From an uncultured virus (IMG/VR IMGVR_UViG_3300049489_000201) (lineage: Duplodnaviria > Heunggongvirae > Uroviricota > Caudoviricetes), in IMG/VR virus record IMGVR_UViG_3300049489_000201: a stretch of DNA of 64,000 bases; one strand, 5' to 3'. The notes beneath the pieces were generated by a model. That model saw nothing but the letters and a program-made list of their open reading frames with translations. It was not told the DNA's origin and ran no database searches. This document shows, piece after piece, positions 1 to 64,000 of this stretch (position 1 is its first letter; the number at the start of each line of letters is the position of its first letter). The translations under genes were made by a program, and so were the position numbers.

Positions 1-30
1 CTCGACGCGCTCGACGCCGCTGAGGCCGAG

Positions 31-300
31 GTGGAGCGGCTGACCGAGAAGGCCGCGCGGCTGCAAGAGATCGTCGCCACCCGCCCGCCACTGGACTACC
101 GGGCCGCTGAGGCTCGCCTGGCCCGGCTGACACCCGACGACGAGGCGCTGGTCGAGGCGGTGGCGCGCGACGTGATCGCGGAGTGGCAGCGGGTAGAGCC
201 CGACCACCCCATCACCAAGTACCCGGCGTCCTACACGGCGACGTTCGTTGACCTCGCCCGCGCGGCTATCGCCGCCATCGCGCGGGAGGTGAACGGCTGA
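31..300 (+). CDS. hypothetical protein (frame is open to the window edge, so the true start may lie upstream)
   Basis: GC-rich ORF; TGA overlaps the next ATG. Confidence 0.6.
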   Translation: MERLTEKAARLQEIVATRPPLDYRAAEARLARLTPDDEALVEAVARDVIAEWQRVEPDHPITKYPASYTATFVDLARAAIAAIAREVNG

Positions 301-521
301 TGACCGCCTACGACACCCCGCAGGTCGGCGTCGGCATCCTGTGCCGCGTCAGGCTTCATCGCTGGGACATCTGCTCGTGGAACTTCGCGGGCCACCAGTC
401 GACGCGCTCGCGCCGCTGCCTGCGGTGCTGGCGGATCGAGTCGCAGGCTCTGTCGTACTTCGGCAAGCCGCGCGGGCGCTGGGCGTTCGACTGCTACGTC
501 ATCCCGCGGGGTGCGTCGTGA
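300..521 (+). CDS. hypothetical Cys-containing protein
   Basis: GGAGG RBS; TGATG coupling; CxxC motif. Confidence 0.6.
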   Translation: MTAYDTPQVGVGILCRVRLHRWDICSWNFAGHQSTRSRRCLRCWRIESQALSYFGKPRGRWAFDCYVIPRGAS

Positions 522-850
522 CCGCGCGGGATGAGGCCGTCCAGGCCGTGACCGAGGCGCTGTTCGCTCGCGGGCAGGTCGCCTGCGAGTTCCACGGCGG
601 CACCCTCTACGACGAGTGCTCGTCCTGCTGCGGCCTCGCTGACGAGTTGCACCGCGACGCGCTGGTCGCCGTGACCACTGCGTGGCCGCTCATCGCTGAG
701 GCCGTGGCCCGGCGAATCGATCAAGCCTGGGCGGTCGTGGCTGACAGTGCGCCCAACCCTGGCCGCAGCCGCGAAGTGCAGGGCTTCCTCGATGGCATGG
801 AGGCGGCTGAGGACATCGCTCGCAACGTGGGACGGGAGGTCTCCGGATGA
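518..850 (+). CDS. hypothetical protein (start re-called at GTG 518)
   Basis: GTGA overlap with previous stop; CxxH...CxxC. Confidence 0.55.
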   Translation: MTARDEAVQAVTEALFARGQVACEFHGGTLYDECSSCCGLADELHRDALVAVTTAWPLIAEAVARRIDQAWAVVADSAPNPGRSREVQGFLDGMEAAEDIARNVGREVSG

Positions 851-1092
851 CCGCCTACGACGAAGCCGAGCGGGCCGCCCACGAGGCGCTGTGCAACCTG
901 CCCGCGCAGAGGTGGAACGCCCGTGACGCCGCCGTCGCTGTCGTGGTGCCGATCCTCGCGGAGCACTTCGCGCAGGCGGTAGAGGACGCAGCCGACGAGA
1001 CGTTCGCCACGCACGATGCGGCATACGCCGATGCCCTGCACGACGCCGCCCGCGTCATCCGTGACCTGACCCCAACCAAGGAGAACCGATGA
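847..1092 (+). CDS. hypothetical protein
   Basis: GGAGG RBS; ATGA overlap. Confidence 0.6.
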   Translation: MTAYDEAERAAHEALCNLPAQRWNARDAAVAVVVPILAEHFAQAVEDAADETFATHDAAYADALHDAARVIRDLTPTKENR

Positions 1093-1330
1093 ACCCCGCG
1101 CTCTGGTCCTGGCTGCTCACCGCCGTTGGTGTGACCGGGCTCTACCTCGCCGGACGCAAGGTCTGGTGGGCCTGGTTCGTCGGCCTCGGTGCGCAGGTGC
1201 TGTGGCTGGCCTACGCCGTCGCCACCAAGCAGTACGGCTTCCTCGTCTCGGCTTTCGCCTACGGCTGGGTCTACGCGAAGAACGGTCGTGCGTGGCTCCG
1301 GGAGCACCGCGACCTGACCCCAACCAAGGA
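1063..1330 (+). repeat. 20-bp direct repeat GACCTGACCCCAACCAAGGA at 1063-1082 and 1311-1330
   Basis: exact match flanking the PnuC-like gene. Confidence 0.9.
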
Positions 1331-1340
1331 AGTCACATGA
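1089..1340 (+). CDS. PnuC-like small membrane protein
   Basis: three hydrophobic segments; WxWxVG..Q..W..Y....QYG pattern typical of short phage PnuC-like proteins; AAGGAG RBS. Confidence 0.55.
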   Translation: MNPALWSWLLTAVGVTGLYLAGRKVWWAWFVGLGAQVLWLAYAVATKQYGFLVSAFAYGWVYAKNGRAWLREHRDLTPTKEVT

Positions 1341-1495
1341 AAATATGCACAGACTTTGATTCAACTATGTCTGAATGCTGCGCCAAGTGTCACAGCGATG
1401 CCGAAGAAAACCTAGCCATGCTGATGTATGTCGGCAAAGACTGGTATGTATGCTGTAACGTATATTCGATTATTAAGGCGGAAGAAAATGGCTGA
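1337..1495 (+). CDS. small Cys-rich protein
   Basis: ATGA overlap; CCxxCH...CC. Confidence 0.55.
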   Translation: MKICTDFDSTMSECCAKCHSDAEENLAMLMYVGKDWYVCCNVYSIIKAEENG

Positions 1496-1694
1496 CTATA
1501 AGTCAGATAACCCACGCATGACAGCAGCAGAATACGAACCGCTGTATCGCGCTGAGGTCAGGAAGAATGAAAAATACCTGCGTGCCATTAAAGATCTTGT
1601 GGGCGCTCTAAATGAAACGATTCAGTTTATTGCTGAGGAGTCTGGGCAGGAACCAATCGTTTTCTCCGTGCAGGAAATTTTGGACCAAGCATGA
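1488..1694 (+). CDS. hypothetical protein
   Basis: ORF from MADYKS; overlaps neighbours. Confidence 0.55.
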   Translation: MADYKSDNPRMTAAEYEPLYRAEVRKNEKYLRAIKDLVGALNETIQFIAEESGQEPIVFSVQEILDQA

Positions 1695-1888
1695 GTCACG
1701 GAAGCGGAGGGGCGATGGATCTTAACTGGTCCCGCCCGATGGAGCCAACTCCGATCTACGACCAGTTGGTAAAAGACCTTGACCCTGAGGTTGCCCGCAT
1801 AGTAGACTTGGCCGTGGACCTAATGGGGTTCGAAGCCGCCATGCGCCAGGTTGGCCAGGCGATCCGAGAATTTAAGGGACGGTTATGA
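1691..1888 (+). CDS. hypothetical protein
   Basis: ATGA-coupled ORF. Confidence 0.5.
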   Translation: MSHGSGGAMDLNWSRPMEPTPIYDQLVKDLDPEVARIVDLAVDLMGFEAAMRQVGQAIREFKGRL

Positions 1889-2232
1889 CAGCAACACTCG
1901 TAGAAACGCCAGGTGCAAAGCGCCTAAGTGTCACCTTGCTTGACGGTATCGTGACGATCAAGGAATCCCGCGAAGGCTTCGTTGGTTGGATCGTTGAGTC
2001 TATGGCTGGTAGTTTTACTGGCTCAGTATACTCAAGCACAACTGATAACGTCTTCATCGACCCTAAGGGCAAGAAGGTTTGGCGCATCAACGACACTACG
2101 CACGGTAGTCACGAGTGGCAGTTTGCCACCGACTCGCTGACAATGGTGGTCACGGTGGACAAGGATCTGCCAACAGAGCGCATGTTTATGTTGCTTGATG
2201 GTGTTTCTTCTGTGGAGGTAGAGCAGTCGTGA
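1885..2232 (+). CDS. hypothetical protein
   Basis: 115-aa ORF tightly packed in operon. Confidence 0.6.
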   Translation: MTATLVETPGAKRLSVTLLDGIVTIKESREGFVGWIVESMAGSFTGSVYSSTTDNVFIDPKGKKVWRINDTTHGSHEWQFATDSLTMVVTVDKDLPTERMFMLLDGVSSVEVEQS

Positions 2233-2369
2233 ACGATTTTATTGACTGGGATTACGTTGCAGCCGACTTTGTTACGCTGATGAAGCAGATTTATGCCAAG
2301 GGATATAATGCCGGGCGGGCTGATGAGGCAGCCAAGCATCCCACCAACAACGGTAACGAAAATGTCTAG
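2229..2369 (+). CDS. hypothetical 46-aa protein
   Basis: GTGA overlap; GGAGG upstream; fills gap. Confidence 0.45.
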   Translation: MNDFIDWDYVAADFVTLMKQIYAKGYNAGRADEAAKHPTNNGNENV

Positions 2370-2371
2370 CA

Positions 2372-2608
2372 ATGAAATACAAGATCGCTAAACGCACACG
2401 CTACCTTGACGATAGCAATTGCTGGGCCTTGTGGCGTCGCTGGGACGAGAAAGACACCTGGTGGAAGGTAGCAGTCGTAGATGAATTTACAGAGGCTGTA
2501 GATTTTATGGAGCGGGTAGCCAAATCTGACTCCCGATGCTTCTACTGCAACTATGAACGCGATACGCAGAACCATCAGTTGGGCTGCAAGTACGGATCAC
2601 AAACTTAG
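2372..2608 (+). CDS. hypothetical protein
   Basis: CxxC...H...C at C-terminus. Confidence 0.55.
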   Translation: MKYKIAKRTRYLDDSNCWALWRRWDEKDTWWKVAVVDEFTEAVDFMERVAKSDSRCFYCNYERDTQNHQLGCKYGSQT

Positions 2609-2615
2609 GAGTAAT

Positions 2616-3017
2616 ATGAACAAGCGAATTAAGCGCGTCGTGGGCCTTGGCCTGGCGGGGCTAGTAGTAATGACTGGCGTAAGCGCCTGTGCAAAGGACG
2701 CCGACGTGGTGTCCAGCAACCTGTCGAATGCCGCTGATAACTTTGAGATTCAGCGTCGCATCGTGTTCTATAACGGAATCACGGGCGACTACATGCTGGA
2801 AATCACTGGCCTGTGCAGCCTGGGTAACAACGACCAGCCAAACCGGCTATCAGTGACCTGTAAGACTGGTCCCACCGAATACAAGAAGAATTTTCTTGGT
2901 TTGTCTGACAACGTGACGTTCTTCGTTGAGCAGATCGAGGGCGCAACTGCATCGCCGTACAACTACCGCGTGACGTTCAAGCCTTCGGTTATCATTCCTG
3001 ACATCGACAAGAGGTAA
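2616..3017 (+). CDS. conserved phage lipoprotein
   Basis: AGGAG RBS; signal peptide with VSAC lipobox; ADNFEIQRRIVFYNGITG motif. Confidence 0.7.
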   Translation: MNKRIKRVVGLGLAGLVVMTGVSACAKDADVVSSNLSNAADNFEIQRRIVFYNGITGDYMLEITGLCSLGNNDQPNRLSVTCKTGPTEYKKNFLGLSDNVTFFVEQIEGATASPYNYRVTFKPSVIIPDIDKR

Positions 3018-3019
3018 TC

Positions 3020-3175
3020 ATGGACTTTACCAGTAGTTATGAGTTGGCTGCTATCGACATGGCAGAAAAGGCAACTGATGATTTCGTGCGCGGTGATCTG
3101 GCAACAGCAGACTTCCGTATGCGTATCGCTCAGGTGTATGCCACACTAGCCGCTGGCGGGTTTGTTCCGTCGTGA
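3020..3175 (+). CDS. hypothetical 51-aa protein
   Basis: GAGG RBS; fills gap. Confidence 0.5.
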   Translation: MDFTSSYELAAIDMAEKATDDFVRGDLATADFRMRIAQVYATLAAGGFVPS

Positions 3176-3342
3176 GGCAGTCGTTTTGTGAATTAAACGA
3201 CGAGGAACTCCCTGTTCTTTGGCGGGAAGCACGAGAAAGATTCCGTAGCGCCCTCGATCCTCTAGATCAAGAAACCCTAGACAGGGAGCGTGATCTCATG
3301 TATGATCTGTTCAACGAGATGGCGGTGCGAGGGATTATATGA
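3172..3342 (+). CDS. hypothetical 56-aa protein
   Basis: GTGA and ATGA coupling at both ends. Confidence 0.45.
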   Translation: MRQSFCELNDEELPVLWREARERFRSALDPLDQETLDRERDLMYDLFNEMAVRGII

Positions 3343-3551
3343 GCGAGATTGATCTTGTAGATTTGATTGACTCAAAAATCTACCACACGCTACGCAACCT
3401 GGGCTACGGTCCAGTAAACCAGGACAAGTTCGAAGAACTGGTTCAAAGACTTACATCGGCTGCGCTAGATGCGCTGGACGAGTATAGCGATATTGTCGAA
3501 GCACAGTATCAGGACAGCCCTATATGGGCGGAAAAGAGTGACAATGGGTGA
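3339..3551 (+). CDS. hypothetical protein
   Basis: coupled ORF. Confidence 0.55.
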   Translation: MSEIDLVDLIDSKIYHTLRNLGYGPVNQDKFEELVQRLTSAALDALDEYSDIVEAQYQDSPIWAEKSDNG

Positions 3552-3912
3552 CAGGCACAACGTTGGTATCCGTACCGATGGACACGTACTATTTATCTAT
3601 TCGCACTGGGGCTTCGATAGCCCTAAGTCGGGCGGAGGTTTCCTAGAGAACGTAGCCACCGCACTAAATTCTGCCAAGCCACGATGGAATGACCCTGCGT
3701 ATGGTACCAGGATTGTTACGGCTTCGCTTCTAGATGGCACCGCTGGTAGCGCACTTGGCTACGGCATCACCATCGACTGTCTGAGTGACAACGAGCACAA
3801 GATCCCTGTTATCGATTGGGAAACCCAGCGGGTGTATCTCACCGAGGACGGGAAAAAGGCTACGACTGTCGTGTCATGGACGTTTGATGAGTTCGTTCAA
3901 AAGTACGCCTAA
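3544..3912 (+). CDS. conserved hypothetical phage protein
   Basis: MGDR...IYSHWG motif recalled from actinophage proteins. Confidence 0.65.
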   Translation: MGDRHNVGIRTDGHVLFIYSHWGFDSPKSGGGFLENVATALNSAKPRWNDPAYGTRIVTASLLDGTAGSALGYGITIDCLSDNEHKIPVIDWETQRVYLTEDGKKATTVVSWTFDEFVQKYA

Positions 3913-4066
3913 AGTCAAAGTCGGGGATAAAATTACTCTGACGGGAACCATCAAGGCAATCGGTCCAGGCTACCTTGGCTCAGATAGAATGCAGGCTCTA
4001 GTCATCATTGATAATAAGTTCGATTTTGACACTGAGTTAAGAATCGATCTAGAACTTATTTCGTAG
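3887..4066 (+). CDS. hypothetical protein
   Basis: KVGDKITLTGTI small beta domain. Confidence 0.45.
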   Translation: MSSFKSTPKVKVGDKITLTGTIKAIGPGYLGSDRMQALVIIDNKFDFDTELRIDLELIS

Positions 4067-4078
4067 TATAATTGCAGT

Positions 4079-4735
4079 ATGTCAATGGCCCTGGCAATCA
4101 GACAGAACGGCGTCGTCTACATGGCGGTCGATTCTGTAGCCGCGTCAGCAGACACCACCGTGATTCGTAAAGAAACAAAGATGTTCTGGAACGGTGAGTA
4201 CCTCATCGCATTCGTGGGTAGTTTCAGGTACGGGCAGGCTGTAAAATTCTGCTCACTACCCACGTTTCCAGAAAATCTGCTCACGGAAAATCTGCCTGAA
4301 AATTCTGCCACCGGAAAATCTGCTTACGAAAATCTGCCACAGGAAAATCTGCTTGAGCGATGGTTCGTAACTGAGTGGATTCCCAATATCAAGTCAGCCA
4401 TGTGGGACGGCGGGGTGGACTCGGAAGACATTGACTGTTCTAGTATGCTCGTAGCCGTAGGTCCGTGGCTGTTGGTAGTAGAAGGATTCCAGGTCAGTAG
4501 TTACCAGCATAATCATGCAGCCCTAGGCGTAGCCGAGCAGGCTGGCCTGGTCGGCTTGGACGTATTATCCAGGGCGGGGATCAAGAAAATAGAAGACATA
4601 CTAGTATATACACTAGATAGTATAGAACAACATAGTATCTATGTTAAACGTCCTTGGTATGTAGCGAATACTGGACAGACACCAGAAGTTATACACAACA
4701 AAACAGAGTTATCCACAGGTTATCCACAGAATTAA
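4079..4735 (+). CDS. Ntn-hydrolase (HslV/proteasome-beta-like) protein
   Basis: N-terminal S-hydrophobic...VYMAVDS...KMF...YLIAFVGS pattern; leaderless promoter TCGATC-17-TATAAT-6-ATG. Confidence 0.6.
   Translation: MSMALAIRQNGVVYMAVDSVAASADTTVIRKETKMFWNGEYLIAFVGSFRYGQAVKFCSLPTFPENLLTENLPENSATGKSAYENLPQENLLERWFVTEWIPNIKSAMWDGGVDSEDIDCSSMLVAVGPWLLVVEGFQVSSYQHNHAALGVAEQAGLVGLDVLSRAGIKKIEDILVYTLDSIEQHSIYVKRPWYVANTGQTPEVIHNKTELSTGYPQN
4271..4352 (+). repeat. six tandem GAAAA(T)TCTGC copies inside the CDS
   Basis: starts at 4271, 4286, 4298, 4314, 4328, 4343. Confidence 0.9.
4689..4728 (+). promoter_or_regulatory. three co-oriented DnaA-box matches
   Basis: TTATACACA 4689, TTATCCACA 4709, TTATCCACA 4720; all fit TTWTNCACA. 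Confidence 0.55.
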
Positions 4736-5310
4736 CAAGATCACCACCGTGATATCTTGATCAGATGTAAAACATTCTAGACATGTGTGTTATTGGCGTA
4801 ATTAATATGCGGTCGTAAAGGCCCAAAAACACCGCAAATGAGGCTTAAAACGTCCAGAAACGCCGCATTCTAGGTTCTATATATGTAGAAACACCGGAAA
4901 AACGGCAGGCATAGCCCAGAACTGCCGCATTTGCGGACCAAACAAGGTCTACATACAGCATAGGGAGTGTTTTACCTATACTAGAACGTGTTTTCATGGT
5001 TCCTCCTCCCGCCCCGCAGGGGGCGGCGGGTCTTAAGAGACAGTACCTATACTAGTATACTCAGACACAAGTCTTGTTTGTATATACTAGGGGAAAACGA
5101 TAAGAATGATCTTGGTAACCTACGCATATAGGTACAATTCGGACATTATTCAGGGATAATTTATGGTCTTCGTAATCCCAGCGAATTCCAGCGATTTTCG
5201 TAATATAAATTCCAGCGATTTTTCGGAGATTTCGTAATGTCTTCGTAAATAGGGTGGGGTCGCGGGCCGGTCTTGGCCCGCAGGGCCCAGACCTGTCAAG
5301 ATCTAAAGGG

Positions 5311-5410
5311 TAGAAATTCGGCGGCGGGAGGATCACAACTCCAACGCTCTTGGTTATCAGACTTGGGTGACTCAGCAACACCCTTGAGCAGCCTGACCGC
5401 CGAACCCCTA
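5311..5410 (-). ncRNA. candidate structured RNA / 3' element
   Basis: closing stem TAGGGGTTCGGCGG/CCGCCGAATTTCTA with inner stems TCAGGCT/AGTCTGA, GGGTG/CACCC, GGAG/CTCC. Confidence 0.45.
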
Positions 5411-5418
5411 TTTAGTTG

Positions 5419-5562
5419 TTACTTGCGACCCACGATGACCGTGGTCACCGCAGCCGTCTGGTTGGTTGCACCCAGAAGCCGACCGGCCTCGTCGCGCACG
5501 ACGGCCTTGGTCACGGCACCCTTGCGGGTCTTCCAGTTCTCGGTACGGACGACAAGAGCCAT
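5419..5562 (-). CDS. small basic protein (47 aa)
   Basis: GAGGGAG RBS; MALVVRTENWKTRKG... Confidence 0.6.
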   Translation of the reverse strand: MALVVRTENWKTRKGAVTKAVVRDEAGRLLGATNQTAAVTTVIVGRK

Positions 5563-5564
5563 TG

Positions 5565-5750
5565 TTATTCTCCCTCTAGGATGGTGTTGAGGATACCGTC
5601 TGCGATATCCAGCGCTTCGTCTTCGTCTTCCTCCGTGGCGGTTCCCGCCAGGATTGCCTCAGCCAGTTCGCCGAGACGGTCTGGGTAACCCAGTTCCTCG
5701 CGGAACTCGGGCTTCACCCAATTTTCTGCTAGTGCCTCAATCGCTCTCAT
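5565..5750 (-). CDS. hypothetical acidic protein
   Basis: AAGG RBS; operon packing. Confidence 0.6.
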   Translation of the reverse strand: MRAIEALAENWVKPEFREELGYPDRLGELAEAILAGTATEEDEDEALDIADGILNTILEGE

Positions 5751-5759
5751 GGTTATACC

Positions 5760-6038
5760 TTACCAGTCATCGAACGGGCTGTCAAGACCTGTCACGTATC
5801 GATGTAGGCCAGAGAGGAACCTGATGTTGGCTGCGTCCTCTGGCTTCATTACGTGGTACCCGTTTGTCCACTCGATGTGATTGACGTTGGCGATTGCGAT
5901 GATGAGTCGCACCAGGTTGGACTTGACTGCTGGCGAAAACTCACACGTACCGGAGGCTACCTGGTAGACATTGATGTCAACTCTTCCGAGCGCATCACCC
6001 ATCTGCTTTACTAGCCGACCTTCGTTAGACTGAGCCAT
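5760..6038 (-). CDS. hypothetical protein
   Basis: AGGA RBS; operon packing. Confidence 0.6.
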   Translation of the reverse strand: MAQSNEGRLVKQMGDALGRVDINVYQVASGTCEFSPAVKSNLVRLIIAIANVNHIEWTNGYHVMKPEDAANIRFLSGLHRYVTGLDSPFDDW

Positions 6039-6050
6039 GGTTGGATCCTA

Positions 6051-6563
6051 TCAGAGTGGATCGGTCTGGTCAAGGATTTTAACGACCATTGAAGGTGGCT
6101 TCGGGCCAGGCGAACAGGAGCACCAGGAGATGTGCTTAGCGCACCGACGACACATTGAAAACCCGATTTTGGTACCTCGGTCATCTTCACCGTACATCGT
6201 CGCTGTCTGCCTAGTACGGACAGATGGCTTAACTGTATAGACCTTGGGAGTCTCAGCCAGTCCCGTCGCATCCTGCTTGCCGTATGCCTTGATCACGTCG
6301 GAAGGAATTCTCCCGCGCTCGCCGACCTTGATGCCGTTGTCAGCAGCCCACGAGCGGATCAAACTCGATTCACTTGTGGGCTTGCTAGGCTGGGAGGGCT
6401 TATCGCCCTCCGTCGCCACCTCCTTGACCGGCTTTACCGGCTCGTCAAAGATCTGCCCGGCTGCCTCAGCAGCAGCCAGAGCCTCGGTTGCTTCCTTGCT
6501 GAATCGGCCACGGCCTGGCTTAGCCAGTCCTAGACCGACGAGATAGTCTCGCTTCGTTGCCAT
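6051..6563 (-). CDS. Lsr2-like DNA-binding protein with C-terminal Cys cluster
   Basis: IRSWAADNGIKVGERGRIPSDVIKAY matches the Lsr2 DNA-binding domain; extra N-terminal GRGRFS; CxxC...CxC. Confidence 0.8.
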   Translation of the reverse strand: MATKRDYLVGLGLAKPGRGRFSKEATEALAAAEAAGQIFDEPVKPVKEVATEGDKPSQPSKPTSESSLIRSWAADNGIKVGERGRIPSDVIKAYGKQDATGLAETPKVYTVKPSVRTRQTATMYGEDDRGTKIGFSMCRRCAKHISWCSCSPGPKPPSMVVKILDQTDPL

Positions 6564-6572
6564 GTGGTCCCC

Positions 6573-6767
6573 TTACGCGCGCTTCGAAAGCGCCTCGATG
6601 GTCTCGTCCGACAGACGACCACGAGCGTTCACGGGAACGCCGACCTCACGCGCGAACGCACGAGCCTCGGCGGGGTTCTTGCGAAGGTAGTCCACGATAG
6701 CCGAATTCGGAGTGCGGCCACGGCCAGTGAGACCGGCGTACGCACGAACAGCCTTACGGTTGAGCAT
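6573..6767 (-). CDS. small tandem Lsr2-like (RGR AT-hook) protein
   Basis: VRAYAGLTGRGRTP and ARAFAREVGVPVNARGRLS; GGAGG RBS; promoter TAGACA-17-TAAGAT. Confidence 0.7.
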   Translation of the reverse strand: MLNRKAVRAYAGLTGRGRTPNSAIVDYLRKNPAEARAFAREVGVPVNARGRLSDETIEALSKRA

Positions 6768-6837
6768 GATCCCTCCAAGGGGTCGTTGTCTTTTCTTGGT
6801 TCTATCTTAGCCTATCGGCTGGTCCCTGTCTAGGGTT

Positions 6838-7005
6838 TTACGTGTAAAGTTCGTAGTAAAGCGAGACGAGCACGCGCACGTCAGGGATCAGGTCGATGAA
6901 AGCCTGACGAATCTCGTCGTCGTCCCATGCATCACCCGACTCGTCCCAATCGTCTAGCACGTCCTCGACGCTGCCGACGATGACTCGGAGTTCTGACTTG
7001 TCCAC
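6838..7005 (-). CDS. hypothetical acidic protein (55 aa)
   Basis: TAGTG coupling to upstream gene. Confidence 0.5.
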   Translation of the reverse strand: MDKSELRVIVGSVEDVLDDWDESGDAWDDDEIRQAFIDLIPDVRVLVSLYYELYT

Positions 7006-7256
7006 TACTTGTCCAGAGCCCGCTGGATGGTGTCGCCAGGCTCAAACTCGGGGTTCGCAGCCTTTAGCGCAGCCACAACGTCACGCAGAGCCTGAGGCTT
7101 GCGGTTGGACTTAGTGATCCCGTCAGCGCGGGCAGCCTTTAGCGCAGACACGCGAGACATCTTCATGCCAGGCACGTTAATCTCAAACGCGAGCGCGTGA
7201 GCCATGCTAAGCATCCGAAAATACTGGATGCCCTCGGGGGTGTCGATCACGGTCAT
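7005..7256 (-). CDS. hypothetical protein (start re-called at 7256)
   Basis: GAGGAGG RBS; own promoter TTGACC...TACAGT. Confidence 0.7.
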   Translation of the reverse strand: MTVIDTPEGIQYFRMLSMAHALAFEINVPGMKMSRVSALKAARADGITKSNRKPQALRDVVAALKAANPEFEPGDTIQRALDK

Positions 7257-7381
7257 TTGGTTCCTCCTCGTTGTGTAGTGCAACTGTAGCATCTGCACAC
7301 GTCGGGGTCAATGGAAAATCCAGGGAAATTTAGATTGATTCGTAACTTGACAGCCTGCGCGTAGCGCGGGCTACTGGCCCG

Positions 7382-7414
7382 CCAGGGGCGGTGAGTCAAG
7401 CCCACCGCCCCTGG
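7382..7414 (-). terminator. GC-rich hairpin after rIIB-like gene
   Basis: CCAGGGGCGGTG...CACCGCCCCTGG inverted repeat. Confidence 0.6.
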
Positions 7415-7436
7415 TTCCTACACCACTAGGAGGGAG

Positions 7437-8282
7437 TCAGTTTTCCCAGTACGAATCGTCCTGGTCGTCGTTCCAGTCGGAAGCAACGGCATCGGGATCA
7501 CCGTTCCAGACCACCGAAGCGGTCCACTCGGACTCGGTGACTGCCACGACCTCGTACTTGCAGCAGCGGATCTTGTGAGCATCGGAAGGAACCGACACCA
7601 CGTCCGCAGGGTCGATCTTCACGGTCAGAAGCACACCGCGAGCAAACGAGGATGCGTACTGGTGAGTACCAGCGTGCAGACCGAACGAACAGTGAGACTG
7701 CGGGTCGTCGTCCACCTTGTGACGAGGAACCTCCACCACGTCGCCCACGTTGTTACGCAGCGAACCGTGCTCCACGACCTCGCCATTGACGATGCCGTAG
7801 CCCTGGTGGATCGACACGTAGTCACCCTCGTCGGACGAGGTAACGCCCTTGTAGGCGATCAGGAAACCGTCGTTGTCGAGGTTCAGGCCGTGACGCTCAA
7901 TCCACGCGAACAGCGAGTTACGCGAACGGTAACCGGGGTTGTTGTGGAGACGAGCGGCGAAGTTGGCGAACGGGGTCACGTTGCCCTTTTCGGCCAGGAC
8001 AGCCGAGATAGCAGCCGACAGGTTGGCCGAAACCGGCTCGCCGTCGTAGGTGACCTGACCATCGGCGTAGCCGAAGCCAGCACCGACCTCGCTCAGCGCG
8101 TTCGCGTAGAGAGCGTCGAGGTTGAGGTAGGACTTGGCGCGAGCCTCGTCCCCTGCGCGGCAGGCGTTGAGCACCGCACCGAAGTTGGCGTGCGAGTCGT
8201 CCACGATGACCGGACGGCCATTCAGTACGACGGTGATCTGACGGTGAGCACCGTCATTGGTGTACGAGTAACGGAGAGACAT
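7437..8282 (-). CDS. rIIB-like protein
   Basis: DGFLIAYKGV, VDDDP..HCSFGLHAG, VKIDPADVVSVP...KIRCCKYEV; adjacent to rIIA-like. Confidence 0.85.
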   Translation of the reverse strand: MSLRYSYTNDGAHRQITVVLNGRPVIVDDSHANFGAVLNACRAGDEARAKSYLNLDALYANALSEVGAGFGYADGQVTYDGEPVSANLSAAISAVLAEKGNVTPFANFAARLHNNPGYRSRNSLFAWIERHGLNLDNDGFLIAYKGVTSSDEGDYVSIHQGYGIVNGEVVEHGSLRNNVGDVVEVPRHKVDDDPQSHCSFGLHAGTHQYASSFARGVLLTVKIDPADVVSVPSDAHKIRCCKYEVVAVTESEWTASVVWNGDPDAVASDWNDDQDDSYWEN

Positions 8283-10172
8283 TTACTTACCTTCCTTGTA
8301 GGTGTAGAGAGCGTTCACGTAGTCAGCGAGTGTCGCCGTCTTGCTGCTACCATTGTACCAGTATCCGGGCAGCAGCGGATAGGGCAAAAGCGCCTTCTCT
8401 ACGGCCTCGTTTGCCTTGCGCGTGCGATCCATCGACACGTTGACCGTCCACTCCAACGACCCGTCAACCTTCGTTGCGAGCAGGTCGGTCAGGGCGGGGT
8501 CGAGAAGCGAGTGCTTGCCGAGAGCCTGCAAGACAGTGTTGTCCTTGACAGCCCGAGCGAGGTACTGCTCGTCGGTACGAGCCTTGTCGGCGGCAGCCAG
8601 CCGATCCTTGATTTCTGCCCGGTCAACCGTGGCGTAGTCCTCGCGGAACGTGTCAAGGTCGCGCTTGTAGACCAGCACAGGCTTGACCTTGACTGCGATC
8701 ATCTGTCGCAGGTTGGGGTACGTTCCGTCCCGAAGTTCCTCGGGGGTGATGACGTAGAATTCCGCGTCAGGGTAATCGGACGCACGGTCGCCACCGTTGT
8801 AGACGTAGGCGTTGGCGTCGATCAGCAGCGTGGAACGCTGGGCGCGGTAGCGAGTGCCCGTGCCCGTGGTCATCTTCGGCAGGTCGCCCTTGTAGTCGTT
8901 CCAGTCGTGCCACTCGACCCACTCCGACGCCTCGCTCGACGCAAGGATGAAGTTGCGCTTGCCTGCGAAAGCGTGCGACGTGTCGTCGGACCACTGAGCA
9001 AGACCCTGCTTCACCCGCTTCGACACGGACGTGTAGGGGTAATTCTTGATGTAGACCACGGTGTCATCGGCACCCTTGCGCTGCCAGCGCGTGCCAGCCT
9101 TCGCGTTGTCGTACGGGTAGGCGTCACGGGTCCAGATCAGCGAACCGTTACCCACGATGTACGGCGGGACAGTCTCGGTGCCAAACTCCCACTTCACGTC
9201 GCGGAGGAACGAGAAGTGCTCGTTACGTCCACGCATGGCGAACGCCTCGGGCTTCGTCGTTGCCTTAGCCATGAAGGCGTCAATCTCGGCACGCACGCCG
9301 TCCTTGATTTCCACGACCTTGCGACGGAGGTAGTCGTTCGTCCGAACGTTGTAGAAAAGTTCCTCGCGGGAGGGAGCAAACGACACGTCACCGATGTTCG
9401 CCTTGATGATGAGCGGAGTGTTACGGAAGTCTGCGAGCAGGTCGCTGTCGCACTTGTAGGCGACGTTACCCATGAGCACAACGTGACCGTTGTACCCGCT
9501 ACCCGCGTACCAAACCTCCTGGCCGGGGATTTGGTGCAGACCGTCGAACGCCGACTGCGGAGCCTGACCGTTCACCAGCACCGACCCAGCAGGCCAGTAG
9601 GAGAAGATCGTCTCGGCCTCGGACTCAAAGTTCCAGATATCGGACGACTTGACGGGAATGGTGATCGTGGTCCCGTTGCGCTCCGACGTGGACACGGTGT
9701 CGATGATTTCGATTTCACCCACGCCCTCGGAGTTCTTCGCAACGAGAGCGATGGTGCGGATTCCGTTGTAGACGGACTCGATGGAAAACTGCGGCGAGTA
9801 GGTCAGGGCAGACTTGCAGCCGATGCCGAGCATTCCGACCTGATCGTTCGTCTCGCGCTTGTCTGAGCGGCCATAGAGCGAGTAGTGGTCAAGCACCTTG
9901 TCCGTGGACATACCCACGCCGAAGTCCTGAATGCGGAGGTTCGGATCGGTGTGCGACGGGAGGGTGACGAGCACGGGGTCGATGCACCCAGCCTCAATCG
10001 TCGCGTCGTAGCCGTTGGTGGCGTACTCACGGATGACAGCAGAAATCGGGTCCGTGTAGATGTTGGACAGCAGGCCCATGAGGTGCGCGGTCGCATCGGC
10101 GTCGATGGACATGGCGCGCGTCTCACCGCCGAGCGTGCTCCGCGCGGTCATCGTGTCGTTCAGAGGCTTCAT
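8283..10172 (-). CDS. rIIA-like protein with N-terminal GHKL ATPase domain
   Basis: IREYATNGYDA, DFGVGM, SDK...GMLGIGCKS, NGTTI, SREEL. Confidence 0.85.
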   Translation of the reverse strand: MKPLNDTMTARSTLGGETRAMSIDADATAHLMGLLSNIYTDPISAVIREYATNGYDATIEAGCIDPVLVTLPSHTDPNLRIQDFGVGMSTDKVLDHYSLYGRSDKRETNDQVGMLGIGCKSALTYSPQFSIESVYNGIRTIALVAKNSEGVGEIEIIDTVSTSERNGTTITIPVKSSDIWNFESEAETIFSYWPAGSVLVNGQAPQSAFDGLHQIPGQEVWYAGSGYNGHVVLMGNVAYKCDSDLLADFRNTPLIIKANIGDVSFAPSREELFYNVRTNDYLRRKVVEIKDGVRAEIDAFMAKATTKPEAFAMRGRNEHFSFLRDVKWEFGTETVPPYIVGNGSLIWTRDAYPYDNAKAGTRWQRKGADDTVVYIKNYPYTSVSKRVKQGLAQWSDDTSHAFAGKRNFILASSEASEWVEWHDWNDYKGDLPKMTTGTGTRYRAQRSTLLIDANAYVYNGGDRASDYPDAEFYVITPEELRDGTYPNLRQMIAVKVKPVLVYKRDLDTFREDYATVDRAEIKDRLAAADKARTDEQYLARAVKDNTVLQALGKHSLLDPALTDLLATKVDGSLEWTVNVSMDRTRKANEAVEKALLPYPLLPGYWYNGSSKTATLADYVNALYTYKEGK

Positions 10173-10375
10173 GTTTTCGTGCCCTTCGTTGTGGTGTAGG
10201 TCTAGAATACAGGCTACAAGGGGTCAGGTCAACGGTTTTCTGCCATAGATTTCAGGGGATTTTTCTGCCATTCGTAATTGACAGGATGGACCCTGCGGGC
10301 CATCGGCCCGCTCAGGGATTTCGTAATCGACTTCGTAACAGTCTGGTAACGGGCGGGCTAAGAACAGCCCGCATA

Positions 10376-10448
10376 TGGAGGCACTATCGGGAGTCGAACC
10401 CGAAACTATGGTTTTGCAGACCATATTCGCATACCCTGTCATAGCGCC
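10376..10448 (-). tRNA. tRNA-Cys(GCA), encoded CCA, weak D-arm
   Basis: acceptor GGCGCTA/TAGTGCC; anticodon arm ATGGT-CTGCAAA-ACCAT; TTCGA T-loop. Confidence 0.85.
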
Positions 10449-10449
10449 A

Positions 10450-10523
10450 TGGTAGGAGCACGGGGAATCGAACCCCGGAATGCTGGTTAAGAGCCAGCGG
10501 TTATGCCACTTTACTATACTCCC
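10450..10523 (-). tRNA. tRNA-Lys(CTT), encoded CCA
   Basis: GCTGG-CTCTTAA-CCAGC anticodon arm; GGTTCGATTCC. Confidence 0.9.
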
Positions 10524-10535
10524 ATGAATTTTGCG

Positions 10536-10608
10536 CTCCACCAGCAGGATTCGAACCTGCATCTTACACCTTAACAGGGTGCCGTCTTGCCAGTTAGACG
10601 ATGGGGGA
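10536..10608 (-). tRNA. tRNA-Asn(GTT), no encoded CCA
   Basis: GCACC-CTGTTAA-GGTGT; canonical D and T arms. Confidence 0.9.
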
Positions 10609-10649
10609 TTAACGGGATTGGTGTAGAGTGGTCTCATAACCAATCCCCG

Positions 10650-10722
10650 CGCGACCTACGGGAGTTGAACCCGCTCCATACACCTTGACGGGGTGATATC
10701 TTATCCGTTTGACCTAGATCGC
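10650..10722 (-). tRNA. tRNA-Asp(GTC), C at position 33
   Basis: acceptor GCGATCT/AGGTCGC; CACC-CCGTCAA-GGTG; GGTTCAACTCC. Confidence 0.85.
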
Positions 10723-10831
10723 ATGATGCCAGTTTTGCTTGCGGAAGATCTGGCAACTCCACTAGTTACAAATATACTTCAACAAGCCACCGCTCGTCGC
10801 TGCTTTCGCTCACGAACACAGTTGGGTGGAG

Positions 10832-10905
10832 TGACATGGACGGGAATCGAACCCGCGACGCCTTGATTGAAAGTCAAGGTTGCAACGACCAACGTACACC
10901 ATGCC
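10832..10905 (-). tRNA. tRNA-Glu(TTC)
   Basis: acceptor GGCATGG/CCATGTC; CTTGA-CTTTCAA-TCAAG; GGTTCGATTCC. Confidence 0.8.
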
Positions 10906-10910
10906 TTGCG

Positions 10911-10982
10911 TCTCGGTGGAGGGATTCGAACCCATCAGAGTAGTGGTTTACAGCCACGCTCCCACAGCCTACGGTCACCGAA
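10911..10982 (-). tRNA. atypical tRNA-Tyr(GTA)
   Basis: GTGG-CTGTAAA-CCAC; TTCGAAT T-loop; lacks long variable arm. Confidence 0.65.
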
Positions 10983-11031
10983 TTGTTCTGCCTTGGGCGG
11001 GGAGATTATCACCCACCCCGGCAGAGTCTCA

Positions 11032-11061
11032 AGTATACTTGATTCAGTCGTGTCCTGTCAA
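11032..11061 (-). promoter_or_regulatory. housekeeping-sigma promoter of tRNA cluster
   Basis: TTGACA-18-TATACT. Confidence 0.75.
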
Positions 11062-11091
11062 GTCCTAGAGGTATGCACCAGTCGGGATTGC

Positions 11092-11580
11092 CTAGGCTGG
11101 GCGACTCAAAGTCCCGCCCATTTGGCCGCTTGTTCGCGAGCCCTGCTCGGTTGCGTGTTCACTGTGCGACAACGCCCAGCGAACCAATGGAGCGACGAGC
11201 AAATCCAACTCTTCCTGGCGCGTGGTTGCTTCTGCGGCACGGCGGGCGGCAGCCTGGAGATCCACGGTGGCGTCTTGAGAAGTCAGTCCGTTGCTCATCT
11301 GGTCGGTCATGTTGGCGAGGCCCTGGGCGGTGAGGTCAGCAACTTGCGCGTCCAACTTGTCAAGGAAGTCCGGGTCGAACAGAACGCCCAGCAGGTGCTG
11401 CAACTCGGTCACAGCCTTGGAGAAACCCGTGACGAATGCCTCAGCGGCAGCCTCGTGCGCCTCGTCGTTGTAACGACCGTTATCCGAGAGATCCCAGTGG
11501 GTCGTCTTGAGAGCGTTGGCGCGCTCGACCATCGCGTGCTCGATCCCGACCAGGATTGACTGCGTTGCTACCTGTGACAT
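11092..11580 (-). CDS. hypothetical helical protein
   Basis: AAGGAGG RBS; promoter TTGACG-17-TAGAGT. Confidence 0.7.
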   Translation of the reverse strand: MSQVATQSILVGIEHAMVERANALKTTHWDLSDNGRYNDEAHEAAAEAFVTGFSKAVTELQHLLGVLFDPDFLDKLDAQVADLTAQGLANMTDQMSNGLTSQDATVDLQAAARRAAEATTRQEELDLLVAPLVRWALSHSEHATEQGSRTSGQMGGTLSRPA

Positions 11581-11728
11581 TTCGTTCCTCCTTGTTGGTG
11601 TAGTGCTACTCTATCTGATCCCGCTCGCTACGTCAACGGTTTTTCCGGGCAAATTTAGGTTCGTTCGTAACTTGACACGCGCGCTAGCGCGGGCCAAAAC
11701 CGGCCCGCGCCTTTCGGCGCGGCTGGCT

Positions 11729-11851
11729 TTATGCCAGAACCACCAGATAAAATGCCAGGGCAAATGCACCAAATATGCTAACGCACTTGATCGTTTCACT
11801 TTCGGTATACCAGGCAAGGGCAAGAAGGATGGGAATTGCCAGCCAAAGCAT
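11729..11851 (-). CDS. 40-aa membrane micro-protein
   Basis: TAATG coupling; two hydrophobic stretches. Confidence 0.5.
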   Translation of the reverse strand: MLWLAIPILLALAWYTESETIKCVSIFGAFALAFYLVVLA

Positions 11852-12603
11852 TAGCGCCCCTTTACAGCGAAACGAATGTTAGCCTTACCGTCGATGCAAA
11901 GACCGCACGAGAAACACGCGCCGCCCTCAGTGGTGATTAGCGGAATACGGCCCATTACCTCAGGGCACGCCGCGCCAGGACGATTAGTCCCGGTCATTTC
12001 CTTAACGGCCTCGCCAGCCTCAGCGGCAGTATCGGCAAGGTACGCAATCAGCAGCGACGGGTATTCCACGCGGGCAATTTCCGCCCAGCGACGGTTATCC
12101 TCGTCAACCGAAAGGTAAAGCGTGAGATTGGGAATGTCCGCGAGAATGTCCACGACATTAGCGCCGGGGATAAACGAACGGGTGTATGCCCAAAAGCGCA
12201 CGTCAGGGTTACGGCGCACAACGTCGGCCCACGCTGCGGCATAGGTGCGCGAGAAAAAGTCGCCGTCGTGGTGAATGCGGAAAACCGGCTCCGCATTACG
12301 CTTGACGCAAGCGGCACGGAATTCCCCAATGAGCGCGTTAAGCGACTCGACCAATTCACCGTAGGTCGCACCCTTGACGGCATTCCAATTGCTTTCCATC
12401 ACCGCGCGGAATCCCTTAAACAGATTCTCCAACTTGCCAGCGTAGCAAACGCGCTCGCAAACGCTAGTCTGGCCGGGGCAGGAATAGGCAGCGCCCGACA
12501 GAATGCCGAAAGCGTTGGAGATATTGGCGACCTTGCCATTGGCAGATGCGGACGGCGTAGTCTTACGGTCGGTGGAGAGGCGCAGGCCCAGGCGGTTGCT
12601 CAT
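11851..12603 (-). CDS. GP88-like (radical-SAM-related Fe-S) protein
   Basis: CPG...CxxxCYA, FRIHHDGDFF, FWAYTR, C-terminal CP...CxxCxxC; leaderless promoter TTGACC-17-TAATCT-6-ATG. Confidence 0.75.
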   Translation of the reverse strand: MSNRLGLRLSTDRKTTPSASANGKVANISNAFGILSGAAYSCPGQTSVCERVCYAGKLENLFKGFRAVMESNWNAVKGATYGELVESLNALIGEFRAACVKRNAEPVFRIHHDGDFFSRTYAAAWADVVRRNPDVRFWAYTRSFIPGANVVDILADIPNLTLYLSVDEDNRRWAEIARVEYPSLLIAYLADTAAEAGEAVKEMTGTNRPGAACPEVMGRIPLITTEGGACFSCGLCIDGKANIRFAVKGR

Positions 12604-12712
12604 AGGTCTAGATTAGCCTACCGTGGTCGCAGGGTCAAGGGTTTTCCGGGGAAATTTTGATCTATCGTAAGACTAGACCTTGCCCGCTTCGCGGGCTAAG
12701 GTCTTGGCCCGC

Positions 12713-12913
12713 TCAGTCGCTAATGTCACCATTGCGACGAGCGTAGGCCAACGCCTCGGCGTTTTCCCACTCAGTGGACTCGGCAGGGTAGTCGCCGGGC
12801 GGATACGGCTCATGCTTGGCGCAGTAGTTCACACCATTAAGGGCGTAGACAGACTCACTCTCGCAGTATGTGTAGTGACCCTTTTCGGGAGTCACGTAGT
12901 CACACTTAGGCAT
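12713..12913 (-). CDS. small Cys/His protein
   Basis: GGAGG RBS; C...C...CxxH. Confidence 0.6.
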   Translation of the reverse strand: MPKCDYVTPEKGHYTYCESESVYALNGVNYCAKHEPYPPGDYPAESTEWENAEALAYARRNGDISD

Positions 12914-13214
12914 TTTTTGCCTCCACTCGATTCCAGGATGAGTCCAGCACGCCGTCAACGGCAAGGGCAAATTGCCCAGAGTCGATCTTGATGTGCCCAA
13001 ACCGCTTATCGCTTACCTTGAGCCATGCGTAGGGCTGACGCAGGATTGCGATAGCCGTTGCGATTCCTACCGCCGTGTCGTCTGCTCCATCAGAAATGAA
13101 TGAGTCTAGTTGCGACTCCATCATTTCTAGCAGACTAGGGCCAGCAAACTTTCCCCGCTCGGCCATGTATTCCGGACCTTCGAACGCGCGGCTAGTCACT
13201 GTTCTGCCAGCCAC
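12906..13214 (-). CDS. hypothetical protein (start uncertain)
   Basis: ORF in minus-strand operon. Confidence 0.55.
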   Translation of the reverse strand: MAGRTVTSRAFEGPEYMAERGKFAGPSLLEMMESQLDSFISDGADDTAVGIATAIAILRQPYAWLKVSDKRFGHIKIDSGQFALAVDGVLDSSWNRVEAKNA

Positions 13215-13336
13215 TCGTAGAAGCCAACCTCAGATTCGATGCGCTCAAGCGGGGTCTGTGCGCCGAAGCGATTGACCCATAGGCGAAGCATCTGCTCAGT
13301 CGTCGGCTTGTAGCCAGGAGCGGCGGGTGAAGCCAT
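13196..13336 (-). CDS. hypothetical 46-aa protein
   Basis: TAATG coupling; GGGGGAG upstream. Confidence 0.5.
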   Translation of the reverse strand: MASPAAPGYKPTTEQMLRLWVNRFGAQTPLERIESEVGFYEWLAEQ

Positions 13337-13482
13337 TACTCCCCCCATCCCTTCGCAACGTGCTTCGGCTTGCGTCGGTAGTCCTTGACCGACTTGTGCT
13401 TGGTCGTTGCGTTGCTGCGGCGGGTGTCCTCGACACGACGCTGGTGCTCGGCGGTACGGCGGTGGTTGATGTGGTTGCTCAT
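13336..13482 (-). CDS. basic 48-aa protein
   Basis: RRSNATTKHKSVKDYRRKPKH; ATGA coupling. Confidence 0.55.
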   Translation of the reverse strand: MSNHINHRRTAEHQRRVEDTRRSNATTKHKSVKDYRRKPKHVAKGWGE

Positions 13483-13637
13483 GTTCCCGATCCTACCAGA
13501 AGTGAGAGTTTGTCGTCAAGCATGTGGATACAACGATTTACGCCGACTCGGGCGTCATCGGCCTTGTTGAGCCTGTCTCGCTCTGCTGCCATTTCGGCGC
13601 GGAGGTCGAGCAGCAGGTCTACGACCTCAGTAGTCAT
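13479..13637 (-). CDS. small coiled-coil protein
   Basis: MTTEVVDLLLDLRAEM...; packed between neighbours. Confidence 0.5.
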   Translation of the reverse strand: MTTEVVDLLLDLRAEMAAERDRLNKADDARVGVNRCIHMLDDKLSLLVGSGT

Positions 13638-13833
13638 CTTCGCCACCAAAGTAGCCGTAGTCCTCATCCGTGCCCCAGCCGACCGAAGCCATGCTAGAGT
13701 CGTGCTCATAGCCAAAGTCGATGACGGGCTCGTCATCATAGAGGCCGAGGCAGTAGTCACACTCACCGTCGTCATCGAGGTAGTCCTGACGGCAGACGGT
13801 GCAGAGGTCGGGTGCGTACTCTTCTGTGCTCAT
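13627..13833 (-). CDS. acidic Zn-finger micro-protein
   Basis: CxxC...CxxC plus SMASVGWGTDEDYG; leaderless promoter TTGACG-17-CATGAT-6-ATG. Confidence 0.65.
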   Translation of the reverse strand: MSTEEYAPDLCTVCRQDYLDDDGECDYCLGLYDDEPVIDFGYEHDSSMASVGWGTDEDYGYFGGEDDY

Positions 13834-13942
13834 AGGTCAATCATGTCAGTCAGACTGCCTCACGTCAAGTGATTTCTGGGGAAATATTTAGTGTGTCGTA
13901 ACCAAGAACTTATGCGGAACGCGGGCTAAGTTCTTGGCCCGC

Positions 13943-14121
13943 TGCCAGACCGGAGTGGTTACCGGTTTAGGCTTTTCGCTTGGCGGATCAAGCCAGCGTG
14001 CGGGGCTATCGCTCTACGTATCCAGGCCGTGCCTTGGCCTAGCGTTCTGACGACACCGTTTGTTCATAGGAACGGTGCTACTCCTCTACCCGGTTTCGGT
14101 AAGACTCTGCCGGGAAGTCTG
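13943..14121 (-). ncRNA. candidate multi-hairpin/pseudoknot RNA
   Basis: AGACT/AGTCT crossed with CCCGG/CCGGG, then hairpins CACCGTT/AACGGTG, AGGCC/GGCCT, ACCGG/CCGGT. Confidence 0.45.
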
Positions 14122-14280
14122 TTAAATGGTCACCACAAGAATCGCCATGATAGCGAGCGCGATGGTTGCCTGGAAAGCAACCGCGACTGTGGCGGGCTTG
14201 CGCGGTCGGCCAACCATATACCAATTGACCGGAAGTGAGAACAGGAACCAGGCCACTAGAACCCACTGCTGCCATACCAT
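14122..14280 (-). CDS. 52-aa two-TM membrane protein
   Basis: MVWQQWVLVAWFLFSLP...; TGATG coupling. Confidence 0.6.
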   Translation of the reverse strand: MVWQQWVLVAWFLFSLPVNWYMVGRPRKPATVAVAFQATIALAIMAILVVTI

Positions 14281-14582
14281 CACTTGCCGCCCTTTCGCGC
14301 AGCACGAGCAGCCTGACCCCGACGACGCTGAGCCGTGGGCGACGACTTGCCCACCTGGTCCTCGCGCGTGTCCGTCTCGACCTTGTGCGCGTACACCGTC
14401 ACGATGCGCTTGGACGCGGGGTCCACGATCACCGCGAGCCCATCACGGATGTGCCGACGCTGGCCAGGGTAGTAGCCATTGTCGTACGAAACGTGCGGGT
14501 AGTCCGCAGCCGCAAGGACCGAGTTGACATCGAAGCCCTTCTCGTCGATCTGCTTGCGGGCGTGGGCGGAAATGGTGAACAT
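14280..14582 (-). CDS. DUF4258/RelE-colicin E5-like (BECR-fold) ribonuclease-like protein
   Basis: SAHARKQIDEKGF...GQRRHIRDGLAVIVD...RIVTVY pattern; AGGAG RBS. Confidence 0.55.
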   Translation of the reverse strand: MFTISAHARKQIDEKGFDVNSVLAAADYPHVSYDNGYYPGQRRHIRDGLAVIVDPASKRIVTVYAHKVETDTREDQVGKSSPTAQRRRGQAARAARKGGK

Positions 14583-14602
14583 GAATTCTCCTAAGTAGGT
14601 TG

Positions 14603-14757
14603 GAACAGAGGATCACGGCAAGGCTAGCATTCGGCTTAGGCACGAGTCAAGGGGGTTGTGATCATCAATCTCGTAGTCCACCCTAGAAGTGCTTTCTTGA
14701 TCCTGAGGCGATTAACTCTCGTCGGCTTAGGACTAGCCTTGCTGTCATCCTCTGTTC
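14603..14757 (-). ncRNA. long hairpin RNA/leader with symmetric internal bubble
   Basis: GAACAGAGGAT/ATCCTCTGTTC and GCAAGGCTAG/CTAGCCTTGC stems; CCTAAGCCGA on both loop strands. Confidence 0.6.
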
Positions 14758-14888
14758 TCTTGTAGTCATAGACTAGCAGACACCACTGACAGGCGTCTAG
14801 GGGTTTTCCGGGGAAATTTCGACTAATCGTAACCCTTGTAGACCTTAGCCCAGCGGGCTAAGGTCTTGGCCCGCCTCGGCGGGCTCTG

Positions 14889-14984
14889 TCAAGCAAACCA
14901 CAAAAGGTATGCGACAGCAGCGAAACACAGCCAGAACGGCAGCGAGAACAGGAACGCCCACGCCATGCCCTTACAAGTCAGCAC
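14889..14984 (-). CDS. 31-aa hydrophobic peptide
   Basis: GGAGG RBS; AWAFLFSLPFW. Confidence 0.45.
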   Translation of the reverse strand: MLTCKGMAWAFLFSLPFWLCFAAVAYLLWFA

Positions 14985-15109
14985 GACTTCCTCCACTCTC
15001 GATTTTCACGACGACGACCGAGCCGACGCTCCTGACGTGACGAAAGCCCGTCGTGGCAGCATCCCCACGCGCACTTTCCCTTAGTGACGTGACGCGACTT
15101 CCTGAGCAT
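14978..15109 (-). CDS. basic Cys-containing 43-aa protein
   Basis: CAWGCC followed by Arg-rich tail. Confidence 0.5.
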   Translation of the reverse strand: MLRKSRHVTKGKCAWGCCHDGLSSRQERRLGRRRENREWRKSC

Positions 15110-15164
15110 CAGAGCCCCATTTCCCAGATGAGATAAAGCATGACAGCGATGAGCGCGGCGGTGA

Positions 15165-15398
15165 TCACGAGCGCTCCGACTGAGCCTTGCCGCCGAAAAC
15201 GCCGTCGAGAATGACGCGCGTTCCCTCAGCGTTGTACCAAACGCCCTGACGCTCGCAGGCCGACTTGACCTCACGCGGGCACTCGGCGCACCAGGACTTT
15301 GCCCGCTCGATCTTCGCGGGCATTCCCGACATGCGGATCTTGTCGATCTCCACAATCGTGAGGCCGGTCGCGGCGGGGGAGCAAGGAACCTGGAACAT
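15165..15398 (-). CDS. divergent WhiB-like protein
   Basis: C...AKSWCAECP...C...GVFGG; GAAAGG RBS. Confidence 0.65.
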   Translation of the reverse strand: MFQVPCSPAATGLTIVEIDKIRMSGMPAKIERAKSWCAECPREVKSACERQGVWYNAEGTRVILDGVFGGKAQSERS

Positions 15399-15441
15399 GT
15401 CGTGCCTTTCGTTTGTTGGTAGGGCTAGTCTAGCAGAAGGG

Positions 15442-15648
15442 TCAGACAATGGGGGTGATCTTAGCCTGACGCAGACCGTTCTCCCAGGTGTACCACACGC
15501 CGCGCGGGACGTTGATGCGGCCACGGTAGCCGTCGAAGACATATGCCTCGGTGTAGATACCGATCATGTGGACACCGTGCGACGACACGGGCTCAAGCAC
15601 GCACGCGGAGCAGCGGCAGGAGGGGGAGGGAGAGAGGATCTTACGCAT
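15442..15648 (-). CDS. hypothetical protein
   Basis: GAAAGG RBS; own promoter; CxCxxC. Confidence 0.55.
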   Translation of the reverse strand: MRKILSPSPSCRCSACVLEPVSSHGVHMIGIYTEAYVFDGYRGRINVPRGVWYTWENGLRQAKITPIV

Positions 15649-15834
15649 TTTCTTGCCTTTCGTTTTCGTTACCCTCAGTCTAGCAGGGGGGTCTGACAGT
15701 CGAGCCCTAGAAACGGACATATCACCTAGTCACAAGTGACTATCTTTTCGGGGGATTTTTTAGTCAGTCTTAACCATAGACATTCGCCCGCAGGCGGGCT
15801 AAGGTCTTGGCCCGCAGGGCCGAAGCCCTTGCGG

Positions 15835-16119
15835 TTACTCCTCCCACATTCCATCGAGGTGAATGTCCTCACGACCCTCGTTCGCGTAGTCGTAGTTGTC
15901 GCACTCGATGCCGGGGTGCGGCTCTTCGCCGCAGTCGGCGCAGTAGTCGTCGTCATCGAAGTCGAAGTCGGCGTCGCAGTCGCCGTTCGCGTGGTCACAG
16001 AGCGCGTGCTCGTTACCAGGACGCGAGGTGTCAAACGCACCAGGCTCGTCATACCACTCGCGCGAGCAGGGGGCAGCAGGGGTGTGGCCGCAGCAGGGGT
16101 AGTCTTCGCAGTAGGACAT
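15835..16119 (-). CDS. Cys/His/Asp-rich acidic protein
   Basis: CEDYPCCGH motif; GAAAGG RBS; own promoter. Confidence 0.7.
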   Translation of the reverse strand: MSYCEDYPCCGHTPAAPCSREWYDEPGAFDTSRPGNEHALCDHANGDCDADFDFDDDDYCADCGEEPHPGIECDNYDYANEGREDIHLDGMWEE

Positions 16120-16278
16120 TTTCGAGCCTTTCGGTTGGTGTTAGCACCAGCCTATCACACGGGTCTGACATTCAGGGGGAATTCCAGGGGTTCGCGACCT
16201 GATCGTAACACTTGATTTTGCCCGCTGCGCGGGCTAAGATCATGGCCCGCGACGGGTTCTCATACAACCCATCGCAGA

Positions 16279-16434
16279 CTACTTGACAGCGACGTATTTT
16301 TCGCCATTCCAGACCGAACGACGGTCACGGCCAGAACGGAACAGACGGAATCGAAGGTCGAGGCCGCAACGCGGGCAGAAATCAGCCAGCACGGACACAA
16401 GGTGGATTTTGCCACAGTCGCAGCGGAAGAACAT
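16279..16434 (-). CDS. Zn-ribbon micro-protein (51 aa)
   Basis: CDCG...CPRCG; TAATG coupling. Confidence 0.55.
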   Translation of the reverse strand: MFFRCDCGKIHLVSVLADFCPRCGLDLRFRLFRSGRDRRSVWNGEKYVAVK

Positions 16435-16676
16435 TACCACACCATCCAGAGGTTAGGAACGTCGCCCTTACGAATGTTCCACTGGTAATCACCCAGGAAG
16501 GAATCGAGGGCAGCACCCACGAGAACCTCGTCGGGAATGCGCGAGTGGTGCGAGTGCGGATAATCGAATTCCGCAACCTTCGGAGGCATGTGAAAGCCAC
16601 CAGACACCATCTGCTCAACGTCGAAGATAGCGACGTGGCGAGTGCCCTTACCAGAAATAGTGACCCAGAGATTCAC
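16434..16676 (-). CDS. hypothetical protein
   Basis: GGAGG RBS; GTGA overlap. Confidence 0.6.
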   Translation of the reverse strand: MNLWVTISGKGTRHVAIFDVEQMVSGGFHMPPKVAEFDYPHSHHSRIPDEVLVGAALDSFLGDYQWNIRKGDVPNLWMVW

Positions 16677-16894
16677 AGGACACCTCCACCAAAGTCTGCG
16701 ATGGGACGACGGACAAGAACGGTTGAGAATGCGTTGTAGACGCGAGCAACGTTGCGACCGTCCGAAGTCTTACCGGACAGAGTGACCTCGCTACCCGCGC
16801 GGCGGGTGGAGTGGATCTTGACGGCGTGGATACCCATGATGACGGTCTCGCCCACGCGAACGCGACCGCTGCTCTCAATCTCGATCTTTGTCAT
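16673..16894 (-). CDS. small beta-rich protein
   Basis: leaderless start 6 nt after TAGCCT. Confidence 0.6.
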   Translation of the reverse strand: MTKIEIESSGRVRVGETVIMGIHAVKIHSTRRAGSEVTLSGKTSDGRNVARVYNAFSTVLVRRPIADFGGGVL

Positions 16895-17072
16895 GCCTTA
16901 AGGCTATCAGAGGGGTCTGACAGTCGCATCTTGAGAATAGGGTGAAATTGGACATTCTGGACTAGTCAGTTGTGACTATCTTTTCCGGCGTTTTTTAGCC
17001 CTATCGTACTATGGACAGCGCCCGCCAGGCGGGCCAAGATCTTGGCCCGCGCGCCCCCGAAGGGGCGAGCGT

Positions 17073-17240
17073 TTAGTTCTCGCGCATGTCGGCCAGGGCA
17101 ACGTCGATTGCCGCGAGCACGCGCGCCTCGGGCGCGAATCCGCCGTCACACACGAAGTCGGCAACCTCGACCGCGAGGTACAGCGGGAGGCCGCAGGACA
17201 CGCCAAGGTCGGCGGCGGTGGTGGGGGAAAGGCTGGTCAT
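17073..17240 (-). CDS. hypothetical protein (start re-called at 17240)
   Basis: AGGAGG RBS; own promoter. Confidence 0.6.
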   Translation of the reverse strand: MTSLSPTTAADLGVSCGLPLYLAVEVADFVCDGGFAPEARVLAAIDVALADMREN

Positions 17241-17373
17241 GGTGTCCTCCTGATTGGGTGTAGCCCAAGCGTAGCAGATGGGTACGACAGTGGCAACTAG
17301 ATTCCGGGGAAATATTCGCTTATCGTAACCTTGCATGTGGCAGGCAGGCGGGGGAAGATCTTAGCCCGCGCCC

Positions 17374-17577
17374 TCAGGCGAGGATACGGATGTGTGACCA
17401 GGTAGGGTCGTCGGACTCCCACTCTTCCAGGTCAGACAGATCAGCGCTGGGCGTGAGGCGCAGGAGGCGCAACTCCTCACTGATCCATGCGTGGCGAGCG
17501 GCCTCAGTGGTGAAGCCGAACGACTGGCGGAAACGACCGAAGTCGTCCTCTGTCTCAAAGAACACATAGAAGATCAT
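17374..17577 (-). CDS. hypothetical protein
   Basis: TTGACA-17-TAGCGT-6-ATG leaderless. Confidence 0.6.
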   Translation of the reverse strand: MIFYVFFETEDDFGRFRQSFGFTTEAARHAWISEELRLLRLTPSADLSDLEEWESDDPTWSHIRILA

Positions 17578-17671
17578 GGCTATACGCTACTCCCATATTC
17601 AGGGTATGTCAAGGGTCGTACGTAACAGGATGATAACAAAGGGCGGGCCAAAGAACTTAGCCCGCAGGCCA

Positions 17672-17779
17672 CTAGGAAGCAACAAACCTACGGAACGCAC
17701 TGGTGATACGTCCAATTGTCGACATGTGCATGTACCAATCTAGGTACATGAGAGCCTGCTTACGCTCACGGCGTGTCAT
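17672..17779 (-). CDS. 35-aa micro-ORF
   Basis: ATGA coupling. Confidence 0.4.
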   Translation of the reverse strand: MTRRERKQALMYLDWYMHMSTIGRITSAFRRFVAS

Positions 17780-17919
17780 GCGCTTGCCTTAGCGATAGCC
17801 TCACGCTTGGTAGCGTAGGCATCGATCACCACACCGTTACGCACCACGAGCCAAAGCCCGATGAGCATAGCAGGGTAGGTGTGTGCGTTGGCACGGGTGA
17901 CCTTGACAACCTTAGGCAT
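17776..17919 (-). CDS. 47-aa micro-ORF
   Basis: TGATG coupling; W.VVRNG.VID...TKREA. Confidence 0.5.
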   Translation of the reverse strand: MPKVVKVTRANAHTYPAMLIGLWLVVRNGVVIDAYATKREAIAKASA

Positions 17920-18107
17920 CAGAGCCACACCGCCAGCATGTCATCCTGACCGAACGACTGCGACTCACCGTTGGTGTAGGTGACTGCCACAAGGGCGAAT
18001 GCCTCATTGTGGCGCACATGCTGCACCGTACGAGTGACGAAGCGGCGGGGGTCAGAGATGCCCATGCCCGCTACGAGGGCCGTTGCCTTGATACTGTTGA
18101 GACTCAC
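17919..18107 (-). CDS. hypothetical protein
   Basis: GAAGG RBS; own promoter. Confidence 0.55.
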   Translation of the reverse strand: MSLNSIKATALVAGMGISDPRRFVTRTVQHVRHNEAFALVAVTYTNGESQSFGQDDMLAVWL

Positions 18108-18375
18108 TGTCTTGCCTTCCCTTTGTTGTTACCCTTAGCGTAGCATGAGGGTCTGACAGTAGGAAGCCGAATCAAGGATCTATCGAGGTTCGTGACCAAA
18201 ACGTTACCTAATCTATGGGCGCACTAATCAGACAGGCGTACGTTCGCTTGCATAGTGGTATCGTACATTTCAGAAAATTAATCAAAATCAACATTCATCA
18301 AAATTGAGTGGAACGCGGTTCCAATTTTGCACATAACAAAAATTAGTAAAAATACGGTCTGCTAGAATATGTACG

Positions 18376-18597
18376 CTATGCGGACACGAACCCTGACGAT
18401 ATCAAAGCAGCGTCTGTCAGCGCGGCAACCATTCCCCACATCATCAGCGTTACCAGCACCATATACGGCGTAAGCACCCAGCGTTCGAACGAATCAACTA
18501 TATATCTGTTGGTTATCCACATCATACGAATAGTCTTGGCGACATATACGGTGGTAACTGATACAACAATAAGCGCCGCCAGGGCTAGCAATATCAT
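18376..18597 (-). CDS. membrane protein
   Basis: two hydrophobic helices. Confidence 0.55.
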   Translation of the reverse strand: MILLALAALIVVSVTTVYVAKTIRMMWITNRYIVDSFERWVLTPYMVLVTLMMWGMVAALTDAALISSGFVSA

Positions 18598-18770
18598 GCT
18601 ATTTGTTCCCAGTAGGGCGAATCTCCTTCACGTTGATCCCACGCCTTGACCCATTGATATGTTTTGCCGCATTCGCAGCGCCAGTTGTGGGTAGTGCGCT
18701 TATACAGATCTGATTTTGGTAGGTAGTTATAGCAGTTGTGTTCCGCCCCCGGCTTAGGTATCCAGGTCAT
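18594..18770 (-). CDS. small Zn-binding protein
   Basis: HNC...WRCECGK; GAAAGG RBS. Confidence 0.55.
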   Translation of the reverse strand: MTWIPKPGAEHNCYNYLPKSDLYKRTTHNWRCECGKTYQWVKAWDQREGDSPYWEQIA

Positions 18771-18876
18771 CTCAATACCTTTCTTATCGCTGTAGCGAGC
18801 AATGGCACCAGCGTGTCATTCCATAACGCTAGTTTGAACATACGTGCTTCATATATAAGTGTTTGTATGTGTTCGT

Positions 18877-19134
18877 TCATCCCCGCCGCCTGAATGTATG
18901 CTCAGCATGACAATTGGCGCACAATACGTCGCACTTGGTGATTTCTATCAAGATCGTTTGTGTCGGGTATCTGCCAGGCATGTCTGCAATGTTACATCGT
19001 TTTTCTGTTCCTGGGCGGTGGTCAAACTGCAATGCCCTAGGATTCTTGTTATAGCCGCAGTCCTGGCACGTTTTGATGATCTTATACAGATCAATCAAGT
19101 CACGTTGGTATTGTGCCAGTTCTATGCGGTTCAC
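18877..19134 (-). CDS. HNH endonuclease
   Basis: CQDCG...LQFDH...KCDVLCANCHAEHT. Confidence 0.85.
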   Translation of the reverse strand: MNRIELAQYQRDLIDLYKIIKTCQDCGYNKNPRALQFDHRPGTEKRCNIADMPGRYPTQTILIEITKCDVLCANCHAEHTFRRRG

Positions 19135-19274
19135 TGTTCTACTGCTACTCCTAGGTAAACCTTGATGAAGCCTGATGCCTTAAGCATCTTGACGTGTGTT
19201 ATTGCGTCATCCCGCTCGTTGAACGTCGCGTGATAACTGTTGTTGTCCCGGTCGGCCCAGATAACAATATACAT
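19131..19274 (-). CDS. 47-aa hypothetical protein
   Basis: coupled at both ends. Confidence 0.5.
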   Translation of the reverse strand: MYIVIWADRDNNSYHATFNERDDAITHVKMLKASGFIKVYLGVAVEQ

Positions 19275-19552
19275 TACAGTCCGTTGTTTCTTATTTCTTG
19301 GACTAGTGCTGCAACATCTGCGTCTTCCGAGTCCCGCTCGTAGAATCCGTGCGTGACCTCGATCTGCCCGTCCAGAGTTGACGTGATGCGGACGTTGACG
19401 GACTGCTTGTAGACGATGATGTCTAGGTAGCAGTCTTTGCCTTGAGTACGCATAACGTCTAGAACCAGTGTGTCACTTCCAATAGGAATGGTTACGTCTT
19501 CGATTTTTTCCCATTCCCCGCCGAACTGATTTACGTAAATACTACTTTCCAT
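19274..19552 (-). CDS. hypothetical protein
   Basis: AGGAGG RBS. Confidence 0.6.
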   Translation of the reverse strand: MESSIYVNQFGGEWEKIEDVTIPIGSDTLVLDVMRTQGKDCYLDIIVYKQSVNVRITSTLDGQIEVTHGFYERDSEDADVAALVQEIRNNGL

Positions 19553-19679
19553 AGCGTGCTGCCCTCCTGGCCCTGCGAATAAAGCCGCGCTGCGCGCTAG
19601 CCATACGCTCTAGTTCGGTGAGTGGGCGGATAACCGCGCCGTGCTTGGTCACCGTCTTTGTTGGTAGATGCTTAAACAT
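19542..19679 (-). CDS. basic 45-aa micro-ORF
   Basis: fills gap between neighbours. Confidence 0.35.
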   Translation of the reverse strand: MFKHLPTKTVTKHGAVIRPLTELERMASAQRGFIRRARRAARYGK

Positions 19680-19881
19680 CTTGTGTGGGTTCATCTTCGT
19701 CTCCTATGAGTGCTGGGGGCGGGCTTAATAGTTCTCCCCGCTCGTGTGCTTCTATGATGCTAGCAGCAAGTGGTTTATCTTGCCCACTAAGTATAGCAAG
19801 CAGTACGTCGTATACCCGCGATTGCTGGATATAGATAGCGGTCAAGATATCCTGGGTGTCCAGAACCTGCTTATTCTCCAC
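19672..19881 (-). CDS. conserved hypothetical protein
   Basis: IYIQQSRVYDVLLAI...HERGELLSP. Confidence 0.6.
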   Translation of the reverse strand: MENKQVLDTQDILTAIYIQQSRVYDVLLAILSGQDKPLAASIIEAHERGELLSPPPALIGDEDEPTQDV

Positions 19882-20182
19882 GCAGATGACCCTGACTGAA
19901 CTTGGCTTCGTCCATCCACTGCTTGATTGACCTAGCGCTGTCGCTAAAGTTGTTAATTGTGGTCAAAACAGGATCTACAGAGCGAATGCCGTCGCCATAG
20001 ATATTTGGCTTCCATGGCTGGCCGGGCTTGTCTTTCGGCAACTCTGGCTTTATTTTGAGTTCTACCTCTAAATCCCAGTCAATGTTGTTGATGGCATTGA
20101 CAACAGACAGAACTGTCTTTAATTCTTCGGACAATTCACCATTAGACTTGGCCAACGTGTCGATTTCTATCGTAATTTTCAT
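19871..20182 (-). CDS. hypothetical protein
   Basis: TAATG coupling; GGAG RBS. Confidence 0.55.
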   Translation of the reverse strand: MKITIEIDTLAKSNGELSEELKTVLSVVNAINNIDWDLEVELKIKPELPKDKPGQPWKPNIYGDGIRSVDPVLTTINNFSDSARSIKQWMDEAKFSQGHLRGE

Positions 20183-20634
20183 TAAAAACTCCAAACGTAT
20201 ACGTCGATGGCATTACTTTTCTCCCACGTCGCGTACTTTTCATACTCATCGTAGAGCGCGGGGCGCACATCGTTCCAGTCTAGTTTACCATTGCCGCAAC
20301 CTGGCCGCACAAAGTGCAAATCAAACGTAGAATTGGCGAGAAGTCGACTAAACGACTGTAAAATCAGGTCTAGATCGGCAGTTTCCCACCAATTATGCTT
20401 CACTGGGAACGTATAAATACGCCAATCCGGAAAATATACGGGCGTGTTACCATTTTGGGTCAAATGCTGACCAAACTGTCGCGCAAAACCAGGAACCGTG
20501 TCCCGAACGGTCTGCGCGATGCCTCTTCCCATGACCGCTTCGCCGTTTTTCTTGACAAAGCCGTTGGTGGTGATGCCAATCGTGCCGCCGTCGCGCCAGT
20601 AGTCCATGATATCACCCTTGCGAGTTGTGATCAT
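20182..20634 (-). CDS. macrodomain (ADP-ribose processing; DarG/TARG1-like)
   Basis: KGDI, TTN...VMGRGIA, FPVKHNW, PGCGNGKLDW. Confidence 0.8.
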   Translation of the reverse strand: MITTRKGDIMDYWRDGGTIGITTNGFVKKNGEAVMGRGIAQTVRDTVPGFARQFGQHLTQNGNTPVYFPDWRIYTFPVKHNWWETADLDLILQSFSRLLANSTFDLHFVRPGCGNGKLDWNDVRPALYDEYEKYATWEKSNAIDVYVWSF

Positions 20635-20828
20635 ACGTGTTTTTCCATCCACGAGCCGAGCGGAGTGAACTTAATTATGAGGACCATGATTCCGAACACA
20701 ACTGGGATCAACAGTGCCCACCCACCAGTAACTACAATGAGTCCGATGGTCATAAAAACGATAAACCCAAATATAAGCACCAAAAACAGGATTCCTCCTG
20801 CCATTTCTGCTGCCTCTTTCCAAGTCAT
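20631..20828 (-). CDS. membrane protein
   Basis: two TM segments; paralogous to next gene. Confidence 0.55.
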   Translation of the reverse strand: MTWKEAAEMAGGILFLVLIFGFIVFMTIGLIVVTGGWALLIPVVFGIMVLIIKFTPLGSWMEKHV

Positions 20829-21028
20829 AGCGCTATTTGCCCCAATCTGGTGTATTTGAACAGCAAGGTAAGGGTTACGAGCGGAACTAATGCCGCCAAT
20901 GCCCATCCGTTAGTCCCAATGATCAGCAACACAATACAAAATGCAAAAACACCAAGCACTATTGAAAAGAAAAACGCTGCTGAGATTGCTTCTCCCCAAC
21001 TAATTTCTCTACGCCATTCTCTAGTCAC
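20825..21028 (-). CDS. membrane protein
   Basis: SWGEA...GWAL...KYTRLG parallels TWKEA...GWAL...KFTPLG. Confidence 0.55.
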   Translation of the reverse strand: MTREWRREISWGEAISAAFFFSIVLGVFAFCIVLLIIGTNGWALAALVPLVTLTLLFKYTRLGQIAL

Positions 21029-21717
21029 TTGTTTTTCACCCACGCCTCTATAGTCATTGGAAATTCATACTGAATGAGTGTTTCAACAGCCCGCGCGTAC
21101 TCCTGGATCTCAAATTGGGCGTCATGGCCCAGTCGCTCTTCCAAAAAGTGTAAAACGCCAGCCAAACTAATCGTCCAGCGCCAGCGAACGTACATTCCGT
21201 TTGCCGGAAGGAATAAACGAGCCTGTTCCGGAGCCAGGCCCTTTTCTAGAGCCTCGTCATACAGAGAAACACCACGATCTACATATTCCTGTAGCGCTTC
21301 GGTCCAAGAGAGGCCAATTAAGTCCGGTAGGTTTTCCCCAGACCCCTGCTTACTGTTTTCTGGCTTACTGCGCCACTGATCTTCGCCAGGAATGTAGAAT
21401 TCCTCATTTTCGGTGATATAACGACGACTAGACTCGTTCCAGCCATGTTGATCCTCGGTATGGGTTGATGCAACGGCGTACTTCCACCATTGGCGGGCTA
21501 CCATGAGCGGTGCATAAACCTCAAACGTCAGCGCAGCATGTCGTAGCGGACTAGTATGACCCTCGCGGAACAGAAAATTCAGCAAACGGTCATCGCGCTC
21601 ATCAAATTCAAGTGATTCCTTGGCATAGGACACGCGCGCCGCGTTAACAACGCTCAGGTCGTCCCCAAGTGTGTCAACGAGACGCACGTATCCTTTGTCT
21701 AGTACCTTAATGCTCAT
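21025..21717 (-). CDS. thyX: flavin-dependent thymidylate synthase
   Basis: VVNAARVSY, GHTSPLRH, ARQW, NESSRRY, EQARLFLP, AQFEI. Confidence 0.9.
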   Translation of the reverse strand: MSIKVLDKGYVRLVDTLGDDLSVVNAARVSYAKESLEFDERDDRLLNFLFREGHTSPLRHAALTFEVYAPLMVARQWWKYAVASTHTEDQHGWNESSRRYITENEEFYIPGEDQWRSKPENSKQGSGENLPDLIGLSWTEALQEYVDRGVSLYDEALEKGLAPEQARLFLPANGMYVRWRWTISLAGVLHFLEERLGHDAQFEIQEYARAVETLIQYEFPMTIEAWVKNK

Positions 21718-22067
21718 GCCTGTGTGATCTTTGAAATCAGTTCTACCTTTTGTGCGCCGAACCACTCGTTACGATGCGATTGATCGTCTGAGTAGTCGTC
21801 GTCAGCGGACCATTCAGAAACAATTTGAATTGCACCATTCTTGCGATATGGGCCAGACAGTTTGTCTAGAGAGTGGACAGATTCGAACGGCGAGGGGCAA
21901 GAGCACCCAGAATCTGTCCCAATGAAGAACAGACCTGTTTCTTCCTGCTGCCAGACAACCCCGACGTGGAATTGGTATGGTTCGTTATCAAAACTAACCG
22001 AACCGACGATCTTTAGACCGTATCGTCCGGGTGACGAGTAAACGTCAGTGTAGTAGTCGTCGTCCAT
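21714..22067 (-). CDS. conserved actinophage protein
   Basis: DSGCSCPSPFE motif. Confidence 0.65.
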   Translation of the reverse strand: MDDDYYTDVYSSPGRYGLKIVGSVSFDNEPYQFHVGVVWQQEETGLFFIGTDSGCSCPSPFESVHSLDKLSGPYRKNGAIQIVSEWSADDDYSDDQSHRNEWFGAQKVELISKITQA

Positions 22068-22069
22068 TA

Positions 22070-23239
22070 TTATCCCTTCACACACAGAACTTGTCGAAGT
22101 TCTGCATAAATTGATACTAGGTCGGCCTGGTAGGCCATAACCTGTTCGATATCCTTGTACGCCGCTGGAATTTCGTCAACGACGCCTTGATCCTTACGGC
22201 ATTCTACTCCCGCCGTCTGCTCTGCGAGGTCTTCTACCGTGAATTGGCGCTTTGCTGCTGAGCGGGACATCTTTCGTCCCGCGCCGTGGCTAGCGCTGTT
22301 GAATGATTCTGGGTTTCCCTTACCAACGACGATAAAAGACTTAGCGCCCATCGAACCAGGAATGATTCCAAACTCACCCTCACGCGCTGAGATAGCGCCC
22401 TTACGGGTGACAAGAACGTCCTCGCCATAGTGGTGCTCCTCGTTTACGTAGTTGTGGTGGCAGTTAACTTCCTGCTCAAACTGGACATTTGGGAAGAATT
22501 CACGCATAACAGACTTGTATAGTCTTAGCATCGTCTGCCTATTAAGGTAGGCGTAGTTCTGTGCCCACGACAGGTCACGGCGGTAGTTACGCATTTCATC
22601 CGTTCCGCGCAGGAACACGGCTAGGTCAGGATCAGGCAACTTGGCGTTGTGTTCAAGAGTCTTAGCGATCTTGATGTGGCGCTCTGCTAGTTCCTTACCG
22701 ATGTTCCGCGATCCTGAGTGCAACATCAACCACACTCTACCATCCGTGTCAAGGCATAGTTCGATGAAGTGGTTTCCACCACCCAGCGTACCCATCTGCT
22801 TCATGGCGTTAGCCTCGCGGTCCTGTACGCCCTCGTGCAAAAACATAAAACTCTTGAACAGCCCAGCCACCCCAGGCTGCTTTTCAACGGCTGTGTCGTG
22901 CCCTGAAAAGCCTACAGGGATGGTTGCCTCGATCTTGCTGCGGATTGCAGACAAATCCTCGGGTAGATCCTCTGCGCGGAGGTTCGTCAGAACCGCCGCC
23001 ATACCACAACCAATGTCTACTCCAACAGCCGAGGGGCTCAGAGCATCCTTCATAGCAATGACAGAACCAACCGTAGCACCCTTGCCAAAGTGAACGTCAG
23101 GCATAACAGCAACGTGCTTGTATACCCAAGGAAGGTTCGAAATGTTACGAAGTTGGTTCAAAGCCTCGTATTCGACTGTGTTAACATCTGTCCAAAGACG
23201 GACAGGAACAGCCCCAGTATCTAGGGTTGAGATAGACAT
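22070..23239 (-). CDS. rtcB: RtcB RNA ligase
   Basis: MPDVHFGKG, GVDIGCG, GGGNHFIE, HSGSR, HHN, SHGAGR, DEIPAAYK. Confidence 0.95.
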   Translation of the reverse strand: MSISTLDTGAVPVRLWTDVNTVEYEALNQLRNISNLPWVYKHVAVMPDVHFGKGATVGSVIAMKDALSPSAVGVDIGCGMAAVLTNLRAEDLPEDLSAIRSKIEATIPVGFSGHDTAVEKQPGVAGLFKSFMFLHEGVQDREANAMKQMGTLGGGNHFIELCLDTDGRVWLMLHSGSRNIGKELAERHIKIAKTLEHNAKLPDPDLAVFLRGTDEMRNYRRDLSWAQNYAYLNRQTMLRLYKSVMREFFPNVQFEQEVNCHHNYVNEEHHYGEDVLVTRKGAISAREGEFGIIPGSMGAKSFIVVGKGNPESFNSASHGAGRKMSRSAAKRQFTVEDLAEQTAGVECRKDQGVVDEIPAAYKDIEQVMAYQADLVSIYAELRQVLCVKG

Positions 23240-23243
23240 TTTT

Positions 23244-23480
23244 TTACTCCTGATCTAGCCACTCGACATCGAAGATGGAGAGGCACTTTTTCATTTCGCT
23301 ATACATCACAAGACCAACGGTGCTGGTCCAGGCGCAAGCCAAACAGTGTAGTTGAAGTTCGTCGTTGTTGTCAAGACGAACGAAGGGGCGGGTATGATCT
23401 TTGTCGTTTCCGCATTTGATATAGGGTACCGCCCCCTCGTCCATCTTTTGTAGGTAGGCGTTAACTACTTGTATGTTCAC
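23244..23480 (-). CDS. Zn-binding hypothetical protein
   Basis: C...H...CLAC; TACACT-6-GTG leaderless start. Confidence 0.6.
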   Translation of the reverse strand: MNIQVVNAYLQKMDEGAVPYIKCGNDKDHTRPFVRLDNNDELQLHCLACAWTSTVGLVMYSEMKKCLSIFDVEWLDQE

Positions 23481-23492
23481 ACATACAGTGTA

Positions 23493-24020
23493 TCACCAGC
23501 ACTGCTTTGGAGCATAGTACCAGTTGCGCTTACCCTTACCGTTTTTGAAAACAAACCAGAAGGCGTGATCTTGGTCATACCTGGACCACTTCACAATCGG
23601 TTTGTTTCTCAAGTGAGGCTTGTGCATCAAAACCGGCAACTTTCGCTGCCAGAATGCCAAAAATTGGTATGCACCTCGGGCGGTAGAGTGCTTATTAGCA
23701 GCCCTGTAGTTACCACCAGACTCACGTCGTACAATGCACTTTCGCACACTCTCCCATCGTGGCTTGTAGTGCTTGCCAATATATGCCGAAGCATAGATGC
23801 CGCGCATTTTGGTAGGCACAGCGGGATTGACTGATGGCCTAACTGATACTCGACTGGCTGCTTGCACTACACGTACTTGAACCACTTTGTTCGAAGGCTC
23901 CGTGACGCTTTGCGCCGCCTTCGAAGGTACAGACTTAGCATCTGCCTGTGTGACTGTTCCACATGACGCCACGAGCATAATCGTAGCGAGTAGAACACCC
24001 ACGAGGTTTCTTTTCGTCAT
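23493..24020 (-). CDS. exported lytic transglycosylase (Rpf/lysozyme-like fold)
   Basis: signal peptide with LVASC; CIVRRESGGNY...ARGAYQF; promoter TTGACC-17-TAGTCT. Confidence 0.75.
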   Translation of the reverse strand: MTKRNLVGVLLATIMLVASCGTVTQADAKSVPSKAAQSVTEPSNKVVQVRVVQAASRVSVRPSVNPAVPTKMRGIYASAYIGKHYKPRWESVRKCIVRRESGGNYRAANKHSTARGAYQFLAFWQRKLPVLMHKPHLRNKPIVKWSRYDQDHAFWFVFKNGKGKRNWYYAPKQCW

Positions 24021-24086
24021 GTTGACCTCCTGGGCGGAAACAACCTGACAAGACTACCACAGACCGTTGCTTGGGTCAAGAGGTGC

Positions 24087-24221
24087 GAAGGATCACAGCA
24101 CATAACCTGCTAAATGTTGCTCTGAGTGAAGGATAACCTGCTTAATGTTGCTTGTTGTGAAGGATCGCAGCCACATATGGTGCAGAATGTTGCTTGCGCG
24201 TAACATAACCTGCTTAATGTT
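24087..24221 (+). repeat. direct repeats ATAACCTGCT(A/T)AATGTT
   Basis: 24102, 24133, 24205, plus a degenerate copy near 24175; GAAGGATCRCAGC at 24087 and 24159. Confidence 0.85.
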
Positions 24222-24362
24222 AAGTTTATCGAACATCGGTTGCAGCCGGAACGAACATGGTGTACGATGTGTTCTTATACTGGGATATATGATAGAAATC
24301 GTTTCAATTGAAACAAATTAAACAAATTTCAGTATTCTACATAGAGAGCAAATTCGACGCAT

Positions 24363-25346
24363 ATGATGATTTCGTACTGGACCGACCTGGGTAATCTGAA
24401 CACTACTGTCGGTTACGGTGAGGCGGGCTACAACATCTGTAAGTCCCTCGTGGAACTAGGACACCAGGTTCCGTTTGATAACCCTGACGCGCCAGTGCAA
24501 ATGTCGTTTGTTCAACCTGAATACTACGGCTTCTATGACCACCAGTATAAGATTGGCTACACTCCGTGGGAATCCACTGACCTGCCCGAGTTTTGGCTTG
24601 AGCATATGGATCAGTGTGACGAAATCTGGGCTACGTCAGAATGGGTTCGTGACATCTACCGCAGCAAGGGTTTAACCAAGCCCCTATTTGTCTATGAGCA
24701 CGGCGTGGACAAGATCTGGACGCCGAAGCACCGTAACCGCAGAGAAGTGCTTAGGTTCTTGCACGTCGGCGAGCCCGCGCCGCGCAAGGATGCTCAACTA
24801 GCGCTCGACGTGTTCCGCGAAGCCTTTGGTGACTCCAAGGACGTTCACCTGACGATCAAGGCACACAACACGAACACTACGCGCGTGCGCGACCGCATGG
24901 GCAGCATCATCTGTACCCCCGACCAATTGAATAACGTGACTGTCACAACAAAAGAACTGACGCGGGAAGAGATGGTGTCACTCTATCACCAGCATCACGT
25001 CCTTGTATACCCTTCCTGGGGAGAAGGTTTTGGCTTTATCCCTGCCCAGGCGCTAGCCACTGGTATGCCTACAATTTGCACAGCCGAGTGGGCTCCGTAT
25101 AAGGACTACCTTGGTGATCTTGCCCTAGACTCGCGCTATGTGGATAGCCCATGGGACTTTACGCACCCAGGCAAAGTAACGCAGCCAGACGCTGATCATC
25201 TCTACCGAATGTATATGAAAGCATACGAAGATTTTGAGAATCAGTCCGATGCTTTCTACAATCAAGCAGAGGATTTCAGAACCAGGTATGATTGGGTTAA
25301 CCTTACCGAGAAGGCGTTCGATCACATCGTCAAGAAGTTTTCTTGA
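24363..25346 (+). CDS. GT-B (GT4-like) glycosyltransferase
   Basis: PWES, HG, RK, YPSWGEGFGFIPAQALATGMPTI. Confidence 0.85.
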   Translation: MMISYWTDLGNLNTTVGYGEAGYNICKSLVELGHQVPFDNPDAPVQMSFVQPEYYGFYDHQYKIGYTPWESTDLPEFWLEHMDQCDEIWATSEWVRDIYRSKGLTKPLFVYEHGVDKIWTPKHRNRREVLRFLHVGEPAPRKDAQLALDVFREAFGDSKDVHLTIKAHNTNTTRVRDRMGSIICTPDQLNNVTVTTKELTREEMVSLYHQHHVLVYPSWGEGFGFIPAQALATGMPTICTAEWAPYKDYLGDLALDSRYVDSPWDFTHPGKVTQPDADHLYRMYMKAYEDFENQSDAFYNQAEDFRTRYDWVNLTEKAFDHIVKKFS

Positions 25347-25434
25347 ACGTCCGCTTCATAAACTATCGGTAGTATCATGGAACAACAAACCAACGAAATC
25401 TGGGGCTTCCACGCCCCGTGGAGGCTAACCTATC

Positions 25435-27378
25435 TTGTCTGAAACAATTGCAAACCCATATGAAAACTTTATCGCCCTGTCGCGCTACGCGCGCTGGCTA
25501 GATGATGAAGGACGCCGCGAAACCTGGGGCGAAACCGTAGACCGCTATGTCAATTTCATGGACGATTACGCCAGGAAATCACTGGACTTCACGATGACAC
25601 CTGAACTCAAGAATAAGGTCCGTGAATATTTCTTCAACCGCAATGCAATGCCTAGTATGCGCGCAGCCATGACGGCTGGTCCTGCGCTAACACGCGATCA
25701 CGTCGCGGGGTATAACTGCTCATTCATTCCTGTGGATAGCCCTCGCTCGTTCGATGAGGCTATGTATATTCTTATGTGCGGAACAGGCGTCGGTTTCTCA
25801 GTCGAGTCCAAGTACGTTGACAAGTTGCCGGTTATCAACGAACACTTTGAGAAGTCTAGTTCGACAATTGTCGTAGACGACTCCAAGCAGGGCTGGGCAA
25901 AAGCCGTTCGTGAACTATTGGCATTGCTATGGCAGGGTCAGATTCCTAGCATTGACGTTACCCATGTTCGTCCTTCCGGGGCCCGCCTCAAGACATTCGG
26001 CGGTCGTGCATCTGGGCCTCAGCCACTAGTCGATCTATTCGACTTCTGCATTCGTACATTCCGCAACGCAGCGGGTCGCAAACTACGTCCAATCGAAGCA
26101 CACGACATTATGTGCAAGATCGGCGAGGTTGTCGTTGTTGGTGGCGTGCGTCGTTCTGCCCTTATTTCGTTGGGTGACCTGGACGACTTCGAAATGGAGT
26201 CAGCCAAGTCTGGAAACTGGTGGGAAAACAACGTGCAGCGCGCACTTGCCAACAACTCAGCGGTTTACAACAGCAAGCCAGACGCCGTTCGATTCCTGAC
26301 TGAGTGGACAGCGCTTGTTGCCTCTGGATCTGGCGAACGTGGTATTTTCAACCTAGACGTTGCCAAAAAGGAAACTGCTCGCCACGGTCGCCGTGATCCA
26401 TTCCAGATCGCAGGCACAAACCCGTGTGGCGAGATTAACCTTCGGCCTTACGAGTTCTGCAACCTAACTGAAGTGGTTGTACGCGACGGCGATAGTCTAG
26501 AAGACCTCAAAGATAAGGTTTCCATCGCTGTATTCCTTGGCACCTTGCAATCAACCATGACTAATTTCAAGTACCTTCGCAAGATTTGGCGAGACAACTG
26601 CGAGGAAGAGCGCCTGCTTGGAGTATCACTAACCGGACAATTCGGACATCAGTTGCTATCTGGATCGCTTGGTCTGGATAAACTGGCCGCTGCTCTAGAC
26701 GAGTTGCGCGAGTGGGCAATCGAGGAGAACAAGGTCTGGGCCGAGATTTTCGGTATTAACCAGTCTGTTGCTATCACTACAGTTAAGCCTTCTGGCACAG
26801 TTTCGCAGTTGACTGGCGTTTCCAGCGGAATGCACCCATGGCACAGCCAGTATTACCTACGTTCAGTTCGCGGGGACAACAAGGATCCAATCACTCGCAT
26901 GATGACCGACTTTGGTGTTCCTAACGAGCCTGATGTAACTAAGCCAGACTCTACAACTGTATTCTACTTCCCAATCGCCGCCCCGAAGGGCGCGATCACG
27001 AGAAATGATCTTACTGCTATTCAGCACCTAGAGGTCTGGAAGGTATACAAGCAGCACTGGACCGAGCACAACCCGTCGATCACGGTTAACGTGAAGGATC
27101 ATGAGTGGGCGGAAGTAGGAGCATGGGTATACAAGAATTGGGACGTTGTAGCGGGAATCAGTTTCTTGCCTCACTCTGACCACACCTACCGCCAGGCTCC
27201 ATACCAGGAAATCACCGAAACAGAGTTCCACGAGTGGTCGGCCAAGATGCCGCAAGACATTCTTTGGGATATTCTGTCTGCATATGAGTCTGAGGACAAC
27301 ACCGTTGGCAGCCAGGCCCTAGCCTGTGTTTCCGGAGAGTGCGAATTGGTCGATCTAGTTGCATCTGCGACGGTTTGA
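25435..27378 (+). CDS. nrdJ: class II (B12-dependent) ribonucleotide reductase
   Basis: YNCSF, GTGVGF, GGVRRSA, TNPCGE, VKPSGT, C-terminal ACVSGEC; no beta-subunit gene adjacent; TTG start with GGAGG. Confidence 0.9.
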   Translation: MSETIANPYENFIALSRYARWLDDEGRRETWGETVDRYVNFMDDYARKSLDFTMTPELKNKVREYFFNRNAMPSMRAAMTAGPALTRDHVAGYNCSFIPVDSPRSFDEAMYILMCGTGVGFSVESKYVDKLPVINEHFEKSSSTIVVDDSKQGWAKAVRELLALLWQGQIPSIDVTHVRPSGARLKTFGGRASGPQPLVDLFDFCIRTFRNAAGRKLRPIEAHDIMCKIGEVVVVGGVRRSALISLGDLDDFEMESAKSGNWWENNVQRALANNSAVYNSKPDAVRFLTEWTALVASGSGERGIFNLDVAKKETARHGRRDPFQIAGTNPCGEINLRPYEFCNLTEVVVRDGDSLEDLKDKVSIAVFLGTLQSTMTNFKYLRKIWRDNCEEERLLGVSLTGQFGHQLLSGSLGLDKLAAALDELREWAIEENKVWAEIFGINQSVAITTVKPSGTVSQLTGVSSGMHPWHSQYYLRSVRGDNKDPITRMMTDFGVPNEPDVTKPDSTTVFYFPIAAPKGAITRNDLTAIQHLEVWKVYKQHWTEHNPSITVNVKDHEWAEVGAWVYKNWDVVAGISFLPHSDHTYRQAPYQEITETEFHEWSAKMPQDILWDILSAYESEDNTVGSQALACVSGECELVDLVASATV

Positions 27379-27404
27379 TTATATAATCGCAAGTGGAGGT
27401 CAAT

Positions 27405-27563
27405 ATGAGAATTTGGGATTTTATCAACGGCAAGGACACCGATCTAGAAACAGACGATTCCGACTGGATGGGCACTGACTATATCGATGACTCACTTGTT
27501 GCAGAGGACGACGAGGAACCAGATGAGTTCTTCGATGAAAACGCAGCGGAGGCGCATAACTGA
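27405..27563 (+). CDS. acidic 52-aa protein
   Basis: TATAAT and GGAGG upstream; TGATG coupling. Confidence 0.55.
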   Translation: MRIWDFINGKDTDLETDDSDWMGTDYIDDSLVAEDDEEPDEFFDENAAEAHN

Positions 27564-28378
27564 TGGCAAGGACACTTAACGGATATCCAGTAATTACAGC
27601 ATCAGACAGTGGTCTGCTTCGTTGGTATGCCATTCCTGGTACCAAGCGCAAAGTTCTCCTAAATCGCTATATTGGCCCAATCATCGTTGACTTCCTTCGT
27701 CAATGGAACGAAAAGATGCCAGAGCGTCTAAGTCTGGACAAGGGGCCTATTGATGGATGGGCGCGTCCACGCAAGGCAAATGCTGCTAATGGCTGGTCGA
27801 ACCACTCGGGCGGAACAGCAGTAGACGTTCGCTACGACGTGCTAAAGGCAGACAACCGTCGCCACATGACAAACGAAGAGCGCTCTATTCTTGTCAAGAT
27901 CCTGTCGCAGTATGACGGAGTTCTAGATAACGGATATCGCTGGAACCACGTCGACGAAATGCACACAGAGATTGCTCCTGGTACTTCGGTGGCCCGCGTC
28001 CAGGCATTGCAGCGCAAACTACGTATTGATTCTAAGGGTGTTCGTGCGGCCACACTTCCACCAAAGCAGCCTTCGCCAGCACCAAAGGCAACTGTCAGTC
28101 TTAAGGCTGCCCGCCGCGCAGCGGCTACTGACCCTAAGGCTAAGCCTGGTGTTCGTGGGGTTTCGGTTTCTAACGTTCGCGTTATTGAGACTGCGCTAAA
28201 CAAGGAAGGCCTGCTAGCCAAGAAATATATGGATGGTAGTTACGGAACAAAGACCGTTGAAGCATACAAGAAATGGCAGATCCGACTAGGGTTCACTGGC
28301 AGCGATGCTGACGGAATTCCCGGTGTAGAAAGTTTGAGGCGTCTTGGCGGCAAGTATGGCTTCAAGGTGGTTTCGTAA
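27563..28378 (+). CDS. endolysin: M15-type Zn peptidase plus peptidoglycan-binding domain
   Basis: SNHSGGTAVD...DEMHTE; DGSYGTKTVEAYKKWQ...ADGIPG. Confidence 0.85.
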   Translation: MARTLNGYPVITASDSGLLRWYAIPGTKRKVLLNRYIGPIIVDFLRQWNEKMPERLSLDKGPIDGWARPRKANAANGWSNHSGGTAVDVRYDVLKADNRRHMTNEERSILVKILSQYDGVLDNGYRWNHVDEMHTEIAPGTSVARVQALQRKLRIDSKGVRAATLPPKQPSPAPKATVSLKAARRAAATDPKAKPGVRGVSVSNVRVIETALNKEGLLAKKYMDGSYGTKTVEAYKKWQIRLGFTGSDADGIPGVESLRRLGGKYGFKVVS

Positions 28379-28738
28379 TTGGCAACAATTGGTAGTATCG
28401 CCCGTCACAACCTGTTGATCAGGAACAACGCTACATTTAAGTTGACGCTTAAGTATACTGATCCTGCCTCTGGCGCAGTCCTTCCGCTTACTGGTTGGAC
28501 TGTGCTTATGCAGTTTAGGGATGGGCCGGGTGGAAAACTACTCGACACGTTTGCTGTCGGAACGGGATTTACCATTGATGCACCTAACGGAATTGTTAAT
28601 TTCAAGGTTCAGCCAGCAGAGATTCAAACATGGTCGTTTAAGTCTGGCTGGTTCGATATTGTGATGACTGAGCCCGGTGGAGACAAGGATTGCTGGCTGG
28701 AGGGTAAATTTGATATTGTTACTGGTGTGACTATATGA
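28379..28738 (+). CDS. virion-associated protein (baseplate/fibre N-terminal-like)
   Basis: ATF.L.L.Y.D....LTGWTV.MQ.R...FDIV pattern. Confidence 0.55.
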   Translation: MATIGSIARHNLLIRNNATFKLTLKYTDPASGAVLPLTGWTVLMQFRDGPGGKLLDTFAVGTGFTIDAPNGIVNFKVQPAEIQTWSFKSGWFDIVMTEPGGDKDCWLEGKFDIVTGVTI

Positions 28739-29106
28739 GTCGTACCTTAGTAACTGTATCCGGTGGCTCAAACAACCTTACTGTTGGAATCCCCGCCCAG
28801 GGTGGTATTTTGCTAGAGCAGGCAACTGGCGACAACAACAAGGTGTCGGTTGCTATCCCAGGACCAGCCGGGCAAACCGGCCCGGCGGGAGGAGAAGAAG
28901 AAATGCTTGACACAGAAGTTGACCAGTCTGTTCCCGGTGTAGTATATGTAGGGCAGGCGCAGCCAGGAACTATGTCTAGTAGCCCACTATGGAGAATAAA
29001 GCGCATTACTGAATCAGGCTCGTCTACCAGCGTAGATTGGGCATCAGGATCGTCAGACTTTATCCATATCTGGAATAACAGGCTAAGCCTTACATACGGG
29101 CCATGA
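28735..29106 (+). CDS. virion-associated protein with short collagen-like segment
   Basis: GPAGQTGPAG; YVGQA.PG...WRIKRI...W. Confidence 0.55.
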   Translation: MSRTLVTVSGGSNNLTVGIPAQGGILLEQATGDNNKVSVAIPGPAGQTGPAGGEEEMLDTEVDQSVPGVVYVGQAQPGTMSSSPLWRIKRITESGSSTSVDWASGSSDFIHIWNNRLSLTYGP

Positions 29107-29168
29107 GTTCGGCTTTTTAAACTCTTTCTAGTATAATCCTTAGAGGGTCGTAAATAAATTGCTAGGGA

Positions 29169-30599
29169 GTGAACGAATTGGCTTTGATCACTGATCCAGA
29201 CCTGCTGAATGATGGCGCGCTGGACAATGGTTCAACAGAGGTATATATCAATACCTCTACAAAAACAATTAAACTAAACGTAACAGGAAACCTTTCAACG
29301 GATGGTGTTACGCTTAAGACCGTTTACTCGTTCCTTAAGGAAGAATGGAAGAACGACCCGCAGACAAAGAACCTACCAGCGTTCCCGTTCCCAATGGTCC
29401 CGATCACCGACGAATCTTTCGAATTCGTTGACGGCTGGGACTTTGTTGCTGACGCATCGCGCTATCTGATTCGTACAGGTGGTTGGACGGTTAGAAACAC
29501 CTCCGGAAACGTTATTGCTAAGTGGGCTGGTGTAGTCGGCCTGGGTAGCATCGAATCTAACGACCAGATTTACTACAACCAGGGTCAAGGCCCTGTTAAC
29601 TTCCAGTTGACCGGCCAAGTAAACCAGGCTGTAAAGATTCTTGAAGACCCAAACGGTGACGGATCTTATGTTGATGGTTTTGATAGACGATCAAGTCTAA
29701 CTCTGTATGTTCGTGAGCAGGGCCAGGCATTCGGCCAGGCTACGCTGACAGATATCGGTGTAACCGCGATGGACTCCATCGCCTACCGATTCCCGCTTTC
29801 TACCTCGACCGACCTTAAGATTGTCACTGCTGACACTGGAATTAAGGCATCTGGAACTGGATATCCAGCAGACGTAGCACCATATTCCGGTATGACAATC
29901 ACGTACTACGCGACTCCACAGGCGCGGGCCCTACAGGGTGGATCATATAACTTCGGTGTAATTATCGATGGTAATGGCCAGTCGCTACAGGAAGTCTACG
30001 AGTTTGCTCAGTACGCACTTCGCCAGAATGCTGACATTGACGCCGACGCCGGAACCGTTACTGGTAAGACAGCGGCACCGCTAGTTCGCTACGTTGGTGA
30101 CACGCTTTACACAATCGCTGGAGACAACAGCCAGGGCGGCGGTACAGGAGTATTCATTGACAACTTCGACAGCCAAGACATCAACTCGGTATTCTTCGTA
30201 GACAACACTGGCGCACAGAGGCAGTTTGCATACACCGCTTCGCTAACTATCACATTTAACGACAACCTTGTATCTGACCCATCGTCCAAGTATTGGGTCT
30301 ACTTCACCACTTTGCCGGGCGCAACTAATGACTTCGGTGAATCAGGTGCTATAATCGTAGATGATGCTTCTGCGGCAGATATGTCGGGAGTCATCAGTTC
30401 TGGAAGTGTCGTCAAGACCTTCAATTATGATGGAAACACGCAGGGTGGAAGAACTGCTGGCACAGACGCGGCTATTACGGTAGTTGCAATCGGACTAACA
30501 ACAGGACAGTACGTTAAGGCGACTGGAACCATCCAGCGTAGCAAGACAAACAGCATCGCTCTTGTTGCTCCGCTAGAAAGAAACTACTCAAACGCTTAA
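29169..30599 (+). CDS. putative virion structural protein
   Basis: 476-aa G/T-rich beta-type ORF behind TATAAT promoter. Confidence 0.6.
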   Translation: MNELALITDPDLLNDGALDNGSTEVYINTSTKTIKLNVTGNLSTDGVTLKTVYSFLKEEWKNDPQTKNLPAFPFPMVPITDESFEFVDGWDFVADASRYLIRTGGWTVRNTSGNVIAKWAGVVGLGSIESNDQIYYNQGQGPVNFQLTGQVNQAVKILEDPNGDGSYVDGFDRRSSLTLYVREQGQAFGQATLTDIGVTAMDSIAYRFPLSTSTDLKIVTADTGIKASGTGYPADVAPYSGMTITYYATPQARALQGGSYNFGVIIDGNGQSLQEVYEFAQYALRQNADIDADAGTVTGKTAAPLVRYVGDTLYTIAGDNSQGGGTGVFIDNFDSQDINSVFFVDNTGAQRQFAYTASLTITFNDNLVSDPSSKYWVYFTTLPGATNDFGESGAIIVDDASAADMSGVISSGSVVKTFNYDGNTQGGRTAGTDAAITVVAIGLTTGQYVKATGTIQRSKTNSIALVAPLERNYSNA

Positions 30600-30615
30600 T
30601 AGGAGAAATATTTAA

Positions 30616-31137
30616 ATGGCTCAAACATATACTGCCGCCGCAGTCGGTGCAACATTCGGTAACAACAAATCGATGCTCGGCGTCTTTAATGGTGCTGGAT
30701 CGGGACGTGTCGTACGAGTTTACCGAATCTGGGTTCTTAACAACCAGACTGCCGGTGTTACTGGTGTTCTAACAACATGGGCCCTACGTAGAACTACCGC
30801 TCAGTCTGGTGGAACTGCTATCACTCCGGTCAAGCACGATACTACCTCTGAAACAGCGCCAGCACAGGTTCTTTTCGCCACTGGTGCTACTGCAACCCTG
30901 GCGCTTACAGAATTACGTAGGTGGATGTGGTCAAATGACGAACCTGCTGCATCATCGGCAACCTCCGACGAATTTGAAACACTTGTTCCGTTGAACTGTG
31001 TATGGGATTCGACTGGCGATGCCAACATCGAGCCAATTGTGCTGCGTGAAGGTGAAGGAATCTCCGTGCATCACTCTGGATCATCTGCTGTTGGTCTGTG
31101 TGACGTATTCGTGGAGTATACACTGGCGGCTTCGTAA
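30616..31137 (+). CDS. putative virion structural protein
   Basis: AGGAG RBS; beta-rich. Confidence 0.6.
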   Translation: MAQTYTAAAVGATFGNNKSMLGVFNGAGSGRVVRVYRIWVLNNQTAGVTGVLTTWALRRTTAQSGGTAITPVKHDTTSETAPAQVLFATGATATLALTELRRWMWSNDEPAASSATSDEFETLVPLNCVWDSTGDANIEPIVLREGEGISVHHSGSSAVGLCDVFVEYTLAAS

Positions 31138-32594
31138 TGGCTAAGTATCAGTACCGAGTTGCTGGTCGATTCGATTGGATGAGCAACTCAGGAAATGCCA
31201 TTATTGCTTTAGCAAACAAACCCGGATCTGGTAAAAAAGTCACCATCCGGTCTGTTGAATTGACCAATCTTACATTTGGTGACAACGTTACTGCGGGAAC
31301 ACCAAGTTCAAGCCTCCCAGTTTTGCTGCGCGTAGAGCGTGACTGTGTTCTCGGCTCGGGCGGAACAGAAGTGCCAATTGAAAAACTTGACTCTGCTGCT
31401 GCCACGTGGCCATCAACTGTCGTTGTATCAACAAATCGCGGTGTAACTACAGCAGGATCAGTTCTTGGCCGCGCAACAATTGCGAAGCAGTTTAACACTG
31501 CTGGTATAGGATATTGGGCCTCTAGCAGTATTGTTCATCGTCTCGGCGGGGCGCGAACCGGACCAAAAAGGGATACTTCGACACCAGTTGAGCAATACAC
31601 CGTACTCGCTGGGCAGTCTCTGGCGGTGTATGCAAACTCTGGTATCACCATGCCGCTGCCAGTTCGCGTACAGGCAACTTTTTCCCGCTCTGGAAGCCCA
31701 AATAGGACATACGTAACTAATTTCTTCACCGTCGTGTATATCAACAACGATGCCGTGCTGTCAATTGAAAACACGGCGGGCAGCGGAGAAACAATAAAAC
31801 TGATTAATTTTTCTGTTACAGAGGTCGGAACGTATGACTCCCCATACTTACAGTTTGTTCCGTTCGGATCTATCGATGCCGTATCTGTAGATGACTCTGC
31901 TGCTCAGGTGGCACAAGACAAGGCAGATAGCGCGAATCCATCAGCGTCTACATGGGTGGCAGCATATAAAGATGTTGCCGTACTGCCATACGGCCTTCCT
32001 GAGTCTGCTCTTTCTGATGCTTCCGCCGCTGGTATTCCTAAGGGATCAAATTACTTGAAAGCAAAGGACTTCATCGGTCCACAGTATAGAGTGTATTTCC
32101 CAGAAAACGTGGCTGTGTCTTCTATCAGACTTCCCGACTCGTTTGGTTATGGTATCGGACACAAGAACGCAGACATTGGTGTGCGTCGCTCAGGCATTGT
32201 CCTCCGAGAAGGCGAATCTGCGGGAATTGTTTCCGCCGCCGAAACTGCTGCTGCTGCTACGGCTGCTGGTATTTCTGGGTGGTCATCCTGGCACATTGCT
32301 ATCACATATGATATCGAGCCAAAATATGCCCCAACACTGACTATTACTGGACTAAGGAATCCGTCAGAAGTACGAATATTCGACGCAGGAACTACAACAG
32401 AACTCACTGGCCAGGAAAACGTAACATCAGGAACATTTACCTGGCAGTTCGATCCAGAAGAATACCCATCTGTGGATATCTCTATCATCAGCCTGTCTTA
32501 CCAGAATATCAGACTGCTTGGCCAGGCCTTGACGCTGGCTGACTTGACTATTCCTGTGCAACAGCAAATTGACAGACAGTATGGTAATGCCTGA
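31137..32594 (+). CDS. putative virion structural protein
   Basis: contains repeats of the domain seen in 30616-31137. Confidence 0.6.
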   Translation: MAKYQYRVAGRFDWMSNSGNAIIALANKPGSGKKVTIRSVELTNLTFGDNVTAGTPSSSLPVLLRVERDCVLGSGGTEVPIEKLDSAAATWPSTVVVSTNRGVTTAGSVLGRATIAKQFNTAGIGYWASSSIVHRLGGARTGPKRDTSTPVEQYTVLAGQSLAVYANSGITMPLPVRVQATFSRSGSPNRTYVTNFFTVVYINNDAVLSIENTAGSGETIKLINFSVTEVGTYDSPYLQFVPFGSIDAVSVDDSAAQVAQDKADSANPSASTWVAAYKDVAVLPYGLPESALSDASAAGIPKGSNYLKAKDFIGPQYRVYFPENVAVSSIRLPDSFGYGIGHKNADIGVRRSGIVLREGESAGIVSAAETAAAATAAGISGWSSWHIAITYDIEPKYAPTLTITGLRNPSEVRIFDAGTTTELTGQENVTSGTFTWQFDPEEYPSVDISIISLSYQNIRLLGQALTLADLTIPVQQQIDRQYGNA

Positions 32595-33106
32595 TGGCCA
32601 CTATAACATTTACTGGTTCCACTAAGACGATAACCATCGGATATGATGGTGTTTCGACAACTGTCGCCGCTGCTGATATCTATTCACGATGGAAGGACTG
32701 GGTTGCTGATGGTAACGCGCAGTTCGACCAGGCATTTTCTGAGTCCGTGGGCGGAAACGACCTCGGAGGTGGCGTAGCGCTATCCGGATATTACTTCATT
32801 CGTAACGACCTGGGGTGGCGCATCAAGCCATCAGAATTCGACTATCAACTAACTGTAACTGGTGACCTGTACCCAGCAGATGCAATAACTCCATTCATCG
32901 TCCCGCCAACTGGCGACTTTACTGTGCTTATCGCATTCCAGCGAAGTGCTGCGTCGTACGCAACTGCCTCGGGCGGGTCTGGAACAATCGATTACAACCA
33001 GGTTGCACAGGCAGTTTGGAACCGAGATATGACAAGTCACACCACACCAAATACATTCGGCAAGCGCCTGCGCGACATTCTTCCGACCCTGTGGGGCATT
33101 AAGTGA
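32594..33106 (+). CDS. putative virion structural protein
   Basis: N-terminus resembles 29169 gene (STKTI...IYS.WK). Confidence 0.6.
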   Translation: MATITFTGSTKTITIGYDGVSTTVAAADIYSRWKDWVADGNAQFDQAFSESVGGNDLGGGVALSGYYFIRNDLGWRIKPSEFDYQLTVTGDLYPADAITPFIVPPTGDFTVLIAFQRSAASYATASGGSGTIDYNQVAQAVWNRDMTSHTTPNTFGKRLRDILPTLWGIK

Positions 33107-33249
33107 TAGACGAAGTAGAGGCGATAGTAACCGTACAACCGCAATACAACGAGATCGTCGTCGGTTTGGTCACTAAAAACATAGCAATAGAAGCAAAAGA
33201 TCAGATAAATATACTTACTTTTGATGATAATGTTGAAAAATTCTTATGA
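33103..33249 (+). CDS. 48-aa micro-ORF
   Basis: GTGA overlap. Confidence 0.35.
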   Translation: MIDEVEAIVTVQPQYNEIVVGLVTKNIAIEAKDQINILTFDDNVEKFL

Positions 33250-33257
33250 TATACTTA

Positions 33258-33356
33258 GGTAACGTCATTTGCCGAGTCCACGGAAATGTGGGGTAGCGCT
33301 GATGTCGTCCCGGCCAAAGTCAGGTGAGTTTCTTACCTTAGGATGGTTTGGTTACC
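33258..33356 (+). ncRNA. candidate stand-alone structured ncRNA
   Basis: promoter TTGATG-18-TATGAT; GGTAAC/GTTACC closing stem; GAAA tetraloop hairpin; terminator follows. Confidence 0.6.
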
Positions 33357-33358
33357 GT

Positions 33359-33391
33359 AAGGCCCTCGCTTCGGCGGGGGTTCTTGCGTTT
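33359..33391 (+). terminator. intrinsic terminator
   Basis: GCCCTCGC-TTCG-GCGGGGGT then TCTTGCGTTT. Confidence 0.7.
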
Positions 33392-33417
33392 CCCGCCCGG
33401 AATGATATAATCAAAAC

Positions 33418-35733
33418 ATGTACCGTGAACTTAATTTAGCCACAAGGCCATACGCATATTACCCGTTTGACTCAGCAACGGCGGACGACTTGATGGCAAA
33501 CGCGGGGTCTGCTGGAACATCAGCATCGAATATGGCTGCTGCAACACCAACATACTTTCAGTCTATCGTTCCAGGATATCTAGCGGCTTCTGGTGCAAGT
33601 GTAGACATCCCTGCTAGTTTTGGTATTGGCGGAAGAGAATCTCAGAGTTTCTCGGTTGATCTTTGGTTTGATTACCAGTCAGCACCGAACCACGCCACGT
33701 CTACATATATAGCAAAGGTCGACGGCGGCGGTTTTCAGTTAATCGCTGGACCATCGGGTCTTTATGTCGAGTTTCGGGCGGTGGATGCAGAACTAACATT
33801 CTCTTTGCAGACACCTATATTTGATCCACTAGAAACACACCATGTAGCACTGATCTGGACCCCAGGTGCAGCCAAACTGTATTTCGACGGAGAATTCATA
33901 GATGAATCATCCGTGCCAGGAGGCTTCGTATTTTACGGGTCAAATAACGACATGAGTTTTGGACCTAACGTGGGCCACGTCACTATTTATGATCGAGCGA
34001 TCACCGAGGCAGATATACAGTTCAAGTATAGCCTTAAGGACTACATCACGTCTCACCGCGAGGGCTGTATGCTCGACGGCGCAGAATTCTTTGACATGAC
34101 AATTACGCCAGAGCAATACACTGACGTAGTTCTAGAAGAGGAACTCGCCTCAGAGGGAAGCATCGGCCAGGCCGAGGATCAGTTCGGAAATCTAGCCCCA
34201 AAGCAAACGCCGAAACTTGTTGCGGAGTCAACGTATTACACGGTGTCAGCACAGGGACTTATCGGTCAGGGAACCTGGGTAATTTGCATTGAAACAATTT
34301 CTGGCAGCCGCGCAACTGATGAATATCTATTTAGCATCGTTAACGCCGCTGAATCGATGGAGGCGTATCTAACCTCAGCCAACGTTCTTAAGATCAACAA
34401 AAACGTATACAACGCGGACGGAACCACCACAACCACTACTTATACGTATGACACTGCCGTCACGGCGAGCGGGTCCAAGGTATTCGTGATGGACTCAAAC
34501 AGGTTATATGTTAAGACGGGATCCACCGGAACGACGTTAAACACGGTGTCGGCTGCCAGTAGCATAGATTTTGTGTTTGATGTAAATAACGCAAGCGTCA
34601 TCAGATTTAAGGGGTCTGCGGACGGGGCAGGCGCTCCAATAGCAACTGCAACTGGATTCTACACACATAACTCACTAATCGATCCAGCCATCACGGGCGG
34701 GAACTACAACACGTACCTTGATCCATACTATGCAACAGGATATTGGCCGGGAACAGGAGCCTACGGACTTAACCCTTCTCCTAAGCAAAGACTTGAGTGC
34801 GCGCCGTATATCCCGACAGATGATACCGTCGCCTGTGCGTACCTTGTTTCACAAAAGTCATATGGTAGCGAAATAACCATGACGACGGACATTGGCTCAT
34901 ATGCAACCAGAGCGCCGATCAGCCCAGTGCCAACATCGGTAATTCCGTTCGCGTCAGTGCCAGGCACGGGCTTTGCAAAGCAGTTGACATCATTTGTTGT
35001 CGATCAAGAAACGGCATGTACGTTGCAGCGCACGCACTATTCTGGAATCAAGTCATCTACGATCAGGTTGTTCTCAACCAGAAAAACGTATAGCGGAGAC
35101 GGCCAGGCATATATTGACTTCACTGGATCTGGATCGATGTGGCTTGCGGACAGAATTAGAAACTCAACCAGCCACAATCCATACGCGGGCGCGAGGTTTG
35201 ATACAGGAACGGTCGGCGGCGTTGTAGTTGACCCATCTGTTGACGGGTCCACGATCCTTTATACCTACCGAGCATTTGAAACATTAGTGTATCTAGACTC
35301 AAGCAGTTCTGGAACAATTATCAGTTTCAACGACGGAAGCACAGAATACTACATGCGTGTTTCTGGAACCTCATGGTCAACCAACATGAGCAACGTCAAG
35401 ATCAACAATGACGCGGCGGCTTCTGGTAAGTCGTTGGCGAGCCTGCGTAACCAGTGGATCCACGTATATATGGAACTGCCATCAACCGTTAATAACCACC
35501 AGGTTTACATCGGTAAGTCATCCACCAACACCGACTACGCAACCAGTTTGGGCATCAGAAATGTCGCGCTGTATCCACGAGTCCTGACGGCGACAGAAAT
35601 TGACGAGCATTACCAGTCATTTGTCGGTCGTTACCTGCTGGACACTGGTGCTATAGATACGCTTTCTATCGATGAAGTTGAGGTGCCGCTGTTGACTTCT
35701 GTCGATTGGGCGAGTTCAACGGTAGCGGCCTGA
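33418..35733 (+). CDS. LamG/concanavalin-like domain virion protein
   Basis: PYAYYPFD, FSVDLW, HHVALIW...LYFDG, IYDRAIT; second LamG-like end (WIHV, VALYPRVLT..EI..HY). Confidence 0.7.
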   Translation: MYRELNLATRPYAYYPFDSATADDLMANAGSAGTSASNMAAATPTYFQSIVPGYLAASGASVDIPASFGIGGRESQSFSVDLWFDYQSAPNHATSTYIAKVDGGGFQLIAGPSGLYVEFRAVDAELTFSLQTPIFDPLETHHVALIWTPGAAKLYFDGEFIDESSVPGGFVFYGSNNDMSFGPNVGHVTIYDRAITEADIQFKYSLKDYITSHREGCMLDGAEFFDMTITPEQYTDVVLEEELASEGSIGQAEDQFGNLAPKQTPKLVAESTYYTVSAQGLIGQGTWVICIETISGSRATDEYLFSIVNAAESMEAYLTSANVLKINKNVYNADGTTTTTTYTYDTAVTASGSKVFVMDSNRLYVKTGSTGTTLNTVSAASSIDFVFDVNNASVIRFKGSADGAGAPIATATGFYTHNSLIDPAITGGNYNTYLDPYYATGYWPGTGAYGLNPSPKQRLECAPYIPTDDTVACAYLVSQKSYGSEITMTTDIGSYATRAPISPVPTSVIPFASVPGTGFAKQLTSFVVDQETACTLQRTHYSGIKSSTIRLFSTRKTYSGDGQAYIDFTGSGSMWLADRIRNSTSHNPYAGARFDTGTVGGVVVDPSVDGSTILYTYRAFETLVYLDSSSSGTIISFNDGSTEYYMRVSGTSWSTNMSNVKINNDAAASGKSLASLRNQWIHVYMELPSTVNNHQVYIGKSSTNTDYATSLGIRNVALYPRVLTATEIDEHYQSFVGRYLLDTGAIDTLSIDEVEVPLLTSVDWASSTVAA

Positions 35734-35776
35734 TACCAGATTTGCATTATGCAGGTCAAAATGGTAATATGCGGTT

Positions 35777-36157
35777 ATGGCTGTTCCGATTCTAGAGAAA
35801 AAAGAAGAAGTTGTTGATAAGGCGAAGCCTCGCGTGCAGGTTGTCGAGGAAACGAACATCGGGCTGTATGTATGGATGCTCCCAACTGGTGAGCCCCTAG
35901 CCGATGAAGACGCTAATATTCTTGCTATTCCAGCAAAGCGCGGAGACAAGCGCCGCATGAAGTTGCTGGCAGACGCCGCAAAGCATTATGGCTACCCAGA
36001 TGGTGAGCCATACTTTTATGCAGGATCGCGCCGAGTTAGCGATGAGGAGTTCTGGGAGCAGATCCACAGAATCCAAAATGGTGAGGTTCCAGACCCATAT
36101 GACATTCCCGCAATCATGGGAGAAATAGAGGCGAAGCGCAGTGGCCTTGGATACTGA
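35777..36157 (+). CDS. conserved hypothetical protein preceding portal
   Basis: GLYVW.LP.G motif; leaderless promoter TTGCAT-17-TAATAT. Confidence 0.7.
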   Translation: MAVPILEKKEEVVDKAKPRVQVVEETNIGLYVWMLPTGEPLADEDANILAIPAKRGDKRRMKLLADAAKHYGYPDGEPYFYAGSRRVSDEEFWEQIHRIQNGEVPDPYDIPAIMGEIEAKRSGLGY

Positions 36158-37676
36158 GGAACTAGAGGACGGAATCCAAATAATGGTGTCACCTGGCACT
36201 CAGCAGACCACTGAGGCCAATGATCCATTCCTTATGACCGCCGAAGAGTTCCTGAAACTCGATGGTTTGTCTAGCGCATTTAAGCGCCGGAAGATGAATA
36301 AGGCAGACCAGGTTCGTACAAAGTCCGCTGAGGTTGGAAGTTTCTTTTCGTATGACAACTTCAACGTCGTAAGCCCAGAATACAACCTTGTATATCTGGC
36401 CAAAATCTACGAAATGTCGAGTCCTCACTACGCAGCCGTTCAGGCGAAGGTTTCTAACATCGTTGACCTAGGATTTGAACTAGAGCCAACCTACAAACTT
36501 AAGAAGAAAATTGAGGACGCATCGTCAGATGCAGTCCGTCGCCGTGCCGAGCGCACCGCCGAGGACGAGCGACAGGATCTACTAATCTGGCTGGATAGTC
36601 TTAACTGGCACCACCCATTCCAAGAAACCCTGCACAACGCATGGATCGACTTTGAGTCGACCGGAAACTGCTACCTAGAAATCGGCAGGACAAAGACGGG
36701 CAAGATCAATTACCTTGGTCACATTCCATCAACCACGATGCGTATCCGCGTCAACCGCGACGGCTTCGTCCAGTTGATCGGAAATAAGGTCGTATTCTTC
36801 CGTAACTTCGGGGACCAGGAAACTCCAAATCCCCTGACTGATGATCCGCGACCAAACGAAGTAATCCATATCGCCAATTATACTCCGGTTAACAGTTACT
36901 ACGGAATCCCAGACATTATTCCTGCGAAGGAAGCCCTGGCGGGAGACGAGTTCGCATCCCGATTCAACCTAGACTACTTTGAGCACAAGGCAGTTCCCCG
37001 CTACATTATTACACTTAAGGGACCAAAACTAGCACTTGCTAGCCAGCGGGCCCTTGTTGAGATGTTCGAAACTGGCGTTAAGGGCAAGAACCACCGCTCG
37101 GTATTCATTCCGCTGCCACCTGATACATCTGATTCGAAGTCTGAATTCAAGATGCAGCCTGTCGAGGCCGGGGCTCAGGACTCTAGTTTCAATGCCTACC
37201 GCAAGATGAATATCGATGAGATTTTCATGGCCCACCGCACACCAAAGACAAAGTCCGGATATATGGATGGCGTCGGTCTTGCTGCTGCCCGCGACGCGGA
37301 TAAGGGATTTAAGGAAACAGTGACTCGACCAAAGCAGTCGATGCTTGAGAAGCGTGTTGACCTTATTTTGAAGACAGTCACCGACAACTGGCGCTTGCAC
37401 TTGAACGAGATGACTCTTTCTGACGAAGAAACTCAGTCTAAGAATGACGAGCGCTACCTACGTATGAAGACAATTGTTCCTAACGAGGTACGTAAGCGCA
37501 TGGGTCTTCCACCACTTCCAGGTGGAGACGAGCCAGTCAAACTCGGAGCAGAGGCCAACGCAGAACTAACCGCCCAGGCGGGCGGCACGAGAACCCGTGA
37601 TGGACAGCGCAGCGGCGGTGCAGATAGTTCTGGAAATGGTAGAAATGCCCAGGGTGACGGTAGGGCTACGCAATAA
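36141..37676 (+). CDS. portal protein
   Basis: TGNCYLEI, NEVIHI, YYGIPD, PNEVRKRMGLPPLPGGD. Confidence 0.9.
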   Translation: MALDTEELEDGIQIMVSPGTQQTTEANDPFLMTAEEFLKLDGLSSAFKRRKMNKADQVRTKSAEVGSFFSYDNFNVVSPEYNLVYLAKIYEMSSPHYAAVQAKVSNIVDLGFELEPTYKLKKKIEDASSDAVRRRAERTAEDERQDLLIWLDSLNWHHPFQETLHNAWIDFESTGNCYLEIGRTKTGKINYLGHIPSTTMRIRVNRDGFVQLIGNKVVFFRNFGDQETPNPLTDDPRPNEVIHIANYTPVNSYYGIPDIIPAKEALAGDEFASRFNLDYFEHKAVPRYIITLKGPKLALASQRALVEMFETGVKGKNHRSVFIPLPPDTSDSKSEFKMQPVEAGAQDSSFNAYRKMNIDEIFMAHRTPKTKSGYMDGVGLAAARDADKGFKETVTRPKQSMLEKRVDLILKTVTDNWRLHLNEMTLSDEETQSKNDERYLRMKTIVPNEVRKRMGLPPLPGGDEPVKLGAEANAELTAQAGGTRTRDGQRSGGADSSGNGRNAQGDGRATQ

Positions 37677-37716
37677 ATTTGCATTTTAATGTAAATTGAA
37701 TTAGCATACAAACACT

Positions 37717-38955
37717 ATGAAGTTCACAAAGGCGCATTTCGATATCGACGGGCAGAACCTAAAGTTCTCCGTTCCTATTGCAAAGGTTGACCAGGAAAAC
37801 CGCACGGTTTCCGGTTTTGCCACGCTAGATAACGTTGACCGCCAGGGTGACATTGTTTCTACTGAGGCAAGTCTAGAAGCATTTCAGGAATTCCGCGGAA
37901 ATCTTCGTGAAATGCACCAGTCAAAGGCTGTCGGTAGGGTTGTTTCATTCTCAGTCGAAGAATTTTACGACGCATCAACCGAGAAGATGTATACAGGTGT
38001 TTGGGTAACAGCATACATCAGCAAGGGCGCACCGAATACGTGGGAAAAGGTTCTAGATGGAACACTTTCAGGATTCAGCATCGGCGGCGAGATTATCGAG
38101 GCCAGCAACGTATTCGACAAGTCATTGGACGTGATGGTTCGTCACATCACAAAGTATTCGCTCGTAGAACTTTCAGTAGTAGATAGCCCAGCGAACCAGT
38201 TGGCCAATATTCTTTCGGTCGTTAAGTCTGACACGGGAGAATTTGTTGTCAAGGGTACCGCAGTGGACATCAAGACAGAAAACATTTTCTGGTGCCCAGA
38301 GCACCAGGTTGCAATAATAAAAGACGGCGAGTCTGCACAGTGCGTTGACTGCTCACGCGATATGGAAAATATTGGGTGGGTAGAAACAGATGACACACAA
38401 AAGGCCGCTGCAATTAGAACCCTGATCAAGAATTACACGGGTTCGACTACAGAAGAAAACCTTGGCGAAGGAGGTAAAAATATGCCAGAAGAAACAGTAG
38501 AGACTGTGGTTTCCGACGACGCTGTTGTTGAGAAGTCTGAGTCTGTAGAAGAAACGGTAGTTGCCGAAGAGGCAACAGAGGCGGTCGAAAAGGCTGTTGA
38601 GGTTGAGGAAGTTGCAACCGAGGAAGTTGATTTTGTCAAGATGTTCTCAGAACTTCGTGACCAGGTCACAAAGTCTGTCGATGAGCGCGCTACCGAGCAA
38701 GCAACGGCGATTGCTGAACTCGCAAAGGCTGTAGCATCGAACTCCGAAACATTTAGCACAACGCTTGAAGAACTGAGCCAGAAGCACGCTGAACTAGCGT
38801 CAGTAGTTTCGGGACTTTCGGAAGCGCTTGGCAATGTAGCAAAGGCCGTCGAAGTTATCGACGAAGCCGACGCAATTAAGAAGTCTGGTGACCTTGGCCG
38901 GTCAACAGAGGTAACAACAAAAAGTATCTGGGGCGACGTTTTCCGCGTACGCTAA
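37717..38955 (+). CDS. HK97-type prohead protease with C-terminal scaffold region
   Basis: VDRQGD, LREMH, GFSIGG, ELSVVDSPAN; acidic coiled-coil C-terminus. Confidence 0.9.
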   Translation: MKFTKAHFDIDGQNLKFSVPIAKVDQENRTVSGFATLDNVDRQGDIVSTEASLEAFQEFRGNLREMHQSKAVGRVVSFSVEEFYDASTEKMYTGVWVTAYISKGAPNTWEKVLDGTLSGFSIGGEIIEASNVFDKSLDVMVRHITKYSLVELSVVDSPANQLANILSVVKSDTGEFVVKGTAVDIKTENIFWCPEHQVAIIKDGESAQCVDCSRDMENIGWVETDDTQKAAAIRTLIKNYTGSTTEENLGEGGKNMPEETVETVVSDDAVVEKSESVEETVVAEEATEAVEKAVEVEEVATEEVDFVKMFSELRDQVTKSVDERATEQATAIAELAKAVASNSETFSTTLEELSQKHAELASVVSGLSEALGNVAKAVEVIDEADAIKKSGDLGRSTEVTTKSIWGDVFRVR

Positions 38956-38988
38956 CCAAAACATTTGAAAAGGTAGGTGAAATAAATA

Positions 38989-39975
38989 GTGAGCAACAAC
39001 GAAATTCTAGAGAAGGTAACTACCACAACCACTCTTGCTGCTGGTTCAGGTGGTCTGCTAAACGCAGAGCAGTCTGACCGCTTCATTGACTACATGTGGG
39101 ACGCTACTGTTCTTGCAAAGGAAGGTTTCGTCAAGCGTATGAAGGCAAACACCGCTGACATCGACAAGGTGGCAGTTGGAAGCCGTATCGCGCGTCTGGC
39201 AACAGAAGCGACTGACGACGGTGTAAACGTCGTTCCTACGTTTACCAAGATCTCAATCACGACCAAGAAGTTGCGTCTTGACTGGGAAGTTTCAACCGAA
39301 TCGGTTGAAGACGGTATCGAAGGATCGCTTGAGGACCACATCGCTCGCCTAATGGCAACTCAGTTCGGAAACGACGTTGAGGATCTAGCCATTAACGGTG
39401 ACACAGGTGGATCCGGCCTTCTATCTGCATTTGATGGTTTCCGCAAGTTGGCCCTAACATCGGGTCAGGTTGTCGACGCCCTTGGTGCAGGTCTTGACAA
39501 GGCTATCTACAACAAGGCAATCAAGGCTATGCCTCGTAAGTACCTACAGCGTCGTAATCAACTACGATTCTACACAGGTTCAAACTTGCAGCAGGACTGG
39601 CTATACGCGCTGACAAGCATCAGCACATCACCTGAATCGATTGCGGCGGCTGTCCTACAGGGTAACCCAACCGCTCGTGAAGGTGCTGCTGGTACAACCA
39701 TTAGCGCGCACGCCTTCGGAATTCCGGTAAAGGAAGTTCCTCTGTTCGATGAAACTCTTGCAGGTACCTACTCTGGTACCTCTGGACAGCACGGTACAGT
39801 AGAACTGACATTCCCAGAAAACCGTATTTGGGGTATCAAGCGTGAGGTCAAGGTTTACTCCAACTTCGCACAGAAGAAGGACACGACTGAGTTCACAGCA
39901 TTCATCCGTGTAGGTGTTCAGATCGAGAACGCTGACGCGTATGTAATTGTTAAGAACGTCAAGATCGCTCCTTGA
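38989..39975 (+). CDS. major capsid protein
   Basis: position after protease; GGLLNAEQSDRFID; EDLAINGD. Confidence 0.9.
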   Translation: MSNNEILEKVTTTTTLAAGSGGLLNAEQSDRFIDYMWDATVLAKEGFVKRMKANTADIDKVAVGSRIARLATEATDDGVNVVPTFTKISITTKKLRLDWEVSTESVEDGIEGSLEDHIARLMATQFGNDVEDLAINGDTGGSGLLSAFDGFRKLALTSGQVVDALGAGLDKAIYNKAIKAMPRKYLQRRNQLRFYTGSNLQQDWLYALTSISTSPESIAAAVLQGNPTAREGAAGTTISAHAFGIPVKEVPLFDETLAGTYSGTSGQHGTVELTFPENRIWGIKREVKVYSNFAQKKDTTEFTAFIRVGVQIENADAYVIVKNVKIAP

Positions 39976-39993
39976 TCTGACCTAACATAGCAC

Positions 39994-40028
39994 GGAGCCG
40001 GTGGTTTTCCACCGGCTCTTTGCTTTTT
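39994..40028 (+). terminator. intrinsic terminator after capsid gene
   Basis: GAGCCGGTGG-TTTTC-CCACCGGCTC plus T-rich tail. Confidence 0.8.
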
Positions 40029-40072
40029 AGTCATTGAATTGCTATAATCACCTAGACCGAAAGGATATGAAT

Positions 40073-40483
40073 ATGAGTTTTGAGAAGCACACGGTAAAGG
40101 AACTAAAGGAAGTCGCCGAGTTCTATGGCGTCGACCTAACAGAAGTTAAGGGCAAGGCAGCCATCATCACTGAGATTCAGACCGATGGTGTAGATTATGC
40201 CGATGCCGTTAAGCAGGTTCTTGCGCCGGACGAACCAGAAGACGATGACGTTGTAGAAACTCCGGTAGTTGCGCCAGTCGCAGTACCAGCGGGACCAACG
40301 CTAGTCGTCAGAATGACTCGACAGAATGCCAGGTACGACGCGGAAGCAAATGGTCGACTATACACGTTTACTCGTGATCATCCATATGCCGCCATGCCTG
40401 AGGCTGATGCCGAGGTAATAACTGATCGTGAGGAAGGCTTTAGAATTGCCAGCCCAAGTGAAGTTAGGGAGTTTTACGGATGA
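40073..40483 (+). CDS. hypothetical protein with N-terminal HeH/Rho-N-like helix
   Basis: TVKELKEVAEFYGVD...KAAII. Confidence 0.65.
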   Translation: MSFEKHTVKELKEVAEFYGVDLTEVKGKAAIITEIQTDGVDYADAVKQVLAPDEPEDDDVVETPVVAPVAVPAGPTLVVRMTRQNARYDAEANGRLYTFTRDHPYAAMPEADAEVITDREEGFRIASPSEVREFYG

Positions 40484-40635
40484 CCATCGGCGACGAATCA
40501 CCAGTCATAGTTGAAGAACTAGTAACGCTGGAAAAGTTTGATGATGCGTCAGGACAGTTAGTGGAGACTATGGTTATCCGTAACGGTGTGATAGAAAGTC
40601 ACATCATTCACAATAAAGAAGATGAAGAGGAATAA
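40480..40635 (+). CDS. 51-aa acidic protein
   Basis: ATGA overlap; GGAG RBS. Confidence 0.45.
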   Translation: MTIGDESPVIVEELVTLEKFDDASGQLVETMVIRNGVIESHIIHNKEDEEE

Positions 40636-40638
40636 TCA

Positions 40639-41013
40639 ATGGCACTAACCACAGCAGGCCGTGACTTTATGGTTGCATCTACCCACGTTGCAGCAACAAC
40701 ACCGTTTAACAACGCAAACACGTACATCGGTGTTGGAGATTCAACCACAGCATTCTCGGCAGCGCATACCGACCTACAGGCCGCATCCAACAAGTTGCGT
40801 AAGGCAATGGATGCAACATACCCACAGGTTACAACAAATGTTGTCGTTTATCGCTCAACATTTGCTACTGGTGATGCAAACTTTGCATGGCAGGAGTGGG
40901 CGGTATTCAACGCAGCAGCAGCCGGAACCATGCTTAATCGCAAGGTCGAGTCTCTAGGCACAAAGACTTCTGCTCAGACCTGGGTTTTCACCGTAACACT
41001 GACAACCACCTGA
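40639..41013 (+). CDS. virion structural protein
   Basis: LTTAG...IGVG...TDL...E.AVF; similar to N-terminus of 62390 gene. Confidence 0.65.
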   Translation: MALTTAGRDFMVASTHVAATTPFNNANTYIGVGDSTTAFSAAHTDLQAASNKLRKAMDATYPQVTTNVVVYRSTFATGDANFAWQEWAVFNAAAAGTMLNRKVESLGTKTSAQTWVFTVTLTTT

Positions 41014-41028
41014 TAGTTTTTGAAACAA

Positions 41029-41068
41029 GCAAATATGGCATCGGGTGAATTCCTGGTGTCATATTTGC
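41029..41068. terminator. long intergenic hairpin
   Basis: GCAAATATGGCATC...GGTGTCATATTTGC. Confidence 0.5.
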
Positions 41069-41091
41069 AATCTTAAGGAGTTTTTGTATAA

Positions 41092-43011
41092 ATGGCAGTA
41101 CGCTTAAAAACAGTCGAGTTCGCTATGACTCCAACTGCGTCAGTGACGGATAACACCCTCACCACACTGACGCAGATGACTGTGTATTTGCCAGAAACAG
41201 GAACCAAGACATTTAGGTCTGTCGTCGCCACCGTAACTGCTGGCCTAAATCAGACAGCAATTGCTACAGCCGTCAACATCAACACTCGCCAGTTGCAGTG
41301 CCGTCTCGGGGCGGCAGCGTACACAGCGAACACTAATGCCAACGCCACATCAACCGCCGACGAAGATATCTTCATTTTCCACTCAGTCAACCTAACGTCT
41401 CACTTCACCACAAACTGGACCGGAACCAGCATGACGTTCGACGCCCAGGTGCTATTTGACTCAGCGAGCGCTAACACACCAACATGGACAAACGTCTGCG
41501 TCACGCTTTCAATTACATACGAATACGACGACACCAGCACCACGCAAATCAAGACGGTGAGAATCCCACTTGATGCACCAACTGGTGCGCTAGGAACCAC
41601 TAAGCCAGCGGCCATCGCAACCATTCCTTTGTTAAATACGGAACTGCCAGAGGCAAGCAAAGTATATCGCAACGCCCACATCGTAGTGGTTGGAAATACA
41701 CATAATGCCTCTGCAACTGACCTCACGTTGACGATGCAGTTGGATGCCACAGCCTCGCATACGAGCGGAACGTTTGAGGGGGTGTCCTCAACTGACTTCG
41801 GCTATCGATATGTGTGGCCGTGTACCAGTGTGCTTAACACCACCATTAGTATGAGTTTCTACATTTGGGCAAACGCTGCCAAGTTCCACCACCCTCAAAC
41901 GTGGCTTGTTGTGACATACGAATTCGATGCATCGAGCGCCAACGACGTATTTGTCAGTTTGCTGGTACCAGCGAACGGTGGTGCTCCTGGTAACCCAACA
42001 GCATCAGACTTTTTGAGGCTTAGGTCACCTGAAATTTGGATTCCAGAGGCTGGAATTGTAGACAAGCAGCAGGCATTTTATGCATACTGGTGGACTACTG
42101 GTCCGAGCGCCGGATTGGCTATGAGGCTGGGAACAAGTTCATTCGTTGGCTATACAGATCTCGGAGCACAGATGGCCGGGACAAATGCGGCTATGATCAG
42201 GCTTGACTCTGCTTTTACTATTGCTCAAGGCTCAAATACTTTAACTGTAGATGTGTATAACACAGAAACAACGTCTGACCTTATGACGGCGTATCAAGGA
42301 TTCTTTATCGTTAACTATACATGCGACAAGCCAACTGGTGGTCATGGCGCTGTGAATCATACCGTGAGATATCAGGTTGATGGTTCGCCAACAACTGGTG
42401 GGCATGCACTTCAAAAAATCGTCGCAGCAACCGCACCAGTTATTCCAGAGTCAGACTATTATCTCAATAACGTTGGTATTCTTTTCAACTATTGGGCACA
42501 GTCCAGTAACAACGGCTTTGCTGGCATGGTTGATGTAGAAAGACTTTCTGGCGAAACTGGCGGGCAGGGCTGGGATAACATATTCCGCTACAACTCTGTG
42601 GCTGACTTCCGCCCCGGAATAAACTGGAACTGGGGAGACGGAACCAAGGACTTCAAGCAGTTTGTCGGTGACGTTCGGGTTGTGCCAGACACCGTCAGAA
42701 AAGACATCGAAACATCAAGGCGCTGGCGTATGCAACAGGGGCAGCAGACCAGTTTTACCGGAGCGCTCGATTTGTGGTTCACATACCACAGTCAAACATG
42801 GTCTGTAGCGGGAACGGTTTCTGGCAGCGCGGGCGGAACAGTAACCCTAAAACTCGTCAAGGCATCGACTGGCGAGGTTGTCAAGACGACTACCAGAACT
42901 GGTAACGGCTCGTACTCTTTTACCTGGTACAACAACACAGAAACTATGTATGTGGACGCCTATGAGGACGGAACGCACCTCGGTCGTTCTGCTTCTGGCG
43001 TCGCAACATAA
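41092..43011 (+). CDS. putative virion fibre/decoration protein
   Basis: 639-aa T-rich beta ORF; AAGGAG RBS. Confidence 0.6.
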   Translation: MAVRLKTVEFAMTPTASVTDNTLTTLTQMTVYLPETGTKTFRSVVATVTAGLNQTAIATAVNINTRQLQCRLGAAAYTANTNANATSTADEDIFIFHSVNLTSHFTTNWTGTSMTFDAQVLFDSASANTPTWTNVCVTLSITYEYDDTSTTQIKTVRIPLDAPTGALGTTKPAAIATIPLLNTELPEASKVYRNAHIVVVGNTHNASATDLTLTMQLDATASHTSGTFEGVSSTDFGYRYVWPCTSVLNTTISMSFYIWANAAKFHHPQTWLVVTYEFDASSANDVFVSLLVPANGGAPGNPTASDFLRLRSPEIWIPEAGIVDKQQAFYAYWWTTGPSAGLAMRLGTSSFVGYTDLGAQMAGTNAAMIRLDSAFTIAQGSNTLTVDVYNTETTSDLMTAYQGFFIVNYTCDKPTGGHGAVNHTVRYQVDGSPTTGGHALQKIVAATAPVIPESDYYLNNVGILFNYWAQSSNNGFAGMVDVERLSGETGGQGWDNIFRYNSVADFRPGINWNWGDGTKDFKQFVGDVRVVPDTVRKDIETSRRWRMQQGQQTSFTGALDLWFTYHSQTWSVAGTVSGSAGGTVTLKLVKASTGEVVKTTTRTGNGSYSFTWYNNTETMYVDAYEDGTHLGRSASGVAT

Positions 43012-43020
43012 GGGGTAGCC

Positions 43021-46000
43021 ATGGCCTTCGATATTACCCTATCGAGTCCCGGCACCGGCTTTGACATTAGCCTTTCGGCTACTGTTTCTAAAAGCGGTAC
43101 AGATTCGCTAACGCTGGCAGTATCAGAAACTACGTCGATCACCGTTCAGGTTTCTGTAACTGACACACTGTCAATCGCTATTGGTGAATCACAAACGTCA
43201 TCATCAACTCTTTCTAGAACAGACGCTCTGGCGGTGTCCATTGCTGAAACGTCTAGCCCGAACGTTAATGTCAACGTAACTGATGGCCTTGCCATTTCCG
43301 TGTCTGAGGCTAGCGCGCTAGCGCAGACTCTAGCCGTCGCGGCGAGCGACGGGCTTGCACTATCAGTATCAGACGTTTCTACTAATTCTTCTAATCTTTC
43401 TCGCACCGACTCACTGACCCTGAGCGTTGCAGACGCATCAAGTTCCACAAGCACTCTAGCCTCAAGCGATAGTCTAACCGTAGCAGTATCGGACACGTCG
43501 CTTGTTTCCATTTCTGTAGCGGCCTCCGATTCACTAACGATTTCTGTTGCTGATACAAGTTCAAGCACAAGCACGCTGTCGCGCACGGATTCAATTACAC
43601 TGGCAGTTGCTGAAACAACTACCACCTCGGCGGGGCTAACAGCAACAGACAGTCTTGCTCTGTCCGTAGCAGACACATCTTCTTCTAGTATCCAGGCGTC
43701 CAGAACAGATTCGCTGGCAATTTCAGTAGCCGAGACAGCGGTTGTTTCTGTAGCCATATCTTCATCCGACACTCTTAGCCTAGCGGTCGCCGCAACCGTC
43801 GCCACAACAGCCCAGTTGTCAACAACAGATAATGCTACGCTGTCCGTTTCTGAAACTGCGTCGTCGGCGGGAACAGCGTCCAGAACTGACACCCTCAGCG
43901 TATCTGTCGCTGAAACAACAGCGACGAGTGCGACATTCAGTTCGACAGACTCACTATCTATTGCTGTTGCAGATACGTCATCTAGCACCCTGCTAGTCAA
44001 TACATCTGATGCCCTATCTATTTCTATAGCAGATTCATCTAGCCCAGGCGTGCCTACCTCTGGCTCTGACGCGCTGACGGTTGCTGTTTCCGAAACCACG
44101 TCCATCGTCGTCAGCGTAGCCACGGCAGATTCTTTGTCGATCACGGTTTCTGATGTCTCTGCGACAACGGCGCAGTTTGCAAAAACAGATTCGCTATCAA
44201 TTGCTGTTTCTGAAACCACCGCTACGGCAGCGCAATTTGCTTCCTCGGATGCACTTGCGATTTCTGTTTCTGAAACCAGCACAAGTACCAGCACGCTATC
44301 TAGGACAGACTCCATAACTCTAGCGGTTTCTGACACGTCGGCTACCAGTAATCAGTTTGCTGGCACGGATGCGCTAAGCCTGTCTGTGGCAGAAACTTCT
44401 GTCGTAGCGGTAGGAATCGTAACGTCCGATGCTTTGAGTCTGACAGTTACCGATACCTCATCTAGCCAATCGACGCTTTCCGGCACAGACTCGCTTGCAC
44501 TGACCGTTTCTGAATCAGTAGCAACATCCAACCAATTCAACAGCACAGATGCTCTGTCAATTAGTGTCAATGAAACAGCATCCGTTGCCGGTTCAGTCGC
44601 AACAACAGATTCACTATCGATTTCTACGTCTGAGTCCGCAGTTCTCGCTGTGGCTGTTTCCTCTACGGATGCGCTGACGCTATCTGTTGCAGAATCTACG
44701 ACCATCGCTGTATCTCAGGCGGCTTCCGACGCCCTGACGCTATCAATTGCCGACGCATCGTCTAGCCAGTCGGCGCTGAGCGGTACAGACACAGTCAGCC
44801 TAACTGTCAATGAATCTGTAGCGACAGAAAACCGCTTCGCTACCACCGACGCCATTTCAATTTCCGTGGCTGATGTTTCCGCAGTAGCAGATATCAAGTC
44901 GGTGTCTGATTCACTGACACTGAATGTTGCCGAGTCAAACACGGTTGTTGTTAGCGTAGCGACATCAGATTCAATTTCACTAACGGTAAGCGATGCATCC
45001 GAAATCACAAGGACAATTCCGTCAACTGATGCGCTATCGCTGAATGTTGCTGATTCATCTAGCCTAGCCGTTGCTGTCGATGTTTCTGACGCCATTTCTC
45101 TAACCGTCACAGAAACAGCATCATCGGCTGGAACAGTAACCGACAGCGATAGTCTATCAATATCTGTTTCTGACACAGGAAGTCTGGGCGGGTCTAATAA
45201 TCCTTCTGCCGCAGATACGACCACTCTGGCTGTAAATGAAACTGCGAGTGTTTCTGGAACTACTGCCGCGTCTGACACACTAAACCTATCGATTTCCGAG
45301 TCTACAGATATCGTAGTATCGCTGGCATCATCAGACTCGATCAGCCTGACACTGGCTGAATCTGTAGCCACAACAAACCAGTTCTCATCAACTGACGCTC
45401 TGTCGCTGGCCGTTTCTGAATCTGTCACAACCACAGTCAGGTTTGATTCCGCAGACTCTATTACAGTTTCAGTTGCCGAATCTACTGCATCGACATCGAC
45501 CCTGGCTGCCATTGATACCCTGTCGTTAACGGTCACTGATTCGTCTTCGACACAAATCTCAACGAATATCACGGCCACCGACGCGCTTGCTGTATCTGTA
45601 TCCGAGACTGCACAAATAGCCGCTACTGTTTCTGCGAGCGATTCACTAACACTGTCGGTCACAGAAGCAACTGATTTCGGCGCTAATATAGACAAGTCCG
45701 CATCTGACACGTTGAGCCTTGCTGTTGCCGAAACCTCAGATATTGCTTCTGGTCCGGCCTCGACCGATTCGCTGTCAATTTCCGTTTCTGAAACTGCCTC
45801 TGTGGCGGCAACGGTATCGGCAAATGATGCTCTGAGCGTGGCGGCATCTGAAACTGCCAGCGTAGCAGCAACTACGGCTGCCAACGATTCACTGTCTGTT
45901 GCTATCACAGAAACTTCGGTAGTTTCTATCAATCAGACAACCACAGATAATCTTGCGGTTGCTGTTGCTGAAACCTCGCAGTTGACGGTAAATGTTTCTG

Positions 46001-46467
46001 TTTCTGACTCGCTGGCGCTAAATCTTTCTGAATCTACGATTAACCAGTCTACTGTCTATTCTTCTGATTCGCTATCTGTTTCGGTTTCGGAGACACCATC
46101 TGTCGCTGCTACCGTTTCAGCATCGGATGGGCTGACACTGACCGTAGCAGACGTGGCTACGCAGATCGGCATCGGAATCTTCGCCACAGACTCTATCGAA
46201 ATATCGGTTTCTGAGTCGTTCGTAATCTTCGCTACGAGCATCGTGGTGGCGGAAAAGAGTTTTGCTTATGCAAGCATTCCTGCTATAATCTTTGAAGGAA
46301 CAAGCATAACTTCCGAATCTCTTGGCGGGTCTGTCGATGTAGATCCAGACACGGCTTTTGAATCGGATAATGAAACAGATATACAAATAACTGGGGCTGA
46401 CTCAGAACAAGGGGTAACACTAGGTGACGGAGATATACCAGGACGAGTCAAAATTCGTCTACTTTGA
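43021..46467 (+). CDS. giant S/T/A/V/D-rich repeat protein (about 20-aa period), putative fibre
   Basis: recurring xxD(S/A)L(S/T)(L/I)(S/A)V(S/A)(E/D)(T/S). Confidence 0.8.
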   Translation: MAFDITLSSPGTGFDISLSATVSKSGTDSLTLAVSETTSITVQVSVTDTLSIAIGESQTSSSTLSRTDALAVSIAETSSPNVNVNVTDGLAISVSEASALAQTLAVAASDGLALSVSDVSTNSSNLSRTDSLTLSVADASSSTSTLASSDSLTVAVSDTSLVSISVAASDSLTISVADTSSSTSTLSRTDSITLAVAETTTTSAGLTATDSLALSVADTSSSSIQASRTDSLAISVAETAVVSVAISSSDTLSLAVAATVATTAQLSTTDNATLSVSETASSAGTASRTDTLSVSVAETTATSATFSSTDSLSIAVADTSSSTLLVNTSDALSISIADSSSPGVPTSGSDALTVAVSETTSIVVSVATADSLSITVSDVSATTAQFAKTDSLSIAVSETTATAAQFASSDALAISVSETSTSTSTLSRTDSITLAVSDTSATSNQFAGTDALSLSVAETSVVAVGIVTSDALSLTVTDTSSSQSTLSGTDSLALTVSESVATSNQFNSTDALSISVNETASVAGSVATTDSLSISTSESAVLAVAVSSTDALTLSVAESTTIAVSQAASDALTLSIADASSSQSALSGTDTVSLTVNESVATENRFATTDAISISVADVSAVADIKSVSDSLTLNVAESNTVVVSVATSDSISLTVSDASEITRTIPSTDALSLNVADSSSLAVAVDVSDAISLTVTETASSAGTVTDSDSLSISVSDTGSLGGSNNPSAADTTTLAVNETASVSGTTAASDTLNLSISESTDIVVSLASSDSISLTLAESVATTNQFSSTDALSLAVSESVTTTVRFDSADSITVSVAESTASTSTLAAIDTLSLTVTDSSSTQISTNITATDALAVSVSETAQIAATVSASDSLTLSVTEATDFGANIDKSASDTLSLAVAETSDIASGPASTDSLSISVSETASVAATVSANDALSVAASETASVAATTAANDSLSVAITETSVVSINQTTTDNLAVAVAETSQLTVNVSVSDSLALNLSESTINQSTVYSSDSLSVSVSETPSVAATVSASDGLTLTVADVATQIGIGIFATDSIEISVSESFVIFATSIVVAEKSFAYASIPAIIFEGTSITSESLGGSVDVDPDTAFESDNETDIQITGADSEQGVTLGDGDIPGRVKIRLL

Positions 46468-47359
46468 TATAGTTGGAGCGGCTGCCAGCGGGCTGCCGAC
46501 AGCCACCCTTAAAAGGACAGGTTCGGCAGATGCGTCCTTGACGGTTGCTGCATCAGCAACTATTCCTGCGGGAGTAACTGAGCGCTACGAAGCATATATC
46601 ACCCTTGCACAAACATCTGTTCCTGGTGAATTTACCGTAGTCTGGCAGGCCACAGTCGGCGGGGAGCCAGCATCAGTAACCCAGCATTACGAAGTTGTTG
46701 TTCCCTATGCGACACCAAACCAGATCGCTGCTCGCCTTGGATGGCAGTTCTACGACCCATCCGTCCCTGGGTATCAGGACCAGGAAAGAATTCAGGCCGC
46801 GGAATCAATTTGTAGAAACCTGATCAACCACTACACGGGGACCAATTTCTCTCCTGTATACAAGACGGTCATGGCGCAGGGCCAGGATGCGGACGTTCTT
46901 TCTCTATCCGAAAGAGTGGTTTCGATATCCAAGATCTATCAGAACAACGAACTGATCTACGACGCCACCATTGACCCTGCATACAATTACTTCAACCTCC
47001 AGTTTTCCGTCGCGGACTCTGGGTATGGCATTAGAATCTCTGAGCCCGATTGGGACGTGGCGGAAGAACAGCAGATTACTGTGATTTATGAGTATGGAAA
47101 GTTCAAGCAGGACTGGCGATACGATGTCGAGGGGACATATGGATACCCATCCACACCGACCCCTATCTTCGAAGCCATGATTATGCTTGTCAACGATTTG
47201 ATGTGCCAGGATTCTATTTATAGAAACAAGTATATCAATGGCGTAATGGTGAAGGACTGGAAGTTCAGTTACAACGCCCTTGCGTGGGTCGGAACGGGTA
47301 ATGCTATTGTGGACGACCTGCTTTCGATTTACAAGACGCAGCCAGTGTGGGTGATCTAA
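46424..47359 (+). CDS. head-to-tail adaptor
   Basis: PYATP, YGYPSTP..I.EA...L, GTGN..VD.LL; position. Confidence 0.7.
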   Translation: MTEIYQDESKFVYFDIVGAAASGLPTATLKRTGSADASLTVAASATIPAGVTERYEAYITLAQTSVPGEFTVVWQATVGGEPASVTQHYEVVVPYATPNQIAARLGWQFYDPSVPGYQDQERIQAAESICRNLINHYTGTNFSPVYKTVMAQGQDADVLSLSERVVSISKIYQNNELIYDATIDPAYNYFNLQFSVADSGYGIRISEPDWDVAEEQQITVIYEYGKFKQDWRYDVEGTYGYPSTPTPIFEAMIMLVNDLMCQDSIYRNKYINGVMVKDWKFSYNALAWVGTGNAIVDDLLSIYKTQPVWVI

Positions 47360-47784
47360 TGTACGGCTGCTTGACAGGCGCAACTTATACTATGACGGCA
47401 GACATACTAGAACCTACCGTTTCCCAGGATACTCTGACCGGCCAGATAGAAAAGGTATGGGAAGTTAGTCATAGCATAAGTTGCTACGCGGAATCAATCC
47501 TAACCGACGCTGTGTCCGATGCATCATCGGGCAAGAAGTTCGGCAAGGAATACACCGAATTTGAGTTTATCAACATCAAGGTCGGCAGTCCGCTTTCAAA
47601 GCGCACGAGGATACAAAATATCCGTGGTGCGAACGGTGTGGTCCTGTGGCCTCAACTTGAGCGTCCAGATAACAGCATGATCTTTGAGGTCCAGGGCTGC
47701 ATTCCGTTGATTAACCCATTTGGTCAGGTTACCCAGTATAAGGTGCTTGCCAAGAAGGTAGAAATCCAGAATGATCAAGCCTGA
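47359..47784 (+). CDS. head closure/stopper
   Basis: TGQIEKVW; position. Confidence 0.6.
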   Translation: MYGCLTGATYTMTADILEPTVSQDTLTGQIEKVWEVSHSISCYAESILTDAVSDASSGKKFGKEYTEFEFINIKVGSPLSKRTRIQNIRGANGVVLWPQLERPDNSMIFEVQGCIPLINPFGQVTQYKVLAKKVEIQNDQA

Positions 47785-48598
47785 CGTAGCGACACCGCGA
47801 ACTCCAACAACCAGTGGCAGAAATATCAAAATAGAAAGCAACCTCACTGCTGCTGTTTCTGGAACTCTGTATTATGAACTCATGGCTGCCTGGTACTCGA
47901 TTGGTGACGAGGCGGCTATGCGTAAATACAACGACAAGATTTTTAAGTCGGTTAGCAAGAATTTTGGCAGGTATCTAGACGCACGCGCGGCTGTCATGCC
48001 AAAGAAATACCACCACGTCTACGAATGGGGCGCAGTGGGAAATCCTGGCTCCAGACTATGGAGACTACAGAAGCGCAATACCGGCAACGACAGAATGATG
48101 ATTCGCTACGATTTCCTGACAAGTAAGCGGGTAGCACCAATTCATCCATCACTACAGCAGCCAGGACCATCCGGCAAATTCGTCAAAAAGTCCACTGTTT
48201 TCAAGAACAAGGCGTTCGTGATGGAAAATGGAATCCCCGTGACCATCAGGCCGAAGACAGCCAAGTGGCTCGCTATCCCCAGTACCTTTGATTTAAAGTC
48301 GAAGGCTACAATTACTTTTAGTCGAGGCCCAGTAAGAATTCAGAATCCAGGTGGATCTGGTGTGAGATTTAGTTTTGCACAGACATTCGGCGGATACTTT
48401 AGTTCCGGCCTTGCGGTCAAGCAACTAAACTCCGATGGAACTATTCAGACACCGGCCAGACTTACCCGCAGGGTCGGAGAAGACGTTCCTTCGGCAATCT
48501 ATAAGTTCTCGGCTCGTCGCGGGGTGGATAAGCAGATGATTGACCAACTAGCACAAATGAACGTACGTAAATACATGATGGGTGAATACAATGACTGA
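47771..48598 (+). CDS. neck/tail completion protein
   Basis: HHVYEW, FKNKAFVMENG; position. Confidence 0.6.
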   Translation: MIKPDVATPRTPTTSGRNIKIESNLTAAVSGTLYYELMAAWYSIGDEAAMRKYNDKIFKSVSKNFGRYLDARAAVMPKKYHHVYEWGAVGNPGSRLWRLQKRNTGNDRMMIRYDFLTSKRVAPIHPSLQQPGPSGKFVKKSTVFKNKAFVMENGIPVTIRPKTAKWLAIPSTFDLKSKATITFSRGPVRIQNPGGSGVRFSFAQTFGGYFSSGLAVKQLNSDGTIQTPARLTRRVGEDVPSAIYKFSARRGVDKQMIDQLAQMNVRKYMMGEYND

Positions 48599-49112
48599 TT
48601 ACAAGACCTCGGCACATAACGATGTGAACAAGTACCTATGGTCAAGGTTGACCTCGGGCGGGGTGCTGAACTCAGCAGACTACTTTGCCCCCCAATTCGC
48701 AATGACCCTGGTACCAATCGTTCCGATTCAGGAGGTGCCAGAACTAGCCAACCACATTGACGACAAGCCGTATATCGTCTATTCGGTTATGACGACCCCC
48801 AGCGATGTAGGGAGTTCTGATGAGTGGTGGTTTGAGCGCGATGAATTGACGTTTGCTGTGTATGCACCGAGCGTTGCCAAACTACAGGAAATCACCAACT
48901 GCATCAAGGCAGCGTTCCGCCGCCAGGATCAGACTGCCCGACTGATCGAGGCGACTCCTGGAATTTCAGGCTTGTTCTATTTCTACAGCGGAAGTATTGA
49001 CTGGGTTGAAATATCTGGCGAAGCGACGCAGGAGTCTGGCCGGGCGGTTGCAGAAATCCAAGTGTGCTATAACTACACACGCAAAGCAACGTCCAGCGGC
49101 GAATATGCCTAA
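48591..49112 (+). CDS. tail terminator-like protein
   Basis: PYIVYS; precedes major tail. Confidence 0.6.
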   Translation: MTDYKTSAHNDVNKYLWSRLTSGGVLNSADYFAPQFAMTLVPIVPIQEVPELANHIDDKPYIVYSVMTTPSDVGSSDEWWFERDELTFAVYAPSVAKLQEITNCIKAAFRRQDQTARLIEATPGISGLFYFYSGSIDWVEISGEATQESGRAVAEIQVCYNYTRKATSSGEYA

Positions 49113-49207
49113 ATTTGCATTTTAATCATTTCCGGCCTATTATCAGTCAGAACGCGGAAAATGCCTAGCCAGCACAAAAAACTGATAAGGTAGGTGAAAA
49201 TAAAAGT

Positions 49208-49828
49208 ATGCCAACATCACGTAACGTTATTGTGGGTGCCGCCGCCGTCTACTTGTCCACTGCGGTCAAGAAGGATGGTACAGCCGCAGCCGCATTCCCA
49301 ACCCTTACTGGTAGCGTATCAGCAGTTACAACTCTAAATGCTGACACTGCTAACTGGCGAGACGTAGGTTACACAACTGACGGTCTTGAGGTCATGTATG
49401 AACCTCAGTACGGAGAAGTTGTTGTTGACCAGGCGCTTGACGCGGTTCTTCTGTTCAAGCAGTCTATGAAGGTTTCACTTCGCACAACTATGTCGGAGTC
49501 AACCCTTGAGAACCTGTGGACAGCATTCAACCAGTCAACAGGTCTAGTACGTACAGACGTAGATAACGCGACTTTGGAAATCCAGGGTGGAGTTCTCGGT
49601 GAGTACCCAGCAGAGCGTTCGCTTGTTGCTGTCGGTGGCGCACCTCGTCCAACACTTGGTGCAACAAACTCGGAGCGTCTATACTACGCAGCCCGCGTTA
49701 TGAACGTAGAGTCTTCTACGCACGCACTCCGTCGCAACGAAGAGACAAAGGTTCCTGTGAGTTTCCGACTTCTGCCACTTGCTTCGACATCGAATGCATA
49801 TGGTCGTATCGTAGACCGCTCGTACTGA
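49208..49828 (+). CDS. major tail (tube) protein
   Basis: WRDVGYTTDGL, VDQ, E.TLENL; strong RBS. Confidence 0.85.
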   Translation: MPTSRNVIVGAAAVYLSTAVKKDGTAAAAFPTLTGSVSAVTTLNADTANWRDVGYTTDGLEVMYEPQYGEVVVDQALDAVLLFKQSMKVSLRTTMSESTLENLWTAFNQSTGLVRTDVDNATLEIQGGVLGEYPAERSLVAVGGAPRPTLGATNSERLYYAARVMNVESSTHALRRNEETKVPVSFRLLPLASTSNAYGRIVDRSY

Positions 49829-49850
49829 TCTGCTACATAGACAGGCACTT

Positions 49851-49880
49851 GCCCATCCTTTCGGGGGTGGGCTTTTGCTT
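49851..49880 (+). terminator. intrinsic terminator
   Basis: GCCCATCC-TTTCG-GGGTGGGC-TTTT. Confidence 0.75.
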
Positions 49881-49933
49881 TGCCTTTTACGTGTTGTTTT
49901 GCTACAATGCATTTATGACCAGCAGGAGGAATA

Positions 49934-50284
49934 ATGGCTAAAGCCACCAGCGTACAGACCGTAACGCTACAGAACGACGAACAACTTGTATTGCGCCCAC
50001 TGAACATTAAACTGTTTAGGCAGTTTCAGGAAAGATGGGTATCTATGATCGAAGAGGCTGGTGACCAGGACGTACTAGACCAGGTTGACGCCCTAATTGA
50101 TCTTTCTGTGATTTGTGTATCTCGTGAACTTGGTGAGCGGGCCACAGACAGAGAATGGCTAGAGGAAGTTCTAGACTTCGACACCATCTACATGATTTTG
50201 AAGGTTTGTGCTGACGTGGATTTAAAGCCAGCGAACCTAACAACGACCGCGCAGGCGGCAGTAAGTGGTCAGACTTCGATCTAA
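49934..50284 (+). CDS. tail assembly chaperone
   Basis: between major tail and tape measure; AGGAGG RBS. Confidence 0.75.
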   Translation: MAKATSVQTVTLQNDEQLVLRPLNIKLFRQFQERWVSMIEEAGDQDVLDQVDALIDLSVICVSRELGERATDREWLEEVLDFDTIYMILKVCADVDLKPANLTTTAQAAVSGQTSI

Positions 50285-50556
50285 TCGGTCACGAGGCGGA
50301 AGCCATGTTGACAGGTGCTTGGAAATCAATAAATGAACTGGAGGAATGCTTAACCCTTGACGAGTTGCTCGCAATCATCGGAGCCGGACGCGAAAAAGAA
50401 GAAAGACTTTATCGCATGATGGTAGTAGTAGCGGGTGGAGAATGGGATAGTTCCGATGAGGAAAACGACATCGCCGATGATATCAGAAACGGCGGAGTGT
50501 TGGACGAAAAGGGACTTGATCTGGATCTCGGAATTGGTTACGAAATACACGAATAA
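50221..50556 (+). CDS. tail assembly chaperone, -1 frameshift extension
   Basis: slippery T TTA AAG at 50221-50227; -1 frame open to 50556. Confidence 0.6.
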   Translation, partial: FKASEPNNDRAGGSKWSDFDLIGHEAEAMLTGAWKSINELEECLTLDELLAIIGAGREKEERLYRMMVVVAGGEWDSSDEENDIADDIRNGGVLDEKGLDLDLGIGYEIHE

Positions 50557-53500
50557 TGTCTGTAGTTAACGTAGAATTTCGCGCGAATGCAAATTTCTCA
50601 GACCTGGTAGCCCAGGTTAACGCAGCCAATGCATCAGTTCAGCGTCTAAACATGACGTTTGATTCCTTGCAGAAGAAGCGAATTGACGGCATTATGTCGG
50701 GGTTCAACAACGCCCTGACAGCGAGTGGACAATTTACTGCACAGCAGGTTCGCCTAACTTCGGAATCAGAAAAGTTCGGAAAGGCGCTTGACCGCCAGAA
50801 ACTACACCTACGTGAATACGCCCGCGAGTGGCAGAACTTCCACCGTACACAAGGTGGAATGATTCGTGACCTTGCACGCCAGCAGACGATGCTTGAGCGC
50901 AGCATGGTCGTCACTCGCGGGCGTGATTCATCTGGTCGTACGCTGGCAGACGTTATCACTCCAACAGGACTAGACGGAAGTCTGGGAACCCGTGCGATGA
51001 TGGCTCGCAAGGAACTGCAAATTCTTAATAAGGTTCTAAACGACGGAGCAACATCTCTAATTAACTGGGGTAAGAATACTCAGTGGGCTGGTCGTCAGTT
51101 GACCGTTGGTCTGACTGTGCCGCTAACGCTACTTGGTGGGGCGGCAGCAAAGATGGCTTACGACATGGACAAGGAATTGACCCGTGTCGTCAAGGTTTAC
51201 GGTAACAGCATCAACTCGATGATGACCGGGCCTCAAATCAATAAACTGCGTGAAGATCTAACTGGTCTGTCCAAGGAAATTGCAACCACGTACGGCCAGA
51301 CTGCTCAGGAAACTCTAGGTCTAGCCGCTGACCTGGCAGCGGCGGGTAAAACTGGCGAGGAACTGACCGCTAGCGTAACGCAGACAACTCGACTAGCAAC
51401 ACTTGGTGAGGTAGACCGCCAGGAGGCTATGAAAGCGACTCTGGCTCTACAGACTGCATTCAAGCAGAACTCTACTGAACTAGCCGACTCAATTAACTTT
51501 CTCAACGCTGTAGAAAACCAGACATCCACCAGCCTACAGGATCTTGTAGAAGCAATTCCTAAGGCCGGTCCAGTCGTCAAGGGTCTGGGCGGTGACGTAA
51601 AAGACTTGTCTCTAATGATGGTAGCAATGCGTGAGGGTGGTATTCCAGCCGCCGAAGCCGCTAACGCCATCAAGTCTGGTCTGGCATCGCTGATCAACCC
51701 AACAAAGCAGGCACGAGAAATGCTACAGGGATACAACATCGATATCGATAAGATCCAGAAGGCAGCAGACGGAAAACTAATTCCTATGGTCGTAGGATTT
51801 AAGAAAGCCCTAGACGGACTAGACAGTTTCACAAAGTCTCAGGTCATCGAGCAGATCTTCGGCAAGTTCCAGTTCGCCCGTATGACCGCCTTGTTTGAGA
51901 ACCTCGGCGAAGAGGGAAGTCAGACCATGCAGGTTATGGAACTTATGGGTGCCAGCACGGCAGAACTTGGCGCAATTGCTGACCGAGAACTTAAGACTCT
52001 ACAGCAGTCTATTTCTGGACAGTTTACTCGCGCGCTAGAAACCCTGAAGGTTAACCTTGCTGATATCGGCGGGGCGTTCCTAGAACTAGGAACCAAAGCC
52101 CTTAACGTAGTCAACTGGATAATTGAAAAGTTCAACGAAATGCCAGAAGTTGTCAAGAAGGGGATCGGCGGAATCGGTCTATTCACGGCGGTCATCGGAC
52201 CAATCATTATGACAACTGGTGTTCTCGGTAACCTGCTTGGATATCTGATCAAGGGAATCGCTTGGTTCAAGGCTTTTGGAAATTCAGGAGTGAGAACATT
52301 TGAATTGCTTGATGCAGAAATGATAGCGACCCGTAGTGCTGCTGATGTTATGGCAAAGTCGATGTACGACTCAACAACAGCAACAAAGATTCTGGATGCC
52401 GAAATTCAAAAACTGATTAAGTCACTATCAGATGTTGGTGTGGTGGCAACAACATCTGCCGGTAAAATGACTATGGCGCTGAACCAGGCGCAGGCATCTA
52501 CCGCCATTGCTGAAAAGGAAAAGCAGGCGCTTGTTGATCGATCTGCGGTCGGCGGTCCGATTGTAAATCCACAGTATAAGCGCGACAACCCTAAGGATCC
52601 GTTGGCATTCCGTGGATCAGCATTTAGCCACCTTTACGCTAGTGCAACGATGTGGAAGTCCGGAGAACTACCAATTCACCCAGACAACCTATATTCAACT
52701 GGAAGTATGGTTGGCGACCCTGGTGGAGCCGCTAATGAATTCCAAAAGTCAATGAAGGACAAGTTCCGTGCTGACTCTATTGTTATGCTTTCTGATTCTA
52801 TGAAGGATCTTGATGCACAGCGCAAGGCAATGTTGGGTGAAATGGTTAAGCACAACGCCGAGGCTGCTAAGTTAATGGGAGCACTGACAGCGGAGGATCG
52901 CGCTCGACTACTTCCAACCATGGAAACATTCAAGTCGGTCAACATCGCTCACGCAGCCTTCTGGAAGACAATTGGTGATTCTGCTCAGGCCGGAACGGCA
53001 GTCGCTAGGACCGCAGCCGTCCAGATCAAGGAAGGTTTTGCTCGTGGACTAACAGCCGAAGAGGCTTACGGAAATGCATTCTCCACAATGCTTGCCGATA
53101 CATCATCTGGACTTACTACAAACATTCAGGCCATGGAAGCACAGTTTGATAAGATCGTGGCTAGCGGTCAGTCAACTGGTGCCAAGATGCGTGCAGCAGT
53201 TCTGGAACTTGTAGCAAAGCAAGAGGCCGCAGGAAAGGTCATGCTTCGCAACGCCGGTCTTGCAACTGGACTAACTATTCCTACGGGGGTAAGCCCAAGC
53301 CCAGCCGGAAATGTTGGCGGCGCGGTTGGCGTTCGCTCAAGTGACGGTGCTCTAACTCAGGCGCTATACAACAGAAACGTAGCCGAGGCGACCGAAAGGC
53401 TAGAGCGCGCGGCAAAGTCTATGGAGACTACCGGAAAGGTCATGACCGCAGCAGCGGTTGCCGAAGAAAAGGCTGGTGTTACAGAAAACGTAGCCGCAGA

Positions 53501-56500
53501 CAAGATGCTTGCTGCTTCACAGAATATGGGGGCCGCTGCGGCTGGTGATCCTGGAATTGTTGGTGCCGCTAGCCCAGCCCGCCGGGGTGGAAAACTAAAG
53601 GCAATCGGCAAGGGTGCTGGTATCGCCGCTGGAATTGGTCTGCTAACAGGCGGCGGGTCTATGGATGGCGCACTAGGCTCTGCTGCTGGAATTGCTGGTG
53701 GCGCACTTTCTGGTGCGATGCTTGGAAGTATCCTTCCTGGTGCCGGAACAGCAATTGGTGCGGGTGTTGGTGCGCTTGTCGCAGCCATCCCAATTCTAAT
53801 TTCAGCAAGTAATGAGGCTTCGTCGCAAATGGAGTCACTTGGTGAAGTTGGCTCTGTTGCTCTCGATAAGTTGGGGGCAAAGTTTAAAGACATCGCTGAC
53901 ACTCCTCTGACCAGCCTAATCGCTAAGACCCAGGAGGCAAAAACCAGAATTCAGGAACTGTACGACGAATTCAAGTCAGCACCAGAAGGGTCAACAGAAG
54001 AAAGATTCGTCAAGTTACTAAGTGGCGAATCAGACCAGAACAACCTTGCTGGTATGGTTGGAGATAAGATCACGACTCTAATCACCGCCGGTATGAAGCC
54101 AGAAGACATTCGCGCCTATATTGAGGCCGCTATGCAGGCTGCCGGAAAGGATGGTCAAATCGCCGCAGTGATGAATCAGATTGGACCATCGATCACACAA
54201 TCAATTGGTGAGTCGCTAAGGAGCCAGATTATATCTGGCGGTCTTGGAAGTGCTGCTCAGGCTGCGAATGCCCCATGGGAGCAGATGGCTGGAATTCGTG
54301 CTGGCGCTGGAACGCTTTCACAGGTGAACCCGGATGAAATAGAGCGCCTTGTTTCTGCTCTACAGGACTGGGCAAATAATACAACAATTGCTGACTTTAA
54401 CGTTGAAATGGCTAAGTTGGGCGGCGACATGGTTCCATTGGCCGCTCAGTCAATCGCCACCCTGGACGAGCGCTGGCGCCCGTTTGCCGAAAATGTAATG
54501 AATAATGGCGGGGACATGAATGACGTTCTTGCGCTGATTGCACTTAACGCACAGGGCGTTCGTATGAACCTTGATGAAATCTCAAGGAATCCATGGCAGA
54601 TCACTATGATGGTCCAGACATATGAGGGAAACCAGGAGGTCGCTGGAAACTTCGGAGACGTTATCGATAAGGCTTTTGCTAACCGCAAGAAGCGCATTCA
54701 GAATTCTGTTCCTGGTGGCGGGGCTGAAACAGCCGAGCAGTTCAATAAGCGCAAGGAAGCAATGAAGAAGGCCCAGCAGGACCAACTAGATGCGACCAAG
54801 AAGCACTATGACAAACTAATTGAGGCTGAGAAGAAGAAGGAAGCCGAACTCAAGAAGGTTCAGGATGCTGAAAAGCGCCGCCTAGACCGAGAAAAGACCA
54901 TGCGCGATATGCAGGTCAGTTACAACGAGGCAATTGCTTCTGGTAACTTCGGCCAGGCTGCGCTGATTAAGAACAATATGTCTGCAAATAAGGCAGCATG
55001 GGCACAGGAAGACAAGCAGCGTGCCCAGGACGAGGCGGCGCAGTCACGTCTAGACAAACTAGAGGCTGCGAAGGACAAGGCTGTCGAGCGGGAGCAGAAG
55101 CGCCTAGACGCGATTAACGACATGACGCAGAAGACCAACAAGGATGTTACGTCTTCCGCTAAATTGGCTGCCGACAAAAAGATAGCACTTGAAGATGGCG
55201 TTTACAAGGAGATGAAGGCAATTCTTGCCAAGTACCCTGGTGACGTTAACTCTGCGCTACAGGAAATTGTTTCCAAGTCTAATGAGTGGAAGTCTAAGGG
55301 CGTCGACGTTGGTAAGATTCTAGCCCGCGCGGTGGGCACAGAACTTAAGTCGCTGCCAAAGGACGTTGTTCAGGCAATCACCCAGAACCTTCCAGACGCA
55401 CCATGGGATGCCATCGGTAAAGCAATTCAGGGTAAGATCATGGGTGGCAAGGGTGGAAACAGAATGTTTGCACAGGCAATTCGTGTTCTTAATGCCTGGG
55501 AGCCAACGTCTAATTCTCCTACTACCGCTGGCGGCTCGATCCCTATTCCTGGGTATGGCGGAAAGTCAACGGGTACAGATGAGCGCGCTGCTGGTGGTTA
55601 TATCGCTGGCAAGGGTCACGGAACATCGGACGAAATTGACGCCAAGTTGAGCAACGGTGAATTCGTTATGACAAATGCCGCAGTAAACCACTATGGTAAG
55701 GGACTGATGGACAAGATCAACCAGCGCAAGTTTGCTGCTGGTGGATATGTCGAGTCTGTCGCTGGTGGATCGCTGTCTCGTATTTTCCAGGGTGCTGCAA
55801 TATCTGCAATTGGAAACCTAAGTGGCAGAACTGCTGTCGGTGGCTCTGTTTCTGCTGGCGTTGACGGTGGAGCAACTGGAACTGCTGGAGGCGCTGGATC
55901 TACAATTAAGGGTTCTGGTATCGGTGCAGAAATCGCTAAGATGGCTCTGAACTACGTAGGTGTTCCATATAGTTACACTGGCGGTAGCCCAGAAGATGGT
56001 TGGGGTTGTGCCCCGTTCGTACACTGGCTATACGCTCAGCGCGGATACAAGATCCCTGGCGGATCGTTGTCATACAACCAGTATCGCGGAATCAACGAGC
56101 ACCCAAGTCGCGGATCGCTAACCGGTGGTGACCTTGTATTCTTCAAGTACGCAAACGGCGTCAACACACAGAACCCAATTAACCACGTTGGTATGGCTCT
56201 GAACGGGTCAACCATGATTCACGCAGCCAACCCTAAGCGCGGAACCGTTGTTTCTGGAATCGACTGGGCTAACTACGTCGGTGCAGCCCGCCCAATCGGA
56301 ATGGACGGCAAGAAGAACTTCGCTCGCGGTGGTATCGCAATGATGGGCAAGGCTGGCGAGTATGTCGTAAACGACAGCGCCGTGCAGCATTATGGTGTAG
56401 GATTTATGAATGCACTAAACAACCAGACGTACCACAACGGCGGGCTGATCACAGAAAATGGTCCACAGCGTGGCGCTGGCGTTGGTGGAGCATCATATAG

Positions 56501-56600
56501 TTTCGTTATCAACGGAGTTGGCTGCGATCCAGATGAGGTTGCTGACAAGGTAATGAAGAAGATTGAAACATCACAGCGCAGAAGGAGCAGCGGACGATGA
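50556..56600 (+). CDS. tape measure protein with C-terminal NlpC/P60 domain
   Basis: 2014 aa helical; GVPYSYTGG...GCAPFV...GDLVFF...HVGM...IHA. Confidence 0.92.
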   Translation: MSVVNVEFRANANFSDLVAQVNAANASVQRLNMTFDSLQKKRIDGIMSGFNNALTASGQFTAQQVRLTSESEKFGKALDRQKLHLREYAREWQNFHRTQGGMIRDLARQQTMLERSMVVTRGRDSSGRTLADVITPTGLDGSLGTRAMMARKELQILNKVLNDGATSLINWGKNTQWAGRQLTVGLTVPLTLLGGAAAKMAYDMDKELTRVVKVYGNSINSMMTGPQINKLREDLTGLSKEIATTYGQTAQETLGLAADLAAAGKTGEELTASVTQTTRLATLGEVDRQEAMKATLALQTAFKQNSTELADSINFLNAVENQTSTSLQDLVEAIPKAGPVVKGLGGDVKDLSLMMVAMREGGIPAAEAANAIKSGLASLINPTKQAREMLQGYNIDIDKIQKAADGKLIPMVVGFKKALDGLDSFTKSQVIEQIFGKFQFARMTALFENLGEEGSQTMQVMELMGASTAELGAIADRELKTLQQSISGQFTRALETLKVNLADIGGAFLELGTKALNVVNWIIEKFNEMPEVVKKGIGGIGLFTAVIGPIIMTTGVLGNLLGYLIKGIAWFKAFGNSGVRTFELLDAEMIATRSAADVMAKSMYDSTTATKILDAEIQKLIKSLSDVGVVATTSAGKMTMALNQAQASTAIAEKEKQALVDRSAVGGPIVNPQYKRDNPKDPLAFRGSAFSHLYASATMWKSGELPIHPDNLYSTGSMVGDPGGAANEFQKSMKDKFRADSIVMLSDSMKDLDAQRKAMLGEMVKHNAEAAKLMGALTAEDRARLLPTMETFKSVNIAHAAFWKTIGDSAQAGTAVARTAAVQIKEGFARGLTAEEAYGNAFSTMLADTSSGLTTNIQAMEAQFDKIVASGQSTGAKMRAAVLELVAKQEAAGKVMLRNAGLATGLTIPTGVSPSPAGNVGGAVGVRSSDGALTQALYNRNVAEATERLERAAKSMETTGKVMTAAAVAEEKAGVTENVAADKMLAASQNMGAAAAGDPGIVGAASPARRGGKLKAIGKGAGIAAGIGLLTGGGSMDGALGSAAGIAGGALSGAMLGSILPGAGTAIGAGVGALVAAIPILISASNEASSQMESLGEVGSVALDKLGAKFKDIADTPLTSLIAKTQEAKTRIQELYDEFKSAPEGSTEERFVKLLSGESDQNNLAGMVGDKITTLITAGMKPEDIRAYIEAAMQAAGKDGQIAAVMNQIGPSITQSIGESLRSQIISGGLGSAAQAANAPWEQMAGIRAGAGTLSQVNPDEIERLVSALQDWANNTTIADFNVEMAKLGGDMVPLAAQSIATLDERWRPFAENVMNNGGDMNDVLALIALNAQGVRMNLDEISRNPWQITMMVQTYEGNQEVAGNFGDVIDKAFANRKKRIQNSVPGGGAETAEQFNKRKEAMKKAQQDQLDATKKHYDKLIEAEKKKEAELKKVQDAEKRRLDREKTMRDMQVSYNEAIASGNFGQAALIKNNMSANKAAWAQEDKQRAQDEAAQSRLDKLEAAKDKAVEREQKRLDAINDMTQKTNKDVTSSAKLAADKKIALEDGVYKEMKAILAKYPGDVNSALQEIVSKSNEWKSKGVDVGKILARAVGTELKSLPKDVVQAITQNLPDAPWDAIGKAIQGKIMGGKGGNRMFAQAIRVLNAWEPTSNSPTTAGGSIPIPGYGGKSTGTDERAAGGYIAGKGHGTSDEIDAKLSNGEFVMTNAAVNHYGKGLMDKINQRKFAAGGYVESVAGGSLSRIFQGAAISAIGNLSGRTAVGGSVSAGVDGGATGTAGGAGSTIKGSGIGAEIAKMALNYVGVPYSYTGGSPEDGWGCAPFVHWLYAQRGYKIPGGSLSYNQYRGINEHPSRGSLTGGDLVFFKYANGVNTQNPINHVGMALNGSTMIHAANPKRGTVVSGIDWANYVGAARPIGMDGKKNFARGGIAMMGKAGEYVVNDSAVQHYGVGFMNALNNQTYHNGGLITENGPQRGAGVGGASYSFVINGVGCDPDEVADKVMKKIETSQRRRSSGR

Positions 56601-57019
56601 CACAGGTATTTCCTCGCGGGTCGATAATGTCGATCACAAACGGCACACTGACAGGGACGTTAACGGAGCATAACCGTGGTGAACTTAGCATAACCCCTGA
56701 GCGCCTGGGTAATCGTGAGCGCATGCATAATGGTGATATGCGCGCTGCCTTCGTGGCGATTAAAAACACGCTCTCCGTTTCTTGGACGGACATTCCTTCA
56801 CAGGACACAGTGGCCGTGGACGGCTATAAGGCCGGGAAGTGGATGAAGGATTTCTACGACTCGACCGTGGGAACAGTAACCGTAACCCTATCCTACGATG
56901 GTACAGACACGAGCATTACCGGAATCATCACAGACTTCTCTTATCTGGTAAAGCGTCGAACAACTGGTCCGCTGTCGTACGATCTTGTCGACATTAGCAT
57001 GAGTATAGAAGAGATATGA
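56597..57019 (+). CDS. minor tail (distal tail-like) protein
   Basis: follows tape measure; R.HNG.MR...SW..IP. Confidence 0.65.
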   Translation: MTQVFPRGSIMSITNGTLTGTLTEHNRGELSITPERLGNRERMHNGDMRAAFVAIKNTLSVSWTDIPSQDTVAVDGYKAGKWMKDFYDSTVGTVTVTLSYDGTDTSITGIITDFSYLVKRRTTGPLSYDLVDISMSIEEI

Positions 57020-57810
57020 CAAACAAACTAAATGCAGACAAAATTATCTGGACGGGAAACACTCTAAATGAACTCAGGGACTTGCTGGGCGGCGATTTCG
57101 ATGTTGAATTCGAAGAGGAAATTCTTGACGAGGAGGGCCTTGACTTCCCTTGGCCTGTTTCTGTCAAATCTGTAGATGTTGACACAACACGCGGTGATAC
57201 CTCGGTTGATATCACCATTACATTCGACGGTGTGGATGGGGCGGAACTATACGAAGTGAGGTTCAGCCCAGTTGGAGACGTTGCTCCACCACCAGTAGAA
57301 ACAAGTGACTACACAGTAACCATGGCATATAACGCGGCTACAATCACAAATGAAGGTGTGCCAATTGAGTATGTGGTTACTGATCCTGAGGTTGTCGATT
57401 TGCACAATGGAAATACTACGGTGGCTGCTATCACAGACATCGGTCCGCAGCCAGGAATCCAGATCCACTTTGTCTACTCGTTCCCAGTTGGAGCAAAACT
57501 TCGGGCAATCGAACTCGACATTTATGGCACAACAACAGTGGACGATACCGAATTTGGTGGCTATGCTGACTATACATCTAACGATTTAAACCTTGATCTT
57601 ACTAAGTGGAGCACCACCACCAACCTCGTAGACACAGGAACATTTCACTTCAACCCCACGATCACCTTTGACGAGGGCGACCTAATGGATGACTGGGTAA
57701 ATATCGGCAGTGCGCCAACAGATATCTGGCTTACTATGACTACACCATATGGCGGCACCCAGACGATCACTATCGCAGAAGCCCAGATGACAGTCACCTA
57801 CGCCGCCTAG
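57016..57810 (+). CDS. minor tail protein
   Basis: N-terminal about 85 aa shared with 61032 gene. Confidence 0.65.
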   Translation: MTNKLNADKIIWTGNTLNELRDLLGGDFDVEFEEEILDEEGLDFPWPVSVKSVDVDTTRGDTSVDITITFDGVDGAELYEVRFSPVGDVAPPPVETSDYTVTMAYNAATITNEGVPIEYVVTDPEVVDLHNGNTTVAAITDIGPQPGIQIHFVYSFPVGAKLRAIELDIYGTTTVDDTEFGGYADYTSNDLNLDLTKWSTTTNLVDTGTFHFNPTITFDEGDLMDDWVNIGSAPTDIWLTMTTPYGGTQTITIAEAQMTVTYAA

Positions 57811-57849
57811 CCGTTCGACTTAACTCGCCCGAATTGATATAATCAGCCT

Positions 57850-60800
57850 ATGCTTGGAAACTCCACAGACAAACAGTATATTGCGGAAAATACCGTAACC
57901 CAGTTCACTACCCGCTGCATAGGCGAGTGGAACATGAATATGTATACGGATATTGATGACATCGCAGATGCGGTCTACGGAACAGATACGACCGAGTTTT
58001 ACAAGAACTTTTTTCCACTGGATAGCGTTGTCAAGGGATGGAGGCCAACCAGCGGAATTCTAAAGCCACGTAAGAAGTGGGCGCGGTGGCGCAAGAAGGG
58101 GTGGCGCAATCTCGCGGCTCTGACTGCTGTAACAGATGGCTACGTATTGAAGCCTCGTATGTATTACGCCAAGAAGTCCAATCAGTATAAGTATTGGGAG
58201 CACCACGCCCAAATCGCTGCTGGATCTGTGACTCCGACGATTACCTATGTAGATGACGTATGGGCCAATAAACTATCGGTTACATTTGTTAACCTGCCAA
58301 AGCCGTACGCCCCAACTACCTATGACACCGTGACGGCGTTTCAGATTCAGTATCGCACTGGTCCTAGCACATGGAATACTGCGCTTTCTGTAACTGGATA
58401 TACTATGCCAGCCGATGGAGTTGTATCGGTATACAGCACTGGCGGCGGGTCATGGACAACCACCAAGCCGTCGTCACCTTCGCTATCCACTGCCTTGCAG
58501 ATCACCGGAATTCGCGTTGTCATCACAGCATGTACCGACTCAACTATGCACCCAGCCATTATTGAAATGTCACCACGAGTCCAGGTTGATCTGACTGACA
58601 GGCTACAGGACTGGTCGTTTGATGCCAATCTAGCCGAGGAATCTGAAATCTTCCCTGTTGGAACAATCAGTTCAAACAATGGGTCGGTGACGCTATCAAA
58701 TAATGACGGACTGCTTGAGCCTGGGCTCGCTGGCGGTGTGGCTATTTCGTATGCTGATATCATGAAGAAATACGGAAAGATCACCGTTACGACAACAGCA
58801 GTAACTGGCGGGGCCACAGAAGTTCCTGTTTTTACTGCATATGTTGATGAGCCATCAATTACTGGAAATAAGGAAACAGTAACACTCAGCCTGTTTGACT
58901 ACGCTAAGATTTTGCAAGACCAAAAAGTTTCAGAAATAGCCATCAACGACTGCACCCCGACCGCTGCCATTTGGTCGATCTTGGACGCCGCTGGTCACAA
59001 TAATGTCCTTATTAGGCGCGCAGCCAACGACAAAGAAATCCATATGCGGTGGTTCTACACAGAGCCAGAGCAGTCCGTATGGGATGCCATCGAGGCGATT
59101 TGCTCAAGCAACCAGTATGCTGTTTATGTAGACGAACTAGATCGCATTGTCATTGCTACCAGAAACTTTCTTTACAGCGGAACGAGCCCAGATTTTACAT
59201 TTACTACCGATGCGGTAACTGATGGTGGTCTTAACTACAAGGCAAACATTGGCCAGTTTGATGAAGAAACTCCTGGCCAGCCAGTTAATACAGTAAATGT
59301 TTCCTTCCGCCCACTCGATTTATATAGCGCCAATGATCCGGACGACTCAAAATACACAAAGCCGAACCAGGTGGCATTCAATCGTCGCGGAACTCTGGAA
59401 CTATACCGACCAAATCAGCCGGTTCTACTTAGTTGCGCGAGCCTGGTCAAGCCGATGACAATCAACCAGACATATATGTACGTGAACAACACAGCGGTTC
59501 GAAATGCCCAGTGGGGTGACTTTGCAGGGCACGTCATTATCGACGCAGAGATTATCAAGTTCGATGGGCTTGAGTATGCGTACACGCCGAAGGCGGGTGC
59601 CCCAGCAGGCCCCGCCGTAGTAAAGTCACTAGAGGACTTAAACGAGGTATACGCATACAGCCAGGGAATCGTTACATTTACTGGAAAGGTATGTAATTTA
59701 ACGCGCGGGCAGTTCGGAACCAAGGCTAGTGCTCACAGCCTGTCGCTAGCAAGTTGGTCAGTTTCTCGCTACGCAGCAATCACGACTGACACGCTTGGAA
59801 ACAAGTTCTTGCGAATCAACAACAAGACTGCGGCTGCGCGAAAGGTCACGTATGCTCATAAGGTCGTGGCGGCAAACAGCAAGTGGACGAACACCCGCCT
59901 ACAGATCCTCGACTCAAAGACAAAGCAGCGGGCGGGTGGAGTAATTGTATCCGTTACTACCTCTGGCTCTGGACTCAGCGGAATCTACGTTGAAATTAGC
60001 AACAAGGACAATACCAATACAGGATATGTTCGTGTATACAAGGTAACCGATAGTTTGATTGGGAAGAAGCCGCTGGCAAGTAAGGCTATCAAGACGCCGG
60101 AGGGCAAGCCATTCGACTTCTCTGTCTACTTTGCCAAGCAGAATACAAAAGTTGGCGTACGCAGAGTATTGGCTGTAGACATTGACAATCAGCGTGAACT
60201 ACAAGTAATGCTGGACTCGGGAACGGTTACCGACAGAATCGCCCTCGCGGCGACTGGCGACAGCATCGTTCAGTTTGATTATGTTGCTGGTGGAACCAGC
60301 CAGGAAGACATTCAAACAAAATACGATGGTAGTATCAAGAAATATATTTCTGGAATGTTGGAGCGGGACCGAGGATGGAAGGATAGCGTAGCGCTACCAG
60401 ACTTGTCCAAGGTGGGATTTGAGCGTTTCGATGATTACGTCCGTGGCATTTATGTTGACACAGTAAAATATACTCGTGGTCCAGCCCTAACCAGCAATTT
60501 TGTTGGAACGTCTTTGAACGTCCGTGATGCGCTTAATCGCAAGCAGGTCGCCCTGGGCAACGACATTGCATCGGCAATAAGTGACAAGACTCCGTGGGGC
60601 TCGACTATTGCTGTGGCAAACTGCTCTAGCCGACCAGTCGTTCTGGTGAATGTAACTGATAATGGTGAGATCCTGTACCCATTCATAAATGGAGAGGTCA
60701 TCAACGAGTTTGAGCAGATTACCGTTATCGAAAAAGATGACAAATCAATTAACCGCATCGGTGAAAAGAAACTTGAACTATCTCCAACGTGGGTAAACAG

Positions 60801-61035
60801 CCGCTCGCTGGCCACGGCGCTTGCTAAATGGGTTCTTGCGCGGAGCAAGGATGGTGTCAAGAAGGTCAACGTGGATGCTTGGTCGGCACACATAATCCAG
60901 ATCGGTGATACCATTAGGGTTATGAAGAAGGTTTCTGATTCCGTTACTACGTCTGAGTTGTATATGGTGGCCGGGTCGACTAAGTCCGGCGACAGCAATG
61001 GTCTTAAGACCAGTTTTAGGTTGGTAAAGATATGA
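57850..61035 (+). CDS. large minor tail / hub protein
   Basis: 1061 aa; EQSVWDAI...VDE; EIIKF...RGQFGT. Confidence 0.75.
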   Translation: MLGNSTDKQYIAENTVTQFTTRCIGEWNMNMYTDIDDIADAVYGTDTTEFYKNFFPLDSVVKGWRPTSGILKPRKKWARWRKKGWRNLAALTAVTDGYVLKPRMYYAKKSNQYKYWEHHAQIAAGSVTPTITYVDDVWANKLSVTFVNLPKPYAPTTYDTVTAFQIQYRTGPSTWNTALSVTGYTMPADGVVSVYSTGGGSWTTTKPSSPSLSTALQITGIRVVITACTDSTMHPAIIEMSPRVQVDLTDRLQDWSFDANLAEESEIFPVGTISSNNGSVTLSNNDGLLEPGLAGGVAISYADIMKKYGKITVTTTAVTGGATEVPVFTAYVDEPSITGNKETVTLSLFDYAKILQDQKVSEIAINDCTPTAAIWSILDAAGHNNVLIRRAANDKEIHMRWFYTEPEQSVWDAIEAICSSNQYAVYVDELDRIVIATRNFLYSGTSPDFTFTTDAVTDGGLNYKANIGQFDEETPGQPVNTVNVSFRPLDLYSANDPDDSKYTKPNQVAFNRRGTLELYRPNQPVLLSCASLVKPMTINQTYMYVNNTAVRNAQWGDFAGHVIIDAEIIKFDGLEYAYTPKAGAPAGPAVVKSLEDLNEVYAYSQGIVTFTGKVCNLTRGQFGTKASAHSLSLASWSVSRYAAITTDTLGNKFLRINNKTAAARKVTYAHKVVAANSKWTNTRLQILDSKTKQRAGGVIVSVTTSGSGLSGIYVEISNKDNTNTGYVRVYKVTDSLIGKKPLASKAIKTPEGKPFDFSVYFAKQNTKVGVRRVLAVDIDNQRELQVMLDSGTVTDRIALAATGDSIVQFDYVAGGTSQEDIQTKYDGSIKKYISGMLERDRGWKDSVALPDLSKVGFERFDDYVRGIYVDTVKYTRGPALTSNFVGTSLNVRDALNRKQVALGNDIASAISDKTPWGSTIAVANCSSRPVVLVNVTDNGEILYPFINGEVINEFEQITVIEKDDKSINRIGEKKLELSPTWVNSRSLATALAKWVLARSKDGVKKVNVDAWSAHIIQIGDTIRVMKKVSDSVTTSELYMVAGSTKSGDSNGLKTSFRLVKI

Positions 61036-62351
61036 GCAAACTAAATGCTGATCGCATCATCTGGACAGATAACACACTCAACGAACTGAGGGATCTGCTC
61101 GGTGAAATCGAAATTGAGTTTGACGAAGATGATGTGCTCGACTCGCTAGACTTCCCATGGCCGATCACGATCAAGTCCGTTGGTCACGATGAAGACGAGG
61201 GCGGGACACAGACGGTGTATGCCGTTATCAGTTTTGACGCTGTTGATGGGGCGGAAACATATGAGGTCCGCTTTAGCCCGCTCGACCCATTCCTGCCGCG
61301 AGGTATTTACGGATATGGAAATGCCACAACAGACATTACCCATCTACAGTGCGCTATGGTGGCCAACGACATTATGGCTATTTTCAGAGCAACCCATGTC
61401 AGCGGCACAAATACCATATATGTTCGATATATGGATATTGACGCTATGACTATGGGCGCAGAAACGGTTCTCCATACTTTTAGTAGTTCGTACGACATCG
61501 ACACTCCGCATAGTCCATATGACTATACTCCATTTAAAGCATATGAACTTAAAAATGGCAACGTCATGGTTGTAATCAACGTGTCACAGTTCTTTATTCA
61601 CGACGAGTCATATGCCAGGATCTATCGCTGGGATGGATCCGGATTAGTGCTTGTATCAAGCACAACTGGTGGTGGCACAGGGTTCACCCATCGAGACTCA
61701 ACCCCAGTAAACTATAATTTCCCAGGTTGGTCGCTCGGAAGCCCAAACAGTTACGAATTTGGAAATATAAGTGACACCGGCTTGTGGGCACCCATGCTTG
61801 CACTATACGATCCAGATTATTGTGTATATATGACATATCCAGGGCTTGTGCCGACTGACCTTGTTCTCCCAGTAAATAAACTGGCAAGTTCTTCCGGTGG
61901 TGGGCGATATGGGTGGCAGCAATGGGTCGACTCTAAAACAGACCCAACAAAAACATATATGCTTACAAATGATACCGATGTTGTTGCGAGCGATGAGCAC
62001 CTGGCCCTAGTTAAACTAAATGTAACTCCTTCCGCCATAACTGTTTCCTCGACATCTGACGTTCTGACAAACAGTGGTATTGGATCGTTTACTGGTGTCT
62101 TTATTAACTCAATAGATGTAAGATTCGATGAAAAAGTTACCACCACATTTATTAAGAGCAAATTTAGCACTACTGTGCTAGAGGCCAGAACTATGATTGA
62201 TGTATTTGGAAAAAAGATTGCTGTGGACTTTACAGCACCAGATGGTTTTGGCACCAACTGGACTGGGATGGGCACGAGGTACGCTGGTGTCGTATACTTA
62301 TCTGCCGGTAAATTGAATTGGTATTTCATCAGCCCAGGAGAGTACCTATAG
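61032..62351 (+). CDS. minor tail protein
   Basis: paralogous N-terminus with 57016 gene. Confidence 0.65.
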   Translation: MSKLNADRIIWTDNTLNELRDLLGEIEIEFDEDDVLDSLDFPWPITIKSVGHDEDEGGTQTVYAVISFDAVDGAETYEVRFSPLDPFLPRGIYGYGNATTDITHLQCAMVANDIMAIFRATHVSGTNTIYVRYMDIDAMTMGAETVLHTFSSSYDIDTPHSPYDYTPFKAYELKNGNVMVVINVSQFFIHDESYARIYRWDGSGLVLVSSTTGGGTGFTHRDSTPVNYNFPGWSLGSPNSYEFGNISDTGLWAPMLALYDPDYCVYMTYPGLVPTDLVLPVNKLASSSGGGRYGWQQWVDSKTDPTKTYMLTNDTDVVASDEHLALVKLNVTPSAITVSSTSDVLTNSGIGSFTGVFINSIDVRFDEKVTTTFIKSKFSTTVLEARTMIDVFGKKIAVDFTAPDGFGTNWTGMGTRYAGVVYLSAGKLNWYFISPGEYL

Positions 62352-62389
62352 GGTTCGACTTTTTCTAGGTCAAACTGTATAATCAGACC

Positions 62390-63325
62390 ATGCGCGGAAC
62401 ATATGTAATTAAGCAGGATGGCGTTGAAATCGCCCGAAGCGAAAACCTTATTACAACGGCTGGCAAGCGAGCCATCGTTTCTTTTCTTTCGGGTGCTGGC
62501 GCTGGGTGGGGCGATGCCATGGCAATTGGTGCTGGAACTGCCGCAGCCGTTGTTGGTGACACGGCGCTGCAACTTGAGTATGATCGCCAGGCTACTTTGG
62601 CCAAAGCCGTCACCTTTAACGGCGGCGGGGCGGGGATTCACAGAATCATCTGCAAAACAACGGTACCTAGTAATGTATCTGGCTGGATCAACGAACTTGG
62701 CATATTTTCACAGTACGAGGGGGCGAGCCAAACCTCATCAAGTGCCATGCTGGCGGGGTTGTTTGATGACGAGGACTGGGAGGTCTATTCTGGTGGTAAC
62801 TGGATCGATATTGCTACTGCACCAGACACATCAGAAAGCCGGGTGGGGGCGAATGCAACAACGCTGACCTCGGGAACAACTACTACACAGTACCGAGTAA
62901 ATCTAGCAGACACAGACTATACTCTTTTTGGCTCAACCGACAAACTTAAGTTTGGTGCATACCTTATTTCTGGTGCCCTGTCATCAGTCGTTATCAAATT
63001 CTATACAGACGACAGCAATTACTTTTCTTATGCGCCAACTACAAGTGCATTTTGCAGCGCAAGCCTCGGTGTTTACACTGCGTCCAGTTTCTTGAAGTCC
63101 AATTGGACTGCCACTGGATCTCCCGTGTGGTCAAATATTAGCAGCATGGGCGTTGATATTACTGCTACGTCTGGCACTGTCAATGTTGCATTCGATGCCG
63201 CCAGGTTTGAAGATGCTGATAGTTTTGACGAATCCTACTGCTTGGTTAGCCGCTCGATCCTTTCCCCAGCAATTCAGAAGGTAGCCGGGACCGAACTAGA
63301 TATCGAATACTACTTGGACATCTAA
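62390..63325 (+). CDS. minor tail protein
   Basis: NLITTAG...AIGAG...ELGIF; leaderless promoter. Confidence 0.7.
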   Translation: MRGTYVIKQDGVEIARSENLITTAGKRAIVSFLSGAGAGWGDAMAIGAGTAAAVVGDTALQLEYDRQATLAKAVTFNGGGAGIHRIICKTTVPSNVSGWINELGIFSQYEGASQTSSSAMLAGLFDDEDWEVYSGGNWIDIATAPDTSESRVGANATTLTSGTTTTQYRVNLADTDYTLFGSTDKLKFGAYLISGALSSVVIKFYTDDSNYFSYAPTTSAFCSASLGVYTASSFLKSNWTATGSPVWSNISSMGVDITATSGTVNVAFDAARFEDADSFDESYCLVSRSILSPAIQKVAGTELDIEYYLDI

Positions 63326-64000
63326 TGGACCATAGATTAGAAAAACTCCGAATCGGAACAAGATACGTAGCCCAAATCCGCAGTATCAACGAGGACCAAA
63401 CATCTGAGTGGTCGCCTGCGTTCTACATTAACACACCCACTGACTCTACAATCCCAGGAAACGTGACCGGGCTTAGCGGCTCTTATTCTGGTGGGAGTTT
63501 TAGGTGGACGTGGCTCAAGCCGATCTACAACACGAATGGTAAGCCATTCAAGGACTTTAGTTACTACGAAATCACGGTTTCGGACGGAACAAACTCTTAT
63601 ACTGACAGGACCACCTCCCGAGACTACTTTATTGATGTAAGCACATATCAGACAAAACTTGGCAATGGGCCAACACTAACGCTCAGCGTCAAGGCTGCTG
63701 ACTGGAGCGACAACAAATCTGTAACCCCGGCGTCGAGCGCTGTTACTGCGCCAGTCCCATCGACAATTTCTGGATCTTCAACCATTTCCGGTGTAGCATC
63801 GGTGCGACTAACATGGACTGAGGTAACCAACGTCGCTGTCGACGAATACGAAGTCTTTGTTGATGACACGGTTGGTTTCACGGCAGACACAAGCACATTC
63901 ACAAACCTATCCGGTAGAACCAACGACGCTTCATTTATCTGGCAGTCTGGCGAAACAACGGCTTTAACTCGATACTTCAAGATACGTGCGAGGTCTGTTT
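63325..64000 (+). CDS. Fn3-like repeat tail fibre protein (truncated by window end)
   Basis: TAATG coupling; PGNVTGL...W.W...YYEI; VRLTW...YEV. Confidence 0.65.
   Translation, partial: MDHRLEKLRIGTRYVAQIRSINEDQTSEWSPAFYINTPTDSTIPGNVTGLSGSYSGGSFRWTWLKPIYNTNGKPFKDFSYYEITVSDGTNSYTDRTTSRDYFIDVSTYQTKLGNGPTLTLSVKAADWSDNKSVTPASSAVTAPVPSTISGSSTISGVASVRLTWTEVTNVAVDEYEVFVDDTVGFTADTSTFTNLSGRTNDASFIWQSGETTALTRYFKIRARSV

Follow-up and report, generated by a model that had tools for sequence, protein, structure and literature searches.

The early region of this uncultured phage is best explained, at a probability of about 0.6, as a long terminal repeat resembling those of Streptomyces cluster BE phages, whose junction modules would each act as terminator or insulator plus promoter and double as joints for homologous recombination. 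Within the window (the whole 64,000-nucleotide stretch analysed), a recurring hairpin-and-promoter signal divides an end region of ~13 kb into small gene units. Judged from its sequence, this signal appears to be a terminator–promoter joint of the PeSL (promoter-early stem-loop) kind, shuffled by homology, and not a site-specific cassette system.

Organization of the early region

Thirteen intergenic palindromes had been noted, and the count stood once a spacer of 3–9 nt was allowed: in a pattern scan of the window, 12 of the 13 copies fit GCGGGCY-N3-9-RGCCCGC exactly and that at 17348 has two mismatches, while the literal 15-nt form with a single N gave no match. GCGGG-N6-12-CCCGC matched 13 times in the window against 0.44 by chance, 12 matches lying within 5262–17369 and the remaining one inside rtcB at 22262. 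As predicted, TTACGA follows the palindrome within 13–20 nt in 10 copies (the 3 remaining ones have a one-base variant), and a AATTTCCCCGGAAAA-like tract is found in 10 of 13 with at most 4 mismatches. The third half-site had been overstated, an exact third GCGGGC occurring in only 4 of the 13. Restriction of the element to 5.2–17.7 kb holds apart from a possible degenerate copy, without TTACGA, at 19719–19741. The features are as follows, with strand in brackets where one was assigned.

4689–4728 (+): three 9-mers at the left border, TTATACACA and two copies of TTATCCACA, which we take to be DnaA-box-like
4750–19200, ends approximate: probable long direct terminal repeat (early region), from GP88 duplication, GC, depth and BE lsr2
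5151–5250 (−): tandem TTACGA/tract repeats at the left border, without downstream promoter
5262–5281: palindrome copy 1 (last junction), forward TTGACA 13 nt before CGGG
5419–7256 (−): seven small genes; promoters 5757–5785, 6045–6073, 6804–6832, 7283–7311
6051–6563 and 6573–6767 (−): two Lsr2-like genes among these seven
7366–7382: palindrome copy 2, after a long hairpin; + strand TTGACA 14 nt from CGGG
7437–10172 (−): rIIB-like (7437–8282) and rIIA-like (8283–10172) genes; promoter 10204–10232
10278–10372: tandem palindromes 10295–10311 and 10353–10372, geneless between; + strand TTGACA 10278–10283
10376–11061 (−): tRNA cluster (Cys, Lys, Asn, a tRNA at 10650–10722, Glu); own promoter 11032–11061
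11092–11636 (−): 162-aa orphan gene; promoter 11608–11636
11672–11708: palindrome 11689–11708; + strand TTGACA 11672–11677, poor -10
11851–12638 (−): GP88-family gene, 250 aa; promoter 12610–12638
12674–12712 (+): palindrome 12691–12712; reverse promoter-like half TAGACC-N17-TAAGGT (12674–12702)
13921–13942: palindrome with an 11-bp alternative stem downstream, -35 on neither side; gene promoter 13840–13868
14583–14766 (−): long conserved RNA hairpin (z −4.2) ahead of a DUF4258 gene (14280–14582)
14836–14874: palindrome 14853–14874; reverse half TTGTAG-N17-TAAGGT, forward TTGACA; dual promoter 14770–14799
15777–15815 (+): palindrome 15794–15815; reverse half TAGACA-N17-TAAGGT (15777–15805)
16212–16250: palindrome 16229–16250; reverse half TTGATT-N17-TAAGAT, forward half TTGTAT-N17-CATGAT
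17012–17050: palindrome 17029–17050; reverse half TGGACA-N17-CAAGAT
17331–17369: palindrome 17348–17369, two mismatches; reverse half TTGCAT-N17-GAAGAT
17643–17665: palindrome copy 13; forward half TTGCTT-N17-TAAGTT; gene promoter 17584–17612

A promoter lies downstream of 11 of the 13 junctions, in sigma-A form at 7; the copies at 5262 and 10353 have none of their own. The proposal of micro-gene units, each with its own promoter, was borne out in part: 11 of 19 sense promoters are preceded by a palindrome, leaving 8 that are not, and the rIIA/rIIB unit (629 and 281 aa) and the GP88 unit (250 aa) depart from the micro-gene description. Most early-region genes have no protein family. Ordinary ribosome-binding sites or leaderless starts were seen for window genes, and tRNAs were the sole matches in an Rfam search. 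Mirrored -35 hexamers, a PafBC-type promoter class and the probable long-terminal-repeat status had been overlooked in the original prediction.

Mirrored geometry of the palindrome

Junctions were compared across six related records of ~70% identity or less. Of 48 candidates, two were tRNA arms and L035 was a near-duplicate; removal of these left 45, with one anchor shifted by 4 nt. A looser palindrome scan had returned 21 stretches (9 in G001/G003, 3 new true loci, L021, L034 and L035, and 9 without a junction), and of the 3 returned by rIIB searches one close locus (L015) was added.

At a distance of 11–13 nt from CGGG, 31 of 45 copies have a -35-like hexamer on the reverse side, 25 of 45 have one on the forward side (background 0.8% per position), and 42 of 45 carry one on at least one side. 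The centre of the palindrome supplies the -10 boxes for these mirrored hexamers; A-11 and T-7 with a spacer of 16–18 occur in 23 of 31 reverse and 14 of 25 forward halves. From these positions, the palindrome makes better sense as the putative midpoint of two sigma-A promoter-like sites arranged as mirror images. A single RNA stem formed by TTGACA and TGTCAA was rejected: of the 14 copies with both hexamers, just 3 have them identical, so the two do not work as one paired stem. In G002, G004 and cultured BE phages the box is shorter with no clear mirroring, and mirroring is thus not required family-wide.

Sequence-variable hairpins flank the palindrome, upstream in 26 of 45 copies (11.6 when shuffled) and downstream in 29 of 45 (12.8 when shuffled, maximum 18). 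Only 1 of the 45 palindromes is followed by a U tail and a scan gave 13 against 11.6 by chance; a classic U-tail terminator was rejected, and any termination would therefore not be of the classic type. The fixed -35 geometry and the missing U tails agree with the prediction that the element is more than a terminator. It is nevertheless conceivable, if quite unlikely, that the element is just a tandem U-less terminator, with mirrored words left over from an old inverted promoter duplication and shuffling incidental to any repeat. Strong hairpins in most copies, the many poor -10 boxes (often paired with perfect -35 boxes) and the tendency of short repeats to draw deletions would all suit this reading, but relics should decay, and the 11–13-nt distance and the TTG are conserved across the six records while the spacer sequence varies freely.

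Upstream DNA, possible operators and PafBC-type promoters

The palindrome is followed in turn by U-less hairpins in tandem, TTACGA, A/T tracts in phase and the actual gene promoter, with TTACGA 31–34 from the -35 in 13 of 23 promoters. GTTAC-N6-GTTAC, seen by eye in a few copies, is presumably an MtrA/GlnR-like repeat.

A binding site for a phage factor had also been proposed, and regulator searches, chiefly of G001, found no candidate protein. In the corresponding explanation, which we consider doubtful, a phage DNA-binding protein would use the GC box (CGGG core) and TTACGA as operators to time or shut off early promoters, and co-evolution of protein and site would make the copies alike within a genome. 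Each lineage does have its own box spelling (GCGGGC in the window, GCGGGG in G001, GCCGCCCCGGC in Karimacvirus, GGCGCCCGGCGCC in Coruscant), the BE box is present in both orientations, and TTACGA is duplicated in 10–11-bp steps in several copies. The inner length of the palindrome, however, varies from 12 to 21 nt across copies, unlike a rigid dimer site; no WYL protein or sigma factor was seen in G001, and a MerR-type HTH protein and WhiB were the only regulators named there (142 of 158 ORFs of at least 75 aa). The repressor of SWU1, representing the cluster A stoperator system, was matched in 0 of 5 records in a search run without a positive control, and a stoperator reading was rejected on that result.

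A second promoter class was found by motif scan in the right part of the region.

14770, 15427, 15677, 16149, 16901, 17268 and 18137, 22 bp each, within 14770–18158 (−): seven PafBC-type promoters, TGTCnn-N10-TAnnnT
15165–15398 (−): weak WhiB-like match among the small genes behind these promoters

Six are strict matches, all on the minus strand, against 0.23 by chance; the seventh is looser. A TGTC-to--10 spacing of 12 was found 7 times in the window, G001, G002 and G003, compared with 0–2 at other spacings, and 6 times in G006. Four cultured BE phages likewise show enrichment of TGTC-N12-TAnnnT, with 5–7 each. These promoters match, in sequence and spacing (TGTC at -28 to -25), the consensus tGTCgg(N10)tA(N3)T given for sigma adaptation in the available text of PMC8635444. 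They may thus use host PafBC, but they lie on a phage, are predicted, and their consensus may not be that of the host; the available part of PMC9380542 reports the motif as non-conserved in S. venezuelae. A phage-encoded WYL activator was rejected, G001 having no WYL match.

Gene content and breakpoints in relatives

Against G001, the closest complete relative (115 kb), the junction scaffold corresponds 12:12 and 21 of 23 shared genes are collinear, which does not bear out the free plug-in array originally envisaged. In G001 the element is confined to 52.4–64.4 kb, apart from scattered single matches. Cargo nevertheless differs on the shared scaffold: 10 of 33 window genes have no match in G001, and the 162-aa orphan slot is replaced there and skipped in run X5. 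The stem of the hairpin at 14583–14766 is kept in G001 with changed pairs. Copies are homogenised within each genome, with CGGGC in 13 of 13 window copies and CGGGG in 11 of 12 G001 copies. Two G001 paralogues have 48 identical nt in common, and in the window exact matches between different junctions reach at most 22 nt. Cultured BE phages have a lineage-specific GC palindrome at the equivalent place. No palindrome-to-palindrome joint was present among 15 joints listed of 29 (runs X1 and X5); runs X2 and X4 gave short pieces only.

Among 17 cultured BE phages, about 6–7 of 18–19 clean indels end within repeated junction DNA. Three genes are lost box-to-box between Karimac and Birchlyn with a 12-bp overlap, and indels of 390 and 294 bp are likewise box-to-box. 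Of 26 indel clusters, 11 overlap in junction repeats and 15 are not junction-to-junction. The predicted coincidence of gain and loss breakpoints with the element holds for some BE clusters only; as for a recombination joint, BE indels ending in the equivalent box and homogenisation here speak for it, and the location of over half of BE indels elsewhere speaks against it. The junction is partly supported as a putative homology hot spot, as opposed to a free plug-in array.

That the 10-2-10 palindrome is an att- or res-like crossover site for a dedicated recombinase seems very improbable, even though BE deletions resolve within 12–14 bp of identity at the box and the box centre flips between CCC and GGG. 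Tyrosine integrases were absent from G001, G002, G003, G006 and Yaboi (14 of 14 controls positive), no resolvase was matched in G001, and BE crossovers fall in either the box or the -10/leader repeat, with overlaps of 12–72 bp and no single fixed point. An integron-like cassette array was rejected on these grounds, as was attC-like strand bias, the mismatch types being mixed (CA 10, GT 7, GG 7, CC 6, AC 4).

Relationship to cluster BE terminal repeats

The window capsid is 63% identical to those of Streptomyces BE/BK phages and groups with them, as expected from the prediction of an actinophage. Cluster BE (Stanwilliamsviridae) long direct terminal repeats are likened to those of T5 and SPO1 in the available text of PMC5764925 and PMC8612146, which does not mention intergenic repeats. 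BE terminal repeats of 10.7–11.5 kb hold lsr2, and the GP88 homologue is present twice in each BE genome listed. In the window, GC is 0.56–0.61 at 6–18 kb versus 0.47–0.51 beyond, and the contig depth ratio is 1.48 compared with 1.45–1.47 predicted for twofold cover (two contigs, ends not given). Taken from these signals, 4750–19200 is probably the counterpart of the BE repeat in a BE-like siphophage.

Both share a GC-rich block of 10–12 kb with leftward small genes, lsr2 and GP88, HNH and thyX borders, TTACGA runs at the ends (the left genome ends of Yaboi and Mildred21 resemble 5151–5250), and a hairpin, GC box and promoter at most junctions. The window differs in a box extended to a 17–23-bp palindrome with mirrored -35 boxes, in TTACGA and tract at every junction, and in rIIA/rIIB and tRNAs inside the block. 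Blastn of 12.0–18.2 kb gave no match in cultured phages, the exact 22-bp palindrome was found 0 times in viral contigs, GP88 in 0 of 138 candidates among genome contigs, and an atlas search with GP88 returned GP88 clusters only.

Proposed mechanism

In the preferred reading, each module would be read by host RNA polymerase. A GC-rich hairpin would close the upstream unit. At the palindrome, two sigma-A-like sites of the form TTGACA-N12-CGGG(S)-YAAGRT, one on either strand and placed head to head, would overlap, both with a hairpin in the spacer; these sites may bind polymerase weakly, blocking read-through or making short antisense RNA. TTACGA and two phased A/T tracts would then serve as upstream activating DNA, and a sigma-A or PafBC-type promoter would drive the next unit. 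Repetition of the module could let genes be deleted, inserted or swapped by homologous or micro-homologous crossovers from one copy to another, and since a complete promoter and terminator would remain, the products would be viable and the copies homogenised. Phage RecA, RuvC and Endo VII, which G001 encodes along with a Cas4-like nuclease, or slippage may provide the route.

More tentatively, each boundary could be a two-headed decoy promoter, a mirror pair of sigma-A sites whose spacers form hairpins, that parks host polymerase or fires antisense RNA, with PafBC, through which the host senses ssDNA, starting the first units and the same DNA serving as swap joint. If true, the decoy pair would insulate units and drain polymerase from the host, or shut off the preceding unit.

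Comparison with known systems

The predicted likeness to PeSL cassettes of the T4-type phages RB49/phi1 was upheld against the available description (PMC2839356). Common to both are an intergenic repeat of stop codon, A/T-rich upstream DNA, -35/-10 promoter and GC-rich stem-loop, often in the spacer, and an orphan-gene region, and the indels bounded by the PeSL module have counterparts in cultured BE phages; here the promoter is found at 11 of 13 junctions and the tract upstream of the -35 at 10 of 13. PeSLs have an E. coli sigma-70 consensus and ~50 copies genome-wide, whereas the present phage is an unrelated actinobacterial siphophage with a TAnnnT -10 and 13 copies in one terminal block, a mirror-image promoter-like pair preceding the separate gene promoter, and the PafBC-type class. 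Excised mini-circles and measured terminator and promoter activity also define PeSLs; the terminator and promoter roles here are predicted from contig sequence.

Bidirectional promoters with a shared -10, as far as described in the accessible part of PMC12825309, likewise have opposed polymerase sites around overlapping -10 boxes. The predicted start-site gap here is ~15 bp, compared with the common 18, 10 and 23, and here both halves have -35 boxes and spacer hairpins and lie between co-directional genes. The ESAS of cluster K mycobacteriophages (PMC3203893, available text) share imperfect inverted repeats, variable spacer, a genome-specific consensus and a site ahead of non-structural actinophage genes, but differ in sequence and adjoin translation starts, whereas the window element lies 60–150 bp further upstream, before the promoter.

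In the literature searched, PeSL-driven shuffling has one supporting paper; a gene-shuffling device of T4-like phages is now testable in a second, unrelated phage family. Nucleotide-exact cases in cultured BE phages (Karimac/Birchlyn, Karimac/TomSawyer, Karimac/Yaboi) allow a direct test of how early genes, presumably for host takeover, come and go together with the control DNA that belongs to them, and TGTC-N12-TAnnnT in these phages makes borrowing of PafBC testable in a laboratory host. The mirrored geometry proposes a way in which dense early operons may be insulated or timed without any phage regulator.

Genomic setting of the junction array

The capsid protein of the window was found to be 62–64% identical to those of Streptomyces BE/BK phages, and the host is by inference actinobacterial. 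BE phages carry direct terminal repeats of 10.7–11.5 kb that contain lsr2 (PMC5764925) and are described as GC-rich (PMC8612146). GC content in the window is 56–61% at 6–18 kb vs 47–51% beyond. GP88, a gene of the array, is present twice in every one of the 10 Streptomyces records listed, which places it in the terminal repeat. Depths of two contigs from the probable source run (28.9 and 19.5, ratio 1.48) fit, if weakly, a two-fold terminal repeat in the window; a collapsed repeat over about 4.8–18.3 or 19.2 kb predicts 1.45–1.47. The complete related record G001 (115 kb) is colinear with the window at about 70–75% nucleotide identity, and its junction modules are limited to 52.4–64.4 kb, scattered single matches aside. 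The following features were noted outside the array.

1–1340, + strand: small ORFs of 67–72% GC in a 49% GC genome, probably acquired recently from a high-GC phage or host
4271–4356: short GAAAATCTGC repeats within a 218-aa ORF; G001 and the left ends of BE genomes carry similar words
4689–4728: the left border of the repeat carries three 9-mers resembling DnaA boxes; the related record G002 has a similar pair on the opposite strand, and G001 has none at that place (T5 has DnaA-type boxes near its injection stop)
43021–46467: 1148-aa Ser/Thr/Ala/Asp-rich repeat protein, among virion genes

Composition of the junctions

The original prediction described 13 intergenic copies of a GC-rich palindrome with a single-nucleotide spacer. 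By literal search that form is absent from the window; the 13 copies themselves were recovered, 12 matching with a 3–9-nt spacer and the thirteenth with two mismatches. A looser pattern gave 13 matches vs 0.44 by chance, 12 of them inside 5262–17369. As predicted, TTACGA follows the palindrome (10 of 13 copies, with a variant in the other three), and an A/T-CCCCGG tract can be recognised in 10 of the 13. The proposed third half-site is exact in no more than 4 of the 13; it is in fact the hairpin in the spacer of the reverse half, one of two mirrored sigma-A-like sites overlapping at the palindrome centre. A degenerate palindrome without TTACGA also lies at 19719–19741, directly upstream of the gene starting at 19694.

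Nineteen sense promoters were counted, 13 of sigma-A type and seven of a second type, one overlapping; a palindrome precedes 11 of them. The repeat that defines the proposed cassettes is therefore real, but uniform units of one promoter plus micro-genes are not, because the other 8 of 19 promoters lack a preceding palindrome and larger genes lie inside. Cargo comprises rIIA/rIIB, GP88, two Lsr2-like genes, five tRNAs and weak WhiB-like and DUF4258 matches. GP88 (11851–12603) shares CPGxTxxCxxxCY, RxHxxGD and a C-terminal CPE..ACxxC with six homologues, motifs that we take to be those of an iron-sulfur (radical-SAM-like) enzyme, which suggests such an activity. The DUF4258 gene is separated from a promoter by a long RNA hairpin (14583–14766, minus strand, z −4.2), possibly a structured leader or a small RNA; the hairpin's stem is kept in G001 with changed pairs, run X5 (sequencing of a close strain) diverges there, and the hairpin had no Rfam match.

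At 10295–10372, two junctions adjoin with no gene between, and a 105-aa ORF lies near the matching G001 slot; X5 skips 10283–10313 and the tRNA-Lys gene. A second inverted repeat, TAGTCAC..TGACTAG, with an ATGTCC box was seen in two junctions (15726–15745 and 16962–16980), kept at the same two in G001 and found once, degenerate, in the related locus L021. BE junctions commonly contain GGACAT boxes.

Proposed mirrored promoter geometry of the palindrome

Our preferred reading, with a probability of roughly 0.6, is that each junction would be an insulator-promoter module for host polymerase and at the same time a homology joint. For the geometry, 45 junctions (window 13, G003 13, G001 12, L021 5, L015 1, L034 1) were anchored on CGGG..CCCG plus TTACGA only, with 3 of 48 candidates dropped. 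A −35-like hexamer lies 11–13 nt beyond the CGGG arm, in 31/45 junctions on the reverse strand, in 25/45 on the forward strand and in 42/45 on at least one side, against a background of 0.8% per position elsewhere; at this distance the −10 position falls on the palindrome centre (YAAGRT). A−11 and T−7 accompany a 16–18-bp spacer in 23 of the 31 reverse halves and in 14 of the 25 forward ones, and TAAGGT and TAAGAT also serve as −10 boxes of ordinary promoters in the window (5757, 6804). Locus L034 is a near-perfect mirrored case, TTGACA-N17-CAAGATCTTA-N17-TGTCAA. In the window the reverse-side hexamer passes in 7 of 13 copies, plus TAGACC at 12674. Pairing of the two hexamers as one stem was ruled out: of the 14 copies that have both, only three carry identical hexamers, and 14 co-occurrences do not exceed the chance level of 17, so each hexamer acts on its own. 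Against mirrored promoters, a good −35 box often comes with a poor −10 box, and the box is short and not clearly mirrored in G002, G004 and BE phages.

Hairpins reaching −8 kcal/mol occur downstream in 29/45 junctions vs 12.8 shuffled (max 18) and upstream in 26/45 vs 11.6, and their sequences vary between junctions. A U tail follows the palindrome in 1/45. Palindrome inner length ranges from 12 to 21 nt. In 13 of 23 cases the distance from TTACGA to the −35 of the gene promoter downstream is 31–34 nt, so that the A/T tracts fall near −52 and −42, the usual place of UP elements. Among rival readings, a plain tandem terminator with relic promoter words seems improbable; an operator of a phage protein, slightly less improbable than the terminator, is compatible with the insulator-promoter reading.

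A second promoter class

TGTCnn-N10-TAnnnT was found on the transcribed strand at 14.8–18.2 kb in six strict copies and one looser (0.23 by chance). These seven sites fit the consensus of PafBC-dependent promoters, tGTCgg(N10)tA(N3)T (PMC8635444). Sites at 12-nt spacing number 6–7 each in the window, G001, G002, G003 and G006, 5–7 each in Mildred21, NootNoot, Tribute and Coruscant, and one each in Karimac and Yaboi; other spacings gave 0–2. A search for WYL genes in 5 records, which detected 7 of 14 positive controls, found none, and the M. smegmatis PafBC motif is reported (PMC9380542) to lack conservation in S. venezuelae. Use of host PafBC by these phage promoters is put at about even odds. 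No published account of PafBC-type phage promoters was found in the literature listings searched or in the papers cited here.

Gene order and breakpoints

Twelve window junctions map one-to-one onto twelve in G001. Orthologous junctions are 0.65 similar, barely above paralogues (0.61–0.64); the base after CGGG is C in 13/13 window copies and G in 11/12 G001 copies; and G001 paralogous junctions share identical stretches of 48 nt in one pair and 32 nt in another. Together these patterns amount to concerted evolution of the copies within each genome. Of 33 window genes, 23 have a G001 match, 21 of these in the same order. Genes 16673–16894 and 15442–15648 changed slot; 17374–17577 and 16434–16676 are found at different slots in G006, with further differences in G002 and G003. 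Gene order is kept in X5 (about 93% alike, an estimate), with joints at 12712 (palindrome edge), 11030–11641, 13520–13605 and elsewhere; none of 15 joints examined, out of 29, ran palindrome to palindrome. Early-gene shuffling at the element is thus modest in this clade, with a few slot changes on a conserved scaffold.

BE junctions comprise a UUCG hairpin, a lineage-specific GC palindrome (BE box) and a promoter, with 15–18 boxes in each Karimacvirus terminal repeat. We infer homology of the box to the window element from its position (e.g. upstream of GP88), a CGGG core common to both, and AAGATCTT close by. Between Karimac and Birchlyn (97%) there is a 2.1-kb deletion of three genes, with TGACCGGGGCGG common to its two ends; 390-bp and 294-bp gene indels likewise end in a BE box, with overlaps of 12–14 bp. 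All pairs within 11 Karimacvirus-group and 6 Samistivirus-group records (Coruscant outside the set) yielded 140 clean indels, which group into 26 clusters. In eleven of these the overlap, of 12–72 bp, falls in a junction repeat (the box in 6, the −10/leader repeat in 5), which supports in cultured relatives the predicted role of the element as a recombination joint; two clusters have a single end at a box, and in the other 13 neither end is at one. Merged by slot, by eye, about 6–7 of 18–19 events fall in junction repeats. Only 3.8% of the terminal repeat lies within 15 nt of a box, the null being the whole repeat; an intergenic-only null would be less extreme.

A site-specific system is very improbable: BE crossovers occur in the repeat with the greatest similarity, and the records searched yielded no integrase. 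As G001 also encodes RecA, RuvC and Endo VII, besides a Cas4-like nuclease, shuffling is attributed to homology plus selection for intact units. The BE box centre (L045, L046, L007) reads CCC in most copies and GGG in 3–4 per genome, a micro-inversion inside the palindrome.

No published account of intergenic repeats in BE terminal repeats was found in the literature listings searched or in the papers cited here, and the available parts of PMC7650747 and bioRxiv 2024.02.16.580700 make no mention of them. The element would work like the promoter-plus-stem-loop (PeSL) cassettes described in PMC2839356, but is not a T4-type element. Host polymerase would read the insulator-promoter module at each junction, and the same module would serve as the homology joint for gene exchange.

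Follow-up and report, generated by a model that had tools for sequence, protein, structure and literature searches.

A conserved long-stem RNA leader upstream of a nuclease-fold gene in a large phage and two close relatives

The window analysed here is a 64,000-nt stretch that opens a phage record of 117,090 bases, and it contains a minus-strand gene for a nuclease-fold protein (14280-14582) with a long pair of complementary arms directly upstream. The genome has 31 tRNA genes and one tmRNA. One neighbouring gene has about 50% identity to genes from large Streptomyces phages, and the nuclease-fold gene is widespread in large actinophages, with matches in 28 Streptomyces phage records. Among 11 matching records that were fetched, nine are assigned to Stanwilliamsviridae, and these nine are all that state any family. 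Judging from these sequences, the host is presumably an actinobacterium. Two close relatives serve for comparison: L027, whose protein is 62% identical, and L028/L044 in the 115 kb phage G001, whose protein cluster is 57% identical.

The surroundings of the locus are GC-rich, with small minus-strand genes that have their own sigma-70-type promoters and with a repeated GC-rich element. A 19-nt GC-rich near-palindrome has eight matches at seven places between 12693 and 17367. All of them lie in the early region, most of them ahead of promoters; G001 has elements like it, and it is possibly an operator or a terminator. An early tRNA cluster (Cys, Lys, Asn, Asp, Glu) lies at 10376-10909 on the same minus strand as the nuclease gene. 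The cluster is also found in G001, there with Tyr, and tRNA-Asp (10649-10722) was missed by ARAGORN at its default threshold. Upstream of the cassette, an ORF at 15165-15407 (minus strand) encodes a small protein resembling WhiB, with a Pfam E of 5e-4 that does not reach the cut-off, and similar ORFs also lie upstream in L027 and L044.

The gene at 14280-14582 encodes a 100-aa DUF4258-like protein of the colicin-type BECR group with a basic C-terminal tail, a predicted RNase and likely a tRNase. The match to Pfam PF14076 (DUF4258) scores 20.3 bits against a curated cut-off of 25, and 24 of 65 aligned relatives match DUF4258 at E up to 0.01, the best at 2.4e-9. All of 65 sequences have His7 in the first helix and Thr62 in the last strand. 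Neither PHROGs nor NCBIfam added an informative family. The structure model has a pLDDT of 84, and its top structural matches are all of the BECR/RelE fold, with middling Z scores of up to 7.2. The best Foldseek matches are CdiA-CT NC101 (5i4q; E 2e-3, rmsd 2.9) and colicin E5 (3ao9; E 3e-2). In the VIA comparison 5i4q has a Z of 7.1 and RelE/ParE structures tie with it at 7.2; therefore, the BECR subgroup and the target are not fixed by the structural matches. As modelled, the protein is a BECR alpha/beta fold with a conserved His on its N-terminal helix. DUF4258 proteins have been placed among colicin-like BECR proteins that have a conserved His on the pre-alpha helix and, according to that account, mostly cut tRNA (10.64898/2026.08.28.747851). 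CdiA-CT NC101, colicin E5, DUF4258 and Ntox49, as the same source describes the group, share with the phage protein the BECR fold, the His7 position on the first helix and the Thr62 position on the last strand. RNase activity and toxicity are predicted from the model, and by analogy the target is likely to be tRNA.

Unlike the colicin-like BECR tRNases, this protein comes from a stand-alone phage gene that lacks a delivery domain and is not accompanied by a conserved immunity protein. A 53-aa hydrophobic ORF (14122-14283, minus strand) overlaps the nuclease stop codon and is present in L027. It is not beside the G001 nuclease, and it was not found in the 32 kb of G001 searched; therefore, it does not provide a conserved immunity protein. 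The specificity of NC101-type nucleases is reported to involve a G discriminator (PMC5737660). An escape of phage tRNAs from such a target received no support, since tRNA-Asn, -Asp, -Gln, -Trp and -Glu(CUC) keep the G. A second non-coding stretch follows the two-gene unit (13990-14118, minus strand; 82% over 91 nt to L027:3354-3443). It has a 36-nt block identical to L027 and two hairpins whose stems are changed and whose loops are kept. The fold of this stretch is weak (z -1.15), and it is absent from G001 and has no Rfam match.

The predicted leader of the nuclease gene follows an outer phage early-type promoter, TAGACG-18-TAGTCT (14770-14799, minus strand), with the -10 at 14770-14775, the -35 at 14794-14799 and a predicted start near 14763. 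The sequence-only reading had placed this promoter at 14770-14791; the promoter was found, but its extent is slightly wider. It scores 14.6 with a matrix trained on 16 further promoter-like sites from this phage and G001, a set taken from a regex. The training sites score 12.1-17.1, and two of 90 background tiles reach 11. The 5' arm (14733-14757, minus strand) is identified by fold, complementarity and relatives, and the 3' arm (14603-14627, minus strand) ends with 13 nt that are identical in all three homologues. Each arm is 25 nt long and the two are 92% complementary. In the minus-strand RNA they form a stem of 11 bp, a G.G mismatch, 2 bp, an A.C mismatch and 10 bp, so that 23 of 25 positions pair. 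The interior (14628-14732, minus strand) is variable, with 105 nt here, 85 nt in L027 and 59 nt in L044. A Shine-Dalgarno sequence AGGAG (14588-14592, minus strand) follows; its GGAG lies 11 nt downstream of the stem and 5 nt upstream of the ATG.

The hairpin has a minimum free energy (MFE) of -59.5 kcal/mol and a z of -4.36, and none of 200 shuffles was equally stable. The long hairpin with 11-bp and 10-bp outer stems that had been proposed from the letters is thus confirmed. Its arms are the top-scoring of six long inverted pairs in the 117 kb genome (score 19, the next 14). Another of these pairs, at genome positions 79002-79150, sits in apparent coding sequence. No terminator was called between the stem and the gene, and the 8 nt after the stem contain 1, 3 and 1 U in the three homologues. 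Therefore, without a U-tract or terminator after the stem, the RNA is expected to continue into the gene, that is, to be a leader. Terminators of high-GC hosts may be poor in U, but a stem that encloses a 105-nt loop does not belong to that kind. The predicted leader is 181 nt long here and 137-181 nt across the three homologues. In the RNA run X19, contigs cover 14308-14541 and 14749-14874 and leave the interior uncovered. The second piece is mostly upstream of the outer promoter and may be DNA. Runs X24 and X4 gave no contigs matching the locus. The comparison of runs covered eight of 24 on the list.

L027 and L044 both agree with this phage in the -10 hexamer and in the first 12 transcribed bases, and each has a 25-position stem. 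The stem begins 6 nt after the common 5' hexamer in the three homologues, and its distance to GGAG is 11, 11 and 12 nt. By the pair table 24 of 25 positions pair in L027, or 23 when its C.U and the shared G.G are both counted, and 24 of 25 pair in L044. Over 24 pairs in three homologues, 70 of 72 cells are paired; five pairs are changed on both sides and one change is to G-U. All five compensatory changes are within the inner 12 pairs, and the outer 13 positions, the G.G mismatch among them, are identical save for one base in L027. Cognate arms have energies of -40.0, -35.3 and -41.4 kcal/mol, against -16.2 to -28.1 for swapped arms. Between one and four of 500 shuffles matched the observed covariation measures, and slid controls gave 35-55% pairing; resting on three related sequences, the covariation is supportive and is not a formal probability. 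What is conserved is the geometry at the mRNA ends (the 5' end and the Shine-Dalgarno sequence), and the interior is free to vary. As judged from the aligned sequences, the long duplex has been held by selection at a constant spacing from both the predicted 5' end and the ribosome site as the interior drifted. The earlier suggestion of a selected long hairpin before an RNase-fold gene is borne out by covariation in both close relatives (2/2) and by the BECR fold of the modelled protein.

The match between the arms might also have arisen at the DNA level, as a neutral quasi-palindrome maintained by template switching or as a cruciform or invertible segment. As described in bioRxiv (10.1101/2021.04.15.439925), stems can be repaired by template switching, which can also make compensatory changes without selection, and only one G-U change was seen in the data. 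In the contigs of runs X3 and X5, a two-base change at 14690-14691 turned a short palindromic motif into its reverse complement. However, the G.G mismatch is kept in all three homologues, one or two mismatches are retained in each of them, and the stem length and Shine-Dalgarno distance are fixed. Also, no inversion joints were seen in the strain contigs, which drop rare forms. A DNA-level origin is considered very unlikely.

The expectation that homologues would have the structure held for the two close relatives, but not for more distant ones. The long stem is in none of 13 more distant homologue loci (11 of Streptomyces BK-type phages, L046 and L124), where the longest upstream helix is 8-13 bp in 190 nt upstream, counted from the match start in the four loci where the start codon was not found. 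Therefore, the nuclease family does not need the stem. A covariance model of the three sequences matches this place only in G000 and G001, and it found nothing in G002, BillNye or Faust. At least 12 further proteins close to this one (P0112-P0123) are on record. Rfam yielded no family at its gathering score, nor over the element when E was relaxed to 10, nor in the relatives when E was relaxed to 1. Four of the 11 BK-type loci (L001, L131, L132 and L138) carry a hairpin of 6-7 bp at the matching place in the leader, preceded by a similar 5' sequence, which suggests that the long element arose by growth of such a hairpin. Searches of annotated phages for DNA similar to the locus, the L044 leader and the downstream element gave chance-level or no matches. 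A DNA pattern scan of viral contigs gave 23 loci at chance level, none with the arms or the gene. The one locus from a second scan was true (L028), 15 loci from a further scan did not carry the gene, and one of 69 from the last scan was true, the G001 locus that was already known. L045 and L047-L049 have weak short protein matches and are left out of all counts; G003, which holds L049, has no match to the protein profile.

The interior contains the 10-nt motif CCTAAGCCGA. The genome has just two copies of it, at 14722-14731 and 14631-14640, both in the same sense. In the minus-strand RNA the first copy of CCUAAGCCGA lies in a place where the relatives share only the first letters CYUA, and the second is inside the spacer of an inner promoter-like site. 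Repeats of at least 10 nt occur in 17 of 5000 shuffles of the 105-nt interior and in 21 of 1115 genome tiles, so this repeat is uncommon but not extreme. The sequence-only reading had placed the two copies on opposite sides of a symmetric bubble closed by ACGAG/CTCGT. The two same-sense copies are present, but the symmetric bubble is not the predicted fold. The ACGAG/CTCGT helix has a pair probability of 0.01, and it costs 3.1 kcal/mol over the MFE when forced alone and 5.1 kcal/mol when both repeats are also kept unpaired. In the ensemble, the 5' copy pairs for the most part with a partial complement close by. The interior also has five other folds, at 1.1-3.4 kcal/mol above the MFE; therefore, no one fold is predicted for it. 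The L044 interior is predicted to form two small hairpins, which are a minor fold in this phage.

The bubble had also been taken as a selected feature, which is not supported by the relatives. CCUAAGCCGA is in neither of the two, and the longest interior repeat, 10 nt here, is 7 nt in L027 and 5 nt in L044. Those repeats are at chance level, as 336 of 3000 shuffles for L027 and 1685 of 3000 for L044 were as good. The 10-nt repeat is likely a by-product specific to this lineage. Some interior motifs are common to L027 and L044, and a candidate bulged-G-like motif, AGUA/GAA, is seen in both of them and not in this phage. Contigs of runs X3, X5 and X8 have seven changed positions (five events), all in the 81 nt between the repeats, and the arms and repeats are unchanged where covered. 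A hand estimate for this clustering of variants is about 0.04 if changes are uniform, and the strains are related. One of the changes breaks the end pair of the ACGAG/CTCGT helix. Two small hairpins downstream of the G001 nuclease (L044:2815-2915) each contain CCUAAGC, the start of CCUAAGCCGA; their fold z is -0.54 and the likeness may be chance.

A second promoter in the 3' arm, TTGACT-18-TAGCCT (14621-14650, minus strand), is present as had been noted, and its matrix score is 13.6. Both of its hexamers are unchanged in the strain variants from X3, X5 and X8 where covered. The site is credible in this lineage and would allow a cis switch in which a long mRNA is repressed and a short mRNA from the inner promoter is active. 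However, the promoter is specific to this lineage and absent from both relatives, where the best internal scores are 3.7 (L027) and 4.3 (L044). The computed cost of opening the ribosome site also points the other way, with 5.0 kcal/mol for the long RNA and 6.9 for the short RNA. Removal of the 5' arm raised the cost in all three homologues (5.0 to 8.0, 5.0 to 7.3 and 6.6 to 8.0 kcal/mol), and these differences are small. Pairing of the interior or the repeats with the Shine-Dalgarno sequence was rejected as chance level, with 127, 363 and 273 of 1000 shuffles as good. The two-promoter switch is not upheld by these results and is the least probable of the explanations considered.

The stem is tentatively read as a cis-acting double-stranded site for processing and stability, probably acted on by host RNase III, that sets the dose of the nuclease; this falls somewhat short of an even chance. 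The host polymerase would transcribe from the outer promoter through both arms into the nuclease gene. The closed stem may shield the 5' end and keep the variable interior off the ribosome site. RNase III would cut the two arms at about pairs 14-16, around the stem's midpoint, and the 59-105 nt interior would drop out, with a change in mRNA half-life or translation. Early in infection the nuclease would then attack RNA of the host, probably tRNA. A short mRNA that bypasses the stem could also come from the inner promoter in this lineage.

RNase III is described as reading a set of boxes within about 12 bp and as processing T7 early pre-mRNA at R1.1 (PMC8708148); therefore, a 25-pair stem is of the right size, and its duplex is long enough for the proximal, middle and distal boxes. 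The cleavage consensus is reported to be weak (PMC4357697). The match here is 5/8 + 5/8 for cuts after pair 14 or 16, which tie, with a host RNase III presumed, and a cut after pair 9 scores equal or better on the 5' arm. This match is not an RNase III signature, and because it is weak, the RNase III step is one that we infer. As in this phage, T7 R1.1 is described as a long intercistronic or leader stem in the early transcript of a lytic phage, of a size that fits RNase III (PMC8708148). Unlike R1.1, the arms here enclose a branched interior of 59-105 nt, the host is only presumed to be actinobacterial and the consensus match is weak. Further points count against a processing and stability site. 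The motifs shared by the L027 and L044 interiors would not be needed by a pure processing stem, the long stem is absent from the 13 distant loci, and the compensatory changes can have originated by template switching.

The leader, or the interior RNA cut out of it, could instead bind the BECR nuclease and inhibit it or feed back on it, in a terminator-free version of type III toxin-antitoxin logic. The hairpin precedes the nuclease in all three close relatives, the RNA model matches only there in the two genomes that carry it, and no protein partner is common to all. A basic tail containing RRGQ is conserved in the nuclease clade and has a net charge of +7 to +8 in the three hairpin-bearing proteins. 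A precedent is the phage AbiF RNA RCd22, which lies upstream of its toxin and is described as acting in cis and in trans (10.1101/2025.04.15.648962), and release of the interior by RNase III would be compatible with inhibition. However, there is no terminator to yield an excess of RNA, and the interior, the expected site for the toxin, is the least conserved part. All 13 distant loci lack the long stem, yet basic tails are found in L003, L131, L132 and L138 (+5 to +7). A lytic phage would presumably also have less need of an antitoxin. Inhibition or feedback by the RNA is possible but unlikely. The fuller proposal is that this is a new RNA-antitoxin family for a colicin-like tRNase, in which the mRNA would carry the inhibitor of its own product in the leader, and RNase III or the nuclease itself would cut the 25-bp stem and free a branched interior that binds the basic tail and times host tRNA destruction, with neither terminator nor tandem repeats; it too is doubtful.

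Membership in type III, which the bubble had suggested, is not supported by the leader, which is not type III by definition because it has no terminator, no tandem repeats and no Rfam match. In type III systems a Rho-independent terminator is described between the RNA and the toxin (PMC12283969). The element shares with type III systems and AbiF-RCd22 a structured non-coding stretch between a promoter and a co-transcribed RNase gene. RCd22 is reported to start 168 nt before the start codon, and this leader is about 181 nt long from its predicted start. It differs from ToxIN, CptIN, TenpIN and AbiF in having no terminator and no conserved array of repeated motifs or pseudoknots, and the protein is colicin-like BECR instead of Abi_2 or ToxN-type. 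T4 RegB is a precedent for autogenous control, as an early phage RNase of RelE/YoeB-like structure that is described as cutting its own mRNA, which is under post-transcriptional control (PMC3014915). RegB cuts GGAG in its own Shine-Dalgarno sequence, and no long leader stem is part of that description. The protein encoded at 14280-14582 has no match to the RegB family.

The RNA might also be an independent small RNA that is co-transcribed with the nuclease and acts on a host protein, for example as a polymerase decoy like Ms1 or 6S RNA. A strong early promoter is conserved, and the inner promoter in this lineage could free the gene from the RNA. 6S RNA and Ms1 are described as long hairpins with a central bubble (PMC4191392), and they share with the leader a long terminal stem with unpaired segments above it. 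In contrast to these RNAs, the leader has no second long helix, no 3' end signal and no Rfam family match, and it sits in an mRNA leader. The central bubble between two long helices of 6S RNA is lacking, as the 59 nt above the L044 stem form two short hairpins and no fold dominates here. A decoy would also act against a phage whose sigma-70-type promoters presumably need the host polymerase. This role is distinctly unlikely.

The element is a real and conserved RNA leader with a known kind of logic, known from three phages only and previously undescribed: a search of mainly open-access literature gave nothing on this element or its family. It adds an RNA motif outside Rfam that goes with a nuclease-fold gene standing by itself. 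Most of what is known about how lytic phages control the amounts of their own RNases comes from T4 RegB and T7. A stem that serves only for processing would add modestly to this; should the interior RNA inhibit the nuclease, it would be the first RNA antitoxin against a colicin-like BECR RNase in the literature searched.

Related loci have other features near the nuclease gene. In a different phage group (L046 and L123/L124), nuclease homologues follow a helicase-like gene by themselves; they lack a long leader stem, and no small partner gene is obvious. Seven BK-type phages (L002:2868-2943, L003 and L133-L137) have a 76-nt structured element between the nuclease and hydrolase genes. The L027 and L044 interiors were considered as possible copies of this downstream element and rejected, as a covariance model of six sequences gave no match at E up to 5. 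That model has no match in G000 or G001, and a loose pattern was at control level. Rfam gave no match for the 76-nt element in the phages scanned, and each of the two genomes searched has a single strong match. The outer stem of the element pairs with the Shine-Dalgarno sequence of the hydrolase gene, and the two change in step.
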